50,232 nucleotides of DNA, taken from NCBI GenBank assembly GCA_050955025.1, contig JBPBQX010000330.1, forward strand, positions 1 through 50,232. The letters are read 5' to 3'. Made by a program: the position numbers and the translations under genes. Numbering within the stretch: the stretch's first letter is position 1; the number at the start of each line of letters is the position of its first letter. This DNA comes from Janthinobacterium lividum (lineage in GTDB: Bacteria > Pseudomonadota > Alphaproteobacteria > Acetobacterales > Acetobacteraceae). Below the pieces are notes generated by a model. That model did not search any database, was not told where the DNA came from, and was given only the letters and a program-made list of their open reading frames with translations. Of this stretch, positions 1-50,232 are shown piece by piece.

Positions 1-458
1 ATGCCAGCCCGGACGACTGCTGGCTGGCGCTGCGCGGGGCGCGGACGATGGCGGTGCGGCTCGCGCACCAGCACGCGGCGGGGCTGCGGGTGGCGGGGTG
101 GCTGCAGGAGCAGCCGCAGGTGCTGCGTGTGCTGCATCCCGGGCTGGAGGGTGCGCCGGGGCACGCGTTGTGGAAGCGCGACTTCACGGGGGCGTCGTCG
201 CTGTTCGGGGTGGTGTTCCAGCCGCGCTACCCGCAGGCGGCGGTGGACGCGCTGCTGGACGGGCTCGAGCTGTTCGGGATCGGGGCGTCGTGGGGCGGGT
301 TCGAGAGCCTGGTGCTGCCGACGAGCGGGACGCTGACACGCACGGTGGAGTCGGGCGGGCTCGGCGGACCGGCGATCCGGCTGCACGTGGGTCTGGAGGA
401 TGTGGACGACCTGATCGAGGACCTGACGGCAGGGCTGGCGCGGATGGATGCGGGGTAG
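1..458 (+). CDS. metC: cystathionine beta-lyase, C-terminal fragment (gene starts left of the window)
   Basis: Frame 3 is open from the window edge to TAG at 456-458. The translation ...LHPGLEGAPGHALWKRDFTGASSLFGVVF...GASWGGFESLVLP...IRLHVGLEDVDDLIEDL matches the conserved C-terminus of MetC-type Cys/Met-metabolism PLP enzymes. Confidence 0.8.
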   Translation, partial: ASPDDCWLALRGARTMAVRLAHQHAAGLRVAGWLQEQPQVLRVLHPGLEGAPGHALWKRDFTGASSLFGVVFQPRYPQAAVDALLDGLELFGIGASWGGFESLVLPTSGTLTRTVESGGLGGPAIRLHVGLEDVDDLIEDLTAGLARMDAG

Positions 459-470
459 CGCCTGAGTAGC

Positions 471-522
471 GGATTCCAAAGGCGAGCCTTTGGCGGAGTT
501 TGAGGCGGAGCCTCAACCTTGC
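471..522. repeat. REP-like double-hairpin element (single arm, orientation A)
   Basis: GGATTCCAAAGGCGAGCCTTTGGCGGAGTTTGAGGCGGAGCCTCAACCTTGC. It has two stem-loops (CCAAAGGC/GCCTTTGG and TTGAGGC/GCCTCAA), sits 13 nt after the metC stop, and has related copies at 2115, 3971, 18005, 24351 and 28816. Confidence 0.85.
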
Positions 523-597
523 TTCCTTCCCAGGCGATTGCGCGTCCCGCCCCGGGTGGGCCAGGGTATCGCCCCCTCCCCTGCCCGGACGTGATCC

Positions 598-963
598 ATG
601 GACCTGCGTTTCGACGACCGAGGCCTGATCCCCGCCATCGCGCAACAGCACGACACCGGCGAGGTGCTGATGCTGGCGTGGATGAACGCGGAGTCGGTCG
701 CGGAGACGCTGCGCACGGGGCGGGTCTGCTACTGGAGCCGCAGCCGGGGGGCGCTGTGGCGCAAGGGCGAGACGTCGGGGCAGGTGCAGCGCCTGGTGGA
801 GCTGCGGGTAGACTGCGACGGCGACGCGGTGCTGCTGCTAGTCGAGCAGGAGGGGGTCGCGTGCCACACCGGGCACCGCTCGTGCTTCTTCCAGGCGGTC
901 CGGGACGGCGAGACGGTGGAGGTGGCGCCAGCGCTGGTGAGCGAGGCGACGCTCTACGGTTAG
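598..963 (+). CDS. hisI: phosphoribosyl-AMP cyclohydrolase
   Basis: 121-aa ORF with ATG at 598. [26 protein letters not shown]...[20 protein letters not shown]...[27 protein letters not shown] is the HisI signature. It is a stand-alone HisI with no HisE fusion. Confidence 0.9.
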
Positions 964-1159
964 GACCCGTAGAACCCGGCCGGGGGCGCGAGCCAGCACC
1001 CTGCCCCGCTCCCGTGTGACGTGCCTCCGGCCGTGACCGGGCGGGGTTCCGGAGCTGCCGGCCTTCATGGATCGGGGCAGGCCCGGCTTTCTTCCGGCCC
1101 ATGCCCTCGGCTACAAGCCGACGGGCGTGCGGCGCGGGCCGCCAGCGGGGAGTTTGCGG

Positions 1160-2110
1160 ATGGCCGAGCAGGGCGTGTCGATCCTGAGCCTAGGCGAGAT
1201 GGGTCCGGGGATCACGGAGTCGCTGGTGGCCGACGGGTTCACCGTGCATTCGGCACCCGCGCGGCCGCTGCCGGAGATCCTGGCGGCGCACGGGGCGGAG
1301 ATCCGCGGCGTGATGACGCGCGGCGCAATGCCCGTCGACGCGGCGCTGCTGGAGAAGCTGCCGGCTCTGGAGATGGTGGCCAATTTTGGGGTCGGGTACG
1401 ACTCCGTGGACGTGGCGGCAGCGACGGCGCGGGGCGTGGCGGTGTCGAACACGCCGGACGTGCTCAACGACGAGGTCGCGGACCTCACGGTCGGGCTGCT
1501 GCTGGCGACGATCCGGAAGCTGCCGCAGGCGGACCGCCACGCGCGTGGCGGGCATTGGGAGAAGGGCGCTTTCGCGCTGTCGGGCACGCTGCGCGGGCGC
1601 ACGGTCGGGCTGCTGGGGATGGGACGGATCGGCCAGGCGATCGCGCGCAGGATCTCGGCCTTCGACGTGCCGGTGGTCTACCACGCGCGGCGCCCGGTGG
1701 AGGGCGTGTCGCTGCGGCACTTCCCGACGCTGGTGGGCATGGCGGAGGCCGTGGACACGCTGGTCGCGATCGTGCCGGGCGGTGCTGCCACGCGGCACCT
1801 GATCAACGCGGAGGTGCTGGCGGCGCTCGGGCCGGACGGCGTCGTGGTGAACGTGGCGCGCGGCTCGGTGATGGACGAGGACGCGCTGATCGCCGCGCTG
1901 CAGGCGGGCAGGCTGCACGCGGCGGGGCTCGACGTGTTCGCCGACGAGCCGCGCATCCGGCCGGAGCTGCTGGCGCTGGAGAACGTCGTGGTGATCCCGC
2001 ACGTGGGTTCGGCGACGCACCATACGCGCGGGCAGATGGCGGCGCTGGTGGCGGAGAACGTCAGGTCGTGGTTCGCAGGGCGAGGCCTGGTCACGCCGGT
2101 GCCGGCGTAG
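1160..2110 (+). CDS. D-isomer-specific 2-hydroxyacid dehydrogenase (glyoxylate/hydroxypyruvate reductase-like)
   Basis: The ORF is 1067..2110. I prefer the internal ATG at 1160 (MAEQGVSILSL...). NAD-binding motif GLLGMGRIGQAIARR, and catalytic region VNVARGSVMDEDALIAAL...LDVFADEP...NVVVIPHVGSAT. Confidence 0.85.
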   Translation: MAEQGVSILSLGEMGPGITESLVADGFTVHSAPARPLPEILAAHGAEIRGVMTRGAMPVDAALLEKLPALEMVANFGVGYDSVDVAAATARGVAVSNTPDVLNDEVADLTVGLLLATIRKLPQADRHARGGHWEKGAFALSGTLRGRTVGLLGMGRIGQAIARRISAFDVPVVYHARRPVEGVSLRHFPTLVGMAEAVDTLVAIVPGGAATRHLINAEVLAALGPDGVVVNVARGSVMDEDALIAALQAGRLHAAGLDVFADEPRIRPELLALENVVVIPHVGSATHHTRGQMAALVAENVRSWFAGRGLVTPVPA

Positions 2111-2114
2111 GCAG

Positions 2115-2168
2115 GCAAGGCCAGAGGCCCTGCCTCTGGACTCCGCCAAAGGCTCGCCTTTGGAAACC
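2115..2168. repeat. REP-like double-hairpin element (single arm, orientation B)
   Basis: GCAAGGCCAGAGGCCCTGCCTCTGGACTCCGCCAAAGGCTCGCCTTTGGAAACC. Hairpin 2 is the CCAGAGGC/GCCTCTGG variant. It begins 5 nt after the dehydrogenase stop. Confidence 0.85.
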
Positions 2169-2399
2169 ATGACCCAGGAGGTTGGTTGCCGGAGAGTTCC
2201 TGTTTCTGGCGGATTCCGACAGAGCCGCTGAACGTCCCGGCGATTTGCTTGCCGCACGCCGCCGCAAGGGCGAGCATGGCAGCAAGGGTTTCGCTCGAGC
2301 CGCGCCGGATCGCTGGCAGCCGACGCGAGGCTGAAGAGGGTGATCGGCAAAGCGGCCAGCCAAGGTCGTGCCGGCGCGACACAGGGAAGGACTGACAGG

Positions 2400-3464
2400 A
2401 TGCGTCTGTACCAGGCGATCAACCGCGTGCCGGGCGGGCTCATGGTAGTGCCGCTGTTCCTCGGCATGGTGCTCAACACCTTCGCGCCGAACCTGCTCAA
2501 GATCGGCGGCTTCACCGAGGCGCTGAGCAGCGCGGGATATCCGACGTTCCTGGGCATGTACCTGTTCACGGTCGGCACCAAGATGACGCTGAACGCGGCG
2601 CCGCGCATGCTCAAGCGCGGCTTCGGCATCATGTTCGTCAAGCTCTCGGTCGGCGTGGGAGTCTCGCTTCTGGTGGCGCGGTTCGCAGGCGGCAACATCT
2701 TCGGCTACAGCACGCTGGCGCTGATGGTGGCGCTGAGCGACACCAACGGCGGCATGTTCCTCGCGCTGACCAGCGTGATGGGCGACCCGGACGACGCCGG
2801 CACCTACGTGCCGCAGTCGATCGAGACCGGGCCGTTCGTGACCATGCTGTTCCTGGTCGGCGCCGGACTCGCCGCGATCCCCTGGCTGACCATGGTGTCG
2901 GTGATTGCGCCGATCGTGGCCGGGGCGGTGCTGGGCAACCTGGACCGTGACATGCGCGACTTCTTCGGGCGGCACGAGCCGATCATCATCCCGTTCATGG
3001 CATTCACGCTCGGGCAGAACATCAACCTGCATTCCGTGGTCTCTTCTGGCGTGTCGGGCGTGCTGCTCGGCGTGTTCGTGGTCGCGGTGACCGGGACGGT
3101 GTGCATCCTCGCCGACATCGCGCTGGGCGGCTCGGGGATCGCGGGGGCGGCGGCGTCGAGCACCGCGGGCAACGCGGCGGCGGTGCCGAAGGCGATCGCG
3201 ATGGCTGACCCGACGTACGGTGGCATCGCGGGGGTGGCGACGGTGCAGGTGGCGGCGGCGGTGATCGTCTCGTCGGTGCTGACGCCGCTGCTCACGAGCT
3301 ACATGTACCGCAGGGTGAACCGGGCGCGGGCGCTGGCGGGGGTGCCGCTCGCGGGGATCGCGCAGACCGGCGTCGAGCCGGGAGGCATGGTGCCAGGGAT
3401 GGTGCCGATCGGGCTGCCGCCCGGGGTCACTGTGCCGGTGCAGGGGCCGGGGATGGCGCACTAG
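2400..3464 (+). CDS. kdgT: 2-keto-3-deoxygluconate permease
   Basis: The ORF is 2340..3464. The ATG at 2400 gives MRLYQAINRVPGGLMVVPLFLGMVLNTFAPN..., the typical KdgT N-terminus. The protein is polytopic and hydrophobic throughout. Confidence 0.85.
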   Translation: MRLYQAINRVPGGLMVVPLFLGMVLNTFAPNLLKIGGFTEALSSAGYPTFLGMYLFTVGTKMTLNAAPRMLKRGFGIMFVKLSVGVGVSLLVARFAGGNIFGYSTLALMVALSDTNGGMFLALTSVMGDPDDAGTYVPQSIETGPFVTMLFLVGAGLAAIPWLTMVSVIAPIVAGAVLGNLDRDMRDFFGRHEPIIIPFMAFTLGQNINLHSVVSSGVSGVLLGVFVVAVTGTVCILADIALGGSGIAGAAASSTAGNAAAVPKAIAMADPTYGGIAGVATVQVAAAVIVSSVLTPLLTSYMYRRVNRARALAGVPLAGIAQTGVEPGGMVPGMVPIGLPPGVTVPVQGPGMAH

Positions 3465-3573
3465 CCTGCAAGCTCTGCGGCATGTGGGCAGCCGTCGAGG
3501 GTCTGCGTTTGGCGAGGTGATACGGGATCGCGGCACCCCGGCGAGCGGGTGGCCGAACAGGCGGGAGCGGACA

Positions 3574-3963
3574 ATGGATCTGGACGAGGCGGAACGGCTG
3601 ACGAAGCGGGCGGTGGCGGAGGCAGCGGGCTATGGGCGCCCGATCTGCGTCTCGGTGTGCGACGGACAGGGATTCCTGGTGGCGTTCGCTCGCATGGCGG
3701 GGGCGCCGGTGCGCTCCATCGCGCTGTCGCAGGCCAAGGCCTACACGGCGGCGCGCATCGGCGTCGGGACGACGGCGTTCCACGAGCGCCTCCAGGGCCA
3801 GGGCTACCCGGCGAGCTACTTCTGCGATCCCGGCCTGACCGGGCTGCCAGGGGGCGCGGTGCTGCGCGGCGCGGGCGGCTCCGTTGCAGGCGGAGTCGGG
3901 ATCAGCGGACTGCTGCCGGCCGAGGACCAGGTTATCGCGGACCTGCTCGCAGGGCCGGCGTAG
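3574..3963 (+). CDS. GlcG/HbpS-like (DUF336) heme-binding family protein
   Basis: The ATG at 3574 gives MDLDEAERLTKRAVAEAAGYGRPICVSVCDGQGFLVAFARMAGAPVRSIALSQAKAYTAA...GGVGISG, the pattern typical of the GlcG family. Confidence 0.75.
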   Translation: MDLDEAERLTKRAVAEAAGYGRPICVSVCDGQGFLVAFARMAGAPVRSIALSQAKAYTAARIGVGTTAFHERLQGQGYPASYFCDPGLTGLPGGAVLRGAGGSVAGGVGISGLLPAEDQVIADLLAGPA

Positions 3964-3970
3964 AAGGGAA

Positions 3971-4091
3971 GCAAGGCTGGGGCTTCCGCCAGCGTCTGCC
4001 AAAAGCCAGGGCGTTTCGAAACCCGACCCCAAGGAAGCCGGTCCAGGGGCGTTGCCCCTGGCGGAGTTTGAGGCGGCGCCTCAACCTTCGC
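3971..4091. repeat. composite (two-arm, inverted) REP/MITE-like element
   Basis: A degenerate B-orientation arm (GCAAGGCTGGGGCTTCCGCCAGC...) is followed by a canonical A-orientation arm GGTCCAGGGGCGTTGCCCCTGGCGGAGTTTGAGGCGGCGCCTCAACCTTCGC. Hairpin 1 here is the compensated variant CCAGGGGC/GCCCCTGG. Confidence 0.7.
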
Positions 4092-4133
4092 TTCCTGCAA
4101 GGAAGGTTCACCGACGGGCGGCGGGAGAGATTG

Positions 4134-4556
4134 GTGGCGGAGACAGCCGAGGCGAGAGCGTTAGCAGAGAGGGTGCAGGGCAGGCTGGACCGCCTGGCGC
4201 TGTCCCCCGAGACGGCAGGGCGGGCGGCAGGGCTTGCGGACGATTTCCTCGCGAGGCTGCTGGACGGGCGGATGACGGCGCCGCGTGGGCGGCGTCTGGC
4301 GAAACTGGCTGAGGTGCTGGAAACGTCCGTGTCGTATCTGGTGGGACTGGATCCGGACGCGGAAGTGCCGCCGGAATTCATGGAGGAGGACCAGGGCAGC
4401 CTGGGCCTGCTGGCAGGCGACGAGGAGGCGCTGCTGCGGGCATACCGGCGCCTGGACGTATCCTCGCGCGCGGCGTTGCTTCAGGTCGTGCAGAAGATGG
4501 CGCCGGAGGCCGAGGTGGCGGAGCGGGCACCTCGGCAGGGACGGACGCAGGGGTGA
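4134..4556 (+). CDS. XRE-family helix-turn-helix transcriptional regulator
   Basis: This is the 3' part of ORF 3549..4556. The upstream part runs through the REP elements and is not credible. GTG at 4134 (or TTG at 4131) follows GGGAGAG. HTH segment LSPETAGRAAGLADDFLARLLDGRMTAPRGRRLAKLAEVLETSVSYLVGL. The start is uncertain. Confidence 0.55.
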   Translation: MAETAEARALAERVQGRLDRLALSPETAGRAAGLADDFLARLLDGRMTAPRGRRLAKLAEVLETSVSYLVGLDPDAEVPPEFMEEDQGSLGLLAGDEEALLRAYRRLDVSSRAALLQVVQKMAPEAEVAERAPRQGRTQG

Positions 4557-5000
4557 GGAAGGGGTCGGTTGTGGATCCGAGCAAGTTTACACTTCTCATT
4601 CCTGCCGATCCCTGTTGATGATCCAAACCCTGACATTCCAGGGACGACGGACAGGGTGGAAAGGAAGACGGCTGCTAGGACCGGATCGTAGGGCTTTGGC
4701 CAAGCCCATTGCCGTGAGGCAGACGCGTATGCTCCCAACCATTACCGGTTCCAAAACGCAGGACGACGGTGGCTTCTACGCGACGCCTAGTCCGTTTCAT
4801 TGAAGTGGTAACCTTCTAGGAAAATGCAACAATGGCCAAGCAGCAACAGCATGTGCCGGATTAAAGAATTTGGTACCTGGTTTCAGGACTCCTTCAAATC
4901 TCTGTTAAGCTGACTTCATTGGGATCGGACAGCGAGTGAAGGGCCGAACGTCGTCGCCTAGAACAAAAAGGCTGGCGCACGGCAACAAGCGGAGGTGTCT

Positions 5001-6350
5001 ATGAAGACGTTTGCGGAAACCCTCATCGCGATAGACGCCTTCTGGCAAATGAACGCCTCTTTCGCAGCGCCAGGGCATCTGCGAGATACACTGTTTACAT
5101 GGCTGGACGAGCACGACTCCGAAGGAGCAACGCCGATCCGGTCCATTTTGAAGGACTTCTTTGGCGGACTTCCGATTGAAGTAGAAACATTTCTTCTTGA
5201 CCCGGCCGAGAGAGCTTTTGCTCGCCACATTGCGACACTTCAGCCTTATGCAATGTTCCTGGGAAATCCTCCACCGGCAGTCTCGACCCACCTGACCACC
5301 GAAAGCAGTGATGATTTTCTCGCTGACAACTCGGGGCTGTGGGGTGTATTTCGCATCGTCAACCTGTTGCTGATGAGTTCCATCCGACCCAGCAAGCAGA
5401 TCGCCATCGTCACTTCGGTACGCGACGAGGGCATATCGCTTCTCGAATGGATCGCGCATTATCGCGGCCTCGGTGTGCGCGATTTTTTTGTCTATACAAA
5501 TGACAACGCTGACGGCTCTGATCTCGTTTTAGACTTGCTCGCGAAAAACCGTATTATTAATCTCATCAGAAACACTGTTATGACGGCGAGATCCATCCAA
5601 GCGAAAGTGATGGAACATTCAATACACATGCTCGATGCACTTCGAGAGTACGAGTGGGTATTTTTCATAGACGTAGACGAGTTTTTTATTCCACGCATAG
5701 GGAACAGGTCCACTCTGAGCAACGTGATCCAGAGGCTTAGCAGCAGTTTTGAACGTGATGCCCCTTCGTCGATCTCGTTCCACTGGAAGTGGTTTGGCAG
5801 CGAGAACAAGTTCGAGCGATCCGAAGGCCTGTTGTTGGAGCGCTTTCTGCATTCCATCCACAACGAGCATGTCAAGAGCTTGGTGCGGTTGCGCGACGTG
5901 GTCTCGATGCAGCGCGTCCACGTGCCTGTCCTGGTACCATCGGCCTGGGGTGTTACGTCGGATCTACGACCGTTTGATCTGAGCGGGGTTGGTGTCAAGG
6001 CCGTTCATGGCATAGGACAACTCAATCACTATTGGAACAAGTCGTTTCAGGAGTTTGCAATCAAGCGAAGCCGGGGTCGGATTTCAGGCTCCAAGCAGGG
6101 AGAGGCATTGGATTTTTCGACATTCTTCCTTTGGGGGTCGAACGACAGGCGCGGCAATTTTGATCCTCCTCCGGTCGAGATCGTATCGCGGACTAAACAG
6201 GTGCTGGCAGAACTGCTTGCCATTGCAGGCATGCGCGAGAGCGTTGCGTGTGTGGAAAACCTATTCCAAGCACGGGTGGCCGAACTCGACAGTGATCTTT
6301 CACTGCGCCGAATTTACGACGCTCAGGTATCCAGCCGCGTAGCCACCTGA
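5001..6350 (+). CDS. GT-A fold glycosyltransferase (Glyco_tranf_2_4 / GT92-like) with an unassigned N-terminal extension of about 130 aa
   Basis: ATG at 5001 lies 5 nt after GGAGG. The core IAIVTSVRDEGISLLEWIAHYRGLGVRDFFVYTNDNADGS...EYEWVFFIDVDEFFIP...FHWKWFGS fits the PF13704-type family. It lies in the AT-richer insert. Confidence 0.7.
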   Translation: MKTFAETLIAIDAFWQMNASFAAPGHLRDTLFTWLDEHDSEGATPIRSILKDFFGGLPIEVETFLLDPAERAFARHIATLQPYAMFLGNPPPAVSTHLTTESSDDFLADNSGLWGVFRIVNLLLMSSIRPSKQIAIVTSVRDEGISLLEWIAHYRGLGVRDFFVYTNDNADGSDLVLDLLAKNRIINLIRNTVMTARSIQAKVMEHSIHMLDALREYEWVFFIDVDEFFIPRIGNRSTLSNVIQRLSSSFERDAPSSISFHWKWFGSENKFERSEGLLLERFLHSIHNEHVKSLVRLRDVVSMQRVHVPVLVPSAWGVTSDLRPFDLSGVGVKAVHGIGQLNHYWNKSFQEFAIKRSRGRISGSKQGEALDFSTFFLWGSNDRRGNFDPPPVEIVSRTKQVLAELLAIAGMRESVACVENLFQARVAELDSDLSLRRIYDAQVSSRVAT

Positions 6351-6408
6351 ATGCCGACTGATGATTAAGTCCGGAATCGGATCGCAGTCAGATGTAAGGG
6401 AGATTTCC

Positions 6409-7677
6409 ATGCGCACTCTTGCTGAAGAAATGGAATCTGATTACTCGAAGGGCTCGGAGAATTACCAGCCTTGGGTAAAACGAAGCGAAAGTGCGGACGC
6501 AGAACAGCAGATATTCCAAGAACTTCTTCGTAAGAATGCTGGTGCGCATTCAATCGGACCCGACTGTTTCATATCTCCAGCAGCGCAGATTCATACTAAT
6601 TATTTTTCTATAGGCAAAAACAGCTGGATTGCCGCAGGAGCCATCGTTCGGGGACACGTAACGATTGGCGAGAACAGCTCCATTAATCCCTATGCCCATG
6701 TCGCAGGAAAGGTGTCGATCGGCAGCGGCGTGCGAATTGCAGGCTTGGTGTCGATCTACGGATTTAATCATGGTCACCAACGAACAGACGTGTGGATACA
6801 CGAGCAGCCTCATACTTCGATCGGCGTCACAGTCGGTGACGGAACGTGGATAGGCGCAAATTCAGTCGTGATCGATGGAGTCAACATCGGCTCGCACTGC
6901 ATTGTTGCAGGGGGTTCCGTAGTCACCAAGGATGTGCCGGACTACTCGATAGTTGGTGGCAATCCGGCAGAATTAATTAGAAACCGAAGAGTTTCACAGC
7001 AACCAAGCGAAAACGAAGACACCAAGAAGAACTTGCAAGTTAGGAAACTACTTTATTCCGAGGATCCGTACGTCAATATTCCTTTTAGCTACCCTAAGGA
7101 TCTGCAGGGATGGGACTCAGAACATGATATTTTTTTTGATACTATTGCATCAGTCAAGCCAAAATTGATAGTCGAAGTTGGAACGTGGAAAGGTGCATCA
7201 GCGATGCACATGGTGTCTGTTTGTCGCCGCCTCGGCCTGGAAGCCGAGATTGTGTGCGTCGACACTTGGCTCGGCAATTGGCAGCATTGGAGTCGGCGGG
7301 AAGGTGGAGTCGGCAGCCAGTCCGACTTGAAGATATACAATGGTATGCCTCGCCTGTATTATCAATTCCTGTCGAACGTTGTTCATTGCGGCTACGAGGA
7401 CATGGTGACACCCCTGCCTCTCACTGGGGTAGCCGGCGCAAAACTGTTTGAGCATCTAAAATTAACGCCTGATGTTATTTACGTAGATGGCGATCATGAA
7501 TACGAGTCCGTTCTGTTTGATCTAAGACTTTGGATCAAGCAGCTTGCACCCGGCGGGGTTCTAATCGGGGATGACTACACATGGCCCAGCGTCAAACGCG
7601 CAGTGGGCGAGATTATGTCTGCTGAAAACCTGCGGATTCAGGTTGTCGGGCAGAAGTTTACTCTTAGCAGAGCTTGA
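6409..7677 (+). CDS. fusion protein: left-handed beta-helix (hexapeptide) acyltransferase plus class I SAM-dependent methyltransferase (Methyltransf_24-like)
   Basis: ATG at 6409 follows GGGAG. The N-terminal half has hexapeptide repeats (...IGKNSWIAAGAIVRGHVTIGENSSINPYAHVAGKVSIGSGVRIAG...VGDGTWIGANSVVIDGVNIGSHCIVAGGSVVTKDVPDYSIVGGNPA). The C-terminal half has LIVEVGTWKGASAMHM...VIYVDGDHEYESVLFDLRLWIKQLAPGGVLIGDDY. Confidence 0.75.
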   Translation: MRTLAEEMESDYSKGSENYQPWVKRSESADAEQQIFQELLRKNAGAHSIGPDCFISPAAQIHTNYFSIGKNSWIAAGAIVRGHVTIGENSSINPYAHVAGKVSIGSGVRIAGLVSIYGFNHGHQRTDVWIHEQPHTSIGVTVGDGTWIGANSVVIDGVNIGSHCIVAGGSVVTKDVPDYSIVGGNPAELIRNRRVSQQPSENEDTKKNLQVRKLLYSEDPYVNIPFSYPKDLQGWDSEHDIFFDTIASVKPKLIVEVGTWKGASAMHMVSVCRRLGLEAEIVCVDTWLGNWQHWSRREGGVGSQSDLKIYNGMPRLYYQFLSNVVHCGYEDMVTPLPLTGVAGAKLFEHLKLTPDVIYVDGDHEYESVLFDLRLWIKQLAPGGVLIGDDYTWPSVKRAVGEIMSAENLRIQVVGQKFTLSRA

Positions 7678-7732
7678 GGCAGCCGGTAGTCAGGTCACAC
7701 ATGGTCGGAAAGGAGTGTCACCGTCCTGTCTT

Positions 7733-8875
7733 CTACCATCTCACGGCACGCGCGGCCGAGATGTTGGCGGTGTCGGGGCCGGAAGGTGTGTACGACGGGA
7801 TCAGCGCGTTGCCACCCTCGTCGCACTCATCCCACGAGTAGATGATGATTGCCTTGGACTCGCACGCCGCTGGACGTGCCGCGACGAGGTCGGCCGCAGC
7901 CTGGAGATGCGCGGTCAGCTGCGCCGGGCGCGGCGCGACCCAGAAGCGCGACATGTTCGCGCCCGGACTGCTCCGGTAGAACGGAGGGGGGTTCTGCCTG
8001 CGCGGCCGCAGGTCCCATCCCGTCTGGCAAATCGGCACGATCGGCGTGCCCGTCGCCGCCATCGCCTGCCAGTAGGCCCGGATCGCCGGGTCCGCCTTCT
8101 CCCAGGCCAGCGCGTCGCCTGAAGCCGCCACGCAGCTGTAGCTGCTGATCGCGTCCGCGCCGGTCAAGGCCGCCAGGGAAGCGGCGAGGGCCGGCCCGCC
8201 CGCCATCAGGACGATGTAGGGCGCCGCCAGTCCAGCGCCGTGTGCCGCCGCCTTGAGCGCGTCGAAAGCCGCGCGCACGTTCTCCCACCGCCCGTTCCAG
8301 GCGGTCCCGAGAGCGTGCTGATCGTCCACGAACACGTAGACCAGCGGCCTGCCATTAAGCACAGACTGGTAGTTGTGCTGCCGAAAGTACCCGAGGTAGT
8401 CGGGAACCGCGGTGTTCCACCGCGCGGCTGGCCCAATGCGCGAGAACTGGAGCAGCAGGCACCAGTTCATCCGCTCCCGGATGCTGCTGGCCTGGTGGAG
8501 GGCCCAGGCCCTCTGCATCGGACTTGCTGGCGACTGCTGCCCGTACCAGCAGTAGGCCCAGTAGCGCAGCCCAGCACTGGCAGCGTAGTTGATCTCGGCA
8601 TCCATGCAGGCCTGCGTGCTGCCGTCGATCACGGTGCGGGTGGCCGATGCAGGCGCCGCGAACCAGGGCGCTCGGCTGCGCCATTGCGGCGGCCCGAGGT
8701 CGAGGTCGACCGCGATGTTGACGGCGGACTCGCTGCTCCCCGGGGCGGAGCCATACCATGCGTCCCAGCGTATGGCACCGGGGATGCTCCTGGCTGGGCC
8801 GGCTGCGGCGGCCCGCACCGCGGCAGCCAGGGACAGGGCCGTGGCACCGGCGGCGAAACCTCGGCGGCCGATCAC
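7733..8875 (-). CDS. Tat-exported hypothetical protein, possible glycoside-hydrolase-like (GH99/WbsX-type) fold
   Basis: 380-aa ORF with a GTG start. The N-terminus IGRRGFAAGATALSLAAAVRAAAAG looks like a twin-arginine signal. The C-terminal IIIYSWDECDEGGNAL echoes the AWNEWCEGAYLEP motif of the WbsX-like domain in the 1320-aa protein. Function is weakly supported. Confidence 0.55.
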   Translation of the reverse strand: MIGRRGFAAGATALSLAAAVRAAAAGPARSIPGAIRWDAWYGSAPGSSESAVNIAVDLDLGPPQWRSRAPWFAAPASATRTVIDGSTQACMDAEINYAASAGLRYWAYCWYGQQSPASPMQRAWALHQASSIRERMNWCLLLQFSRIGPAARWNTAVPDYLGYFRQHNYQSVLNGRPLVYVFVDDQHALGTAWNGRWENVRAAFDALKAAAHGAGLAAPYIVLMAGGPALAASLAALTGADAISSYSCVAASGDALAWEKADPAIRAYWQAMAATGTPIVPICQTGWDLRPRRQNPPPFYRSSPGANMSRFWVAPRPAQLTAHLQAAADLVAARPAACESKAIIIYSWDECDEGGNALIPSYTPSGPDTANISAARAVRW

Positions 8876-8943
8876 AGCCGGGCGGCCTGCACCGGCAAGC
8901 CGGGTGCGGCATTCCGGGACCGGGTGCCTCGGGCAGGACGTGC

Positions 8944-9792
8944 ATGGTTTCGGTGGACAGTCGAGTTGCCTACACGCAATCGTTGTGCCCGCAGTCCGGT
9001 CTGTCGAAAGGGAACGCCCTGTCGCAAGCCGGAAACTATGCTGCCCTTGCCTTCGAGCATGGCGGGCATTGCCCGATCTGCGATCGCGACGTCACCTTCG
9101 TCGCTAATGGTCCCTATTTCCGCAATACGCTGCGATGCAGCGTGTGCCGGTCGGCACCGCGTAACCGTGCCCTCATGCAGGTGCTGTCCAGGCACGCTCC
9201 CGGCTGGCGCGAGTTGGCCATCCATGAGGGTTCGCCCGGTTGGGACTCGTTCAGCAGGCGGCTGATGAGCGAGTGCAGGCACTACACCGCGTCGCAGTTC
9301 GACGCGACCGTGCCGTTCGGCTCGACTGTCGAGGCCACGTCCCTTCCTTGCGGGCGCTATCGCAGCGAGAACCTCGAAGGCCAGACTTTCGCCAGCGAGT
9401 CGTTCGACCTCGTGATCACGCAGGACGTGTTCGAGCACGTGTATCGTCCCGATCTGGCAATCCGCGAGATCGCCAGGACGCTGAAGCCCGGCGGTGCGAC
9501 GCTGATGACCGTGCCGCTCACCCGGCGGGGCCAGCCGTCGCGGCGGCGTGCATCCCTGGAGGGCAGCGTCGTGACCCGTCACCTGCAACCAGAACACCAC
9601 GGCAATCCGATCGGCACGGACGGTTCTCTGGTCACGATCGACTGGGGCTACGACATCGTCGCGTATCTGCAGAAGCATTCCGGCCTGTGCTTCATGATGC
9701 TGGCGATCGACGACATTGACCTCGGGATACGCGCCGAGATGAACGAGGTGTTGGTCGGCTTCAAGGTCCTTCCACCGGATCTTTCGCCCTAG
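8944..9792 (+). CDS. class I SAM-dependent methyltransferase with an N-terminal Cys4 zinc-ribbon-like motif
   Basis: ATG at 8944 (MVSVDSR...). CPICDRDV...LRCSVCRS, then SFDLVITQDVFEHVYRPDLAIREIARTLKPGGATLMTVP (Methyltransf_11-like). Confidence 0.8.
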   Translation: MVSVDSRVAYTQSLCPQSGLSKGNALSQAGNYAALAFEHGGHCPICDRDVTFVANGPYFRNTLRCSVCRSAPRNRALMQVLSRHAPGWRELAIHEGSPGWDSFSRRLMSECRHYTASQFDATVPFGSTVEATSLPCGRYRSENLEGQTFASESFDLVITQDVFEHVYRPDLAIREIARTLKPGGATLMTVPLTRRGQPSRRRASLEGSVVTRHLQPEHHGNPIGTDGSLVTIDWGYDIVAYLQKHSGLCFMMLAIDDIDLGIRAEMNEVLVGFKVLPPDLSP

Positions 9793-9951
9793 ATCCCGCG
9801 GTGGTTCGGGTGCCTGACGGTGATTGAACAAGGCTGATCTCCATGTCCGAAAGGCGCCCGGAGACCGGGAAACACAACCTGCAGCAACACTATGCCGAAA
9901 ATTTCCCGGATAGGCTGAAATTTCTGGCGTCCTTCGTCAGGGGCTGTAGGT

Positions 9952-12900
9952 ATGGTGGTAGGCACTCAGCCACGCAGGATCCTGACCGGCGACATGACGG
10001 ACTTCCTGGAACAACTGGTTGGTCGGCGCGGTTCACTCTTGGTGAACAGGCCTGCGGAAATGTCCGCGGGCGTCGATCAGGAAAGAGCCGGCGAGCAGCA
10101 GGCCTTCGAGGCAGGCTTGAGGGCGCACCAGCTCAGGATCATCACGCAGTCCGGGCTGTTCGACGAGGATTTCTACCTGTCGACCTACCCGGATGTGCTT
10201 CACGCCGACATTCCCGCGCTCGACCACTTCTTTGGTTTTGGCTATCTGGAAGGCCGCAGTCCGAACCGTTATTTCGAGCCGTTGTGGTATCTCGGACGCA
10301 ATCCCGACGTCGCGGCAACGGGAATGCACCCGCTTCTGCACTACATCCTGCACGGTGACCGTCAGGGCCAGGACCCGGGGCCGCTTTTCGATTGCGCTTG
10401 GTATCGCGTCCGGTACGACGTCGCGGCTGAGCTCTGCTCGCTCTCGCACTACCTCGCCAGCTGCGAGACCACCCCGCTCAGCCCTATCCCCGACTTCGAT
10501 GCGGAGTACTACGCGGCCCACAACCTCGACGTCGTGGCCGCAAAGGTCGACCTGTTCCAGCATTTCCACAACTACGGCCACCGGGAATGCCGCAATCCCT
10601 CGGCCGAGTTCGACGTCAAGTTCTACGTGGAGCGATATCTGCACGGCGATACGGGCGGCAACCCGCTGCTGCACTACGTGACACACAGGGGCGAGCCGGG
10701 CGTGTTCGGCAGGCTCCCGGACGACGAGCCCACGGTGTCGCGCGAGGTCAGGCACTTCACGAAGCCGAGCCCGGATTTCGAGGAGTTCCGCGGATTGGAC
10801 CGGGGCGCGCGGCCCAGGGTCAAGCTGCTGGCCTACTACCTCCCCCAATTCCACGCCTTCGAGGAGAACGACAGCTGGTGGGGGAAGGGCTTCATCGAGT
10901 GGACGAACATCGCCCGCGGCTCGCCCCGCTTCGTCGGTCACTACCAGCCGCGCGTTCCTCGCGATCTCGGATTCTATTCGCTGGACTCCATGGACACGAT
11001 GCGGCGCCAGATCGACATGGCGCAGGCCGCCGGGGTGCACGGCTTCGTGTTCTACTACTACTGGTTCAACGGCCGCCGGCTCATGGACAGGCCGCTGCAG
11101 CGTTTCCTCGCCGAGCCCGCGCTGGACATGCCGTTCGCGCTGATGTGGGCGAACGAGAACTGGACCAGGCGGTGGGACGGCGCCGACAGCGAGGTGCTGA
11201 TCTCGCAGGACTACCGCGCCCAGGACGACGCCGCGATGGCCGCGGAGTTCGCCGCGCACTTCAAGGATCCGCGCTACATCCGCCTGCAGGGGCGCCCGGT
11301 GCTGATGATCTACCGGCCCGGCCTCATCCCCGAGCCGGCGCGCACCATCCGGCGCTGGCGCGAGATGTTCCGCTCGGAGTTCGGCGAGGACCCGATCCTG
11401 GTGATGGCGCAGAGCTTCGGCGCGGACGACCCCAGGGCGTTCGGCCTGGACGGCGCGATCGAGTTCCCGCCGCACAAGCTGACGAGCAACCTGGCGCCGG
11501 CGAACCCCGGCTTCCGCTACCTGGACTACGATTTCAGGGGCAAGATCTACCACTACGACGACGTGGTCCGCGTGTCGCTCGACGCGCCCGATCCCGGGTT
11601 CCCGCTGGTCAAAACGGCCGTGCCGAGCTGGGACAACGACGCGCGTCGGCAGGGCAACGGCATCGTCCTCGCTGGCTCCACGCCCGCCAAGTACGAGACC
11701 TGGATGTCGCAGCTCGCGGCCAAGGCGCAGGCCGCCCCGTTCTTCGGCGAAGCCATTGTCTGCGTGAATGCCTGGAACGAGTGGTGCGAGGGCGCCTACC
11801 TGGAGCCCGACCTGCATTTCGGCGCGGCCTACCTGAACGCCACCGCGCGCGCCGTGTCGGGACGTGGCCGCCAGGAGGCCGTGCCGCGGATCGTCCTCGT
11901 GGGCCACGACGCGTTCCCGAGCGGCGCACAGCAGCTCCTGCTCGGCACGGCGCGCATGCTGCACGCGGCGTTCGGCATGGAGTGCGAGATCCTGCTGCTC
12001 GATGGCGGCGTGCTGCTCGACGCCTACATCGCGCAGGCGCCGACCACCGTCATCGCGTCCGACGCCCAGCTTTCCGCCAAGCTGCAGAGCCTTGCCGAGG
12101 CAGGGTTCGCCGGCGCCGTGATCAACACCGCGGCCGCGGCACGCGTGACCCCCTACTTCCAGGCCGCAGGCCTGCGCACGGTGCTGCAGATCCACGAGCT
12201 GCCTCGGATCATCCGCGAGAAGCACCTCGTCGCGAGCGCGAAAGCCGGCGTGGACGCGGCAGACCGCGTGGTATTCGCCGCCGAGTTCGTGCGCGACTCG
12301 ATCCTGGCCGAGCTTGGCGTCGCGGCCGACGAGCGCATGGTCGTCATGCCACAGGGGTCATACAGGAACGTCGCGTTCAGCGAGCCGGACGGCACCGCGG
12401 CGCGCCTCGGGCTCGGTCTCGGCGTGCAGGACAGGATGGTTCTCGGCGTCGGCTACGCGGACCTGCGCAAGGGGTTCGACCTGTTCCTGCAGCTCTGGCG
12501 GCTGCTGCAGGCCCCGGCCGGGCCGGGGCGCACCTGCCTAGTGTGGGTGGGAGGCATGGACCCGGCGCTGCGCGACTGGCTCGGCGCGGAGATCGCCGAG
12601 GCGGAAGCGTGCGGGACCTTCCGCATGGCCGGCTATCGCGACGACATGGCGGCGGTGTTCTCGGCCGCGGACGCCTTCGTGCTGACCTCGCGCGAGGACC
12701 CGTTCCCGACCGTGGTGATGGAGGCGCTCGGCGCCGGCCTGCCGGTGTTCGCGTTCGACCGTGCCGGGGGCATCCCCGACATGCTGCGCGAGACCGGGGA
12801 AGGCCACGTTCTGCCCTACGGCGACATCGTCGCGATGGCCGACGCGGTGCGCGTGGCGCTTGCCGCCGGCATCTCGCCGGAGCAGCGCGCCGCCCGCCAG

Positions 12901-13914
12901 GCGCTGGTTGCCACCCGGTTCGACTTCCGCGACTACGCCGGCCGGCTGCTGCGCCTGGTGCTTCCCGGCCTGCCGTCGGTCTCGGTGGTGGTGCCGAACT
13001 ACAACTATGCCCGCTTCATGCCGGACCGACTGGGCTCGATTTTCCAGCAGTCGCATCCGGTGCACGAGGTGATCGTGCTGGACGACTGCTCCACCGACAA
13101 CAGCTTGGCCGTGATCCCGGTTGTCGCCGAGAAGGCGGGGCGCAGGGTGCGCCTGGTGCCCAACGCGGCCAACTCGGGCTCGGTGTTTGCGCAATGGCGC
13201 CGTGCTGCCGAGCTCGCCGACGGGGAGTTCCTCTGGATCGCCGAGGCCGACGACCTGTCCGATCGCGGGTTCCTGGCCAACGTGCTGGCCCTGATGACGT
13301 CCGACCCCGCGATCGGGATCGGCTTCTGCGACAGCCGGACGATCGACCTGGCCGGCAGTCCGCAGTGGGGCAGCTACAAGGAATACTACGCCTCGGTCGA
13401 GCCGGGAGCGCTGGCAAGGACCGAGGTGTTCGACGCCGCCTCGTTCGTGGAGCGCTTCCTGTCCGTCAGGAACCTGATCCTCAACGTGAGCGCCGTGGTG
13501 TGGCGCCGCCGCGCGCTGCTGCAGGCCCTGGACAGCTGCGAGGCCGCGCTGGGAGCCTTCCGGATGGCGGGCGACTGGAGGCTCTACCTCGAGGTGCTGC
13601 GACAGGGCGGCAGGGTCGCCTACGTCGCCGAGCCCCTCAACGTCCATCGGCGCCACGCCCAGAGCGTCACCCACGCGCTGGACGGCGAGCGCCACGTGGA
13701 CGAGATCCGGCAGTGCCACGCACTGGTCCGCGACGCGTGGCCTCTTTCGGAGGCGCGCCGCGCGCAGCAGGCGCACTACCTCGCCGAGGTGGCGACGCAG
13801 CTCGGCGTTCCGCCGGGTGGCAAGAAGATTTCCGTCGCGGTCACCACGAAGCTGGCCGCTGGCGTCCGAAAGTCACGGAACGCGACGGCGCGGGGAAGGA
13901 AGGCGGCCGAGTAG
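9952..13914 (+). CDS. 1320-aa multidomain glycosyltransferase: 5 aromatic repeats + WbsX-like domain + GT4 (GT-B) + GT2 (GT-A)
   Basis: ATG at 9952 (alternative at 9994). Repeats span about 10159-10704. WbsX-like domain KLLAYYLPQFHAFEENDSWWGKGFIEWTNI...ALMWANENWTRRWDG...NAWNEWCEGAYLEPD. GT4 domain ...GYRDDMAAVFSAADAFVLTSREDPFPTVVMEALGAGLPVFAF. GT2 domain SVSVVVPNYNYARFMPDRLGSIFQQSHPVHEVIVLDDCSTDNS...WIAEADD. Confidence 0.85.
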   Translation: MVVGTQPRRILTGDMTDFLEQLVGRRGSLLVNRPAEMSAGVDQERAGEQQAFEAGLRAHQLRIITQSGLFDEDFYLSTYPDVLHADIPALDHFFGFGYLEGRSPNRYFEPLWYLGRNPDVAATGMHPLLHYILHGDRQGQDPGPLFDCAWYRVRYDVAAELCSLSHYLASCETTPLSPIPDFDAEYYAAHNLDVVAAKVDLFQHFHNYGHRECRNPSAEFDVKFYVERYLHGDTGGNPLLHYVTHRGEPGVFGRLPDDEPTVSREVRHFTKPSPDFEEFRGLDRGARPRVKLLAYYLPQFHAFEENDSWWGKGFIEWTNIARGSPRFVGHYQPRVPRDLGFYSLDSMDTMRRQIDMAQAAGVHGFVFYYYWFNGRRLMDRPLQRFLAEPALDMPFALMWANENWTRRWDGADSEVLISQDYRAQDDAAMAAEFAAHFKDPRYIRLQGRPVLMIYRPGLIPEPARTIRRWREMFRSEFGEDPILVMAQSFGADDPRAFGLDGAIEFPPHKLTSNLAPANPGFRYLDYDFRGKIYHYDDVVRVSLDAPDPGFPLVKTAVPSWDNDARRQGNGIVLAGSTPAKYETWMSQLAAKAQAAPFFGEAIVCVNAWNEWCEGAYLEPDLHFGAAYLNATARAVSGRGRQEAVPRIVLVGHDAFPSGAQQLLLGTARMLHAAFGMECEILLLDGGVLLDAYIAQAPTTVIASDAQLSAKLQSLAEAGFAGAVINTAAAARVTPYFQAAGLRTVLQIHELPRIIREKHLVASAKAGVDAADRVVFAAEFVRDSILAELGVAADERMVVMPQGSYRNVAFSEPDGTAARLGLGLGVQDRMVLGVGYADLRKGFDLFLQLWRLLQAPAGPGRTCLVWVGGMDPALRDWLGAEIAEAEACGTFRMAGYRDDMAAVFSAADAFVLTSREDPFPTVVMEALGAGLPVFAFDRAGGIPDMLRETGEGHVLPYGDIVAMADAVRVALAAGISPEQRAARQALVATRFDFRDYAGRLLRLVLPGLPSVSVVVPNYNYARFMPDRLGSIFQQSHPVHEVIVLDDCSTDNSLAVIPVVAEKAGRRVRLVPNAANSGSVFAQWRRAAELADGEFLWIAEADDLSDRGFLANVLALMTSDPAIGIGFCDSRTIDLAGSPQWGSYKEYYASVEPGALARTEVFDAASFVERFLSVRNLILNVSAVVWRRRALLQALDSCEAALGAFRMAGDWRLYLEVLRQGGRVAYVAEPLNVHRRHAQSVTHALDGERHVDEIRQCHALVRDAWPLSEARRAQQAHYLAEVATQLGVPPGGKKISVAVTTKLAAGVRKSRNATARGRKAAE

Positions 13915-13945
13915 CGGTCCCTCAAGCAGGTCAGGATCCACCCAG

Positions 13946-14389
13946 ATGTACGTGCCTCCCCTCGACAGCATCCTCCGCTCCATCGGCATGGATCGTGCGT
14001 CCTTCAACACGGCGAGATCCGTGAAGATTCCCAAGGAGCTGTTCAACCTCCTGCTGCAGGTGGCCGTCGCTTCCAGCGACTTCAACGAGGCGGGGTACGT
14101 GCGGGAGAACCCGGACATCGCCGCCGCCGTCCGCGCCGGTTCGGTCGAGGACGCACGCGCCCACTACATCGGCTACGGATTCCTCGAGGGTCGCCTGGGC
14201 GCGACGCCCAACGTGGACGAGCGCTGGTACATGCAGACCTATCCCGATGTCGCCCAAGCCGTGAAGCAGGGCAAGGTCGCGTCCGCCGGCGAGCACTACA
14301 ACGTCATGGGCGCTGCAGAAGGCCGCAGCCCGAGCCCCGACCACACCGCGGTCGCCGTCCAGTGGAAGCGGGCCCTGGCCAAAGCCTGA
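13946..14389 (+). CDS. 147-aa protein consisting essentially of two copies of the island-specific aromatic repeat module
   Basis: ATG at 13946. FNEAGYVRENPDIAAAVRAGSVEDARAHYIGYGFLEGR and VDERWYMQTYPDVAQAVKQGKVASAGEHYNVMGAAEGRSP match the repeats in the 1320-aa and 837-aa proteins. Confidence 0.6.
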   Translation: MYVPPLDSILRSIGMDRASFNTARSVKIPKELFNLLLQVAVASSDFNEAGYVRENPDIAAAVRAGSVEDARAHYIGYGFLEGRLGATPNVDERWYMQTYPDVAQAVKQGKVASAGEHYNVMGAAEGRSPSPDHTAVAVQWKRALAKA

Positions 14390-14789
14390 GGCAGGCGCCC
14401 GGACGGAAGGCGCTGCCGCGCGGACAGGATCGACCGCCGGGTGATGGTCGCGATCGCGGCGGCAGCAGCGCCGGTGCCTTTCCCGGACTGGTGCCGGCAG
14501 CCGCCCCGCGATCCTTCAGGCCCGCGGCCGGACTGGTCGAACACCTGCATGGCCCGCTTGTGTCGGGTGCCTCGGAACGGGCGGCGAGGCTGTGGGCGGG
14601 TCGTGACCGGGCCCCGGGCCCGGCTGCCGGCTCCAGGCGGCCCGTGCCCTGGAGGCGGGCGCATGCTTGATCCGGCACGACGTTGCGTCTTCCATGGCCG
14701 CGCTCGCGCTTCCTGCGCGGCGCGCCGGCTGCCGGTCCCCGACGGGACAGGGCCACGGCTGTGGAGGAGCGGGCGCTGCCCGGTGTCGC

Positions 14790-15944
14790 ATGAAGATCCC
14801 GCTGATCCAGCCCAACCCCAGCCGCCTGAGCCAGCTCGGCGCGGAGCTCGCCCTGATCGAGGAAAGCGGGGTCTACTCCAACTACGGACCCGTCAACACG
14901 CGCTTCGAGCACGCCCTGACCGCCACCCTGTTCGAAGGCGTCGGCGGATGCCTCACCGTGTGCAACGCCACCATCGGCCTCATGGTGGCCCTGCGCCACG
15001 CCGTCGACACCGCAGGCCGCGGCCTGCGCAGGGACGACGCCGCGCGCCGCCGCTACGTTATCATGCCCTCCTTCACCTTCGCCGCCACCGCGCACGCCGC
15101 GCTCTGGTGCGGCCTGACCCCGCTGCTGTGCGACATCGACCCCGACACCTGGATGCCCTCCCACGAGGCCGAGGACGCGCTCCTCGCCCGCTACGCCGGG
15201 CAGGTCGCCGCCATCGTCCCCTACGCAACCTTCGGCAACTGCCTCGACATGGACCGATACGACCGCATCGCCCGCGAGCACGGGGTGCCGGTGGTGGTCG
15301 ATGCGGCGGCCTCGCTGGGCTCGCTGGACGAGCTAGGGCGCGGCTTCGGCACGGGGTCGCGGCACTCGGTGGTGTTCTCGATGCACGCCACGAAGACCTT
15401 CGCGGTGGCCGAGGGCGGGGTGATCTACAACGCCGACCCCGACGCCCTCGCCGCGATGCGCGCCATGGGCAACGAGGGGGCGGTGGAGGGGAACGCAGTG
15501 AGCCTGCCGGGGCTGACTGCCGGCCTGGGCGAGGTGGCGGCGCTGCAGGCGCTGGCCAAGCTCGCGGAGTTCCCGTCCGTGGTCGCGCACCGCACCGAAC
15601 TCGCCGCCGACTATGCGCGCGGCCTGCCCGGGTGGACGTTCCAGCGCACGGTCGGGCGGCTGCAGACGCACCAGTTCATGCCGGTGCTGCTGCCCGACTC
15701 GTGGACGGGCACGCGGCCGGCGTTCCTTGCGGCTCTAGCGGAGCGCGGGGTTGCTGCGGCGACGTATTTCTCGCCGCACCTGGCCGAGCAGCCGTATTTT
15801 CGCGATACCTGCGTGACCGGCGGGCTCGGAACCACCGAGCGCATCGCCTCGCGCGTGATCAGCCTGCCGCTGTTCGACAGGCTGACGGAGGCGGAGGTTG
15901 CAGTGGTCTGCGCGGAGCTGCGGGCGCTGGTCAGCCAGGAATAG
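14790..15944 (+). CDS. DegT/DnrJ/EryC1/StrS-family sugar aminotransferase
   Basis: ATG at 14790 (MKIPLIQPNPSRL...). ...CNATIGLMVAL...IMPSFTFAATAHAALWCGLTPLLCDIDPDTW...VVFSMHATKTFAVAEGGVIYN (active-site Lys context). Its 3' end overlaps the convergent kinase gene by 14 nt. Confidence 0.85.
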   Translation: MKIPLIQPNPSRLSQLGAELALIEESGVYSNYGPVNTRFEHALTATLFEGVGGCLTVCNATIGLMVALRHAVDTAGRGLRRDDAARRRYVIMPSFTFAATAHAALWCGLTPLLCDIDPDTWMPSHEAEDALLARYAGQVAAIVPYATFGNCLDMDRYDRIAREHGVPVVVDAAASLGSLDELGRGFGTGSRHSVVFSMHATKTFAVAEGGVIYNADPDALAAMRAMGNEGAVEGNAVSLPGLTAGLGEVAALQALAKLAEFPSVVAHRTELAADYARGLPGWTFQRTVGRLQTHQFMPVLLPDSWTGTRPAFLAALAERGVAAATYFSPHLAEQPYFRDTCVTGGLGTTERIASRVISLPLFDRLTEAEVAVVCAELRALVSQE

Positions 15945-16575
15945 CGGACGCGACGCCCTGCGCCTGCGGATCGACCGCCAGGTCCGCACGGTCGCGCGTG
16001 GCCAGGATCAGGCGGGCGTTCGGCAGGTCGGTGGCATGGATCCAGGCACGCGCTTCCGCCGCGCTCCGCCCGAACGCGACGTGGCGGGCGAGCAGCCAGG
16101 CATCGCGCACCGCCTCGTCCGTGGCCACGAACCAGCTCTCGTCGAGCAGGTCGCGGACCGGCTCGAAGGGACCGTCTATGAGCAGGTAGTTGCCTTCCGT
16201 GATGACCAAACGCTTTTCGGGCGAGACCGGAACGGCGCCCGCGACCGGCTCCTCGATCTCGCGCCGGAACTGTGGCGCGTAGACGGTCTCTCCCGGCTCC
16301 GGGTGCTTCAGGCGCCGCAGCAGGGCGACGTAGCCGGCGGCGTCGAAGGTGTCGGGCGCGCCCTTGCGGCCGGCGCGGCCGAGCCGGGCCAGCTCGGCGT
16401 TGGCGAGGTGGAACCCGTCCATCGGCACCACCACCGCCAGCGGTCCCAGCGCCTCGGCCAGGGCGGCCGCGAGCGACGACTTGCCGCTGCCCGGCGCTCC
16501 GGTGAGGCCAAGCAGGCTTCGGCCGTCCCTGGCGAGGAGCGACTGCGCACGGCCGAGAAGATGGGGGGCGATCAC
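15931..16575 (-). CDS. P-loop nucleoside/nucleotide kinase family protein (FrcK/uridine-kinase-like)
   Basis: GTG at 16575 overlaps the upstream stop (GTGA). LLGLTGAPGSGKSSLA...VVPMDGFHLAN...RKGAPDTFD...VITEGNYLL. Confidence 0.7.
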   Translation of the reverse strand: MIAPHLLGRAQSLLARDGRSLLGLTGAPGSGKSSLAAALAEALGPLAVVVPMDGFHLANAELARLGRAGRKGAPDTFDAAGYVALLRRLKHPEPGETVYAPQFRREIEEPVAGAVPVSPEKRLVITEGNYLLIDGPFEPVRDLLDESWFVATDEAVRDAWLLARHVAFGRSAAEARAWIHATDLPNARLILATRDRADLAVDPQAQGVASAIPG

Positions 16576-17960
16576 GTGCCCCCTCCGGCAGCGGCCGTGA
16601 CAGGGGCTCGCCCCGTCCTGAACCCGTTCGCCGGGTGGCGCTCCGGCAGCCGCGGCCCCTGTCCGAACAGCTTCTCCCGCAGGGTGCCGGATGCGTAACC
16701 CTGCCTGAAGGCGCCGCGCCGCTGCAGCTCGGGCACCAGCAGCTCGACCACGTCGGCAAAGGTTTCCGGCATCACCACGCTGGCCAGGTTGTAGCCGTCC
16801 ACGCCGGTCTCCTCCATCCACCGCACGAGGAACTCCGCCACCGTCGCCGGCGAGCCCACGGCCAGCGGCCCGACCCCGCCGATCGCCACGTGCTCCGCGA
16901 CCTCGCCGACGGTCCACGCGCGCGACGGGTCGGCGCGGGTGAAGTTCTCCATGACCGTGCGGCCGGCGTCGCTCCGGACGTGGCGCACGAGCTGGCCCGG
17001 ATCGATGTCGGAGTAGTCCACCCCGGTCCAGCCGGACAGCAGCACCAGCGCGCCCTCGGTGCTGACGTGGCGCCGGTACTCCGCGAGCTTGTCCTGCGCC
17101 TCGACGTCGGTGCGGCCCACCACCACCGTCATCAGCGCGAACACCAGCAGGTCTTCGGCCTCTCGCCCGGCTGCCAGCACGCGGCGGCGCAGTTCCGCTA
17201 CGCGCGGCGCGATCACGCGCGCGGAAGGGCCGGACATGAACACGCATTCCGCGTGGCGAGCCGCGAAGGCCAGTCCGGCCGGCGAGCTGCCCGCCTGGTA
17301 CAGCACCGGGGTGCGCTGCGGCGAGGGTTCGCACAGGTGGATGCCGTCGAGGCGGTAGTGTTCGCCGCGGTGGTGCACGGCGTGCACGCGCGAGGGCTCG
17401 GCATAGAGGCCGCGCGCCCGGTCGGCCAGCACCGCGCCGTCCTCCCAGCTGCCTTCCCACAGCTTGTAGGCAAGCTGCATGTACTCCTCGGCAATGTCGT
17501 AGCGCGCGTCATGCGCCACCTGCCGCGGCCGGCCCATCGCGCGGGCGGCGCTGTCGAGGTAGCTGGTGACCACGTTCCAGCCGACCCGTCCTTCCGTCAG
17601 GTGGTCGAGCGTGGAAAGCCGGCGGGCCAGCAGGTAGGGCGGCTCGTAGCTCAGCGAGGAGGTGATGCCGAACCCCAGGTGCCGCGTCACCGCGGCCATC
17701 GCCGGGACCAGCAGCATCGGGTCGCCCAGCGGCACCTGGGCGGCACGGCGCAGCGCCGCGTCCGGGCTCGATCCGAACACGTCGTACGGCCCCAGCACGT
17801 CGGCGAGGAACAGCCCGTCCAGGCAGCCCCGCTCGAGCAGGCGCGCCAGCCCCGTCCAGTGCGCAAGACTGTTGTAGTCGGTCGAGCGGTCGCGCGGGTG
17901 GGTCCACAGGCCCGGCGAGACGTGCCCGACCGCGTTCATGGAGAAGGCGTTCAGCCGCAT
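16572..17960 (-). CDS. LLM-class flavin-dependent monooxygenase (NtaA/SnaA/DszA family)
   Basis: The ATG at 17960 gives MRLNAFSMNAVGHVSPGLWTHPRDRSTDYNSLAHWTGLARLLERGCLDGLFLADVLG..., which is family-typical along the whole length. Confidence 0.85.
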   Translation of the reverse strand: MRLNAFSMNAVGHVSPGLWTHPRDRSTDYNSLAHWTGLARLLERGCLDGLFLADVLGPYDVFGSSPDAALRRAAQVPLGDPMLLVPAMAAVTRHLGFGITSSLSYEPPYLLARRLSTLDHLTEGRVGWNVVTSYLDSAARAMGRPRQVAHDARYDIAEEYMQLAYKLWEGSWEDGAVLADRARGLYAEPSRVHAVHHRGEHYRLDGIHLCEPSPQRTPVLYQAGSSPAGLAFAARHAECVFMSGPSARVIAPRVAELRRRVLAAGREAEDLLVFALMTVVVGRTDVEAQDKLAEYRRHVSTEGALVLLSGWTGVDYSDIDPGQLVRHVRSDAGRTVMENFTRADPSRAWTVGEVAEHVAIGGVGPLAVGSPATVAEFLVRWMEETGVDGYNLASVVMPETFADVVELLVPELQRRGAFRQGYASGTLREKLFGQGPRLPERHPANGFRTGRAPVTAAAGGGT

Positions 17961-18004
17961 CTGCCTGGTCACGGGCCGGGTCCGGGATGGCGCGGGACGA
18001 ACAG

Positions 18005-18116
18005 GCAAGGTTGAGGCTCTGCCTCAAACTCCGCCAAAGGCTCGCCTTTGGAATCCACGACTTAAGAGAAGGGTTTCCAAAGGTCCCTGCCCTTTGGCGG
18101 GTTCGGGCAGAGCCCG
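18005..18116. repeat. composite two-arm REP/MITE-like element
   Basis: The left arm GCAAGGTTGAGGCTCTGCCTCAAACTCCGCCAAAGGCTCGCCTTTGGAATCCAC is identical to that of the copy at 24351. It is followed by the spacer ...TTAAGAGAAGGG... and an inverted right arm TTTCCAAAGGTCCCTGCCCTTTGGCGGGTTCGGGCAGAGCCCG. Confidence 0.85.
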
Positions 18117-18136
18117 ATTTATCCTTGTCCAGGACA

Positions 18137-19189
18137 TCAGGCTGCCGCCGGAATCGAGAGTAGCTCCGGAAGCTCCGAGCGGACCCAGTCGATGTAGCTG
18201 CCCGGCCCGGTGCGGAACGGGTCGTCGAACGCGGCGAGAAGGTCGGCACGCCCGCGGAACAGCAGGCGCAGGGGTTTCGGGATCGGCCGGCCGTCCGCGA
18301 ACTGTCCGTAGTGCCAGGGCACCGCGCCGTCGCGGGTGCCGGGGCCGGACGCGATCTGGCGGCGGTACCACTCCCAGATCTCGAAGGCCGCCAGGTTGGA
18401 GCCGGCATAGCGGCGCACCATGACGTCGCCGGCGGTGCCGATCTTCGTGAAGTGGTAGAACTTCAGCTTCGCGTTGTTGACGGTGATGGCGCCGTCGCGG
18501 CCGATCCGCAGGGTGCGCCGGCTGAGGTTCCAGCTCGCGACGTTGCAGCCGGGGTCTCGGTGGACGTGGAGGCGCTCGAACAGGGCGGGCACCAGGTCGC
18601 AGTACTTCTGGTCGGTGAAGATGCCGCTCTCGACCTCGTCATAGCAGGCGCGGTGCAGCTGCGCGGCCCACCAGGCGGCGAAGCGCCGGCCCTCGGCGTC
18701 GGAGCGCACCGCGAGGAAGCCGAGGTTGAACACGCCGTAACGCAGCGAGGTCAGCTCGTTGTCGGCGATCGCGGCTGGGGCCTCGTTGGCGTCGAGCTGG
18801 TGGGGCGTGAGCACGATGGAGTGGCGGTCGAGCAGGGCCTCGAGGTCGTCAAGCGGGTGGAACAACGCGATGTCAGGGTCGAAATACACGACCTTGTCGT
18901 AGCGCTCGAGCAGGTGGAGCAGGGCGTGGCCCTTTACCGCGGTGCAGGCCTCGACGACGTCGTGCTTGAACAGCCAAGCGCGCAGCCTGGGGATGCTCAG
19001 CGCGGCGAGCGGGATCACGCCGTCGAAGCAGGCGAGCGCGTCGGCGGGGTCGACGCCGGGCGGCGGCTCGTCGACCACCACGGCATGGATCGGCCAGTCC
19101 GGGTGGGCGCGGCGCAGGCTGTCGCACAGCACTCGCGCGCGCGACAGATAGGCGTAGGTGAAGCTCGTGTAGCAGCAGGTCCGGCTTAT
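18137..19189 (-). CDS. putative GT-A fold glycosyltransferase (GT8-like nucleotide-diphospho-sugar transferase); start codon unresolved
   Basis: ...TCCYTSFTYAYLSRARVLCDSLRRAHPDWPIHAVVVDE...YDKVVYFDPDIALF (DxD)...YGVFNLGFLAVR...GIFTDQKYCDL...NVASWNL. No ATG, GTG or TTG lies between the upstream gene stop (19186-19188) and the conserved first strand. The first canonical in-frame start is GTG at 19132. Confidence 0.55.
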   Translation of the reverse strand: MSRTCCYTSFTYAYLSRARVLCDSLRRAHPDWPIHAVVVDEPPPGVDPADALACFDGVIPLAALSIPRLRAWLFKHDVVEACTAVKGHALLHLLERYDKVVYFDPDIALFHPLDDLEALLDRHSIVLTPHQLDANEAPAAIADNELTSLRYGVFNLGFLAVRSDAEGRRFAAWWAAQLHRACYDEVESGIFTDQKYCDLVPALFERLHVHRDPGCNVASWNLSRRTLRIGRDGAITVNNAKLKFYHFTKIGTAGDVMVRRYAGSNLAAFEIWEWYRRQIASGPGTRDGAVPWHYGQFADGRPIPKPLRLLFRGRADLLAAFDDPFRTGPGSYIDWVRSELPELLSIPAAA

Positions 19190-21699
19190 GGGAGGCCGGC
19201 TCCGGCCAGGGCATGTCCGGCGGCCGGCTCCGGGACGGACCCGGGCGGAGGCTCGGCAGCGGGCGCCAGCGTGGCGGTGGTGCCGCAATGCACGAGGCGG
19301 CCGACTTGGCTGCCCTGCGCGATGCAGAGCCGGACGTATTCGACTGCGCGGCCGGACACCAGGAAGTCGGTGCAGGCGGAGGCATCGTCGAGCACCAGGC
19401 CCCGGCCGGAACGGAGCACCTCGGCGGCGACGTTGCCGCTGTCGGCCAGGGTGAGGATGTCCGCGCCCGACGCGATCGCCTCGTAGGCCACGTAGGAGAA
19501 GGTCTCGGGCCAAGGCGCGGGCATCACGACCAGGTCGATGGCGTGCGCCTCCAGAGCCTCGCGCGTGGCGTCGCGCTGGTCGGGGGCGACCTGCACGGCG
19601 ACGTGGCGGATCCAGGCGGGCGCCCGCGGTGCCGGCGCGTCCGAGAAGTGGTAGAAGCGGTAGGCGCCGCCCTCGCCGCACTCGCCCGCCATGTCGAGGA
19701 ACGCGGGCCAGCCCTTGTGTGCGCCGGGATGGCCGACAAAGGCGACACGCACCGGGTGGGCCGGGGTGCCGCGTCGTTCCGGGGCCACCAGGCTGCGTCG
19801 GATGGCCGTGAACTCGATGCGCGCGTGGGGATGAACGCGCGTGGAGCGCACAGGCAGCACGACGGCATCGGCAACGGGCAGGTCTGGGGCCTGCTGGCCG
19901 ACAGGTGGCGTGCGGAGGCTGGCGCGGCCATCTTGCCAGGCCCGCAACGCCGCACGAGACGGGGCCACGATGTCGGGCGAGACCGCCGCGAACAGCGCCT
20001 GCATCTGCGCGAGGTGTCCCGCGCGGGCAGGGCCGTGGATGCAGACGCGGCAGGCCTGGCTGCCGGGCGGGGGAGCGCCGCAGAACGTCGCGTCGTTGCG
20101 CAGCAGGTTGAAGCCCTCGCACAGCGTCGAATAGTCGTGCAGCCAGAGCACGGTGCTCTCGGGGCGCAGCGCGTCGTGCAGGACGGCCACGTCGGCGGTG
20201 GCGTGACCGAGCAGGCAGTGCAGCACCAGCAGGCGCCGCGGCGGCAGCTCCGGCGCCAGCGCGCGCAGGGCGGCGGCAAGGCCGACCGCGTCGAGGTGGC
20301 CGATCTCGGCGCCGTCCAGGGTGAGGCGCAGGAACAGCGGGCCGTCGGCGTCGTTGGCGAGACGGAGGCGCGGCACCACGGGCGAGACGTGCAGGTAGGC
20401 ACCTCCTGCGGCCCGGAAGCGCGCCTCCTCGTCCGCGATGAAGATTTGCGTGCCGCCGACCACGCGCCGGTAGGGATCGTGGCTGAGCGAGAGCACGAAG
20501 GCGGAGGCCGGGCCCGGGCCGCCCGCCTCCGCCAGGCTGCGGCGCAGCAGGGCGAGGATGGCGGCGGGGTCGAGCACGCTCAGCGAGTCGGACGCCTCGT
20601 AGTCGCGGGTGCGCTCGTCGGCGGTGCGCAGCGCACCGAGCAGGGTGCGCTGGAAGCCGGTGCGGTCGACGGGATGGCGGCCCTCGCGCTGGCCGAGCAC
20701 GGCGTAGTGCCACAGCGGGTTGATGTCGCGCGCCGCCACCTCGGGATTGGTTTCCAGGTAGTAGCGGGTGTGGAACGAGCGGGACGGGTTGCGTCCCTCG
20801 CGCCAGCCGTAGCGGCAGTAGTGCAGCAGCGGATCGTCGCCGCTCGCGAGCACGTCGGGGTAGGTGGCGAGGTAGTGCGTGCGGTCGACCAGCGGCGCGA
20901 TGCGGGCCAGCTCGGCGGGCGCGCGCTCCAGCATGGAGCCGAAAGGCGGGCGCAACGGATCGACCGGCAGCCGTCCCTCGGCGCGGCCGGCAAGCACGTA
21001 GTGCCAGAGCGGGTTGATGCCTTCGCGCGCCACGTCGGGATGGGCAGCCAGGTAGAATCGCGTGTCGAAGGAAAGGCCGGGGCTGCGGCCCTCGCGCCAG
21101 CCGTGGCGCAGGAAGTGCGCCAGCGCCTCCGCCCTTGCGGGTGCGGCCGACGGGTCGGCGAAACCGGCAAGGTAGTGGTCCGCCTCGAAGAACGGGGCCG
21201 ACGCACGGCGTTCCCCGCCGGCGGCGGCGTCGAGACCGTCGGACGGGTCCTGGCCGGACGCAGCCAGCTCGTTCGCGGCGAGTTCGGGCAGGGTGCGCGC
21301 GGGGTCAGGCAGCCACGCCGTCCACCCGGGACGGGTGGAACGGCCGCGGACGTGGGCGGCGAGCGCAGGCTGCGCGGGGCTTGGTGCTCCGGGCCGGTCG
21401 GCAGAGACGGTCGGGTGCTGCCAGCCGCGCAGGACGATCCGAACCGGCGTCTCGCGCAGACCCGCTCCGGACGTCGGCGCGCCGACGCCGCCTGTGCCGC
21501 GGCCGGCACCGGCATCGCGGACGGAAGGGTTGCCCACGGCGAGCATGTCCATGGCGGGGTCGCCCGGAGCGTCTCCGGCTTCCTCGAGCCGGTCCACAGG
21601 CCCGAGAAGGCCGCGTTCTGTGTCCGGGATCATGATGCGGCGTTCGGGCATCGCGACACATGGCATGGAACGCCGCGTCGCCGGGAGCCGGCCATCCAT
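19186..21699 (-). CDS. 837-aa protein: 4 aromatic repeats plus a C-terminal GT-B (GT4-like) domain with a Cys cluster
   Basis: ATG at 21699 (several downstream Met alternatives). Repeats lie at 20662-21189 (e.g. FDTRFYLAAHPDVAREGINPLWHYVLAGRAEGRLP). The C-terminal half is colinear with the C-terminal half of the 24470..27673 protein (LHCLLGH / WLHDYSTLC...CG...CRVC / APWPETFSYVAYEAIASGA). Confidence 0.7.
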   Translation of the reverse strand: MDGRLPATRRSMPCVAMPERRIMIPDTERGLLGPVDRLEEAGDAPGDPAMDMLAVGNPSVRDAGAGRGTGGVGAPTSGAGLRETPVRIVLRGWQHPTVSADRPGAPSPAQPALAAHVRGRSTRPGWTAWLPDPARTLPELAANELAASGQDPSDGLDAAAGGERRASAPFFEADHYLAGFADPSAAPARAEALAHFLRHGWREGRSPGLSFDTRFYLAAHPDVAREGINPLWHYVLAGRAEGRLPVDPLRPPFGSMLERAPAELARIAPLVDRTHYLATYPDVLASGDDPLLHYCRYGWREGRNPSRSFHTRYYLETNPEVAARDINPLWHYAVLGQREGRHPVDRTGFQRTLLGALRTADERTRDYEASDSLSVLDPAAILALLRRSLAEAGGPGPASAFVLSLSHDPYRRVVGGTQIFIADEEARFRAAGGAYLHVSPVVPRLRLANDADGPLFLRLTLDGAEIGHLDAVGLAAALRALAPELPPRRLLVLHCLLGHATADVAVLHDALRPESTVLWLHDYSTLCEGFNLLRNDATFCGAPPPGSQACRVCIHGPARAGHLAQMQALFAAVSPDIVAPSRAALRAWQDGRASLRTPPVGQQAPDLPVADAVVLPVRSTRVHPHARIEFTAIRRSLVAPERRGTPAHPVRVAFVGHPGAHKGWPAFLDMAGECGEGGAYRFYHFSDAPAPRAPAWIRHVAVQVAPDQRDATREALEAHAIDLVVMPAPWPETFSYVAYEAIASGADILTLADSGNVAAEVLRSGRGLVLDDASACTDFLVSGRAVEYVRLCIAQGSQVGRLVHCGTTATLAPAAEPPPGSVPEPAAGHALAGAGLP

Positions 21700-21958
21700 G
21701 GCTGCGGAGGACGAACAGCGGCAATCCCGTCGGTCTGGGTCAAGAGGTATATCCCGTTCTGGTCGCAGCGTGCAGCAGGATAATCACCGCCGGCATGGCT
21801 TCCGATCCATGATGCACGTCCTGCACGAACCTTGGCTATCCTGACCCTGAAAGCAGAGGTGTTGCGGTTGTATGCAACCATTGCTTGTGCGATTCATTCG
21901 GCCATGTTAGCCGGGTTGCGACGCATACCGATACCTTTCCTTACCCTTGGGGCATACG

Positions 21959-24325
21959 ATGGCCGGTAATCCGCTGACAGTCACCGGGGGCGCGGATCAT
22001 CCTGCGGTCAGCCTGCAGTTCGACGCGAGCGATCGCGCGAGGCTGCTGGGCGAGGCGCTCGCCAGCATGATCGACGGGCAGTATTCCGCCACCCAGGCGT
22101 CGGTGTACGGTGCCGGTGGCGACCCGGCCTCGTCCTACGTCATCGTGCCGGCCGGCACGACGGGCACGGTGGACGTGACCGGCGTCGGCGCGGTGGCGGT
22201 GCAGGATACGGCACCGCTCACCGTGACGGGAGGCGGTTCCGGCAGCCAGTCGGTCCTGGCGGGCGACGGGGGGCTGGTCTTCTCGGCGGCCGCAGGCAAC
22301 ACCACCGTGGTCGCAGGCGGCGGCGACAACTCGGTGTCCTTCGCCGGCGGGACCGGCACGAACGCCACCTACCTGAGCGTCGGCAACGACACCGTGGCTG
22401 GTGGCGACGGTGCCAGCACCATCGACGCGGGCGGCGGCACCAACCTGGTGCGCACCGGCGCGGGCACCAGCAGCGTGATCGTTCAAGGCAACGACCGGGT
22501 CGAGCTGGGCAGCGGCGCCGCCACGGTGGGGGTGATCGGCTCCGGCAGCGCCACGGTGACCGGCGGCGCAGGCGGCACGCTCGATTTCCAGGGCGGAAGT
22601 GCTGCTTCCACCGTGCAGGGCGGCGGCACGACGGGTGATCGAATCGAGGGGCGCAATGGCGGCGGCCTCCTGGTCGGCGGCAGCGGCGGGGCCAACACGA
22701 TCATCGGTGGCGCGGGCGTTGCCACCATCGTCGGCGGCGGCGACGGCGACTACCTCGAAGGCAGCTCCGGACAGGACCTGATCACCGCGGGCGCCGGCAG
22801 CGAGACCGTGGCGGCGATGGCGGGCGGCGACACGCTGGTTGGCGGCAGCGGGCAGACCATGTTCCTCCTGCAGAACGCGGACGACGTCACGACCCAGGTG
22901 GACCTCGGCTCCGGCGCGGCCACGGTGGCGGTGCTCGGGGACGGCGCGGCCTTGGTGACCGGCGGCGGGAGCGGCTCGCTGAACTTCCAGGGCGGCAGTG
23001 CGGCCTCGACCGTGAACGGCGGGGACACGACGGGCGACAGGATCGAGGGACGTGACGGCGGCGGCCTCCTGGTCGGCGGCAGCGGCGGAGCCAACACCAT
23101 CATCGGCGGCACGGGTGCTGCCACCATCGTCGGCGGCGGCGATGGCGACTACCTCGAGGGCAACTCCGGCCAGGACTCCATCATCGCGGGCGCCGGCAGA
23201 GAGACCGTGGTGGCGATGGCATCCGACGACACGCTGGTCGGCGGCGACGGCACCACCACCTTCGTGGCCGACACCACGCTGGGCAGCACGCAGATCGAGC
23301 TCGGCGCCGGCACCTCGAACGTGGTCGTCACCGGCAGCGGCGGCACGGTGGTGATGGACAACGGCAACGGCGGAGGCACGCTGAACTTCACCGGCGGCAG
23401 CGCCCCCAGCATCGTGCTCGGCGGCAGCACCGGCGGCGACCGCATCGAGGGCCGGGATGGCGGCGGCGTCCTCGGGGCCGGCAGCGGCGGCAACAGCACG
23501 GTGATCGGCGGCAACGGCGCCGCCACGATCCAGGGCGGCGGCACAGGCGACTACCTGGAGGGCAATTCTGGGCGCGACCTGATCACGGCCGGGTCGGGCA
23601 GCGAGCAGCTGGTGGCGCGCGTGAGCGGCGACACGCTGCAGGGCGGCACGGACGCGAACGCGACCACCGTGTTCGTGGTCAACGGCGCGGACAGCGTGGC
23701 GCTGGGCGCGGGGCATTCCGTGGTCGTCGTGGGGGCAGTGCCGCCAGGTGGGGCGAACCCGAACCCGGCCGACGTCGGCTCGGCGGTGGTGACCGGCAGC
23801 ACGGTCGGTGGCGCCACGCTGCTGTTCGAGGGCGGGATGAACGCCAGCACGGTGCAGGCAGGCACCGCGGGCGCCACGATCTATGCCGGCGCGGGCGGCG
23901 GCGTGTTCAGCGGCGGCTCGGACGGCGGCAACGTGCTGATCGGCCAGGGCGGCAACGTGTCGCTGACCGGCGCCGTGTCCGGGGACTACCTCGAAGGCGG
24001 CACCGGCACCAACCTGCTCACCGCGGGCGCGGGCAACGAGACGCTGGTGGCAGGCACCGGAAGCGACACGCTCGCGGTGGGTGGCGGCGACGACGTGTTG
24101 TCGTTCGTCAAGGAGACGGCGGCGCAGGGTGCGCAGACCTACAACGTGGACCAGTTCAACGCCGGCGACGTGCTCTACTTCAAGGACTCCGCGACCTCCG
24201 ACTACGCCATCACCCACCAGACCGTGTCGGGCGGGGCCACCACGATCACGCTCGCCGACCAGACGAGGATCGTCATCCAGGGCACCACGGCCACCATCGG
24301 CGGCGGCAGCTTCAGCCACGGCTGA
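21959..24325 (+). CDS. secreted-type Gly/Thr-rich beta-roll (RTX-like, GGxGxD-type) repeat protein
   Basis: The ORF starts at 21947. The ATG at 21959 has a GGGG about 8 nt upstream. No hydrophobic N-terminal signal. There are repeated GGGDGDYLEGxSGxD motifs, and I see no Cys or Trp in the translation. Confidence 0.8.
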   Translation: MAGNPLTVTGGADHPAVSLQFDASDRARLLGEALASMIDGQYSATQASVYGAGGDPASSYVIVPAGTTGTVDVTGVGAVAVQDTAPLTVTGGGSGSQSVLAGDGGLVFSAAAGNTTVVAGGGDNSVSFAGGTGTNATYLSVGNDTVAGGDGASTIDAGGGTNLVRTGAGTSSVIVQGNDRVELGSGAATVGVIGSGSATVTGGAGGTLDFQGGSAASTVQGGGTTGDRIEGRNGGGLLVGGSGGANTIIGGAGVATIVGGGDGDYLEGSSGQDLITAGAGSETVAAMAGGDTLVGGSGQTMFLLQNADDVTTQVDLGSGAATVAVLGDGAALVTGGGSGSLNFQGGSAASTVNGGDTTGDRIEGRDGGGLLVGGSGGANTIIGGTGAATIVGGGDGDYLEGNSGQDSIIAGAGRETVVAMASDDTLVGGDGTTTFVADTTLGSTQIELGAGTSNVVVTGSGGTVVMDNGNGGGTLNFTGGSAPSIVLGGSTGGDRIEGRDGGGVLGAGSGGNSTVIGGNGAATIQGGGTGDYLEGNSGRDLITAGSGSEQLVARVSGDTLQGGTDANATTVFVVNGADSVALGAGHSVVVVGAVPPGGANPNPADVGSAVVTGSTVGGATLLFEGGMNASTVQAGTAGATIYAGAGGGVFSGGSDGGNVLIGQGGNVSLTGAVSGDYLEGGTGTNLLTAGAGNETLVAGTGSDTLAVGGGDDVLSFVKETAAQGAQTYNVDQFNAGDVLYFKDSATSDYAITHQTVSGGATTITLADQTRIVIQGTTATIGGGSFSHG
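22499..23695 (+). repeat. three in-frame tandem repeats of 399 bp (133 aa) inside the beta-roll gene, plus a degenerate fourth unit to about 24110
   Basis: Units start at 22499 (VELGSGAATV), 22898 (VDLGSGAATV) and 23297 (IELGAGTSNV). The landmark GGCGGCCTCCTGGTCGGCGG recurs at 22661 and 23060, with a diverged version at 23459, giving a period of 399 nt. Confidence 0.85.
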
Positions 24326-24350
24326 GGCCCGCGCTCCTGATGCGCGGCCG

Positions 24351-24469
24351 GCAAGGTTGAGGCTCTGCCTCAAACTCCGCCAAAGGCTCGCCTTTGGAAT
24401 CCACTACCTAAGAGATGGGTTTCCAAAGGCCCCTGGCCTTTGGCGGGTCCGGGCAGAGCCCGGCCTTGC
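24351..24469. repeat. composite two-arm REP/MITE-like element
   Basis: Same architecture as 18005..18116, bounded by GCAAGG ... CCTTGC. The right arm TTTCCAAAGGCCCCTGGCCTTTGGCGGGTCCGGGCAGAGCCCGGCCTTGC carries compensated stems. It starts 26 nt after the beta-roll gene stop. Confidence 0.85.
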
Positions 24470-27400
24470 GTGCTTGCGGACCGGCGCCCTCCTGCAGCGC
24501 GGCACGTCGTGAACGACGCCCTTGATCGGGCGGCGCACGACGCCGTCGAGCGCGGCCGTGCGGCGCTGCGGGCCGGCGAGCGGACGGAAGCGCTGCGCTG
24601 GCTCGACCGCGCACACCGGCTGGCGCCGGGTGACCGCTCGGTGGCGCTGCTGCTGGCGTCCGCCTTCACCGGGGTCGACGCCCCGCATGGGCGGACACTG
24701 CTCCGCGACCTGGTGGCGGCGGCACCGGACATGCGCGACGCGCGGGTGGCACTGGTTCTCTCGGAACTGGGCCTGGGCGGGGCGGCAGAAGCGGCACGGC
24801 AGCTCGGACGCCTGCTGATGGGCATGGCGCCGCCGCCCGATGCCGGGTTCGCGCGCGTGGCCGGCGCCGTGGCGCGCGCGGCCCGAGCGCCGGGGTGGAT
24901 CGGCGCCGACAGCCGTGGACTCCTGCTGGTCTGCGCGGAGCCTGTCCCGGGCGCCTCGGATGGCAGCAAGTCCCACGGCACGCGTCCTGTCAGGGTCGAG
25001 ATCGCCGTGAACGGCGTGCGGGTCGATGGCATCGTTGCGGACGGCATTGTCCGGAACAGGGCTCTTGCGGCCGGGCGGACGGGTGTGATGACGGCGACCT
25101 GCGGCGGGTTGGCGCTGCTGGGCAGCGGGGTCGATCTCGCGGCGCTGCGGCGCACACGTGGCACGGCCTGGCTGGAGCCGGACGGATCGCTGACGGGGTG
25201 GGCTTGGCTGCCGGGCGACCCGGACCGGGGGCCGTTCCTGGAGGTGCATGGGCAAGGAGCGGCGGGCGCGTCGCGTCCCATACGGCTCCGGGCCGTTGCG
25301 GAACACGGTGGCGGGAACGGTGCGGAGCGACGGCGCGGGTTTCGCGTGACGGCGCAACGCCTTTCCGGGGCCGACACGATCAGGGTCATGGGGCCGGACG
25401 GCCGGGAACTGACCGGCAGCCCGCTCTCCGGCAGGGCTGAGCGACAGGCCGGACAGGCGGCCGCGGCGGCGCTCGGACAGGCGACCAGTGGCCGGGAAGC
25501 GAGCCTGCGTGTCGCGGACAACGCGCCCCCTGCGTCGGTGGATCTGTGGCGACCGCTGCCGGCCGGGCTCGGCATGCCGCCGGAAGGCCGCGCCGCCACG
25601 GCAGGCGGGATCTCGGCGACCGCACGCGCGATCCCGGCGCGCCGTCCGGTCGATGTCGTGATGCCGGTGCACCGGGGCGAGGCGGATTTCACTGCCTGCC
25701 TGGCAACGCTGCTGCGCGACCGTGCGGCGCGGCGGCAACCCGCGGAGCTGCGCATCGTGGTGGTCGACGACGCCTCGCCTGATCCGGCGCTGCGCGGTGC
25801 GGTGGCGGCGGCCGAGGCACGCGGCGACATCGTCCTGCTGCGCCACGCCAACAATCGGGGCTTCCCCGGGGCGGCGAACACCGGGCTGCGCCATGCCCGC
25901 ACGGACGGACCGCGCGACGTCGTGCTGCTCAACCCGGACACCCTGCTGCCGACGGACTGGCTCGGACGGATGGCAGCGGCGGCATACGGCGCAGCCGACG
26001 TGGGCAGCGTCACGCCGATGACCGACGACGGCTCGATCCTGTCCTACGCGGCCGACAACGCCTCCGGGGACGCGGAGGTGCAGGACCTGGCACAGGGCAT
26101 GGCGCGGCTGGACCGGATCGACTCGATGTTCCGGGCGGCCAATGGCGACAGGGTCGTGGCCCTGCCGACCGGGATCGGCTTCTGCATGCTGCTGCGCCAC
26201 GACTGCCTGGCCGAGGTCGGGCTGCTGCGCGAGGACGTGTTCGCGCAGGGCTACGGCGAGGAGAACGACTGGTGCCTGCGCGCCGGCCATCTCGGGTGGC
26301 GCCACGTGGCCGCGACGGGCGTGTTCGTGGCCCATCGTGGCGGGCGCTCGTTCGGGCCGGCGAGGGCCCATCTGATGGCGCGCAACATGGCGCTGCTGAA
26401 CCGGCTGCACCCCGGCTATGACACGCTGGTGGCGCGGTTCGAGGCGGCGGACCCGCTGGCGCCGGCGCGCAGGCGGGTGGACCGGCTGCGCTGGGCGGCG
26501 GGGCGGCGGGCGGGCGCGGTGGTGCTGGTGACGCACGCGCTCGGGGGCGGCGTGGAGCGCCATCTGCGCGAGCGCGTCGCGGCGATCCGCGACGACGGGC
26601 TGCGCGCGGTGGTGCTGCGCCCGGCCGCAGCAGGGCAGGAGCCGGCCGCGGGGACCGACAGGACGGAGGCGGCCAGCCGGGAGAAGGCGTGCGCCGTCTC
26701 GGACGGGGTGGATGGCCGCTTCGCCGACCTGGGTTTCGCGATGCCCACGGAGATGGCGGCGCTGGCGCGCCTGCTCCGGGGCGACGGGGTGCGGCGGGTG
26801 GAGCTGCACCATCTGCTCGGCCATGCGCCGGAGATCTCGGGACTGGCCGAGATGCTGGAGGTGCCGTGCGACGTCGTGGTGCACGACTACGCGGCATGGT
26901 GCCCGCGCGTGTCTCTGTGCGGCGCGAACCGCCGCTATTGCGGCGAGCCTGTCGACCAGCTGACCTGCGAGGATTGCGTCGCCGATCTCGGCAGCCGGCT
27001 CGACGAGCGGATCGGGGTGGCCGCGTTGCGGGCGCGGTCCGGGCGGATGCTGCGCACGGCCCGGCGGGTGGTCGCGCCCTCGGCCGACGCGGCGGAACGC
27101 ATCGCGCGGCAGTTCCCCGGGGTGGCCGCGGTGGTGGCGCCCTGGGAGGACGATGCGCGGCCGCCACACGACCTCGGGCGGGACCGGGGCGGTGCGGCGC
27201 GGGGCAGCGCGGCGGGCGTGCGGATCCTGGTGATGGGAGCGATCGGCGTGGAGAAGGGCTACGACGTGCTGCTGGGCTGCGTGCGCGACGCCGGGCGGCG
27301 CGGCCTGCCGATGGACTTCGTGGTGGCGGGGCACACCATGGACGATGCGCGGCTGATCGAGGCAGGCCCGGTGTTCGTCACCGGCCGCTACGAGGAGCAC

Positions 27401-27673
27401 GAGGCCGTCGTGCTGGCGCGCCGGCAGGGCGCGCAGTTCGGCTTCGTGCCCTCGGTATGGCCGGAGACCTGGTGCTACGCGTTGTCGGAGCTGTGGCGGG
27501 CGGGGCTGGACGTGGCGGCGTTCGCCCTGGGCGCGCAGGCCGAACGCATCCGCAACGCGGGGCACGGCTTGCTGCTGCCGCCAGGGCTGCCGGCGGGCCA
27601 GGTCAATGACGCGCTGCTGCGTGCGGCGCTGGACGCCGGCCGCACGGAGCGTCAGATGGCCGGGGCAGGCTGA
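24470..27673 (+). CDS. glycosyltransferase of about 1070 aa: TPR-like N-terminus + unassigned domain + GT2 (GT-A) + Cys-cluster GT-B (GT4-like) domain
   Basis: The start is uncertain (TTG 24440 lies inside the REP element; GTG 24470; GTG 24509). GT2 domain VDVVMPVHRGEADFTACLATLL...IVVVDDASPD...NRGFPGAANTG...LLNPDT...YGEENDWCLR. C-terminal domain VVLVTHALGGGVERH...HHLLGH...VVHDYAAWCPRVSLCGANRRYCGEPVDQLTCEDC...PSVWPETWCYALSELWRAG. Confidence 0.8.
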   Translation: MLADRRPPAARHVVNDALDRAAHDAVERGRAALRAGERTEALRWLDRAHRLAPGDRSVALLLASAFTGVDAPHGRTLLRDLVAAAPDMRDARVALVLSELGLGGAAEAARQLGRLLMGMAPPPDAGFARVAGAVARAARAPGWIGADSRGLLLVCAEPVPGASDGSKSHGTRPVRVEIAVNGVRVDGIVADGIVRNRALAAGRTGVMTATCGGLALLGSGVDLAALRRTRGTAWLEPDGSLTGWAWLPGDPDRGPFLEVHGQGAAGASRPIRLRAVAEHGGGNGAERRRGFRVTAQRLSGADTIRVMGPDGRELTGSPLSGRAERQAGQAAAAALGQATSGREASLRVADNAPPASVDLWRPLPAGLGMPPEGRAATAGGISATARAIPARRPVDVVMPVHRGEADFTACLATLLRDRAARRQPAELRIVVVDDASPDPALRGAVAAAEARGDIVLLRHANNRGFPGAANTGLRHARTDGPRDVVLLNPDTLLPTDWLGRMAAAAYGAADVGSVTPMTDDGSILSYAADNASGDAEVQDLAQGMARLDRIDSMFRAANGDRVVALPTGIGFCMLLRHDCLAEVGLLREDVFAQGYGEENDWCLRAGHLGWRHVAATGVFVAHRGGRSFGPARAHLMARNMALLNRLHPGYDTLVARFEAADPLAPARRRVDRLRWAAGRRAGAVVLVTHALGGGVERHLRERVAAIRDDGLRAVVLRPAAAGQEPAAGTDRTEAASREKACAVSDGVDGRFADLGFAMPTEMAALARLLRGDGVRRVELHHLLGHAPEISGLAEMLEVPCDVVVHDYAAWCPRVSLCGANRRYCGEPVDQLTCEDCVADLGSRLDERIGVAALRARSGRMLRTARRVVAPSADAAERIARQFPGVAAVVAPWEDDARPPHDLGRDRGGAARGSAAGVRILVMGAIGVEKGYDVLLGCVRDAGRRGLPMDFVVAGHTMDDARLIEAGPVFVTGRYEEHEAVVLARRQGAQFGFVPSVWPETWCYALSELWRAGLDVAAFALGAQAERIRNAGHGLLLPPGLPAGQVNDALLRAALDAGRTERQMAGAG

Positions 27674-27680
27674 GCAGGAC

Positions 27681-28784
27681 ATGAACATGGCACAGGGCGA
27701 GTCGCGGACGCGCGAGACCCGGAACGGCACCTCGCGCCCGGGCGAACCGCCGCACGGCGCTGCGCCCGCGCCTGTCGGGGGCGTGACGGTCCCGGCACAC
27801 CGACGCGACGCGGCGGAGGCCGGGCTGGAGGTGACGGGGCAGTTCCTGGCGTTCGAGACCGGGCTGTATGCCGTCGACGTCGTGTCGGCGCGCTCGGTGG
27901 CCACAGACGTGGGGTTGCGCCTGCCCTGCGTACGAATCCAGCCGCTGCCGGCGTCGGCGGGCGCCGGCCAGGCGTTCGTGTCCGGGGCGGCAGAAGGCGG
28001 TTGGCTCGCCGGGGGAGCCACGGCGTTCGTGCTCGTGGTGGGCGGGCGGACGCGGGTGATGCTGACGGTCTACAAGGCCGCGGGGGGCATGGCACCTCCG
28101 GAACTGCGGGTCCGCCCGCTCGGCGCCGCCATGGGGCTAACTGTCCCGGAAGTGTCGGAGGCACCGGGACCTGACGCGCCGGAGCCGCCGCGCAGGACGG
28201 TGGTCGTGACCCCCGCGGTGCCTGCGGCCGCCACGCCGCCCGTGCAGGCGGCGGACGTGCCACCGGCACAGGTCGCGCACCCGGCGCCCATTCCGGGTGC
28301 GGGGCGTCCCGGCGTCGTGCTGATGGCACACGTGCAGGGCGTGGGCGACGTGTCCGCCGATGCGCAGGGCTGGGCGGGGCGGGCAGGCAGCCGGGCGCCG
28401 GTGGAAGGCTTCTCGGTGGCGGTCGACGGCGTGGACGCGTCGGAGATCGAGTACCAGGCGATCCTCGGCGACCAGTGGAACACGCCCTGGACCAGGGGCG
28501 GCGCGTTCTGCGGCAGCCGCGGGATGGCGCTGCCGATCCTGGGCTTCCGGGTGCGCCTGGTGGGCGCAGCCACGGAGCGTCTCGAATGCCGCTACTGGGG
28601 GGCGTTCGTCGGCAGGGGCGAGGTCGGGCCGCTGGGCAACGGCGCGGCGTGCCAGGCCGGGCAGGCGTTCCTGGAAGCCCTGCGGATCGTGGTCACGCCG
28701 CGCGGGTCAGGGAACGCCCTGCCGGAAGCGTTGCCCGCCGCGGCGGAGGGCATTCGCGCGAAGGCGCCACGCGGCCGGCGGTGA
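27681..28784 (+). CDS. hypothetical protein with three C-terminal ChW-like (hydrophobic-W type) repeats and a Pro/Ala-rich linker
   Basis: ATG at 27681, 8 nt after the upstream stop. C-terminal repeats LMAHVQGVGDVSADAQGWAGRAGSRAPVEGFSVAVDG / IEYQAILGDQWNTPWTRGGAFCGSRGMALPILGFRVRLVG / LECRYWGAFVGRGEVGPLGNGAACQAGQAFLEALRIVV. The domain assignment comes from motif memory only. Confidence 0.55.
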   Translation: MNMAQGESRTRETRNGTSRPGEPPHGAAPAPVGGVTVPAHRRDAAEAGLEVTGQFLAFETGLYAVDVVSARSVATDVGLRLPCVRIQPLPASAGAGQAFVSGAAEGGWLAGGATAFVLVVGGRTRVMLTVYKAAGGMAPPELRVRPLGAAMGLTVPEVSEAPGPDAPEPPRRTVVVTPAVPAAATPPVQAADVPPAQVAHPAPIPGAGRPGVVLMAHVQGVGDVSADAQGWAGRAGSRAPVEGFSVAVDGVDASEIEYQAILGDQWNTPWTRGGAFCGSRGMALPILGFRVRLVGAATERLECRYWGAFVGRGEVGPLGNGAACQAGQAFLEALRIVVTPRGSGNALPEALPAAAEGIRAKAPRGRR

Positions 28785-28815
28785 ACCCGTCGGGGCAGCG
28801 GCGGGCGTGGGACAG

Positions 28816-28869
28816 GAAAGGCCAGAGGCTCTGCCTCTGGACTCCGCCAAAGGCTCGCCTTTGGAATCC
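28816..28869. repeat. REP-like double-hairpin element (single arm, orientation B)
   Basis: GAAAGGCCAGAGGCTCTGCCTCTGGACTCCGCCAAAGGCTCGCCTTTGGAATCC. It lies between the convergent stops at 28784 and 28913. Confidence 0.85.
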
Positions 28870-28912
28870 GATGTCGAAGGAAGCGGCTTGAGGACCCCGG
28901 TCCTGCCTTGCT

Positions 28913-29776
28913 TCAGAACGTGCCCACGAAGCGGGCCGGGATGCGCCAGAACTCCTCGGCGACAAGGCCGAGGTCGAGTCGGTAGAACTCCGCCCCTCGC
29001 GCGTGCTGCTCGTGCTCGATCCGCTGCAGCCAGTCGCGCAGCGGCGGCTCGGCCGGGTCGAGGGTGACGTCGGTGCGCGACGGCAGGTGCCCGACGCCGT
29101 ACAGGAAATCGTTGATGAACTGCTCGTCGCCGATCGCCTGGTGCTCGTTGACGCCGGGGTGGGCACGGGCCATGGCGCGGGTCTTGGCGAGGCGCTTCAG
29201 GCCGTGCTGCAGGTCATGGCGGCGGAGATGGAAGTTGAACAGCCGGTCGAAGCGTATCTCCGCGTCGGCGCTGTGGAAGCCGGGCTGCCAGCGCACCGGG
29301 CGGCGGATCATCACCGGCTTGCACATCGGGCTGACGAAACGCACCCAGCCGCGCTGCAGGCTGATCGGACGCGACGGGTCGATCTCCGGCTCGAGGCGCG
29401 GCGCATGGTTCACGTCCAGCCCAATGGCCGTGACCACCGGCAGCGTGCAGCGCCCGCAGAACTCCGCGAGGCCGCCGGCCAACAGCGGGTCGGCGACCAG
29501 CAGCTCGTCCACGTCGGTGTGGAACACGACATCGTAGTAGGCCAGCAGGCCGGCGGCGATGTGGCTCACGCAGTCCGCGCGCCTGGTCTCGTCGAGCGGG
29601 GTGCGCGGCATGCGGATGCGCGTCGCCTTGCCGAGCGACTCGGTGCTGCCGTCGTCCGAGCCGTGGTCGATCACGAAGCAGTTCTCCGCGCCGAGCTGAC
29701 GGGCGTAGTGGCGCAGCCAGATCGGCAGGAAATACGCCTCGTTCCAGGTCATCGTCAGGGCGGCGATCCGCACCAT
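28913..29776 (-). CDS. GT-A fold glycosyltransferase (Glyco_tranf_2_4 / GT92-like)
   Basis: MVRIAALTMTWNEAYFLPIWLRHYARQLGAENCFVIDHGSDDGS...YDVVFHTDVDELLV. Same family pattern as 5001..6350, but with host-like GC content. Confidence 0.75.
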   Translation of the reverse strand: MVRIAALTMTWNEAYFLPIWLRHYARQLGAENCFVIDHGSDDGSTESLGKATRIRMPRTPLDETRRADCVSHIAAGLLAYYDVVFHTDVDELLVADPLLAGGLAEFCGRCTLPVVTAIGLDVNHAPRLEPEIDPSRPISLQRGWVRFVSPMCKPVMIRRPVRWQPGFHSADAEIRFDRLFNFHLRRHDLQHGLKRLAKTRAMARAHPGVNEHQAIGDEQFINDFLYGVGHLPSRTDVTLDPAEPPLRDWLQRIEHEQHARGAEFYRLDLGLVAEEFWRIPARFVGTF

Positions 29777-30123
29777 GCATCCTCCGGTTGCGCGGCAAGC
29801 CTATGCGCTTGGTCGGGGTGCGACAATGGCGGGCGGAGGACACGAAGCAGGCGGCTCGCACGCAAATCCTGGGCGGGCGCACTGGCTTGCGTCGAGACGA
29901 TGGATGCGGTCCGGCAAGGCCGCCCTTGGTGACACGCCGGCAACTGCGTGCGACGCAGTGCGTGTCGGTCCGGGCTGGCGCGCACGCCCGCCCGGACCTG
30001 ACCTGCAGCATGGGTCTGCCACGCCAGCGGCCTGCCGACAGAGTGGCACAACTCCGGGTTGCGGGGAACCTGCGTCGAGGGGCGGTCGTGACATGGGCTG
30101 GGGCTGCACGCCGGGAGGGCGCG

Positions 30124-30984
30124 TCAGTCCGGCAGGTGCGCGCTGTCGCCGCCGGTGACGTCGAGCGAGGTTCCCGTGACCATGCGCGCCGCGTCCGACG
30201 CGAGGAACACGTAGGCGGGGGCGACGTCACGCGCCTGGACCCAGGGCACGCCGAGCGGGGTGCTCGCGGACTTGGCCTGCTCGACCTGCTGCTCGAGATC
30301 GCCGTCGGGCACCTTGCCCTTCGCCTCCTTGAGCGCCTGGGCGTAGCGCGAGCGGTGCCGGGTGAGCGGCGTGTCGATCAGGCCGGGCACGACGGCGTTC
30401 ACGGTGATGCCGAACTCGCCCAGCTCCAGCGCCGCGGACTTCATCAGCCCGAGCAGGCCCCATTTGGAGGCCGAGTACGCGCTCCCGTCGCGCATGCCGT
30501 GCCGCCCCTGGGTGGAGGAGGTGACGATGATCCGCCCTGCCCTGCGCCCGGCCATCAGCGGCGCCACCGCGCGCAGCGTGTTGGCCGTGCCGGTCAGGTT
30601 GACGTCAATCTGGTCGTGCCAGTCGGCGTCCTCCATCTCCAGCAGCGGGCGGAATGACTGGATGCCCGCCACTGCGGCGAGCACCGCGATCGGGCCCAGT
30701 TCGCGCTCGGTGCGCGCGCAGGCGGCGCGAAGGGCCGGCAGGTCGCGCAGGTCGGCGGTGAGCGGCAGGAACCGCACCCCTTCCGCCTCGACCATGCGGC
30801 CCGTCGCGGCCAGATCCTCCGGCGTCGGCTGCACGTAGTCCTGCGCCTCGCTGGCACGGCCGGCCAGGTCGAGGCCGGCGACATGCGCGCCTTCCCGGGC
30901 GAAGGCGAGCGCCACCTCGCGACCGATGCCGCGGGCGGCACCGGTCACCAGGACCACCTGGCCGTGGAAGCTCGTGCTGGTCAT
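30124..30984 (-). CDS. SDR-family oxidoreductase
   Basis: ATG at 30984 follows GGAAGGAGGAG. VVLVTGAARGIGREVA (TGxxxGxG) ... SSTQG...YSASKWGLLGLMKSAALE (YxxxK) ... NAVVPGLIDTP. Confidence 0.85.
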   Translation of the reverse strand: MTSTSFHGQVVLVTGAARGIGREVALAFAREGAHVAGLDLAGRASEAQDYVQPTPEDLAATGRMVEAEGVRFLPLTADLRDLPALRAACARTERELGPIAVLAAVAGIQSFRPLLEMEDADWHDQIDVNLTGTANTLRAVAPLMAGRRAGRIIVTSSTQGRHGMRDGSAYSASKWGLLGLMKSAALELGEFGITVNAVVPGLIDTPLTRHRSRYAQALKEAKGKVPDGDLEQQVEQAKSASTPLGVPWVQARDVAPAYVFLASDAARMVTGTSLDVTGGDSAHLPD

Positions 30985-31197
30985 GGGCGCTCCTCCTTCC
31001 TGCCGGACCCAGGGACAGGGTCCTGGCCCCGTCCCGTGGGCCCACGGCGGCAGCCCCGGACCGGCGCCCGCTGCGGCTTCAAGCCGCAGACCCGGCGGCA
31101 GTTTCCGCAGACAAGCCGGCGACGAGGTTCGGATGCATGGCTTCGGGCCCTGGCCCTGCTCCAGCAGAGCCCGCCGCAACAGGGCAATTCGCAGTGA

Positions 31198-33216
31198 TCA
31201 GGGCGCGTCGCGGAAGAAGCGGTGGAACCACGAGAGGGTGCGGCGGCGCAGGTCGTCGCGGTCGGCCTCGCGGCGAAAGGCGTGGCCCTCGTCCTTGTAG
31301 ACCACCAGCGTGGTGGGCACGCCCAGCGCCTGCAGCGCGGTGTGGAACTCCTGGCTCTGCGGCAGCGGGCACTCGACGTCGCGGTCGCCGACCCCGAGCA
31401 GGACCGGGGTGGAGACGCCCTGCATGTGGGTCACCGGCGAGGCGCGCAGGTAGGGCTCGGGGTTGTCGTAGACGGAGCCGCCGAAGCTGACCGGGTCCGA
31501 GCCGGCCTGCGGCGCCTCGCCCTCGATCGACAGCCAGTCCGACACGCCGGCCACCGCCACGGCGGCGGCGAAGCGGCGGGTCTGCGTTACCGCCCACATC
31601 GCCATGTAGCCGCCGTAGGAGCCTCCCGTGATGCCGACCTTGTGCTCGTCGACCGGGGTGGCCCGCGCCGCGGCGTCGATGGCGGACAGCACGTCGCGCC
31701 AGTCGCCGCCGCCGATATCGCCGATGCTGGCGGTGGCAAAGGCCTCGCCGCCCCCGAAGCTGCCGCGGTAGTTCGGCTCGATCACCGCCCATCCCTGGTC
31801 GAGCAAGGCACGCAGCGTGCCGCGCGTGGCGGCGAAGACGGGCAGCGCGGCCGCCTGCGGACCGCCATGCACGTCGACGATGAGCGGGCGGGCCGGCGGC
31901 GCCCCGGCCGGGCGCGAGCCCGGAACCGCGGCGTCAGGTGTCAGCAGCCAGCCCTGCACGTCGACGCCGTCGCTGCGCCAGGTGATCGAGCGCGCGGTGC
32001 CGGGCGCGGCCAGGCCCCGGTTGGCGCGGGTGAGCGCGCGCCAGTCGCCGACCGGGCCGGCGACCAGCTCCGGCGGGTCGGCGAAGCTCTGCGACACGGC
32101 GGCGGAGCGGCCCCTGCTGCACGACAGCGACGGGTTCCAGCCGCGGGCGGACAGCACGCGCTCGCCGGACCACAGCGTGCGCGGCGCCCGGCCGGGCGAC
32201 AGCGACGCCACCTCCGTCGCGCCGCCCGCCAGCATCACCGCGGTGAGGCCGTCGCCGCAGCCCCAGTCGATCGCTGTGACGCTGGCGTGCAGGTCCGGGG
32301 TGAGGTCCACAGGCGCGGGAGCCGCGGCCTCGCCGGGTCGCGCCGGATCAGGAAGGGCGAGCAGAAATGCGTCGCCGCCGGTGGAGCCGAAGTCGCTCAT
32401 CCAGCCGCCGACGAAGGCGACGCTGCGTCCGTCGGGGGAGACCGCGGGCGAGGCGAGCTGCTCGCGCGGGCCGGGGGCGAACAGGACGCGCGACGCGCCG
32501 GACGGATCGAACGCCCAGAGCCGGGCGACCCACCACTGGCTGTCGCCGTCCCCCGGCGCCGCGGTGGCCACGAAGCCGCCGTCGGGGCGCCAGTCGAACT
32601 CGTAGACGTAGAGGCCGGGTGGCGAGGCGAGGCGCAGCGTGCCGTGCTCGACCACGGCGATGCGCTGCTCGTCCGGATCCGTGCCGACCTCGCCTTCCAA
32701 TGGGACGCCGGCCTCGGTGGCGCCGGCGCGCTTGTGGGCGTGGGGCGTGGCGAGCACGGCAAGCCGATCGCCGGGACCGTGGCGCAGGCCGGCAAGCGGG
32801 CCGGGGAAGGCGAGCACACGGCGCGAAAGGCCCCCTTCGGCCGGCACGACCTCGATCGTGGTGGCCACGCCGTCCGGCTGCTCCAGCAGGAAGGCGAGCT
32901 CGCGTCCGTCCCTGCTCCAGCTCGGTGAGGAAGGGGTGCAGCCGGGACGGCCGGCGCAGGCCAGCTGGATGGTCACTGCGCCGCCCGCGAGGTCACGGAT
33001 CACCAGCCGCACGGGAGGGCGGGTCTCTCCGGGAAGGTCGTCGGTCTCGATCGAGGCGATGTGCCCGCCGTCCGGAGACAGGACAACGGTGCCGAACATG
33101 TGCAGCGGGCGGCTGGGTGCCGGCACGACCTGCGGCGCGGCAGCAGACGGCACGATGCGTGCGAAGGCCGGAGCGGCCAGCAGAAGGATCGGGACGAGGG
33201 CAGAGGCGAGGCGCAT
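31198..33216 (-). CDS. S9-family serine peptidase (prolyl oligopeptidase / acylaminoacyl-peptidase type) with an N-terminal beta-propeller and a signal peptide
   Basis: The ATG at 33216 gives MRLASALVPILLLAAPAFA. Nucleophile motif ITGGSYGGYMAMWA. C-terminal ...GVGDRDVECP...YKDEGHAF. Confidence 0.85.
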   Translation of the reverse strand: MRLASALVPILLLAAPAFARIVPSAAAPQVVPAPSRPLHMFGTVVLSPDGGHIASIETDDLPGETRPPVRLVIRDLAGGAVTIQLACAGRPGCTPSSPSWSRDGRELAFLLEQPDGVATTIEVVPAEGGLSRRVLAFPGPLAGLRHGPGDRLAVLATPHAHKRAGATEAGVPLEGEVGTDPDEQRIAVVEHGTLRLASPPGLYVYEFDWRPDGGFVATAAPGDGDSQWWVARLWAFDPSGASRVLFAPGPREQLASPAVSPDGRSVAFVGGWMSDFGSTGGDAFLLALPDPARPGEAAAPAPVDLTPDLHASVTAIDWGCGDGLTAVMLAGGATEVASLSPGRAPRTLWSGERVLSARGWNPSLSCSRGRSAAVSQSFADPPELVAGPVGDWRALTRANRGLAAPGTARSITWRSDGVDVQGWLLTPDAAVPGSRPAGAPPARPLIVDVHGGPQAAALPVFAATRGTLRALLDQGWAVIEPNYRGSFGGGEAFATASIGDIGGGDWRDVLSAIDAAARATPVDEHKVGITGGSYGGYMAMWAVTQTRRFAAAVAVAGVSDWLSIEGEAPQAGSDPVSFGGSVYDNPEPYLRASPVTHMQGVSTPVLLGVGDRDVECPLPQSQEFHTALQALGVPTTLVVYKDEGHAFRREADRDDLRRRTLSWFHRFFRDAP

Positions 33217-33373
33217 CGGCGGTCTCCTGCGGCATCGTCGGAACGGCCGTGCCACGGTCCTGCGACCCGGCCCAGCGTGTCCGTCGGTGCGACGGCGGGC
33301 TGCGAAGCGTGGGCGCGACGGATCCGGCGGCGTGGAGGAGCGGATTCCTCCGGATCGGGATCGGACCGGGCCG

Positions 33374-34015
33374 CTACTGGCTTGCCCAGACGATCCTGTA
33401 CATCCAGGTGATCTCGGCAAGCTCGAAGGTGTATCCGGGGTGATCCGGATTGAGCGATCTCAGCTCAATGCGGCGCGCCGACTGCCGGGCGAGCTGCTTG
33501 GCCATGACCTCGCCGGCGGCAGTGCGCACGACGACCCGGTCGCCACGGCGAATCGGTGACGCTGGCGAAACGATGATGATGTCGCCGTCGCGGAACACCG
33601 GCTCCATGGAGTCGCCGCTGATCTCGAGGGCGTAGGCGTTCGGGTCGCTGATCTCGGGCAGCCCGACCTCGTCCCACCCCCCGCCGACCGGGTAGCCGCC
33701 GTCGTCGAAGAACCCCTCGGCACCGGCCTGGGCCAGGCCAAGCAGCGGAATGACCCGGGTCGCCGGCGCGGCCCTCGGGATGACACGGGCGCCTTTGACC
33801 AGGCTTCCGAAATCCAGGATGTCGGTGTCGGTCGCGTCGAACACCTTCGCGAGGCTTTCGGTTCCGGGCCATCTGGCCTTGCCGTCCGGGGTGCGGCGTT
33901 TCGACGGATTGAATGTCGTGGCGTCCAGGCCTGCCCGGCGTGCCAAGCCGGAGGTCGACAGGCCGCGTTCGGCGGCGAGCGTGTCGAGTGCCCGCCATAT
34001 GTCATCATGATTCAT
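33374..34015 (-). CDS. CI/LexA-like repressor: N-terminal HTH plus C-terminal S24 peptidase domain
   Basis: ATG at 34015 (MNHDDIWRALDTLAAERGLSTSGLARRAGLDATTFNPSKR...). S24 domain AYALEISGDSMEPVFRDGDIIIVSPASPIRRGDRVVVRTAAGEVMAKQL contains the Ser (GDSM) and Lys (MAK) dyad contexts. Confidence 0.8.
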   Translation of the reverse strand: MNHDDIWRALDTLAAERGLSTSGLARRAGLDATTFNPSKRRTPDGKARWPGTESLAKVFDATDTDILDFGSLVKGARVIPRAAPATRVIPLLGLAQAGAEGFFDDGGYPVGGGWDEVGLPEISDPNAYALEISGDSMEPVFRDGDIIIVSPASPIRRGDRVVVRTAAGEVMAKQLARQSARRIELRSLNPDHPGYTFELAEITWMYRIVWASQ

Positions 34016-34221
34016 GGGATATTGTTCTTGCCAGCCGGTTGCAGAACCCGTTCCGCCCGAAGTCGACATGGCAACATGCAGGCACCCTTGTTTCCATCGG
34101 CGGCCGGGGACAAGCGCAACCTCCGAGCATGGCAAAGGATGATTGCCTTGGCATCACACCGCAATAGGAATGCGGGCAGAAGCAGGGGATCGCCCGGGGG
34201 GAGGACAACGAGACATTGCGT

Positions 34222-34236
34222 GTTCTTGTATTGTTC
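34222..34236. promoter_or_regulatory. exact match to the alphaproteobacterial SOS (LexA) box pattern GTTC-N7-GTTC
   Basis: GTTCTTGTATTGTTC lies in the 443-bp divergent intergenic region. One or two chance matches to the 8 fixed bases are expected in 50 kb, so context is the main support. Confidence 0.4.
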
Positions 34237-34311
34237 TGCCATGATCGAACAAGGTCGGTCTCGCGCGTCAGAAAGGCACGAGCGTCGAGTGTCGCATGCC
34301 CGCCGATCAAG

Positions 34312-34329
34312 GGATGATACGGGTGTCAC
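34312..34329 (+). promoter_or_regulatory. operator-like direct repeat, copy 1 (GGATGATACGGGTGTCAC)
   Basis: It repeats at 34404..34420 as GGATGATACGGGATCAC. GTGTCAC also recurs at 34396..34402. The copies bracket the predicted promoter. Confidence 0.35.
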
Positions 34330-34346
34330 AGCAAGGAATTAAATCC

Positions 34347-34374
34347 TTGACCCTTCTGCAACCCTGGGTATATC
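34347..34374 (+). promoter_or_regulatory. sigma70-like promoter TTGACC-N16-TATATC
   Basis: -35 TTGACC at 34347-34352 and -10 TATATC at 34369-34374, facing the 72-aa ORF. This is pattern inspection only. Confidence 0.4.
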
Positions 34375-34403
34375 AAATCCTAGGCATGCAACTGTGTGTC
34401 ACT

Positions 34404-34420
34404 GGATGATACGGGATCAC
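34404..34420 (+). promoter_or_regulatory. operator-like direct repeat, copy 2 (GGATGATACGGGATCAC)
   Basis: See copy 1. It lies in the predicted 5' leader, 39 nt before the ATG at 34459. Confidence 0.35.
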
Positions 34421-34458
34421 CGGCCATTGCGGCCGACGGCAAGCACAACGGAGCCAGA

Positions 34459-34677
34459 ATGGCGTTCTCATCGTGCAATCTGTCAGTACTTGCCTACGCG
34501 AATGGATTCACGCTCTGGCACTACAGTGCAGGTTCCGAATATCGTGCGATCGTTCTCGACGATCTGTTTTTCGAGGGGGCGCGGGACCTGGTGTCGAATG
34601 GTGACATCGTCATGGTCACTGGCGAGGGTGGCGGCTCGATCGTCTTCATCAAGCCGCTGCCTGCACCGGTGGCCTGA
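34459..34677 (+). CDS. 72-aa hypothetical protein divergent from the S24 repressor
   Basis: ATG at 34459 lies 6-7 nt after GGAG. MAFSSCNLSVLAYANGFTLWHYSAGSEYRAIVLDDLFFEGARDLVSNGDIVMVTGEGGGSIVFIKPLPAPVA. I recognise no domain. Confidence 0.5.
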   Translation: MAFSSCNLSVLAYANGFTLWHYSAGSEYRAIVLDDLFFEGARDLVSNGDIVMVTGEGGGSIVFIKPLPAPVA

Positions 34678-35105
34678 CACCACGCCAGCATCCGGCAGCC
34701 TTGAGGCCGGGGTCGGCCGCTCCTGCCATGCGGTCGCTGAAAGCAGCAGGACCGTTCGCGTATTGTACCAAGCCTGACCTTCCCTGGGCTGCCGTGGCCT
34801 GCATGCAGGACAGCATGCCTGTGTCCTGGGCTGCTGCCGTGTTCGCTGTCGCCAGCATCCGGGTCAGGCCGGGCACGAAGCCCAGGTAACCGCAACGACC
34901 AAGACGGTGTCGCGCACCATTCCGGCGCGCTTCTGCATGTCACAGGCCCGACTCCGACCTTCCCCGCGCAGGCAGTCCTTCCGGCACAGCGACCACGCCT
35001 GCCCCGGCTTGCGCAGGCGTGCACGAGGCGCAAGAATCGGCGCAGGCCTGGGATCGCGGGATCCGCCGGAACCCGTCGCGCCAGGGCACCGGAAGGATCG
35101 CGGGA

Positions 35106-37376
35106 ATGCGCGCACGCCCAGCAGCCTGTCACCTCGCAGGGCGGCACCTGGCGCTCCCGACGCGCATGCTCGCTTGGATGCTCGCGTCCGCTCCGCTGCT
35201 CGTCCAGCCCGCCCGCGCTGCCGAGCCCTCCGGCTCGTCCGGAGACTGCTTCGACATCCTTGCCGCGACCCGCGACAGCACCCTCGGCGCGCCTCGCCAT
35301 GCCGAGCCCACCCCGGACGGCAGGTCCGTGCTCTACCTCCGGTCCGGCCCGCGCGACACCCGCCAGCACCTCTACCGCCTCGATCCTGTGACCGGAACGG
35401 AAACGGAGCTTGCCGCCCCCGACACCGCCCCGGAGACGTTGTCCGCCGCCGAGAAGGCCCGCCGCGAGCGCGCCCGCATGTCGCTCGCCGGCATCACCGA
35501 TCTCGCGCTGTCCCGCGACGGCGCCACCGCGCTGATCACCCAGGCCGACCGGCTCGTGCGCGTGCTCCCCGCCACCGGCGAGAGCGCTCCGGTCCCGGGC
35601 ACCGGCTGGATCGCGCCACGCCTGTCGCCCGACGGCCGCCACGTCGCCGCGGTGCGCGACAACGACCTGCACGTCGTCGACCTCGCCACGGGGGAGGACC
35701 GGCAGATCACCAGCGGCGGCGGCGACACGCTGAGCCACGGCCTCGCCGAGTTCGCAGCCGCCGAGGAGCTGGACCGTGCCGACGGCGCCTGGTGGTCCCC
35801 GGACGGCGCCACCCTGCTCTACGAGGAGTCCGATACCGCCGCGGTGGAGCAGCACTTCATCGCCGATCCCGAGCACCCGGCCGCGCCGCCCGCCGCCTTC
35901 CGCTATCCCCGGGCCGGCACCGCGAACGCCCGCGTGCGCCTCGGCCTCGTGGCGCAGGGCGGCGGCGACACGCGCTGGGTCGACTGGGACGGCGACGCCT
36001 GGCCCTACCTCGCCCGCGTCACCTGGACCGAAGGCCACCTCTGCCTCGTGGTGCTGAACCGCACGCAGACCGAGGAGCGCGTGCTCGCGGTAGACCCCGC
36101 GACCGGCCACGCCACGGCGCTGCTGTCCGAGAGCGACCCCGCCTGGCTCGACATCGATCCCTTGCCCCGTCAGGACGGGCGGGCGCTGCCGCTGTGGCTG
36201 CCCGACGGCTCCGGCTTCCTGTGGGCCGCGGAGCGCGACGGCACCTGGCGCCTGGAGCTGCGCCACGCCGACGGCAGCCCGGACCGCGTGCTGGCTCCCG
36301 GGCTGGCGTTCCTCGCCGTGGCCGACCTCGACGCCGCCGCCGGCACCGTCACGATCGCGGCGGCCACTGCCGATCGCCTCGGCACCACGCTGCAGCGCAT
36401 GGCGCTCGCCACCGGCGAGGCGGTGCCGGTCGCGGCAGAGCCCGGCCTGCACGACGCGCGCTTCGCCGAGGGCGGGCACGCCGTGTTCGTGGACCGCTTC
36501 GCCGGCGCGGACGGCAGCGCCGCCACGCTGGTGCGCGCCGCGGACGGCCGCGTGCTCGCCACCGTGCCGAGCCGCGCGGAGCCGCCGCCCGCCCTGCCCG
36601 CCCCGGAGTTCACCACCGCCGGCCCGCTGGCGCTCGACGCCGTGATCCTGCGCCCGGCCTGGGCAGCCACGGCGGCGCCCGGACAACGCTTCCCCGTGGT
36701 GCTTTCGGTCTATGCCGGCCCCACGGTGAAGATGGTCGAGCGCGCACCCCGGCGCTATCTCGACGACCAGTGCCTTGCAGACCAGGGTTTCGTGGTGGTC
36801 AGTCTCGACGGCCACGGCACCCCGGGGCGCGGCCGCGACTGGGAGCGCGCCACGCGCGGCAATCTCATCGACCTGCCGCTTGCCGACCAGGTCGACGGCC
36901 TGCGGGCGCTGGGCGCGCGATACCCCGAGATGGACCTTTCGCGCACAGGCGTCACCGGCTGGTCGTTCGGCGGCTACTTCACCGCGATGGCCACGATCCG
37001 CCGCCCCGACGTGTTCGCCGTCGGCGTCGCCGGCGCGCCGGTGGTGGACTTCGCCGACTACGACACCGCCTACACCGAGCGCTACCTCGGCACACCCGCG
37101 GCCGACCCGGACGGCTACCGTGCCTCCAACGTGCTGACCTACGCGGCGGCGCTGCAGCGTCCGCTGCTGCTCATGCACGGCCTGACCGACGACAACGTGT
37201 ACTTCGAGAACACCGTGAAGCTGACGCAGGCGCTGATCGCCGCCGGCCGACCCTACGACCTGCTGCTGCTGCCAGGCACCCACATGCTGCCCGACCCGAG
37301 GCTTCGCGCCGCCGTCGCCAGGACGCGTGCGCGTTTCCTGGCCGGCGTGCTGCATCCCGAAGCCCCCCCGCGCTGA
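35106..37376 (+). CDS. S9B-family dipeptidyl-peptidase IV-like serine peptidase
   Basis: Start at ATG 35106 or 35166 (MLAWMLASAPLLVQPARA signal). DPPIV-type propeller region, then GVTGWSFGGYFTAMA (GxSxGG), ...MHGLTDDNV..., ...LLLPGTHM. Confidence 0.85.
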   Translation: MRARPAACHLAGRHLALPTRMLAWMLASAPLLVQPARAAEPSGSSGDCFDILAATRDSTLGAPRHAEPTPDGRSVLYLRSGPRDTRQHLYRLDPVTGTETELAAPDTAPETLSAAEKARRERARMSLAGITDLALSRDGATALITQADRLVRVLPATGESAPVPGTGWIAPRLSPDGRHVAAVRDNDLHVVDLATGEDRQITSGGGDTLSHGLAEFAAAEELDRADGAWWSPDGATLLYEESDTAAVEQHFIADPEHPAAPPAAFRYPRAGTANARVRLGLVAQGGGDTRWVDWDGDAWPYLARVTWTEGHLCLVVLNRTQTEERVLAVDPATGHATALLSESDPAWLDIDPLPRQDGRALPLWLPDGSGFLWAAERDGTWRLELRHADGSPDRVLAPGLAFLAVADLDAAAGTVTIAAATADRLGTTLQRMALATGEAVPVAAEPGLHDARFAEGGHAVFVDRFAGADGSAATLVRAADGRVLATVPSRAEPPPALPAPEFTTAGPLALDAVILRPAWAATAAPGQRFPVVLSVYAGPTVKMVERAPRRYLDDQCLADQGFVVVSLDGHGTPGRGRDWERATRGNLIDLPLADQVDGLRALGARYPEMDLSRTGVTGWSFGGYFTAMATIRRPDVFAVGVAGAPVVDFADYDTAYTERYLGTPAADPDGYRASNVLTYAAALQRPLLLMHGLTDDNVYFENTVKLTQALIAAGRPYDLLLLPGTHMLPDPRLRAAVARTRARFLAGVLHPEAPPR

Positions 37377-37500
37377 GGCGGAAGCACGCCGTGCGGATGC
37401 GTGTTTCCGCAGCCTGCGCGGTGATGCAGCTCGCCGGCCTTTCCGCTTCGTTCAGGAAGCTTCCGTATCCTGGGAAGGCCTCAGAACGAGACGCCTTGCC

Positions 37501-38238
37501 ATGCCCCGGTCCCAGGACGGTTTCACCCTCATCGAGGTCATGGCGGCCAGCGCGGTGCTGTCCGCGGTCGTGCTGTGCTCCGTGCGCAGCTGGGCCGTCG
37601 TCGACCAGATGTCGCTGGACCTGCAGCTGCGCCAGAAGGCCGTGTTCGCGCTGAACGGCGAGGCCGAGCGCCTCACCAAGCTCTACACCGCCGGCGGCTT
37701 CAGCGGCCCCGGAGCAAAGGTGAGCGGACCCGCCACCCTGCAGACCGTGTCGGGGCCGTCCTACGTCGCGATCACCGGCATCACCGGCTCCTCGACCCGC
37801 CTGGTCTACGCCACCACGACCACCGGGCCGACCTTCGCCACCGGGAGCGTCTCCGATTTCGCGTCCCCGACGTCGAGCGACGGTGCGCTATGGGTCTACG
37901 GGACCGGAACGACCATGCAGGATTTCGTCTGGCTCGACCGCCCCCGCAGCATCATGGCCCGGCTGAGCTGGGTGTCCTGCCCGGTGAGCGCCAGTTCGGG
38001 CTCCGTCAGCAACACGGCCGCCGTCTGCTGGGGCAGCACGGCCTCGCACCCGATGGCCGGCCTCTGCTATGCCTACGACGGCAGCGTCGGCGGCACGTCC
38101 TGCTCACTGGTCACCCTGATCCTCGACTATCCGTTCCGGCTCTCCAACAACGTGCCCGTGGCGGAGTCCCAGCTTGCCGGCAGCCATCTCACCCCCACCA
38201 CGCTGACCCTGGGAACAATCGTGGGGCGTCGCCTGTGA
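37501..38238 (+). CDS. prepilin-type N-terminal cleavage/methylation domain protein (pseudopilin or minor pilin-like)
   Basis: The ATG at 37501 gives MPRSQDGFTLIEVMAASAVLSAVVL, a class III signal with G|FTLIE. The rest is Ser/Thr/Gly-rich with 5 Cys. Confidence 0.7.
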   Translation: MPRSQDGFTLIEVMAASAVLSAVVLCSVRSWAVVDQMSLDLQLRQKAVFALNGEAERLTKLYTAGGFSGPGAKVSGPATLQTVSGPSYVAITGITGSSTRLVYATTTTGPTFATGSVSDFASPTSSDGALWVYGTGTTMQDFVWLDRPRSIMARLSWVSCPVSASSGSVSNTAAVCWGSTASHPMAGLCYAYDGSVGGTSCSLVTLILDYPFRLSNNVPVAESQLAGSHLTPTTLTLGTIVGRRL

Positions 38239-38416
38239 CGCGTACCCCCGCCGGGCCCTTCCGACGCCGCGGGTGCCGGGCGGCAGCGACCGATTCGTGA
38301 CGACCCGGCAACGGTCATGGCGGACTTTCCCCATGTCCGCTCCGTCCCGATGGCCCGGCCGCAGCCGTGGCCGAAGCCTGGCGCATTCCGTTCAATCCTG
38401 GCGTGGAGACCGGCCC

Positions 38417-39004
38417 GTGACGCCGCCCATCGACGACGAGCCCGAACGCGGCGCCGCCATGCTGATCGCGATGGTGTTCGGCAGCCTCGCCGCGCTGATG
38501 ATCCTCGTGCTCATCGGCCGCGTCGTCACCGAGCAGCGCGCCGTGGCCAGGAGCCTGGCCGAGACACGCGCCTACTGGGCGGCACAAGGGATCAGCAACT
38601 ACGTCCTGAGCCGCACCATGCAGATGGGCAACTGCGGCGCTGCTGGTAATTGCGGCAACGCCTCCATCCTGGCTCTTCAGCAAGGCTATGCGGCCGAGAT
38701 CGCGGACCTGCAGACCTGGCAATATCCCGACGTGAGCGCCGCCTACCAGTTCAAGCTGGCCTCAACGGTGTCGAGGGATGCAGTGGCGAACGCGCAGGAG
38801 ATGCTGATCCGCACCACCTTCGCGCCCCCTGCGCTCGCCAAGGGCATCGCGGTGCCCGAGGCGCTGACCTCCATGGCCAGCATTCGCCCGCTTGAGTTCC
38901 GCTACTGCCTGGTCGCGACCTCGACATCCCCTTGCGCGTCGGGTCTGACGAAGACCCTGCCCGGCATCCAGCTCGTCACAAGCGTGCACCGGCCGATGAA
39001 CTGA
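38417..39004 (+). CDS. membrane-anchored hypothetical protein, possible PilX/GspK/TadG-like minor pilus component
   Basis: GTG at 38417 (alternatives ATG 38333 or ATG 38459). PERGAAMLIAMVFGSLAALMILVLIG resembles the ERGxA-plus-TM N-terminus of pilus-assembly accessory proteins. The call is weak. Confidence 0.45.
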   Translation: MTPPIDDEPERGAAMLIAMVFGSLAALMILVLIGRVVTEQRAVARSLAETRAYWAAQGISNYVLSRTMQMGNCGAAGNCGNASILALQQGYAAEIADLQTWQYPDVSAAYQFKLASTVSRDAVANAQEMLIRTTFAPPALAKGIAVPEALTSMASIRPLEFRYCLVATSTSPCASGLTKTLPGIQLVTSVHRPMN

Positions 39005-39292
39005 GGCCTGCCATCCCCAAGGACACGCCGGGCGGCAAGGTGGCGTCGGCGATGCGGACGCCAGCGCGGCCTGAATCGACCAGGGCGTGCCACGGTGCCG
39101 GGGCATGGTGCCGCGTTCGTGTCCGGCGCCGACCCGCGGCACCCGGCTGCCGCCATGGCGCTGCGACGGCAAGCGGCGGTATTGGACACCGGGGCACACG
39201 GGCGGGCGGGACGAACCTGCCCGGCAAAACCCTTCCGCCGCCCGGGATGCCGGGCCGCCGAAGCCGTCACACCGCACGCAGGAGACGCCAGA

Positions 39293-41020
39293 ATGGCGAA
39301 GCAGTCCGTGGCCGACATGATCGCCGACACGCTGCACGGGATCGGCGTGCGCCGCATCTACGGGCTGGTGGGCGACTCGCTGAACGGCCTGACCGACGCC
39401 CTGCGCCGCAAGGGCACCATCGAGTGGATCCATGTCCGCCACGAGGAGACCGCCGCCTTTGCCGCCGGCGCGGAGGCCCACCTGACCGGCGAGCTGGCGG
39501 TGTGCGCCGGCAGCTGCGGGCCCGGCAACCTGCACCTGATCAACGGGCTGTACGACTGCCACCGCAGCCGGGTGCCGGTGCTCGCCATCGCCGCCCACAT
39601 CCCCACCGACGAGATCGGCAGCGGCTACTTCCAGGAGACCGACCCCCGCGCCGTGTTCGCCGAATGCAGCCACTACGTCGGCCCGGTCGCCACCGTGTCG
39701 CAGGTCGGGCGCACCCTCGACATCGCCATACGCGAGGCCATCGGCAAGCGCGGCGTCGCCGTGGTGGTGATCCCCGGCGACGTGGCGCTGGAGCAGGTCG
39801 AGACCCCGGCGCCGTCGCGCTGGATCAAGCCGTCGGCGCCTGTGGTCTCGCCCGCCGCGGGCGACGTCGACGCGCTGGCAGCGCTGCTCGACGGTGCGCG
39901 CCGGGTCACGATGCTGTGCGGCGCCGGTTGCGCGGGCGCGCACGACGAGGTCGTGGCCCTGGCCGCCCGGCTGAAGGCGCCGGTGGTGCATGCCCTGCGC
40001 GGCAAGGAGTTCGTCGAGTACGACAATCCCTACGACGTCGGCCTGACCGGGCTGATCGGCTTCTCGTCCGGCTACCACGCGATGAAGGACTGCGACACCC
40101 TGCTCATGCTGGGCACCGACTTTCCCTACCGGCAGTTCTTCCCCGAGAACGCCAAGGTCGCGCAGGTCGACCTGCGGCCGGAACAGATCGGCCGGCGCTG
40201 CAGGGTCGACGTGGGCGTGGTGGGCGAGGTCCGACCGACGATCGAGGCCCTGCTGCCGCGGCTCGCGGAGCGTACCGAGCGCGGCTTCCTCGACAAGGCG
40301 CTGGCGCACTACCGCGAGACCCGCAAGGGCCTCGACGAGCTGGCGGTGGGCAGGCCGGGCCGCAGGCCGATCCACCCGCAGTATCTGGCGCGGATGATCG
40401 ACGAGCTGGCGGCCGACGACGCGATCTTCACCTGTGACGTCGGCACCCCCGTGGTGTGGGCCGCGCGCTACCTGACGATGAACGGGCGGCGCCGGCTGCT
40501 GGGCTCGTTCTGGCACGGCTCGATGGCCAACGCCCTGCCACAGGCGATCGGCGCGCAGGCCGCCTTTCCCGGCCGCCAGGTGATCTCGCTGTCCGGCGAC
40601 GGCGGGTTCGCCATGCTGATGGGCGACCTCCTCACCCTCGGGCAGCTCGCGCTTCCGGCCAAGGTCGTCATCGTCAACAACGGCACCCTCGGCTTCGTGG
40701 AGCTGGAGATGAAGGCCGGCGGCTTCCTGGACGCGGGGACGGAGCTGAAGAACCCCGACTTCGCCGCGACCGCGCGCTCGGCCGGCATCCTGGGCCTGCG
40801 CGTGGAGGACCCGGCGGAGCTGCGCGACGCGCTGGCGCAGGCCTTCGCGCACGACGGCCCCGCCGTGGTCGACGTGGTCACCAACCGCATGGAGCTGACC
40901 TTGCCGCCCAAGACCACGGTGGAGCAGGCCAAGGGATTCGGCGTCTATCTCGCCAAGGCGGTTATCAGCGGCCGCGGCGACGAGGTGATCGAGCTGGCAC
41001 GCACCAACCTGTTCCGCTGA
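39293..41020 (+). CDS. poxB: ubiquinone-dependent pyruvate dehydrogenase / pyruvate oxidase (ThDP enzyme)
   Basis: The ATG at 39293 gives [52 protein letters not shown]...[16 protein letters not shown]... ThDP motif [16 protein letters not shown]...[11 protein letters not shown]. Confidence 0.85.
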
Positions 41021-41104
41021 GCGGTCAGGCGCAGACAACCACGCACCCGTCTCCCGGGGGCACAGCCACCCGGGGTCGAGTGGCGTGCCCCACGTGAACG
41101 GGCG

Positions 41105-41914
41105 CTAGCGCAGTGTGAAGCTGATCGGCACCGACACCGTGTAGCGCGTGCCCGGGATCTCCGGAGGCAGCTCCGGCAGCGGCTCGGCACGGTGCACGGT
41201 CTGCATGGCGGCCTCGTCGAGCGAGGGCAGGCCGGAACTGCGCACGACCTGCACGGACAACACGTGGCCGGCGCGGTCCATGGCGAAGCTGACCAGCACC
41301 GTGCCGGTGTCGCCGCGCGTCCTGGCGTCGTCCGGGTAGGCGCGGGCGCGGCGCAGACGCGCGACCAGCTGGCCCTGCCAGGTGGGAATGGCGTTCGGAC
41401 GGGCCGGAGCCGCTGCAGCCGCGGCCAGGGCGGACACGGCTGCAGGTGACGGCTGTGGCGACGCCTTGACGTCCTGGACAGGCTCCGGGGCGGAAGCCGC
41501 AGGGCGTGCGACGGCCCTGGGCATGGGGCGGGACGGGGCGGGGCGCCGGGGCGAAGGCAGGCGGTGCGGCGGAGGCGGCGACACTTGCGCCGCCGTCTGC
41601 GGCACGCGAGGCAGGGATGGCAGATCCGGCAGCGCGGGCGGATCCTGCATCTCCGGCGGAGCCTGGAGTGGCACGGGCGGCGTCGGCGCGGACGCCGATG
41701 CGGCAGGCGCGGGTGGCACGTCGATCAGCAGCACCGGCGGCGTCGACGGCTCGACAAGGTCGTGCGTCGACGTGCTGGCCAGGAGCAGCAGGAGGCCGGC
41801 ATGCAGGCCCAGCACCAGGGCGGCGCAGAACGCCCAGCGCCAGCCGATCCACGCCGTCCCGAACCCGGCGCCGGGCCGCGGCAGCGTCGCGGTCCCGGAC
41901 GGCACGGCACTCAC
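41105..41914 (-). CDS. tonB: energy transducer TonB
   Basis: GTG at 41914 overlaps the exbD stop (GTGA). TM anchor, Pro-rich spacer (PPVPLQAPPEMQDPPALPDLPSLP), and C-terminal YPDDARTRGDTGTVLVSFAMDRAGHV...SSGLPSLDEAAMQTV. Confidence 0.85.
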   Translation of the reverse strand: MSAVPSGTATLPRPGAGFGTAWIGWRWAFCAALVLGLHAGLLLLLASTSTHDLVEPSTPPVLLIDVPPAPAASASAPTPPVPLQAPPEMQDPPALPDLPSLPRVPQTAAQVSPPPPHRLPSPRRPAPSRPMPRAVARPAASAPEPVQDVKASPQPSPAAVSALAAAAAAPARPNAIPTWQGQLVARLRRARAYPDDARTRGDTGTVLVSFAMDRAGHVLSVQVVRSSGLPSLDEAAMQTVHRAEPLPELPPEIPGTRYTVSVPISFTLR

Positions 41915-42333
41915 CGCGTCGGGCTCGCGTCCAGGCCGACGAGACCGACCTTGAGGTAGCCTGCCCCGCGCAGGGTGTTCATCAGCGCTATCAGCCGCTC
42001 GTACTCGACATGGGAATCCGCGCGCAGGAACACGCGCTGGTCCCGGTCGCCGCCGCTGGCGCCGTCGAGGGCGGGGCCGAGCGCGGCGGGGTCGATGCTG
42101 TCCGCGCCGAGCCAGACGCTGCCGTCCAGGCGCAGCGTGATGGTGAGCGGGTGGTCCGGGCGTGGCTGCGGCTGGGCGGTGGCGGCCGGCAGGTCCACGC
42201 CGACGTCCACCGTGGCCAGGGGGGCGGCCACCATGAACACGATCATGAGCACCAGCATCACGTCGATGAACGGGGTGACGTTGATCTCGTGCAGCTCGGA
42301 CGGCTCGTCGCCCTCGTCGAGGCGGAACGACAC
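41911..42333 (-). CDS. exbD: biopolymer transport protein ExbD/TolR
   Basis: [24 protein letters not shown]... is canonical ExbD. GTG start. Confidence 0.9.
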
Positions 42334-42337
42334 CGGG

Positions 42338-43168
42338 CTACTCCGCCGCGGCCTGCAGGGGGCGGCGCGCGAGGCGGCGGTCGTGGTCGCGCGACAGCAG
42401 CCGCAGGACCTCCGCGGCCCCGTCGGCCAGGCCCGCGCGCACCGTCCCGCTGGCGCGCGAGAGCATGTTGTAGGCCACCACCGCGGGGATCGCGGCGACC
42501 AGGCCGATCGCGGTGGCGAGCAGGGCCTCGGCGATACCGGGCGCCACCACCGCGAGGCTGGTGCTGCGGGTGTGCGCGATGCCCACGAAGCTGGTCATGA
42601 TCCCCCAGACCGTGCCGAACAGGCCGACGAAGGGCGCGGTGGCGCCGATCGTGGCCAGCACCCCCGTGCCGCGTACCAGGCGTCGCGACGATGCCGCGAC
42701 GATGCGCTCCAGCCGCAGCGTCGTGCGGTGCTCGATCCCCGGCTCGGGCAGGCCGTCGGATGCAGCGGCCTCGTCGAGCGCCGCGTGCACCAGCCGGGCC
42801 AGGAGGCCGCGCGTGCGGTGCAGCCTCTGCCCTGCCTCTGCCAGGCTTGCGGACGCGTGCAGCACGGACAGTCCGACGCGCAAGCATCGCTGCGCGGACA
42901 GCATCTCCCAGCCCTTCGCGAACGCCACGGTCCAGGTGGCCGCCGACGCCACGCCGAGCCCGAGGAACACCGCTTTCACCATCCAGTCGGCGCTGGCGAC
43001 CATGCCCCCGAACGACAGGTCCTGGGCCGCTGGCGCTGCGGCCTGCGCCAGGGCGGGGACGACCGGCCAGCACGCGGCCAAGGCCAGGCACGACGCCGCA
43101 ACCGGGCACACGATCAGGCGCCGGAGCCGGCATGCTCCCGGAAGCGGGGATCGTGTGCGCTGGGTCAT
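42338..43168 (-). CDS. exbB: MotA/TolQ/ExbB proton-channel protein
   Basis: ATG at 43168 (MTQRTRS...). [24 protein letters not shown]... is the ExbB signature. It has a long N-terminal signal-like or periplasmic extension. Confidence 0.85.
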
Positions 43169-43210
43169 GAGGCTGCTCCGTGGCGGTGGCGCGTGGGCGC
43201 TCGCGCCGGT

Positions 43211-43238
43211 GTAGTTGCAAACAACTCGCAATCGCAAG
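43211..43238 (+). promoter_or_regulatory. conserved 28-nt operator-like box, copy A (candidate Fur-family/iron-responsive site) upstream of exbB
   Basis: GTAGTTGCAAACAACTCGCAATCGCAAG lies 43-70 nt upstream of the exbB start. It shares 25 of 30 positions with copy B. Confidence 0.45.
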
Positions 43239-43259
43239 TGATGATGTGCGGCGGGCGCC

Positions 43260-44429
43260 TCATGCCCGCCTGGCTGCCGCGATGCGGCGGGCGCGGCGAC
43301 GGCGCTCCCAGATCATCACGCCGGTGACGGACAGCATGGCCACCGCGATCCCCGTGGCGGCGATGACCACCCGTCCCGGCAGGCCCGCCACCTGCCCGCT
43401 GTGCAACGGGAACTGGATCCGCTCGAACAGGTCGCCGAGGCGGCCGGCACCGGGGATCTCGCGCTTTACGACGGCGCCGTTGCTGTCGTCCAGCGTGACG
43501 GACGGGCTTCCCAGGCCCGTGCCGCGCAGGGTCGGCTCGGGGAAGAAGTAGACCGCCACGGTGCCGGCCTGCAGGTTGCGGTACAGGGTGGTCGCGGGCA
43601 GCGGACCGCCATGGCTCGCGACGTCGCGCTCGGCTTCCGCGATCAGGCGGTCGAGCGGCAGGCGGGTGCGTGCGGTGTCGGCGGCAGGGCGCGCGGGAGC
43701 GGGCGGGGTCACCGGCAGCAGGGCGGCGACGGTTGGGTGGAACACCTGCGTCGGCAACGCGAGGGAGACGCCGCTGACGGCCAGGGCAAGCAGCGTGGGC
43801 CACAGCCACAGCCCGCCGGCACGGTGCAGGTCCAGCTCGCGCCGTGCGGCCCCGGCACCCGGCTTGAGCGTCCAGGTGGCGCGCCACCGGACCAGGCGCG
43901 GCGGCGCGCGTGGCAGGGTCAGGGCCAGCCCCGCGCAGCAGTCCAGTGCCCACACCAGGGCCGCGATGCCCAGCACCAGCGTGCCCGTGGCGCCCGCCAT
44001 CAGCGAGCGGTGCAGGGTGTAGAGGAACGGCACGAGCGCGCGCCGCGACAGGCAGCAGGCGCCGTAGGCCCGCCTGCCGAGCACCTCGCCGCTGCCGGGG
44101 TCGGCGAACAGCTGGTTCTGCGCAGGCGGCGCGGACCCAGGCAGGGCGGACAGGAAGGCCTGTGCGGTGCGGCCGGGCGGCGGCCGGAACACGAGATAGG
44201 CGGGATCGGCACCGGGCGACTGTGCCGAGATCCGCGCCAGGAGGTCGTCGGCGGACAGGGCCGGCCCGGCCGTGCGGGCCGCGAACAACTCCGGGTTCAG
44301 CGCGGCATCCAGCGCGCCCTGGAACGCGAGGACGCTGCCGGTGACGCCCTCGAGGGCGAGCACGCCCGCGAGGCCCAGGCCGGCCCAGCGGTGCAGCCGC
44401 AGCAGCCACGGACGAATGGGAAAGGTCAT
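43260..44429 (-). CDS. PepSY-associated TM-helix domain protein (PiuB-like, siderophore-iron reductase-type)
   Basis: The ATG at 44429 gives [36 protein letters not shown]... C-terminal ...[37 protein letters not shown]. Confidence 0.8.
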
Positions 44430-44440
44430 GGGCCGCCCTG

Positions 44441-44468
44441 GTAGATGCAAACAAGTCGCATTTGCAAG
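44441..44468 (+). promoter_or_regulatory. conserved 28-nt operator-like box, copy B, in the divergent PepSY/receptor promoter region
   Basis: GTAGATGCAAACAAGTCGCATTTGCAAG contains the inverted repeat TGCAAA-N9-TTTGCA. It is 12 nt from the PepSY start and 100 nt from the receptor start. Confidence 0.45.
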
Positions 44469-44567
44469 AGTCTCGTTCCTGCCGCGCTTCCGGTGTTGCG
44501 AACGGTTCGCATCACCTCTAACTCAACGCGAGTCATTCTCATTCGCAGACTACGCCGGAGACCGCCC

Positions 44568-46799
44568 ATGCCCCAGCCCGCCACGCCCCGCCGCCTGCCC
44601 GTGCTGCTGCTGGCGGGAACGGCGCTCGCCTCGGCGTCGCTGCCGCACGGCGCCAGGGCGGCGGGCGACGCCGGCACGGGCGCCGCGTCGTCCCCGCGCG
44701 TGGACACCGGCATCCTGCCCGTGGAGCTGCCAGGCGTGGAGGTGCAGGCGGACGCGACCGTGGCCTCGACCACGCGCGGCTACGTCGCCCATCGCGACAC
44801 CACCGGCACCAAGACCGACACGCCGGTCACCGAGACGCCGCAGTCCGTCTCGGTGGTCACCCGCGAGCAGATCAACCAGCAGGACGCCGAGACGCTGAAC
44901 GCGGTGGTGCGCTACACCTCCGGCGTGGTGCCGGAGCAGCGCGGCGCGGTGGCCACCCGCTACGACCAGCTCACCGTCCGCGGCTTCGACGCGAACTTCT
45001 ACTTCAACGGCCTGCGGCTGCTCGACAACGGCGAGTACCTCGTGCCGCAGCTCGACCCGTGGCTGATGGAGCGCGTCGAGGTGCTCAAGGGACCGGCCTC
45101 GGTGCTGTACGGCGCGTCCGCGGCCGGCGGCCTGATCAATCAGGTGCAGCGCCTGCCGACCGGGGAGAGCTATCACGTCGCCGGCATCGAGTTCGGCAAC
45201 TTCGGCCACGTCCAGGGCGAGTACGCCTCCGCCGGGAGGATCGATCAGGCCGGGCACTGGCTCTACAGCCTGGCCGCGATCGGGCGCACGGAGCAGGGCC
45301 AGATCCGCACCACCCGCAACGAGCGCATCGCGGTCGCCCCCGCCGTGACCTGGACGCCGGACGCGGCCACGCGCCTGACGGTGACCGCGCTCTACCAGCA
45401 CGACCCGCGCGCGTCGGCCTACGGCACGGTGCCGCCGGAAGGCTCCGCGCTGGCCAACCCGCTCGGCCCGATCCCGCAGAACTACTACGATGGCGACACG
45501 AACTTCGAGAAGTTCGACCGCACGCAGGTCTCGCTCGGCTACCAGTTCCTCCACGAGGTCAGCCCGGCGCTGACGCTGCGTTCCAACGGCCGGTGGTTCC
45601 ACCTGCAGCAGGACTACGCCAGCGTGTACGACAACGGCCTGGCCACGAACGCGAACGGCACGCCCGACTATTCCACCGTGATCCGCGGCACGGCGGCCGC
45701 CACCGGCGCGTCGGACCAGTACACGATCGACAACACCGCGGTGCTGACCGGGCGCACCGGGCCGGTGAGCCACGTGGCGCTGCTGGGCTTCGACTTCCAG
45801 CACATTGCGAGCAACGAGAACGCGGGCTTCAACTTCCTGGACGGCACCACGCCCAGCCAGAACCTGTTCAATCCGAACTACCGGCAGCCGATCAGCCAGC
45901 CCGCGCGCACCAAGACCGACCTGAACGCGAATCAGTTTGGCCTCTACGGCCAGGACCAGGCGCGGTGGGGCCGCCTCCTGCTGACGGGCTCGCTGCGCGA
46001 GGACTTGGTCGACACCCAGACGCGCGCCGCGACGCTGGTGGCCACGCAGCGGGGCCAGTACGACACCGCGCTGAGCGGCCGCGGGGCGCTGACCTACCTG
46101 TTCGACAACGGGGTCGCGCCGTACGTGAGCTACACGCAGTCCTTCACGCCGATCCTGGGCGCGAACCTGAACGGCGCCGCCTACAAGCCCGAAACCGGCC
46201 AGCAGTACGAGGTCGGCGTAAAATACCAGCCGCGCGGGTTCAACGCGCTGTTCACCGGGGCGCTGTTCGACCTGACGCGGCAGAACCTGCTGACGGCGGA
46301 CCCCAGCGGCGTGCCCGGCCTGCAGGTGCAGACCGGCGAGGCGCGCTCGCGGGGCGCGGAGGTGGAGGCCAAGGTCAGCCTGACCGCCAGCCTCGACCTC
46401 GTCGCCGCCTACACCTACCTCGACACCTTCTACAGCCGCGACAACACCGGGCTGCAGGGCCAGCGCGTGCCGGCGGTGCCGCACAACTCGGCGTCCGGCT
46501 GGGCCTACTACACCGTGCCGGTCGGCCCGGCCGCGGGGCTCGCGGTGGGCGCCGGCGCACGCTACATCGGCACCACCGCGGCCTACGGCGAGGCGTTCAA
46601 GGTGCGCGACTACGTGCTCGTGGACGCCACGCTGCGCTACGACCTGGGCCGGGCCATGCCGAAGCTTTCGGGGGCCGAGGTGTACGTCAATGCGCAGAAC
46701 CTGCTCGGCAACAAGTATGTGGCGTCCTGCTACTACGCGGGGTGGTGCGCCTACGGCTACCAGCGCCAAGTGTTCGGGGGCGTGACGTACCGCTGGTAG
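44568..46799 (+). CDS. TonB-dependent siderophore receptor
   Basis: ATG at 44568, with the signal MPQPATPRRLPVLLLAGTALASASLPHGARA. Plug region TDTPVTETPQSVSVVTREQINQQDAETLNAVVRYTSGV. C-terminal ...RQVFGGVTYRW ends in an aromatic residue. Confidence 0.9.
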   Translation: MPQPATPRRLPVLLLAGTALASASLPHGARAAGDAGTGAASSPRVDTGILPVELPGVEVQADATVASTTRGYVAHRDTTGTKTDTPVTETPQSVSVVTREQINQQDAETLNAVVRYTSGVVPEQRGAVATRYDQLTVRGFDANFYFNGLRLLDNGEYLVPQLDPWLMERVEVLKGPASVLYGASAAGGLINQVQRLPTGESYHVAGIEFGNFGHVQGEYASAGRIDQAGHWLYSLAAIGRTEQGQIRTTRNERIAVAPAVTWTPDAATRLTVTALYQHDPRASAYGTVPPEGSALANPLGPIPQNYYDGDTNFEKFDRTQVSLGYQFLHEVSPALTLRSNGRWFHLQQDYASVYDNGLATNANGTPDYSTVIRGTAAATGASDQYTIDNTAVLTGRTGPVSHVALLGFDFQHIASNENAGFNFLDGTTPSQNLFNPNYRQPISQPARTKTDLNANQFGLYGQDQARWGRLLLTGSLREDLVDTQTRAATLVATQRGQYDTALSGRGALTYLFDNGVAPYVSYTQSFTPILGANLNGAAYKPETGQQYEVGVKYQPRGFNALFTGALFDLTRQNLLTADPSGVPGLQVQTGEARSRGAEVEAKVSLTASLDLVAAYTYLDTFYSRDNTGLQGQRVPAVPHNSASGWAYYTVPVGPAAGLAVGAGARYIGTTAAYGEAFKVRDYVLVDATLRYDLGRAMPKLSGAEVYVNAQNLLGNKYVASCYYAGWCAYGYQRQVFGGVTYRW

Positions 46800-46805
46800 C
46801 CGGCG

Positions 46806-47780
46806 TCAGCGGGCAGGAGCCCTGCCCCGGCCTTCCATGAGCTGCCATGCCAGAAGGCCGGGGACGCCGAGCAGCACCTCGCGCAGCCGCTTCATCAGCG
46901 ACAGCGCGAGCGCCACCTCCGGGGACAGCCCGAACAGCCGGCAGATCACGATATAGCCGCCTTCCTGCACGCCCAGCGCGCCCGGCGCCGCGAAGGCCGC
47001 CGCCTTGAGCGCCTGTCCCAGGCTCTCGATCACCAGACCGGGAACCAGGCCAACGTCGTGTCCGAGGACGTGCAGGGCCAGGCAAACCTCGATCCCGCCC
47101 AGGAGCCACGAGGCCATTTGGCTCGCGGCCGCCAGCATCACCCGGCGCGGCGAGCGGTAGCAGGCGATCAGCGCCTCGTGCAGGCCCTCCACCCGCCCCG
47201 TGCCGCGCCATCCCATCGACCGCCCGAGCCGCATCACGCCGCGTTCCAGGACGTTCGCCAGCCCGAGCCACTGCGCGCCAAGGAAGGCGGCCGCGACCAG
47301 CACGGCCACCGCGATCCCCCCGGCCACGGTGCGCGACACGCCGCCCCCGCCCACGCCGTGCACCAGCAGCCCCAGGCCCAGCGCGGTGAAGGCGATCTGC
47401 GTCGTCACCTCCACCGTGAGGTCGGCGATTGTGCCCGCGATCGCCGGCGCCAGCGCCACGCCGCGCTTCTGCAGCAGCCGCGCCGCCACGAAGCTGCCGC
47501 CGATCTGGGCCACGGGCAGCAGGTTGTTCACGCCCTCGCGGATCCAGCGCAGCACCACGAACGCCCACGGCCCGGGGCGCGGCACGGTGGGCCCCGCGAT
47601 CACGCGCCACGCGATCCCGGAGAACACGACCTGCACCAGGTGGAATGCGACGACCGCAAGCACGCCCGTCCAGCCCGCGTGCCCGATCAGCGCGAGAACG
47701 GCCCCGACGCCGAAGCGCGACAGCAGCCATCCCGCCAGCGCCAGCCCCGCCAGCATCCCGAGCGCGGCGCCGATCCTCAT
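46806..47780 (-). CDS. lysylphosphatidylglycerol-synthase-TM-region-like (UPF0104, flippase-like) membrane protein
   Basis: ATG at 47780 (or GTG at 47804). The polytopic protein has ...LRWIREGVNNLLPVAQIGGSFVAARLL...PGALGVQEGGYIV, typical of the family. Confidence 0.7.
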   Translation of the reverse strand: MRIGAALGMLAGLALAGWLLSRFGVGAVLALIGHAGWTGVLAVVAFHLVQVVFSGIAWRVIAGPTVPRPGPWAFVVLRWIREGVNNLLPVAQIGGSFVAARLLQKRGVALAPAIAGTIADLTVEVTTQIAFTALGLGLLVHGVGGGGVSRTVAGGIAVAVLVAAAFLGAQWLGLANVLERGVMRLGRSMGWRGTGRVEGLHEALIACYRSPRRVMLAAASQMASWLLGGIEVCLALHVLGHDVGLVPGLVIESLGQALKAAAFAAPGALGVQEGGYIVICRLFGLSPEVALALSLMKRLREVLLGVPGLLAWQLMEGRGRAPAR

Positions 47781-47893
47781 GCAGCGGTCTTCATCGGAGG
47801 GCACGTCCTGACGGGGATGCGGCCGCGGTTCTGGTCCGCGGCGTCGTTCTGCGATACGGGCGAAGCCGCCACCGTTACCAGCAAGGCCGCGCC

Positions 47894-49048
47894 ATGTCCC
47901 ACCCAGCCCTCCCCCGGCTGCTCCTCACCCCGGGGCCGCTCACCACCTCCGCGCGCACCCGCGACGCGATGAACCGCGACTGGGGCTCGCGCGAGGCCGA
48001 CTTCATCGCGCTGAGCGAGTCCTTGCGCGCCCGCCTCGCCGCCCTCGCCAACGTCGCGGACACCCACGTCGCCGTGCCGGTGCAGGGCAGCGGCACCTTC
48101 GCGGTGGAGGCCGCAGTGCAGACCCTGGTGCCGCGCGACGCCACCCTGCTGGTGTTGGTCAACGGCGCGTACGGCCGGCGCATCGCCGCCATCGCCCGCC
48201 GCCTGGGCCGGCGCGTGCTCGTTCTCGAGGTCGCGGAGGACCAGGCCATCGGGCCCGAGCCCGTGCGCTGCGCGCTGGACGCCGACCCCTCGATCACCGA
48301 CGTCGCCCTGGTGCATTGCGAAACCACGAGCGGCCTGCTCAACCCCCTGCCCGCCCTGGCCGAGGTGGTGCGCGCCGCCGGGCGCCGGCTCCTGCTCGAC
48401 GCGATGAGCTCCTTCGGCGGGGTGCCGATCGACGGCGCGGCCACCCCGTTCACCGCCCTGATGGCCTCGTCCAATAAGGCGCTGGAAGGCGTCCCCGGCC
48501 TCGGCTTCGTGATTGCCGAGCGTGCCCATCTGCAGGCCAGCGAGCACGTCGCCAGCAGCCTCAGCCTCGACCTGCACGCACAATGGCGCGGCTTCGAGGC
48601 CGACGGGCAGTGGCGCTTCACGCCACCGGTCCAGGTCGTCGCTGCCCTGTCCGCCGCCCTCGACCAGCTCGACGCCGAGGGCGGTGTTGCCGCCCGCCAC
48701 GCCCGCTACACGCGCAACTGCGACCTTCTGGTCGCGGGCATGCGCGCCCACGGCTTCACCCCCTACCTCGACCCTGCCCTCCAGGCCCCGGTCATCGTGA
48801 CCTTCCGCATCCCCGACGGCGGCTGGTTCCGCTTCGAGGCGTTCCACGAGGCCCTGCAGGCACGCGGCATCTTCATCTACCCCGGCAAGCTCACCCACGC
48901 CCCCAGCTTCCGCATCGGCTGCATCGGCGACGTCGGCGAGCCCGAGATGCACCGCGTGCTGGACGCCGCGGGCGTGTTCATGTCCGATGTCGCACGGGAG
49001 GAGCCCGCCGCGAGGACAGGCGCCGTCAGCCCCGTTCGCGGACGCTGA
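47894..49048 (+). CDS. phnW: 2-aminoethylphosphonate--pyruvate transaminase
   Basis: The ATG at 47894 gives MSHPALPRLLLTPGPLTTSARTRDAMNRDWGSREADF...VPVQGSGTFAVEA...SSNKALEGVPGLGF (PLP Lys context)...FRIGCIG. It overlaps the convergent next gene by 23 nt. Confidence 0.85.
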   Translation: MSHPALPRLLLTPGPLTTSARTRDAMNRDWGSREADFIALSESLRARLAALANVADTHVAVPVQGSGTFAVEAAVQTLVPRDATLLVLVNGAYGRRIAAIARRLGRRVLVLEVAEDQAIGPEPVRCALDADPSITDVALVHCETTSGLLNPLPALAEVVRAAGRRLLLDAMSSFGGVPIDGAATPFTALMASSNKALEGVPGLGFVIAERAHLQASEHVASSLSLDLHAQWRGFEADGQWRFTPPVQVVAALSAALDQLDAEGGVAARHARYTRNCDLLVAGMRAHGFTPYLDPALQAPVIVTFRIPDGGWFRFEAFHEALQARGIFIYPGKLTHAPSFRIGCIGDVGEPEMHRVLDAAGVFMSDVAREEPAARTGAVSPVRGR

Positions 49049-49610
49049 CCCACAAGGCGAGCACGGGCGTGATGGTGCCGGCCAGGAGCAGGACCGGCGT
49101 GGCGCCCACGCACCACAACAGGACCGGCATCGCCAGGATGGCGTCGTCGGGATCGAACAGCACCTGCCCGTCCCGCCCCGGGGCGCCGGGCAGCGCCTTC
49201 CGCCCGAGCCCGTTGACCTGCCAGAACAGCGTCACCACGCCCACGGCTGCGAGCACACCGAGCAGCGGGCTCCAGCCCTGCAGCCATCCCTCCCGCGCGC
49301 CCCACCCCAGGCCGCAGAAGGCCAGGGCGTTGGAGGTGCAGTCCGAGACCAGGTCGAGGCGGTGCCCTAGCGGGCTCATGTGCCCGCTCAGCCGGGCCAG
49401 CACGCCGTCGGCACGGTCAAGCAGGCTGGACGCCAGGAAGATCGCGGCGCCAAGCGCGACCGGCCCCTGCCCGCCCTGCGCGAAGGCCGCCGCCGCGGCA
49501 ACGCCGGTGACGAACCGCAGCACGGTCAGGTGGTTCGGCCGCACCGGCGTGCCGACCAGCGGACGGACAAGCGGACGGACAAGGCGATGCGCGAGAGTGT
49601 CGTGACTCAT
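49026..49610 (-). CDS. CDP-alcohol phosphatidyltransferase family protein
   Basis: ATG at 49610. DRADGVLARLSGHMSPLGHRLDLVSD matches D-G-x2-A-R-x8-G-x3-D-x3-D. Multi-TM protein. Confidence 0.8.
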   Translation of the reverse strand: MSHDTLAHRLVRPLVRPLVGTPVRPNHLTVLRFVTGVAAAAAFAQGGQGPVALGAAIFLASSLLDRADGVLARLSGHMSPLGHRLDLVSDCTSNALAFCGLGWGAREGWLQGWSPLLGVLAAVGVVTLFWQVNGLGRKALPGAPGRDGQVLFDPDDAILAMPVLLWCVGATPVLLLAGTITPVLALWVSVRERG

Positions 49611-49735
49611 GGACCATGCTTCGCACCCAAACCTGTCCCTGGCCAGTGCGGGGGTGGCTCAGGGCTCTGCGGGGAAAGCGCCCTGCCCGCCGGGAAAAAG
49701 CTTGCTGTTGACGGGAGCGGCCAAGGAAGCAAGGC

Positions 49736-49759
49736 CTTCTTTTTCTGAAGAAAAAGAAG
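49736..49759. repeat. perfect 10-bp AT-rich hairpin (CTTCTTTTTC-tgaa-GAAAAAGAAG)
   Basis: Read directly from the sequence. It is preceded by GCAAGG, as in the REP family. Confidence 0.6.
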
Positions 49760-49828
49760 CAAAAAGACTTTGCCCATTTGGAGCCTGCGCCACGTCCTGG
49801 ACACGAATCTTGTGGGCAAGGTTGTTTG

Positions 49829-49850
49829 GTTCTTTCTTTCAAGAAAGAAC
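49829..49850. repeat. perfect 9-10-bp AT-rich hairpin (GTTCTTTCT-ttca-AGAAAGAAC)
   Basis: Read directly from the sequence. It is preceded by GGGCAAGG and lies 30 nt after the decarboxylase stop (minus strand). Confidence 0.6.
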
Positions 49851-49879
49851 ACGCTTTCTTGCTTTGCGGCTGGCGCGGT

Positions 49880-50232
49880 CTACGCCCGCCCCTTCGTCTC
49901 CGCCAGGAACCTGCGGAACCGCCGCGCGACCTCGTGGGGTGCGACCGTCGGGCGCCCGAGCGCCTCGAGGGAGCCGGGCCGGATGCGCGCATGCACGAGG
50001 ACCGGCCCGCGCAGGTTCAGCGCCGCGCGGAACGCCGCCTCGAAGCCCGGCCCGGTGTCGCAGCTGAACGCATGGGCGTAGCCGCAGGACAGGGCGACGC
50101 CAGCAAAGTCCACGCCGGCCGAGACGGTGGCCTGCCCGCCGGTGGAGTCGTGCACGCCGTTGTCCAGCAGCACGTGCAGCAGGTCCGGCTGCCACGCGCC
50201 GATCGTCGCCAGGCTGCCGAGCTTCATCAGCG
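49880..50232 (-). CDS. phosphonopyruvate decarboxylase, C-terminal (ThDP-binding) part; the gene continues right of the window
   Basis: ...LATIGAWQPDLLHVLLDNGVHDSTGGQATVSAGVDFAGVA... is the ThDP-binding end of sulfopyruvate/phosphonopyruvate decarboxylases. The phosphonate assignment rests on adjacency to phnW. Confidence 0.65.
   Translation of the reverse strand, partial: LMKLGSLATIGAWQPDLLHVLLDNGVHDSTGGQATVSAGVDFAGVALSCGYAHAFSCDTGPGFEAAFRAALNLRGPVLVHARIRPGSLEALGRPTVAPHEVARRFRRFLAETKGRA

Follow-up and report, generated by a model that had tools for sequence, protein, structure and literature searches.

The window, meaning the whole stretch of 50,232 nucleotides analysed, has a G+C content of about 72%. 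We therefore called genes by GC3 frame analysis and then annotated them with Pfam and NCBIfam. The gene content listed by the initial annotation proved to be real, and the flanks were as ordinary as described (a PLP enzyme, HisI, a dehydrogenase, KdgT, an SDR, S9 peptidases and a TonB system). The 25-kb island between them contains the following features.

4995..6350, + strand: GT2_4/GT92-like glycosyltransferase, 451 aa, low-G+C accessory gene (Glyco_tranf_2_4 E 1e-15; Glyco_transf_92 E 6e-14)
6361..7677, + strand: hexapeptide acyltransferase-Methyltransf_24 fusion, 438 aa, low-G+C accessory gene (Hexapep E 8e-18; Methyltransf_24 E 2e-19)
7733..8875, - strand: protein with a twin-arginine-like signal (GRRGFAAGATALSLAAA in the translation)
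8758..9792, + strand: SAM methyltransferase (Methyltransf_11 E 1e-10)
9952..13914, + strand: WbsX giant, a 1320-aa soluble enzyme with N-terminal ~38-aa repeats and WbsX (GH99-like), GT4 and GT2 domains (Pfam WbsX E 4e-123)
13946..14389, + strand: 147-aa protein of ~38-aa repeats shared with the WbsX giant (repeat scan)
14667..15944, + strand: DegT/DnrJ/EryC1-family sugar aminotransferase (Pfam DegT E 8e-65)
15931-16575, - strand: nucleoside/nucleotide-kinase-like gene (NCBIfam NF006743, 284 bits)
16572-18008, - strand: luciferase-like monooxygenase (Pfam Bac_luciferase E 4e-39)
18004..18116, + strand: 113-nt hairpin-forming repeat element, copy 1 (95% identical to 24350-24462)
18137..19240, - strand: probable GT-A (GT8/Nucleotid_trans-like) enzyme of ~350 aa with an FDPD motif (Nucleotid_trans E 0.07 and GT8 E 0.16, sub-threshold)
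19186..21699, - strand: 837-aa soluble protein with a disordered N-terminus, four ~38-aa repeats and a GT4-like C-terminal domain (translation, repeat scan)
21959..24325, + strand: Gly/Thr/Ser-rich, Cys-free beta-roll protein with four ~133-aa repeats (composition, repeats, AlphaFold2)
24350..24462, + strand: repeat element, copy 2, between the beta-roll and transferase genes (repeat comparison)
24506..27673, + strand: soluble TPR-GT2-GT4 enzyme (GT4-like third part), 1055 aa (Pfam; GTG start at 24506)
27681..28784 (alternative start 27606), + strand: ChW-like protein, ~365 aa, two all-beta domains and a disordered linker (Pfam ChW 24 bits, cut-off 22)
28913..29776, - strand: GT2_4 glycosyltransferase, 287 aa (Pfam E 5e-14)

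The kinase-like and monooxygenase genes had been missed by the initial annotation. Of its three small GT-A transferases, those at 4995 and 28913 were supported by Pfam GT2_4, and the one at 18137 reached only the sub-threshold scores above. Two of its three giant multidomain transferases, the 1320-aa and TPR-GT2-GT4 enzymes, were borne out; the 837-aa protein gave only a weak Pfam GT4 match (E 0.004). The DegT enzyme, the two SAM methyltransferase domains, the hexapeptide acyltransferase (fused to Methyltransf_24 in one protein) and the single ChW repeat are all present. The supposed Tat-exported glycosidase-like protein had no Pfam, NCBIfam or PDB match, and its resemblance to WbsX/GH99 was not significant (E 0.32). 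No Wzx/Wzy, Wzm/Wzt, phosphoglycosyl transferase or T1SS gene was found by Pfam among the genes called in the window, as had been claimed. No TM helix was predicted, and 0 of 17 island proteins had a hydrophobic 19-residue window above KD 1.8.

The 25-kb island is a composite and not the single unit first proposed. One relative (L099) lacks the left arm (4557-14666) and the kinase/monooxygenase pair at the corresponding chromosomal position, and the G+C content drops to about 52% in 5000-8000, compared with about 72% across the window. The conserved core comprises 18137-29776 and the DegT gene, a 74-81% identical copy of which directly adjoins the GT-A-like gene in L099/L100. Judged by sequence, the right half and DegT together form a module conserved in Acetobacteraceae and centred on the 788-aa beta-roll protein, whose architecture is that of type I secretion cargo. 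The monooxygenase is retained in L091-L094, and the pair probably lies outside the system.

The left-arm genes have distributions of their own. The 4995..6350 gene has no homolog in related loci and is missing from L096/L097 and L099. Separate Hexapep and Methyltransf_24 genes adjoin distant beta-roll/GT loci (L012, L014). L096/L097 carry a 37% identical homolog of the twin-arginine-like protein in the same position, and a methyltransferase 76% identical to the 8758..9792 product (whose true start is probably near 9142) precedes their WbsX giant. The giant itself has more than 4344 homologs (55-65% identity; Roseomonas, Craurococcus, Rhodovastum, Microvirga). In Roseomonas fluvialis (L098) it stands directly behind a row of a canonical small RTX gene, GT2, GT4, two ABC genes and an AprE-type MFP gene, and in Rhodovastum (L102) it adjoins RmlC. 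A 147-150-aa gene follows it as a constant partner in L096, L097, L098 and L102; the copy here matched no Pfam family. The left arm (WbsX giant, 147-aa partner, methyltransferase, Tat-like protein and low-G+C genes) may be a separately mobile accessory module, which would probably extend or decorate the same glycan as the core enzymes.

The beta-roll protein is 788 aa long from ATG and 792 aa from TTG, with no Cys, 24.6% Gly and 19.5% Ser+Thr. The initial description of a Cys-free, RTX-like protein with no N-terminal signal holds for the cysteines and for the lack of a hydrophobic signal; by motif count, the strict GGxGxDxUx nonapeptide is absent. Pfam and NCBIfam returned Ca-binding repeat families only, with HemolysinCabind scoring just 33 bits. 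The AlphaFold2 model (pLDDT 86.8) is one uninterrupted solenoid over residues 60-720 and contains no catalytic domain. Its Foldseek matches were T1SS lipase beta-rolls, RsaA, the CyaA RTX domain and AlgE R-modules, and the C-terminus agrees with the family consensus. The protein is predicted to be type I secretion cargo.

Next to the beta-roll gene, the 837-aa protein is, by alignment, a paralog of the C-terminal GT4-like half of the TPR-GT2-GT4 enzyme. The two share a BLAST cluster, and the L001 ortholog of the former aligns with that half at 29% over 276 residues. A four-Cys cluster lies in the GT4-like domain of the 837-aa protein, and four invariant Cys lie in the GT4-like part of the larger enzyme. 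A profile of 38 homologs of the TPR-GT2-GT4 enzyme matched TPR proteins (E 9e-23) and GT-A enzymes; for the GT-B part it detected no relative among solved protein-glycosylating enzymes. An alternative TTG start at 24440 (a 1077-aa call) falls inside copy 2 of the repeat element. Copy 1 folds at -62.9 kcal/mol (z -5.9) and has no Rfam match; copy 2 recurs at the same place in L091. The start of the 18137 gene is uncertain, since the L091 ATG that overlaps the stop of the 837-aa gene reads ATA in the window. Neither a sequence-profile search nor a fold search gave the ChW-like protein (AlphaFold2 pLDDT 77.5) a significant PDB match, and its named homologs are all "hypothetical".

The core gene order (GT-A-like, 837-aa, beta-roll, TPR-GT2-GT4, ChW-like, GT2_4) is syntenic in eight relatives (L091-L094, L099-L101, L001), and each orthologous locus retains the beta-roll gene. 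The initial annotation had named orthologous islands with the transferases and no beta-roll gene as grounds for rejecting its idea, and these loci do not refute it on that count. Beta-roll identity was 94% in L091, 86% in L092-L094, 75% in L099 and L101, and 43% in L001, where the core lies among IS elements in a different context and keeps the same beta-roll neighbours. Identities were 65% (L001), 86-92% (L091-L094) and 88% (L099) for the 18137 gene; 48% (L001), 71% (L099) and 91% (L091) for the 837-aa protein; and 87-95% (L013, L091-L094, L099) for the 28913 GT2_4. Of the five closest beta-roll database homologs looked up, four have an F0-type transferase gene, a ChW-like gene or both as neighbours. 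Together, the beta-roll and giant transferase genes form a real conserved neighbourhood. That an LPS/EPS cluster adjoins an unrelated RTX-like gene by chance is already disfavoured and hardly credible: the separable left arm and kinase/monooxygenase pair and the patchy G+C content would suit it, but the beta-roll neighbours persist down to 43% identity, even among IS elements, and elsewhere the enzyme pair goes with T1SS genes.

The TPR-GT2-GT4 enzyme has at least 567 relatives, nearly all in Acetobacteraceae, and its pair with the ChW-like protein occurs in at least 567 Acetobacteraceae-type loci; the ChW-like gene lies directly downstream in 54 of 63 scorable loci. We compared the 55 transferase-anchored loci with usable upstream sequence. 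ABC-HlyD-Sel1 genes stand directly upstream in the same, operon-like orientation in 42 (type A), a beta-roll homolog does so in 7 (10 with tblastn-only detections), and neither is present in 6. Loci with the pair and no beta-roll gene carry HlyB/HlyD genes in the same row instead; the enzyme pair is statistically linked to T1SS genes. By sequence match, the ABC partner is HlyB-type, including the N-terminal C39-like domain: its best half-transporter PDB match is HlyB at full length (query 29-725 vs HlyB 13-704, E 1e-105). The C39-like domain lacks a catalytic Cys, and the Azospirillum copy scores 25.7 bits for Pfam Peptidase_C39. In Azospirillum doebereinerae (L066), HlyB-type ABC, beta-roll, enzyme, ChW-like and GT4 genes lie within 15 kb, adjoined by a Wzt O-antigen ABC ATPase gene (with Wzt_C) and RgpF. 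Because at least two MAGs carry both locus types (VT1_bin.3, L011 and L032; T1888_bin.3, L019 and L028), the exporter of the beta-roll protein is probably encoded elsewhere in the genome. A genome scan placed the closest match to the window's TPR-GT2-GT4 enzyme in one of these MAGs. Priming transferases, flippases and polymerases were absent from the Pfam annotation of the window and from the annotated type A genes (L042, L026, L027).

We tentatively favour, at somewhat below even confidence, an explanation by glycosylation before export: the soluble transferases would modify the beta-roll protein in the cytoplasm, and the product would leave the cell through a type I system encoded elsewhere. 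The data show the gene content, the predicted fold, the synteny and the statistical link to T1SS genes, whereas the acceptor, the order of steps, secretion and localisation are what we infer. DegT and the accessory acyl- and methyltransferases would make an N-acylated and/or methylated amino sugar nucleotide. The TPR-GT2-GT4 enzyme, its 837-aa paralog, the GT-A-like enzyme and GT2_4 would then transfer sugars from nucleotide sugars directly onto Ser/Thr of the still-unfolded protein, with the TPR domain holding the substrate and the ChW-like protein as an obligatory partner of the TPR-GT2-GT4 enzyme. A HlyB/HlyD/TolC-type system, likely the paralogous operon ABC-HlyD-Sel1-TPR-GT2-GT4-ChW-GT4 carried by relatives, would export the glycoprotein, which would fold afterwards into a surface or secreted beta-roll. 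The lack of lipid-carrier machinery and of TM helices fits direct cytoplasmic transfer. To our knowledge, cargo that bypasses the periplasm can be glycosylated only in the cytoplasm or outside the cell. The initial suggestions of export encoded elsewhere and of giant enzymes acting directly on the protein thus gain indirect support, from the two MAGs and from the compatible all-soluble enzyme set, respectively. A TPR domain is no proof of a protein substrate, because glycan polymerases have TPR domains too. Several observations speak against this explanation. The GT2-GT4 and WbsX-GT4-GT2 enzymes resemble those that build polymers processively or in several steps in ABC-transporter-dependent pathways, Wzt and RgpF adjoin the Azospirillum module, and a long glycan would pass a TolC-type channel with difficulty. 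Moreover, most loci (type A) have the enzymes with no nearby cargo gene, the window itself has no T1SS gene, no solved protein-glycosylating relative of the GT-B part was detected, and no informative fold match emerged for the ChW-like protein.

The main rival, of lower probability, is that the soluble transferases build an O-antigen-like polymer or exopolysaccharide to which the beta-roll protein anchors or whose export it helps, with priming and export genes elsewhere or export via an ABC/MFP pair. RsaA docks onto the Caulobacter O-antigen, and by analogy the beta-roll protein could be an S-layer protein or adhesin docking on the polymer. Alternatively, its role could be that of ExpE1, a secreted Ca-binding protein which, with ExpD1/ExpD2, Sinorhizobium needs in order to produce or export galactoglucan. 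The multidomain architectures, the methyltransferases, Wzt and RgpF in Azospirillum, RmlC in Rhodovastum and the RsaA fold match are consistent with such a polymer, as is the gene row before the L098 giant, which closely resembles the logic of the exp cluster (PMC1403797). Against it, Pfam detected no phosphoglycosyl transferase, flippase, polymerase or Wzm among the genes called in the window, and none is among the annotated type A operon genes; nothing in the island is membrane-embedded, and the ABC partner is HlyB-type and has a C39-like domain that binds cargo, as RTX protein exporters typically do. Apart from the DegT-family enzyme, no GDP-perosamine pathway genes were seen. The RsaA match is weak and generic (Foldseek E 3e-3, TM ~0.2), and it favours the specific RsaA analogy of the initial annotation no more than the other matches favour any other RTX beta-roll. 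That the beta-roll protein is itself an enzyme, a secreted glycanase, lyase or epimerase remodelling the neighbours' polymer like PlyA/PlyB, ExsH or AlgE, is very unlikely. Rhizobia do export RTX glycanases by T1SS (PMC1403797), the fold matches include AlgE, and in L092-L094 and L099 the locus contains a NosD/right-handed beta-helix gene. However, that gene is missing from the window and L091, the AlgE matches are confined to the non-catalytic R-module, and the protein has a single uniform beta-roll and Ca-binding repeat families only.

For cytoplasmic glycosylation followed by type I export, the enzyme pair beside export genes suggests an undescribed route of sugar-coating exported proteins. 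As precedents, AIDA-I/Aah, TibA/TibC, HMW1/HMW1C and flagellin/FlmG are established cases of a dedicated cytoplasmic transferase encoded next to its substrate, a repetitive beta-solenoid or surface protein. Glycosylation is also known for SwmA and oscillin, two RTX-type surface proteins (PMC3034196).

The window has a G+C content of about 72% and its real genes are overlapped by long spurious ORFs. Therefore, genes were called by third-position G+C and annotated with Pfam and NCBIfam. The island is flanked by ordinary metabolic and transport genes and contains the following.

Genes called in the island (coordinates, strand, description)
4995-6350, plus strand: GT2_4/GT92-like gene (Pfam)
6361-7677, plus strand: hexapeptide acyltransferase fused to a Methyltransf_24 domain in a single gene (Pfam)
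7733-8875, minus strand: protein with a twin-arginine-like signal
8758-9792, plus strand: Methyltransf_11 gene (Pfam)
9952-13914, plus strand: WbsX+GT4+GT2 enzyme of 1320 aa, the WbsX giant (Pfam)
14667-15944, plus strand: DegT aminotransferase (Pfam)
15931-18008, minus strand: nucleoside-kinase-like gene and luciferase-like monooxygenase gene, mid-island, absent from the initial annotation
18137-19240, minus strand: GT-A-like gene (sub-threshold family match)
19186-21699, minus strand: 837-aa protein
21959-24325, plus strand: Gly-rich, Cys-free protein of 788 aa, the beta-roll protein
24506-27673, plus strand: TPR+GT2+GT4 enzyme (Pfam)
27681-28784, plus strand: protein with a single ChW repeat, the ChW-like protein (Pfam)
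28913-29776, minus strand: GT2_4 gene (Pfam)

Nearly all items of the initial annotation were recovered by this procedure. Its statement that export, priming and type I secretion genes are missing was confirmed across the 50 kb, as Pfam and NCBIfam assigned none of the called genes to Wzx/Wzy, Wzm/Wzt, a priming transferase or type I secretion. A hydrophobicity scan found no membrane-helix-like stretch in any island protein, which is striking for 25 kb of "glycan assembly" genes. The assignment of the 18137 gene to the GT-A transferases stood in part: the product is GT-A-like, but its family match lies below threshold. The description of the twin-arginine protein as glycosidase-like was not supported. 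Its similarity to the WbsX domain had an E value of 0.32, and a single-sequence PDB search gave no match for this protein or for the GT-A-like protein. PADLOC assigned no defence-system family to any protein of the core (18137-29776 and the DegT gene), and the reading as a defence island was dropped for that reason. Rfam found no family anywhere in the window, and a promoter and terminator scan around the beta-roll gene yielded nothing useful. The exact sequence of the 788-aa protein has no database record; two other window proteins (P0121 and P0241) are on record. Outside the island, ARAGORN called a 100-nt tRNA-Cys at 41315-41414, in a stretch read as protein-coding by frame analysis, and this call is probably a false positive. 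A 335-codon ORF (3549-4556) overlaps the HbpS-like gene at 3484-3963. Coding character is apparent only in the C-terminal part of this ORF (about 4068-4556), where a DicA/Cro-type HTH is encoded. Beyond the other end of the island, at 33374-34135, there is a LexA/S24-type gene.

The central protein had been called RTX-like. It is composed of 24.6% Gly, 11.4% Thr and 8.1% Ser, has no Cys and no Trp, and contains four copies of a repeat of about 133 aa. The AlphaFold2 model (pLDDT 86.8; 24 homologs in the alignment) had a short N-terminal helix, an uninterrupted solenoid over residues 60-720 or so, in which a strand recurs roughly every 9 residues, and a small domain at the C-terminus. The top Foldseek matches to this model were all beta-rolls of type I secretion system (T1SS) cargo. 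They included the lipase MIS38 of Pseudomonas (E 2e-4), with a probability of 1.0 for the T1SS lipase beta-roll, the RTX domain and blocks of CyaA (probability 0.99), and the AlgE R-modules. The TM-scores were low (0.14-0.21), as is expected for long solenoids. RsaA structures (5n8p, 6p5t and 6z7p) matched at E 3e-3 to 2e-2 and TM 0.15-0.21, no better than other beta-rolls, and RsaA was not among the named sequence matches. The resemblance of the modelled protein to RsaA appears weak and generic. The GGxGxDxUx nonapeptide had zero strict and nine relaxed matches, and repeats such as GGGDGDYLEG are one position off the consensus. Pfam HemolysinCabind scored 33 bits against a cut-off of 23, over three stretches. 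The N-terminus is not hydrophobic, the C-terminus matches the consensus of the 24 homologs, and the NCBIfam RTX and PueAB models align to the end of the protein. The parallel beta-roll fold, a feature of RTX/T1SS cargo, is thus present in the predicted model. Judged by this model, the Foldseek matches to cargo and the fit of the C-terminus to the consensus, the protein is predicted to have the architecture of T1SS cargo and to be a degenerate RTX protein with a putative secretion signal. No linked ABC exporter, membrane fusion protein (MFP) or outer-membrane factor lies within the 50-kb window. The HlyB/HlyD genes that were seen lie in related genomes, all of them either at paralogous loci or, in Azospirillum (L066), near the module.

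The best database homolog of the beta-roll protein was only 43% identical. The locus that encodes it (L001) keeps five window genes around the beta-roll locus: the ChW-like gene, the GT-A-like gene (65%), the 837-aa paralog (48%), the beta-roll gene (43%) and the TPR-GT2-GT4 gene (56%). In L001 (1-22307), several transposase genes or IS elements and a ParA-like gene lie around the module, a setting that suggests mobility of the module as a whole. Here, the beta-roll and enzyme genes are separated by an inserted GT61-family gene. At three further loci, the beta-roll homolog is followed by a 1057-aa ortholog of the TPR-GT2-GT4 enzyme (L006), by a ChW-like gene (L009), or by a GT2-GT4 enzyme (L003) whose place in the family rests on linkage clustering, without a direct BLAST match to the window enzyme. 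Closer relatives were located via the ChW-like protein and a metagenome scan. They had the same gene order, with beta-roll identities of 94% (L091), 86% (L092-L094) and 75% (L099 and L101). The adjacency of the beta-roll gene (end at 24325) and the enzyme gene (start at 24506) was kept in at least 15 loci.

One of these relatives, L099, was decisive for the structure of the island. It represents the same chromosomal site, with HbpS-like and HTH genes 90% and 86% identical to those at 3484-4556 of the window. The order continues with DegT, the GT-A-like gene, the 837-aa gene, the beta-roll gene, the enzyme gene, the ChW-like gene and GT2_4. Two window stretches are therefore absent from L099, namely 4557-14666 (the left arm) and the kinase/monooxygenase pair, and DegT stays with the core. 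A NosD/right-handed beta-helix gene (468-531 aa) lies just past GT2_4 in L092/L093 (12223-13818), L094 (12633-14039) and L099 (18193-19677). In L099, a further GT2-GT4 enzyme is encoded beside the NosD gene, and both genes are missing from the window and from L091.

Two direct copies of a 113-nt element (18004-18116 and 24350-24462; 95% identical) were noted in the window. The element folds as a long imperfect hairpin (-62.9 kcal/mol; z -5.9). Copy 1 lies between the monooxygenase and the GT-A-like gene, and copy 2, which includes the TTG at 24440, begins 25 nt past the stop of the beta-roll gene. L091 and L013 also had exact-match hits, and no Rfam family was assigned. A MITE/REP-like nature of the element is conceivable, as is a role as attenuator between structural gene and enzyme gene. 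In L091, the sequence ATGA is shared by the stop codon of the 837-aa gene and the start codon of the GT-A-like gene. At this position (19186-19189, minus strand) the window has ATAA, so the canonical ATG of the GT-A-like gene is lost. The next in-frame start upstream is the GTG at 19240. Translation of the GT-A-like gene may be poor or may begin at a rare start codon.

The distribution of the TPR-GT2-GT4 enzyme was determined by scanning one genome per GTDB species with an alignment of this enzyme. Relatives were confirmed at no fewer than 567 loci of these species representatives. Among the matches listed, nearly all were from Acetobacteraceae or unclassified Rhodospirillales, with Acidiphilium, Acidocella, Lichenicola, Lichenicoccus, Acidisphaera, Sediminicoccus and Rhodovastum as carriers, and the closest (81%) was from an uncultured Acetobacteraceae MAG (VT1_bin.3). 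Azospirillum doebereinerae also carries one relative. The named sources were mostly acidophilic, lichen-associated or soil-associated Acetobacteraceae.

Genes were called and clustered in 80 of these loci. The ChW-like gene was the next gene downstream of the enzyme in 54 of 63 scorable loci. In 42/55 scorable loci, the genes upstream form a fixed row that encodes an ABC exporter (747 aa), a member of the HlyD family (472 aa) and a cytoplasmic Sel1-repeat protein (594 aa) that lacks a signal peptide. The enzyme and ChW-like genes follow this row, and in most of those loci a GT4 gene (Glyco_trans_4_3) is next. We refer to this arrangement, which has no beta-roll gene, as type A. In seven loci (10 with tblastn-only detections), a beta-roll homolog was upstream instead, as in the window. 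A full-length alignment of the ABC protein of type A with HlyB (E 1e-105) took in the C39-like domain at the N-terminus, and this domain has no Cys at the catalytic position. A C39-like domain without the catalytic Cys is a hallmark of RTX-protein exporters. The type A row is flanked by the housekeeping genes MetH, UvrD, PolA, Ppa and Upp, and no candidate cargo gene was found within or near it. Examples are L042 (4487-15120), L026 (4477-15079) and about 40 other loci, and the operon is often preceded by a divergent GNAT gene. We found no description of a HlyB-type ABC-HlyD-Sel1-TPR-GT2-GT4-ChW-GT4 operon in the literature.

Both locus types occurred together in at least two MAGs, VT1_bin.3 (L011 and L032) and T1888_bin.3 (L019 and L028). 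In Azospirillum (L066), the HlyB-type gene, the beta-roll gene and the enzyme, ChW-like and GT4 genes are neighbours, and the module is also adjoined by Wzt, RgpF and methyltransferase genes. Wzm/Wzt and an initiating phosphoglycosyl transferase were absent from the window and from the annotated genes of the type A operons, and Wzt was seen in L066 only. These observations establish a genetic triangle of soluble glycosyltransferases, beta-roll protein and HlyB/HlyD exporters.

The GT-B part of the enzyme matched none of the PDB chains, either as a single sequence or as a 38-sequence profile. The profile gave generic TPR and GT-A matches only, including the TPRs of OGT, which is compatible with a protein or a glycan acceptor. 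Four invariant Cys (HDY..C.......C......YCGEP.....C..C) are common to the enzyme family and the 837-aa paralog, within their GT4-like domains. This sequence pattern suggests a metal-binding cluster, whose likeness to the iron finger of TibC is only loose. The ChW-like protein has one ChW repeat, at 24 bits barely over the cut-off of 22, and no signal peptide. With the likeness confined to this single motif, it was not assigned to the ChW repeat protein family. Its model had two beta domains without a PDB neighbour below E 0.1 (Foldseek). Searches against the PDB with the single sequence and with a 46-sequence profile gave no match, and its named homologs were all annotated "hypothetical".

The left arm contains the WbsX giant, which has thousands of homologs at 55-65% identity. 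A protein of 147-150 aa is always encoded next after it. In close relatives, a methyltransferase gene precedes the giant, and a GT2_4 gene and the Tat-like protein gene lie further upstream on the opposite strand; the low-G+C genes are absent there. These are the two genes of 4995-7677, held by a stretch (5000-8000) with only about 52% G+C against 72% for the genome, which suggests that they are recently foreign. They are missing at the corresponding place in L096/L097 and L099. In Roseomonas fluvialis (L098), the giant is preceded by a canonical 241-aa RTX gene, GT2, GT4, two ABC genes and an AprE-type MFP. In this locus (387-16685), a 231-aa gene lies between GT4 and the ABC genes, and the MFP gene is directly followed by the giant and then by the 147-aa partner, a 338-aa gene and a pyruvyl transferase gene. 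In its layout, the locus recalls the Sinorhizobium EPS II cluster. In Rhodovastum atsumiense, the giant lies 5 kb from an enzyme that is 40% identical to the TPR-GT2-GT4 enzyme of the window.

A repeat scan found an undescribed repeat of about 38 aa, ..FY(L)..(N/Y)PDV....NPL.HY...G..EGR.P, at the N-terminus of the giant (10225-10257), in the 147-aa protein (14162-14326; two copies) and in the 837-aa protein (20677-21117, minus strand; four copies). It had no Pfam match even at E 5, and it may serve these membrane-less enzymes for docking or targeting. Since the left arm is absent from L099, the two arms are separable modules, yet they have this repeat in common and are found together repeatedly. 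The left arm reads as accessory to the same glycan as the core.

The simplest reading of the triangle is that the beta-roll cargo would be glycosylated in the cytoplasm and then exported by a type I system; on our analysis, this has a little short of an even chance of being right. No lipid-carrier machinery was found in the window or in the annotated related genes. Type I secretion cargo bypasses the periplasm. The part of a T1SS review available to us (PMC8277102) does not mention glycosylated cargo, we found no description in the literature of T1SS cargo being glycosylated by dedicated enzymes, and the precedents found were only notes on SwmA/oscillin, ExpE1, PlyA and ExsH. More tentatively, the TPR-GT2-GT4 enzyme and the ChW-like protein may be the core of an undescribed, Acetobacteraceae-wide system that glycosylates T1SS cargo in the cytoplasm and passes it to HlyB/HlyD. 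The window would then represent the version linked to the cargo, and the ABC-HlyD-Sel1-GT-ChW-GT4 operon the one linked to the exporter. RTX/beta-roll proteins would thereby have their first genetically defined glycosylation pathway.

In the main rival reading, which we rate as less likely than not, the transferases would assemble a polymer onto which the beta-roll protein docks or for whose export it is needed, as in the RsaA and ExpE1/ExpD1/ExpD2 models. In favour of this rival are the polymerase-like architecture of its enzymes and, in two genomes, neighbours of the Wzt/RgpF/RmlC kind. If it is true, the locus would represent a polysaccharide pathway that relies on type I components without classical export genes, and would extend the poorly understood ExpE1/EPS II case. 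An enzymatic role of the beta-roll protein itself is very improbable because its model has no catalytic domain, and a chance adjacency of beta-roll and transferase genes, which the conserved synteny contradicts, is scarcely credible. The parts are of known kinds, their combination is undescribed in the literature found, and all functional steps are inferred. The module is a testable candidate route for placing sugars on RTX-type surface proteins. Given its spread over at least 567 loci of GTDB species representatives, mostly in acidophilic, lichen- or soil-associated Acetobacteraceae, it is probably a determinant of the cell surface in a group that is ecologically common.

We compared the window with known systems. 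In ABC-transporter-dependent O-antigen assembly, multidomain polymerases such as WbdA act with the terminator WbdD and Wzm/Wzt. The window resembles this pathway in its large soluble multidomain transferases and methyltransferases, and a Wzt with Wzt_C lies beside the Azospirillum module. However, neither Wzm/Wzt nor an initiating enzyme is present in the window or the annotated type A genes, and the ABC partner is of the HlyB type. Caulobacter RsaA is exported by the type I system RsaD/E and anchored on an O-antigen containing N-acetylperosamine; we know of no glycosylation of RsaA itself. The beta-roll protein is of similar size, and a DegT-family aminotransferase and a hexapeptide acyltransferase are in the neighbourhood. 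These two genes are the only correspondence in genetic setting; the window lacks adjacent rsaD/rsaE-like genes and O-antigen export or ligation genes, and the island encodes no exporter and no membrane protein.

In the exp/wg (EPS II) cluster of Sinorhizobium meliloti, the gene for the RTX-like, Ca-binding repeat protein ExpE1 lies among soluble glycosyltransferase genes, the type I ABC/MFP pair ExpD1/ExpD2 is required, and no classical Wzx/Wzy was identified (PMC1403797). The window likewise has an RTX-like gene amid transferase genes. The same logic is seen in the Roseomonas locus L098, in which an RTX-like gene and an ABC/MFP pair both surround the homolog of the WbsX giant; ABC/MFP genes also occur in type A operons. 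In contrast, the window lacks the ABC/MFP pair and the rml genes, its transferases are fused multidomain proteins, and its beta-roll protein has 788 residues versus 241 for the RTX protein of L098.

SwmA of Synechococcus WH8102 and oscillin of Phormidium are cell-surface, Gly/Asp-rich, Ca-binding repeat proteins reported to be glycosylated, for which the review cited names no glycosylation enzymes (PMC3034196). Cytoplasmic glycosylation of the beta-roll cargo would agree with these reports; SwmA and oscillin belong to another phylum, and their proposed role is motility.

The proposed cytoplasmic glycosylation would work like that by dedicated transferases of other surface proteins, namely the heptosyltransferases Aah (for AIDA-I) and TibC (for TibA), HMW1C (for HMW1) and the TPR-plus-GT enzyme FlmG (for flagellin). 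The trait of the BAHT family (Aah/TibC), a transferase gene beside a beta-solenoid substrate gene, was found in the window. The enzyme was not placed in this family because its GT-B part has no match among PDB chains, and the window enzymes are unrelated in sequence to all four systems. Moreover, export of the window cargo would be of type I rather than type V or flagellar. The enzymes are much larger, have two catalytic domains, and are accompanied by a constant ChW-like partner and a second paralogous enzyme. As in these systems, a gene for a soluble transferase adjoins one for a repetitive protein of the beta-solenoid or surface type, neither a lipid carrier nor an oligosaccharyltransferase would take part, and modification would come before export through a narrow channel. 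The fusion of a TPR domain to a transferase is a likeness to FlmG and OGT.
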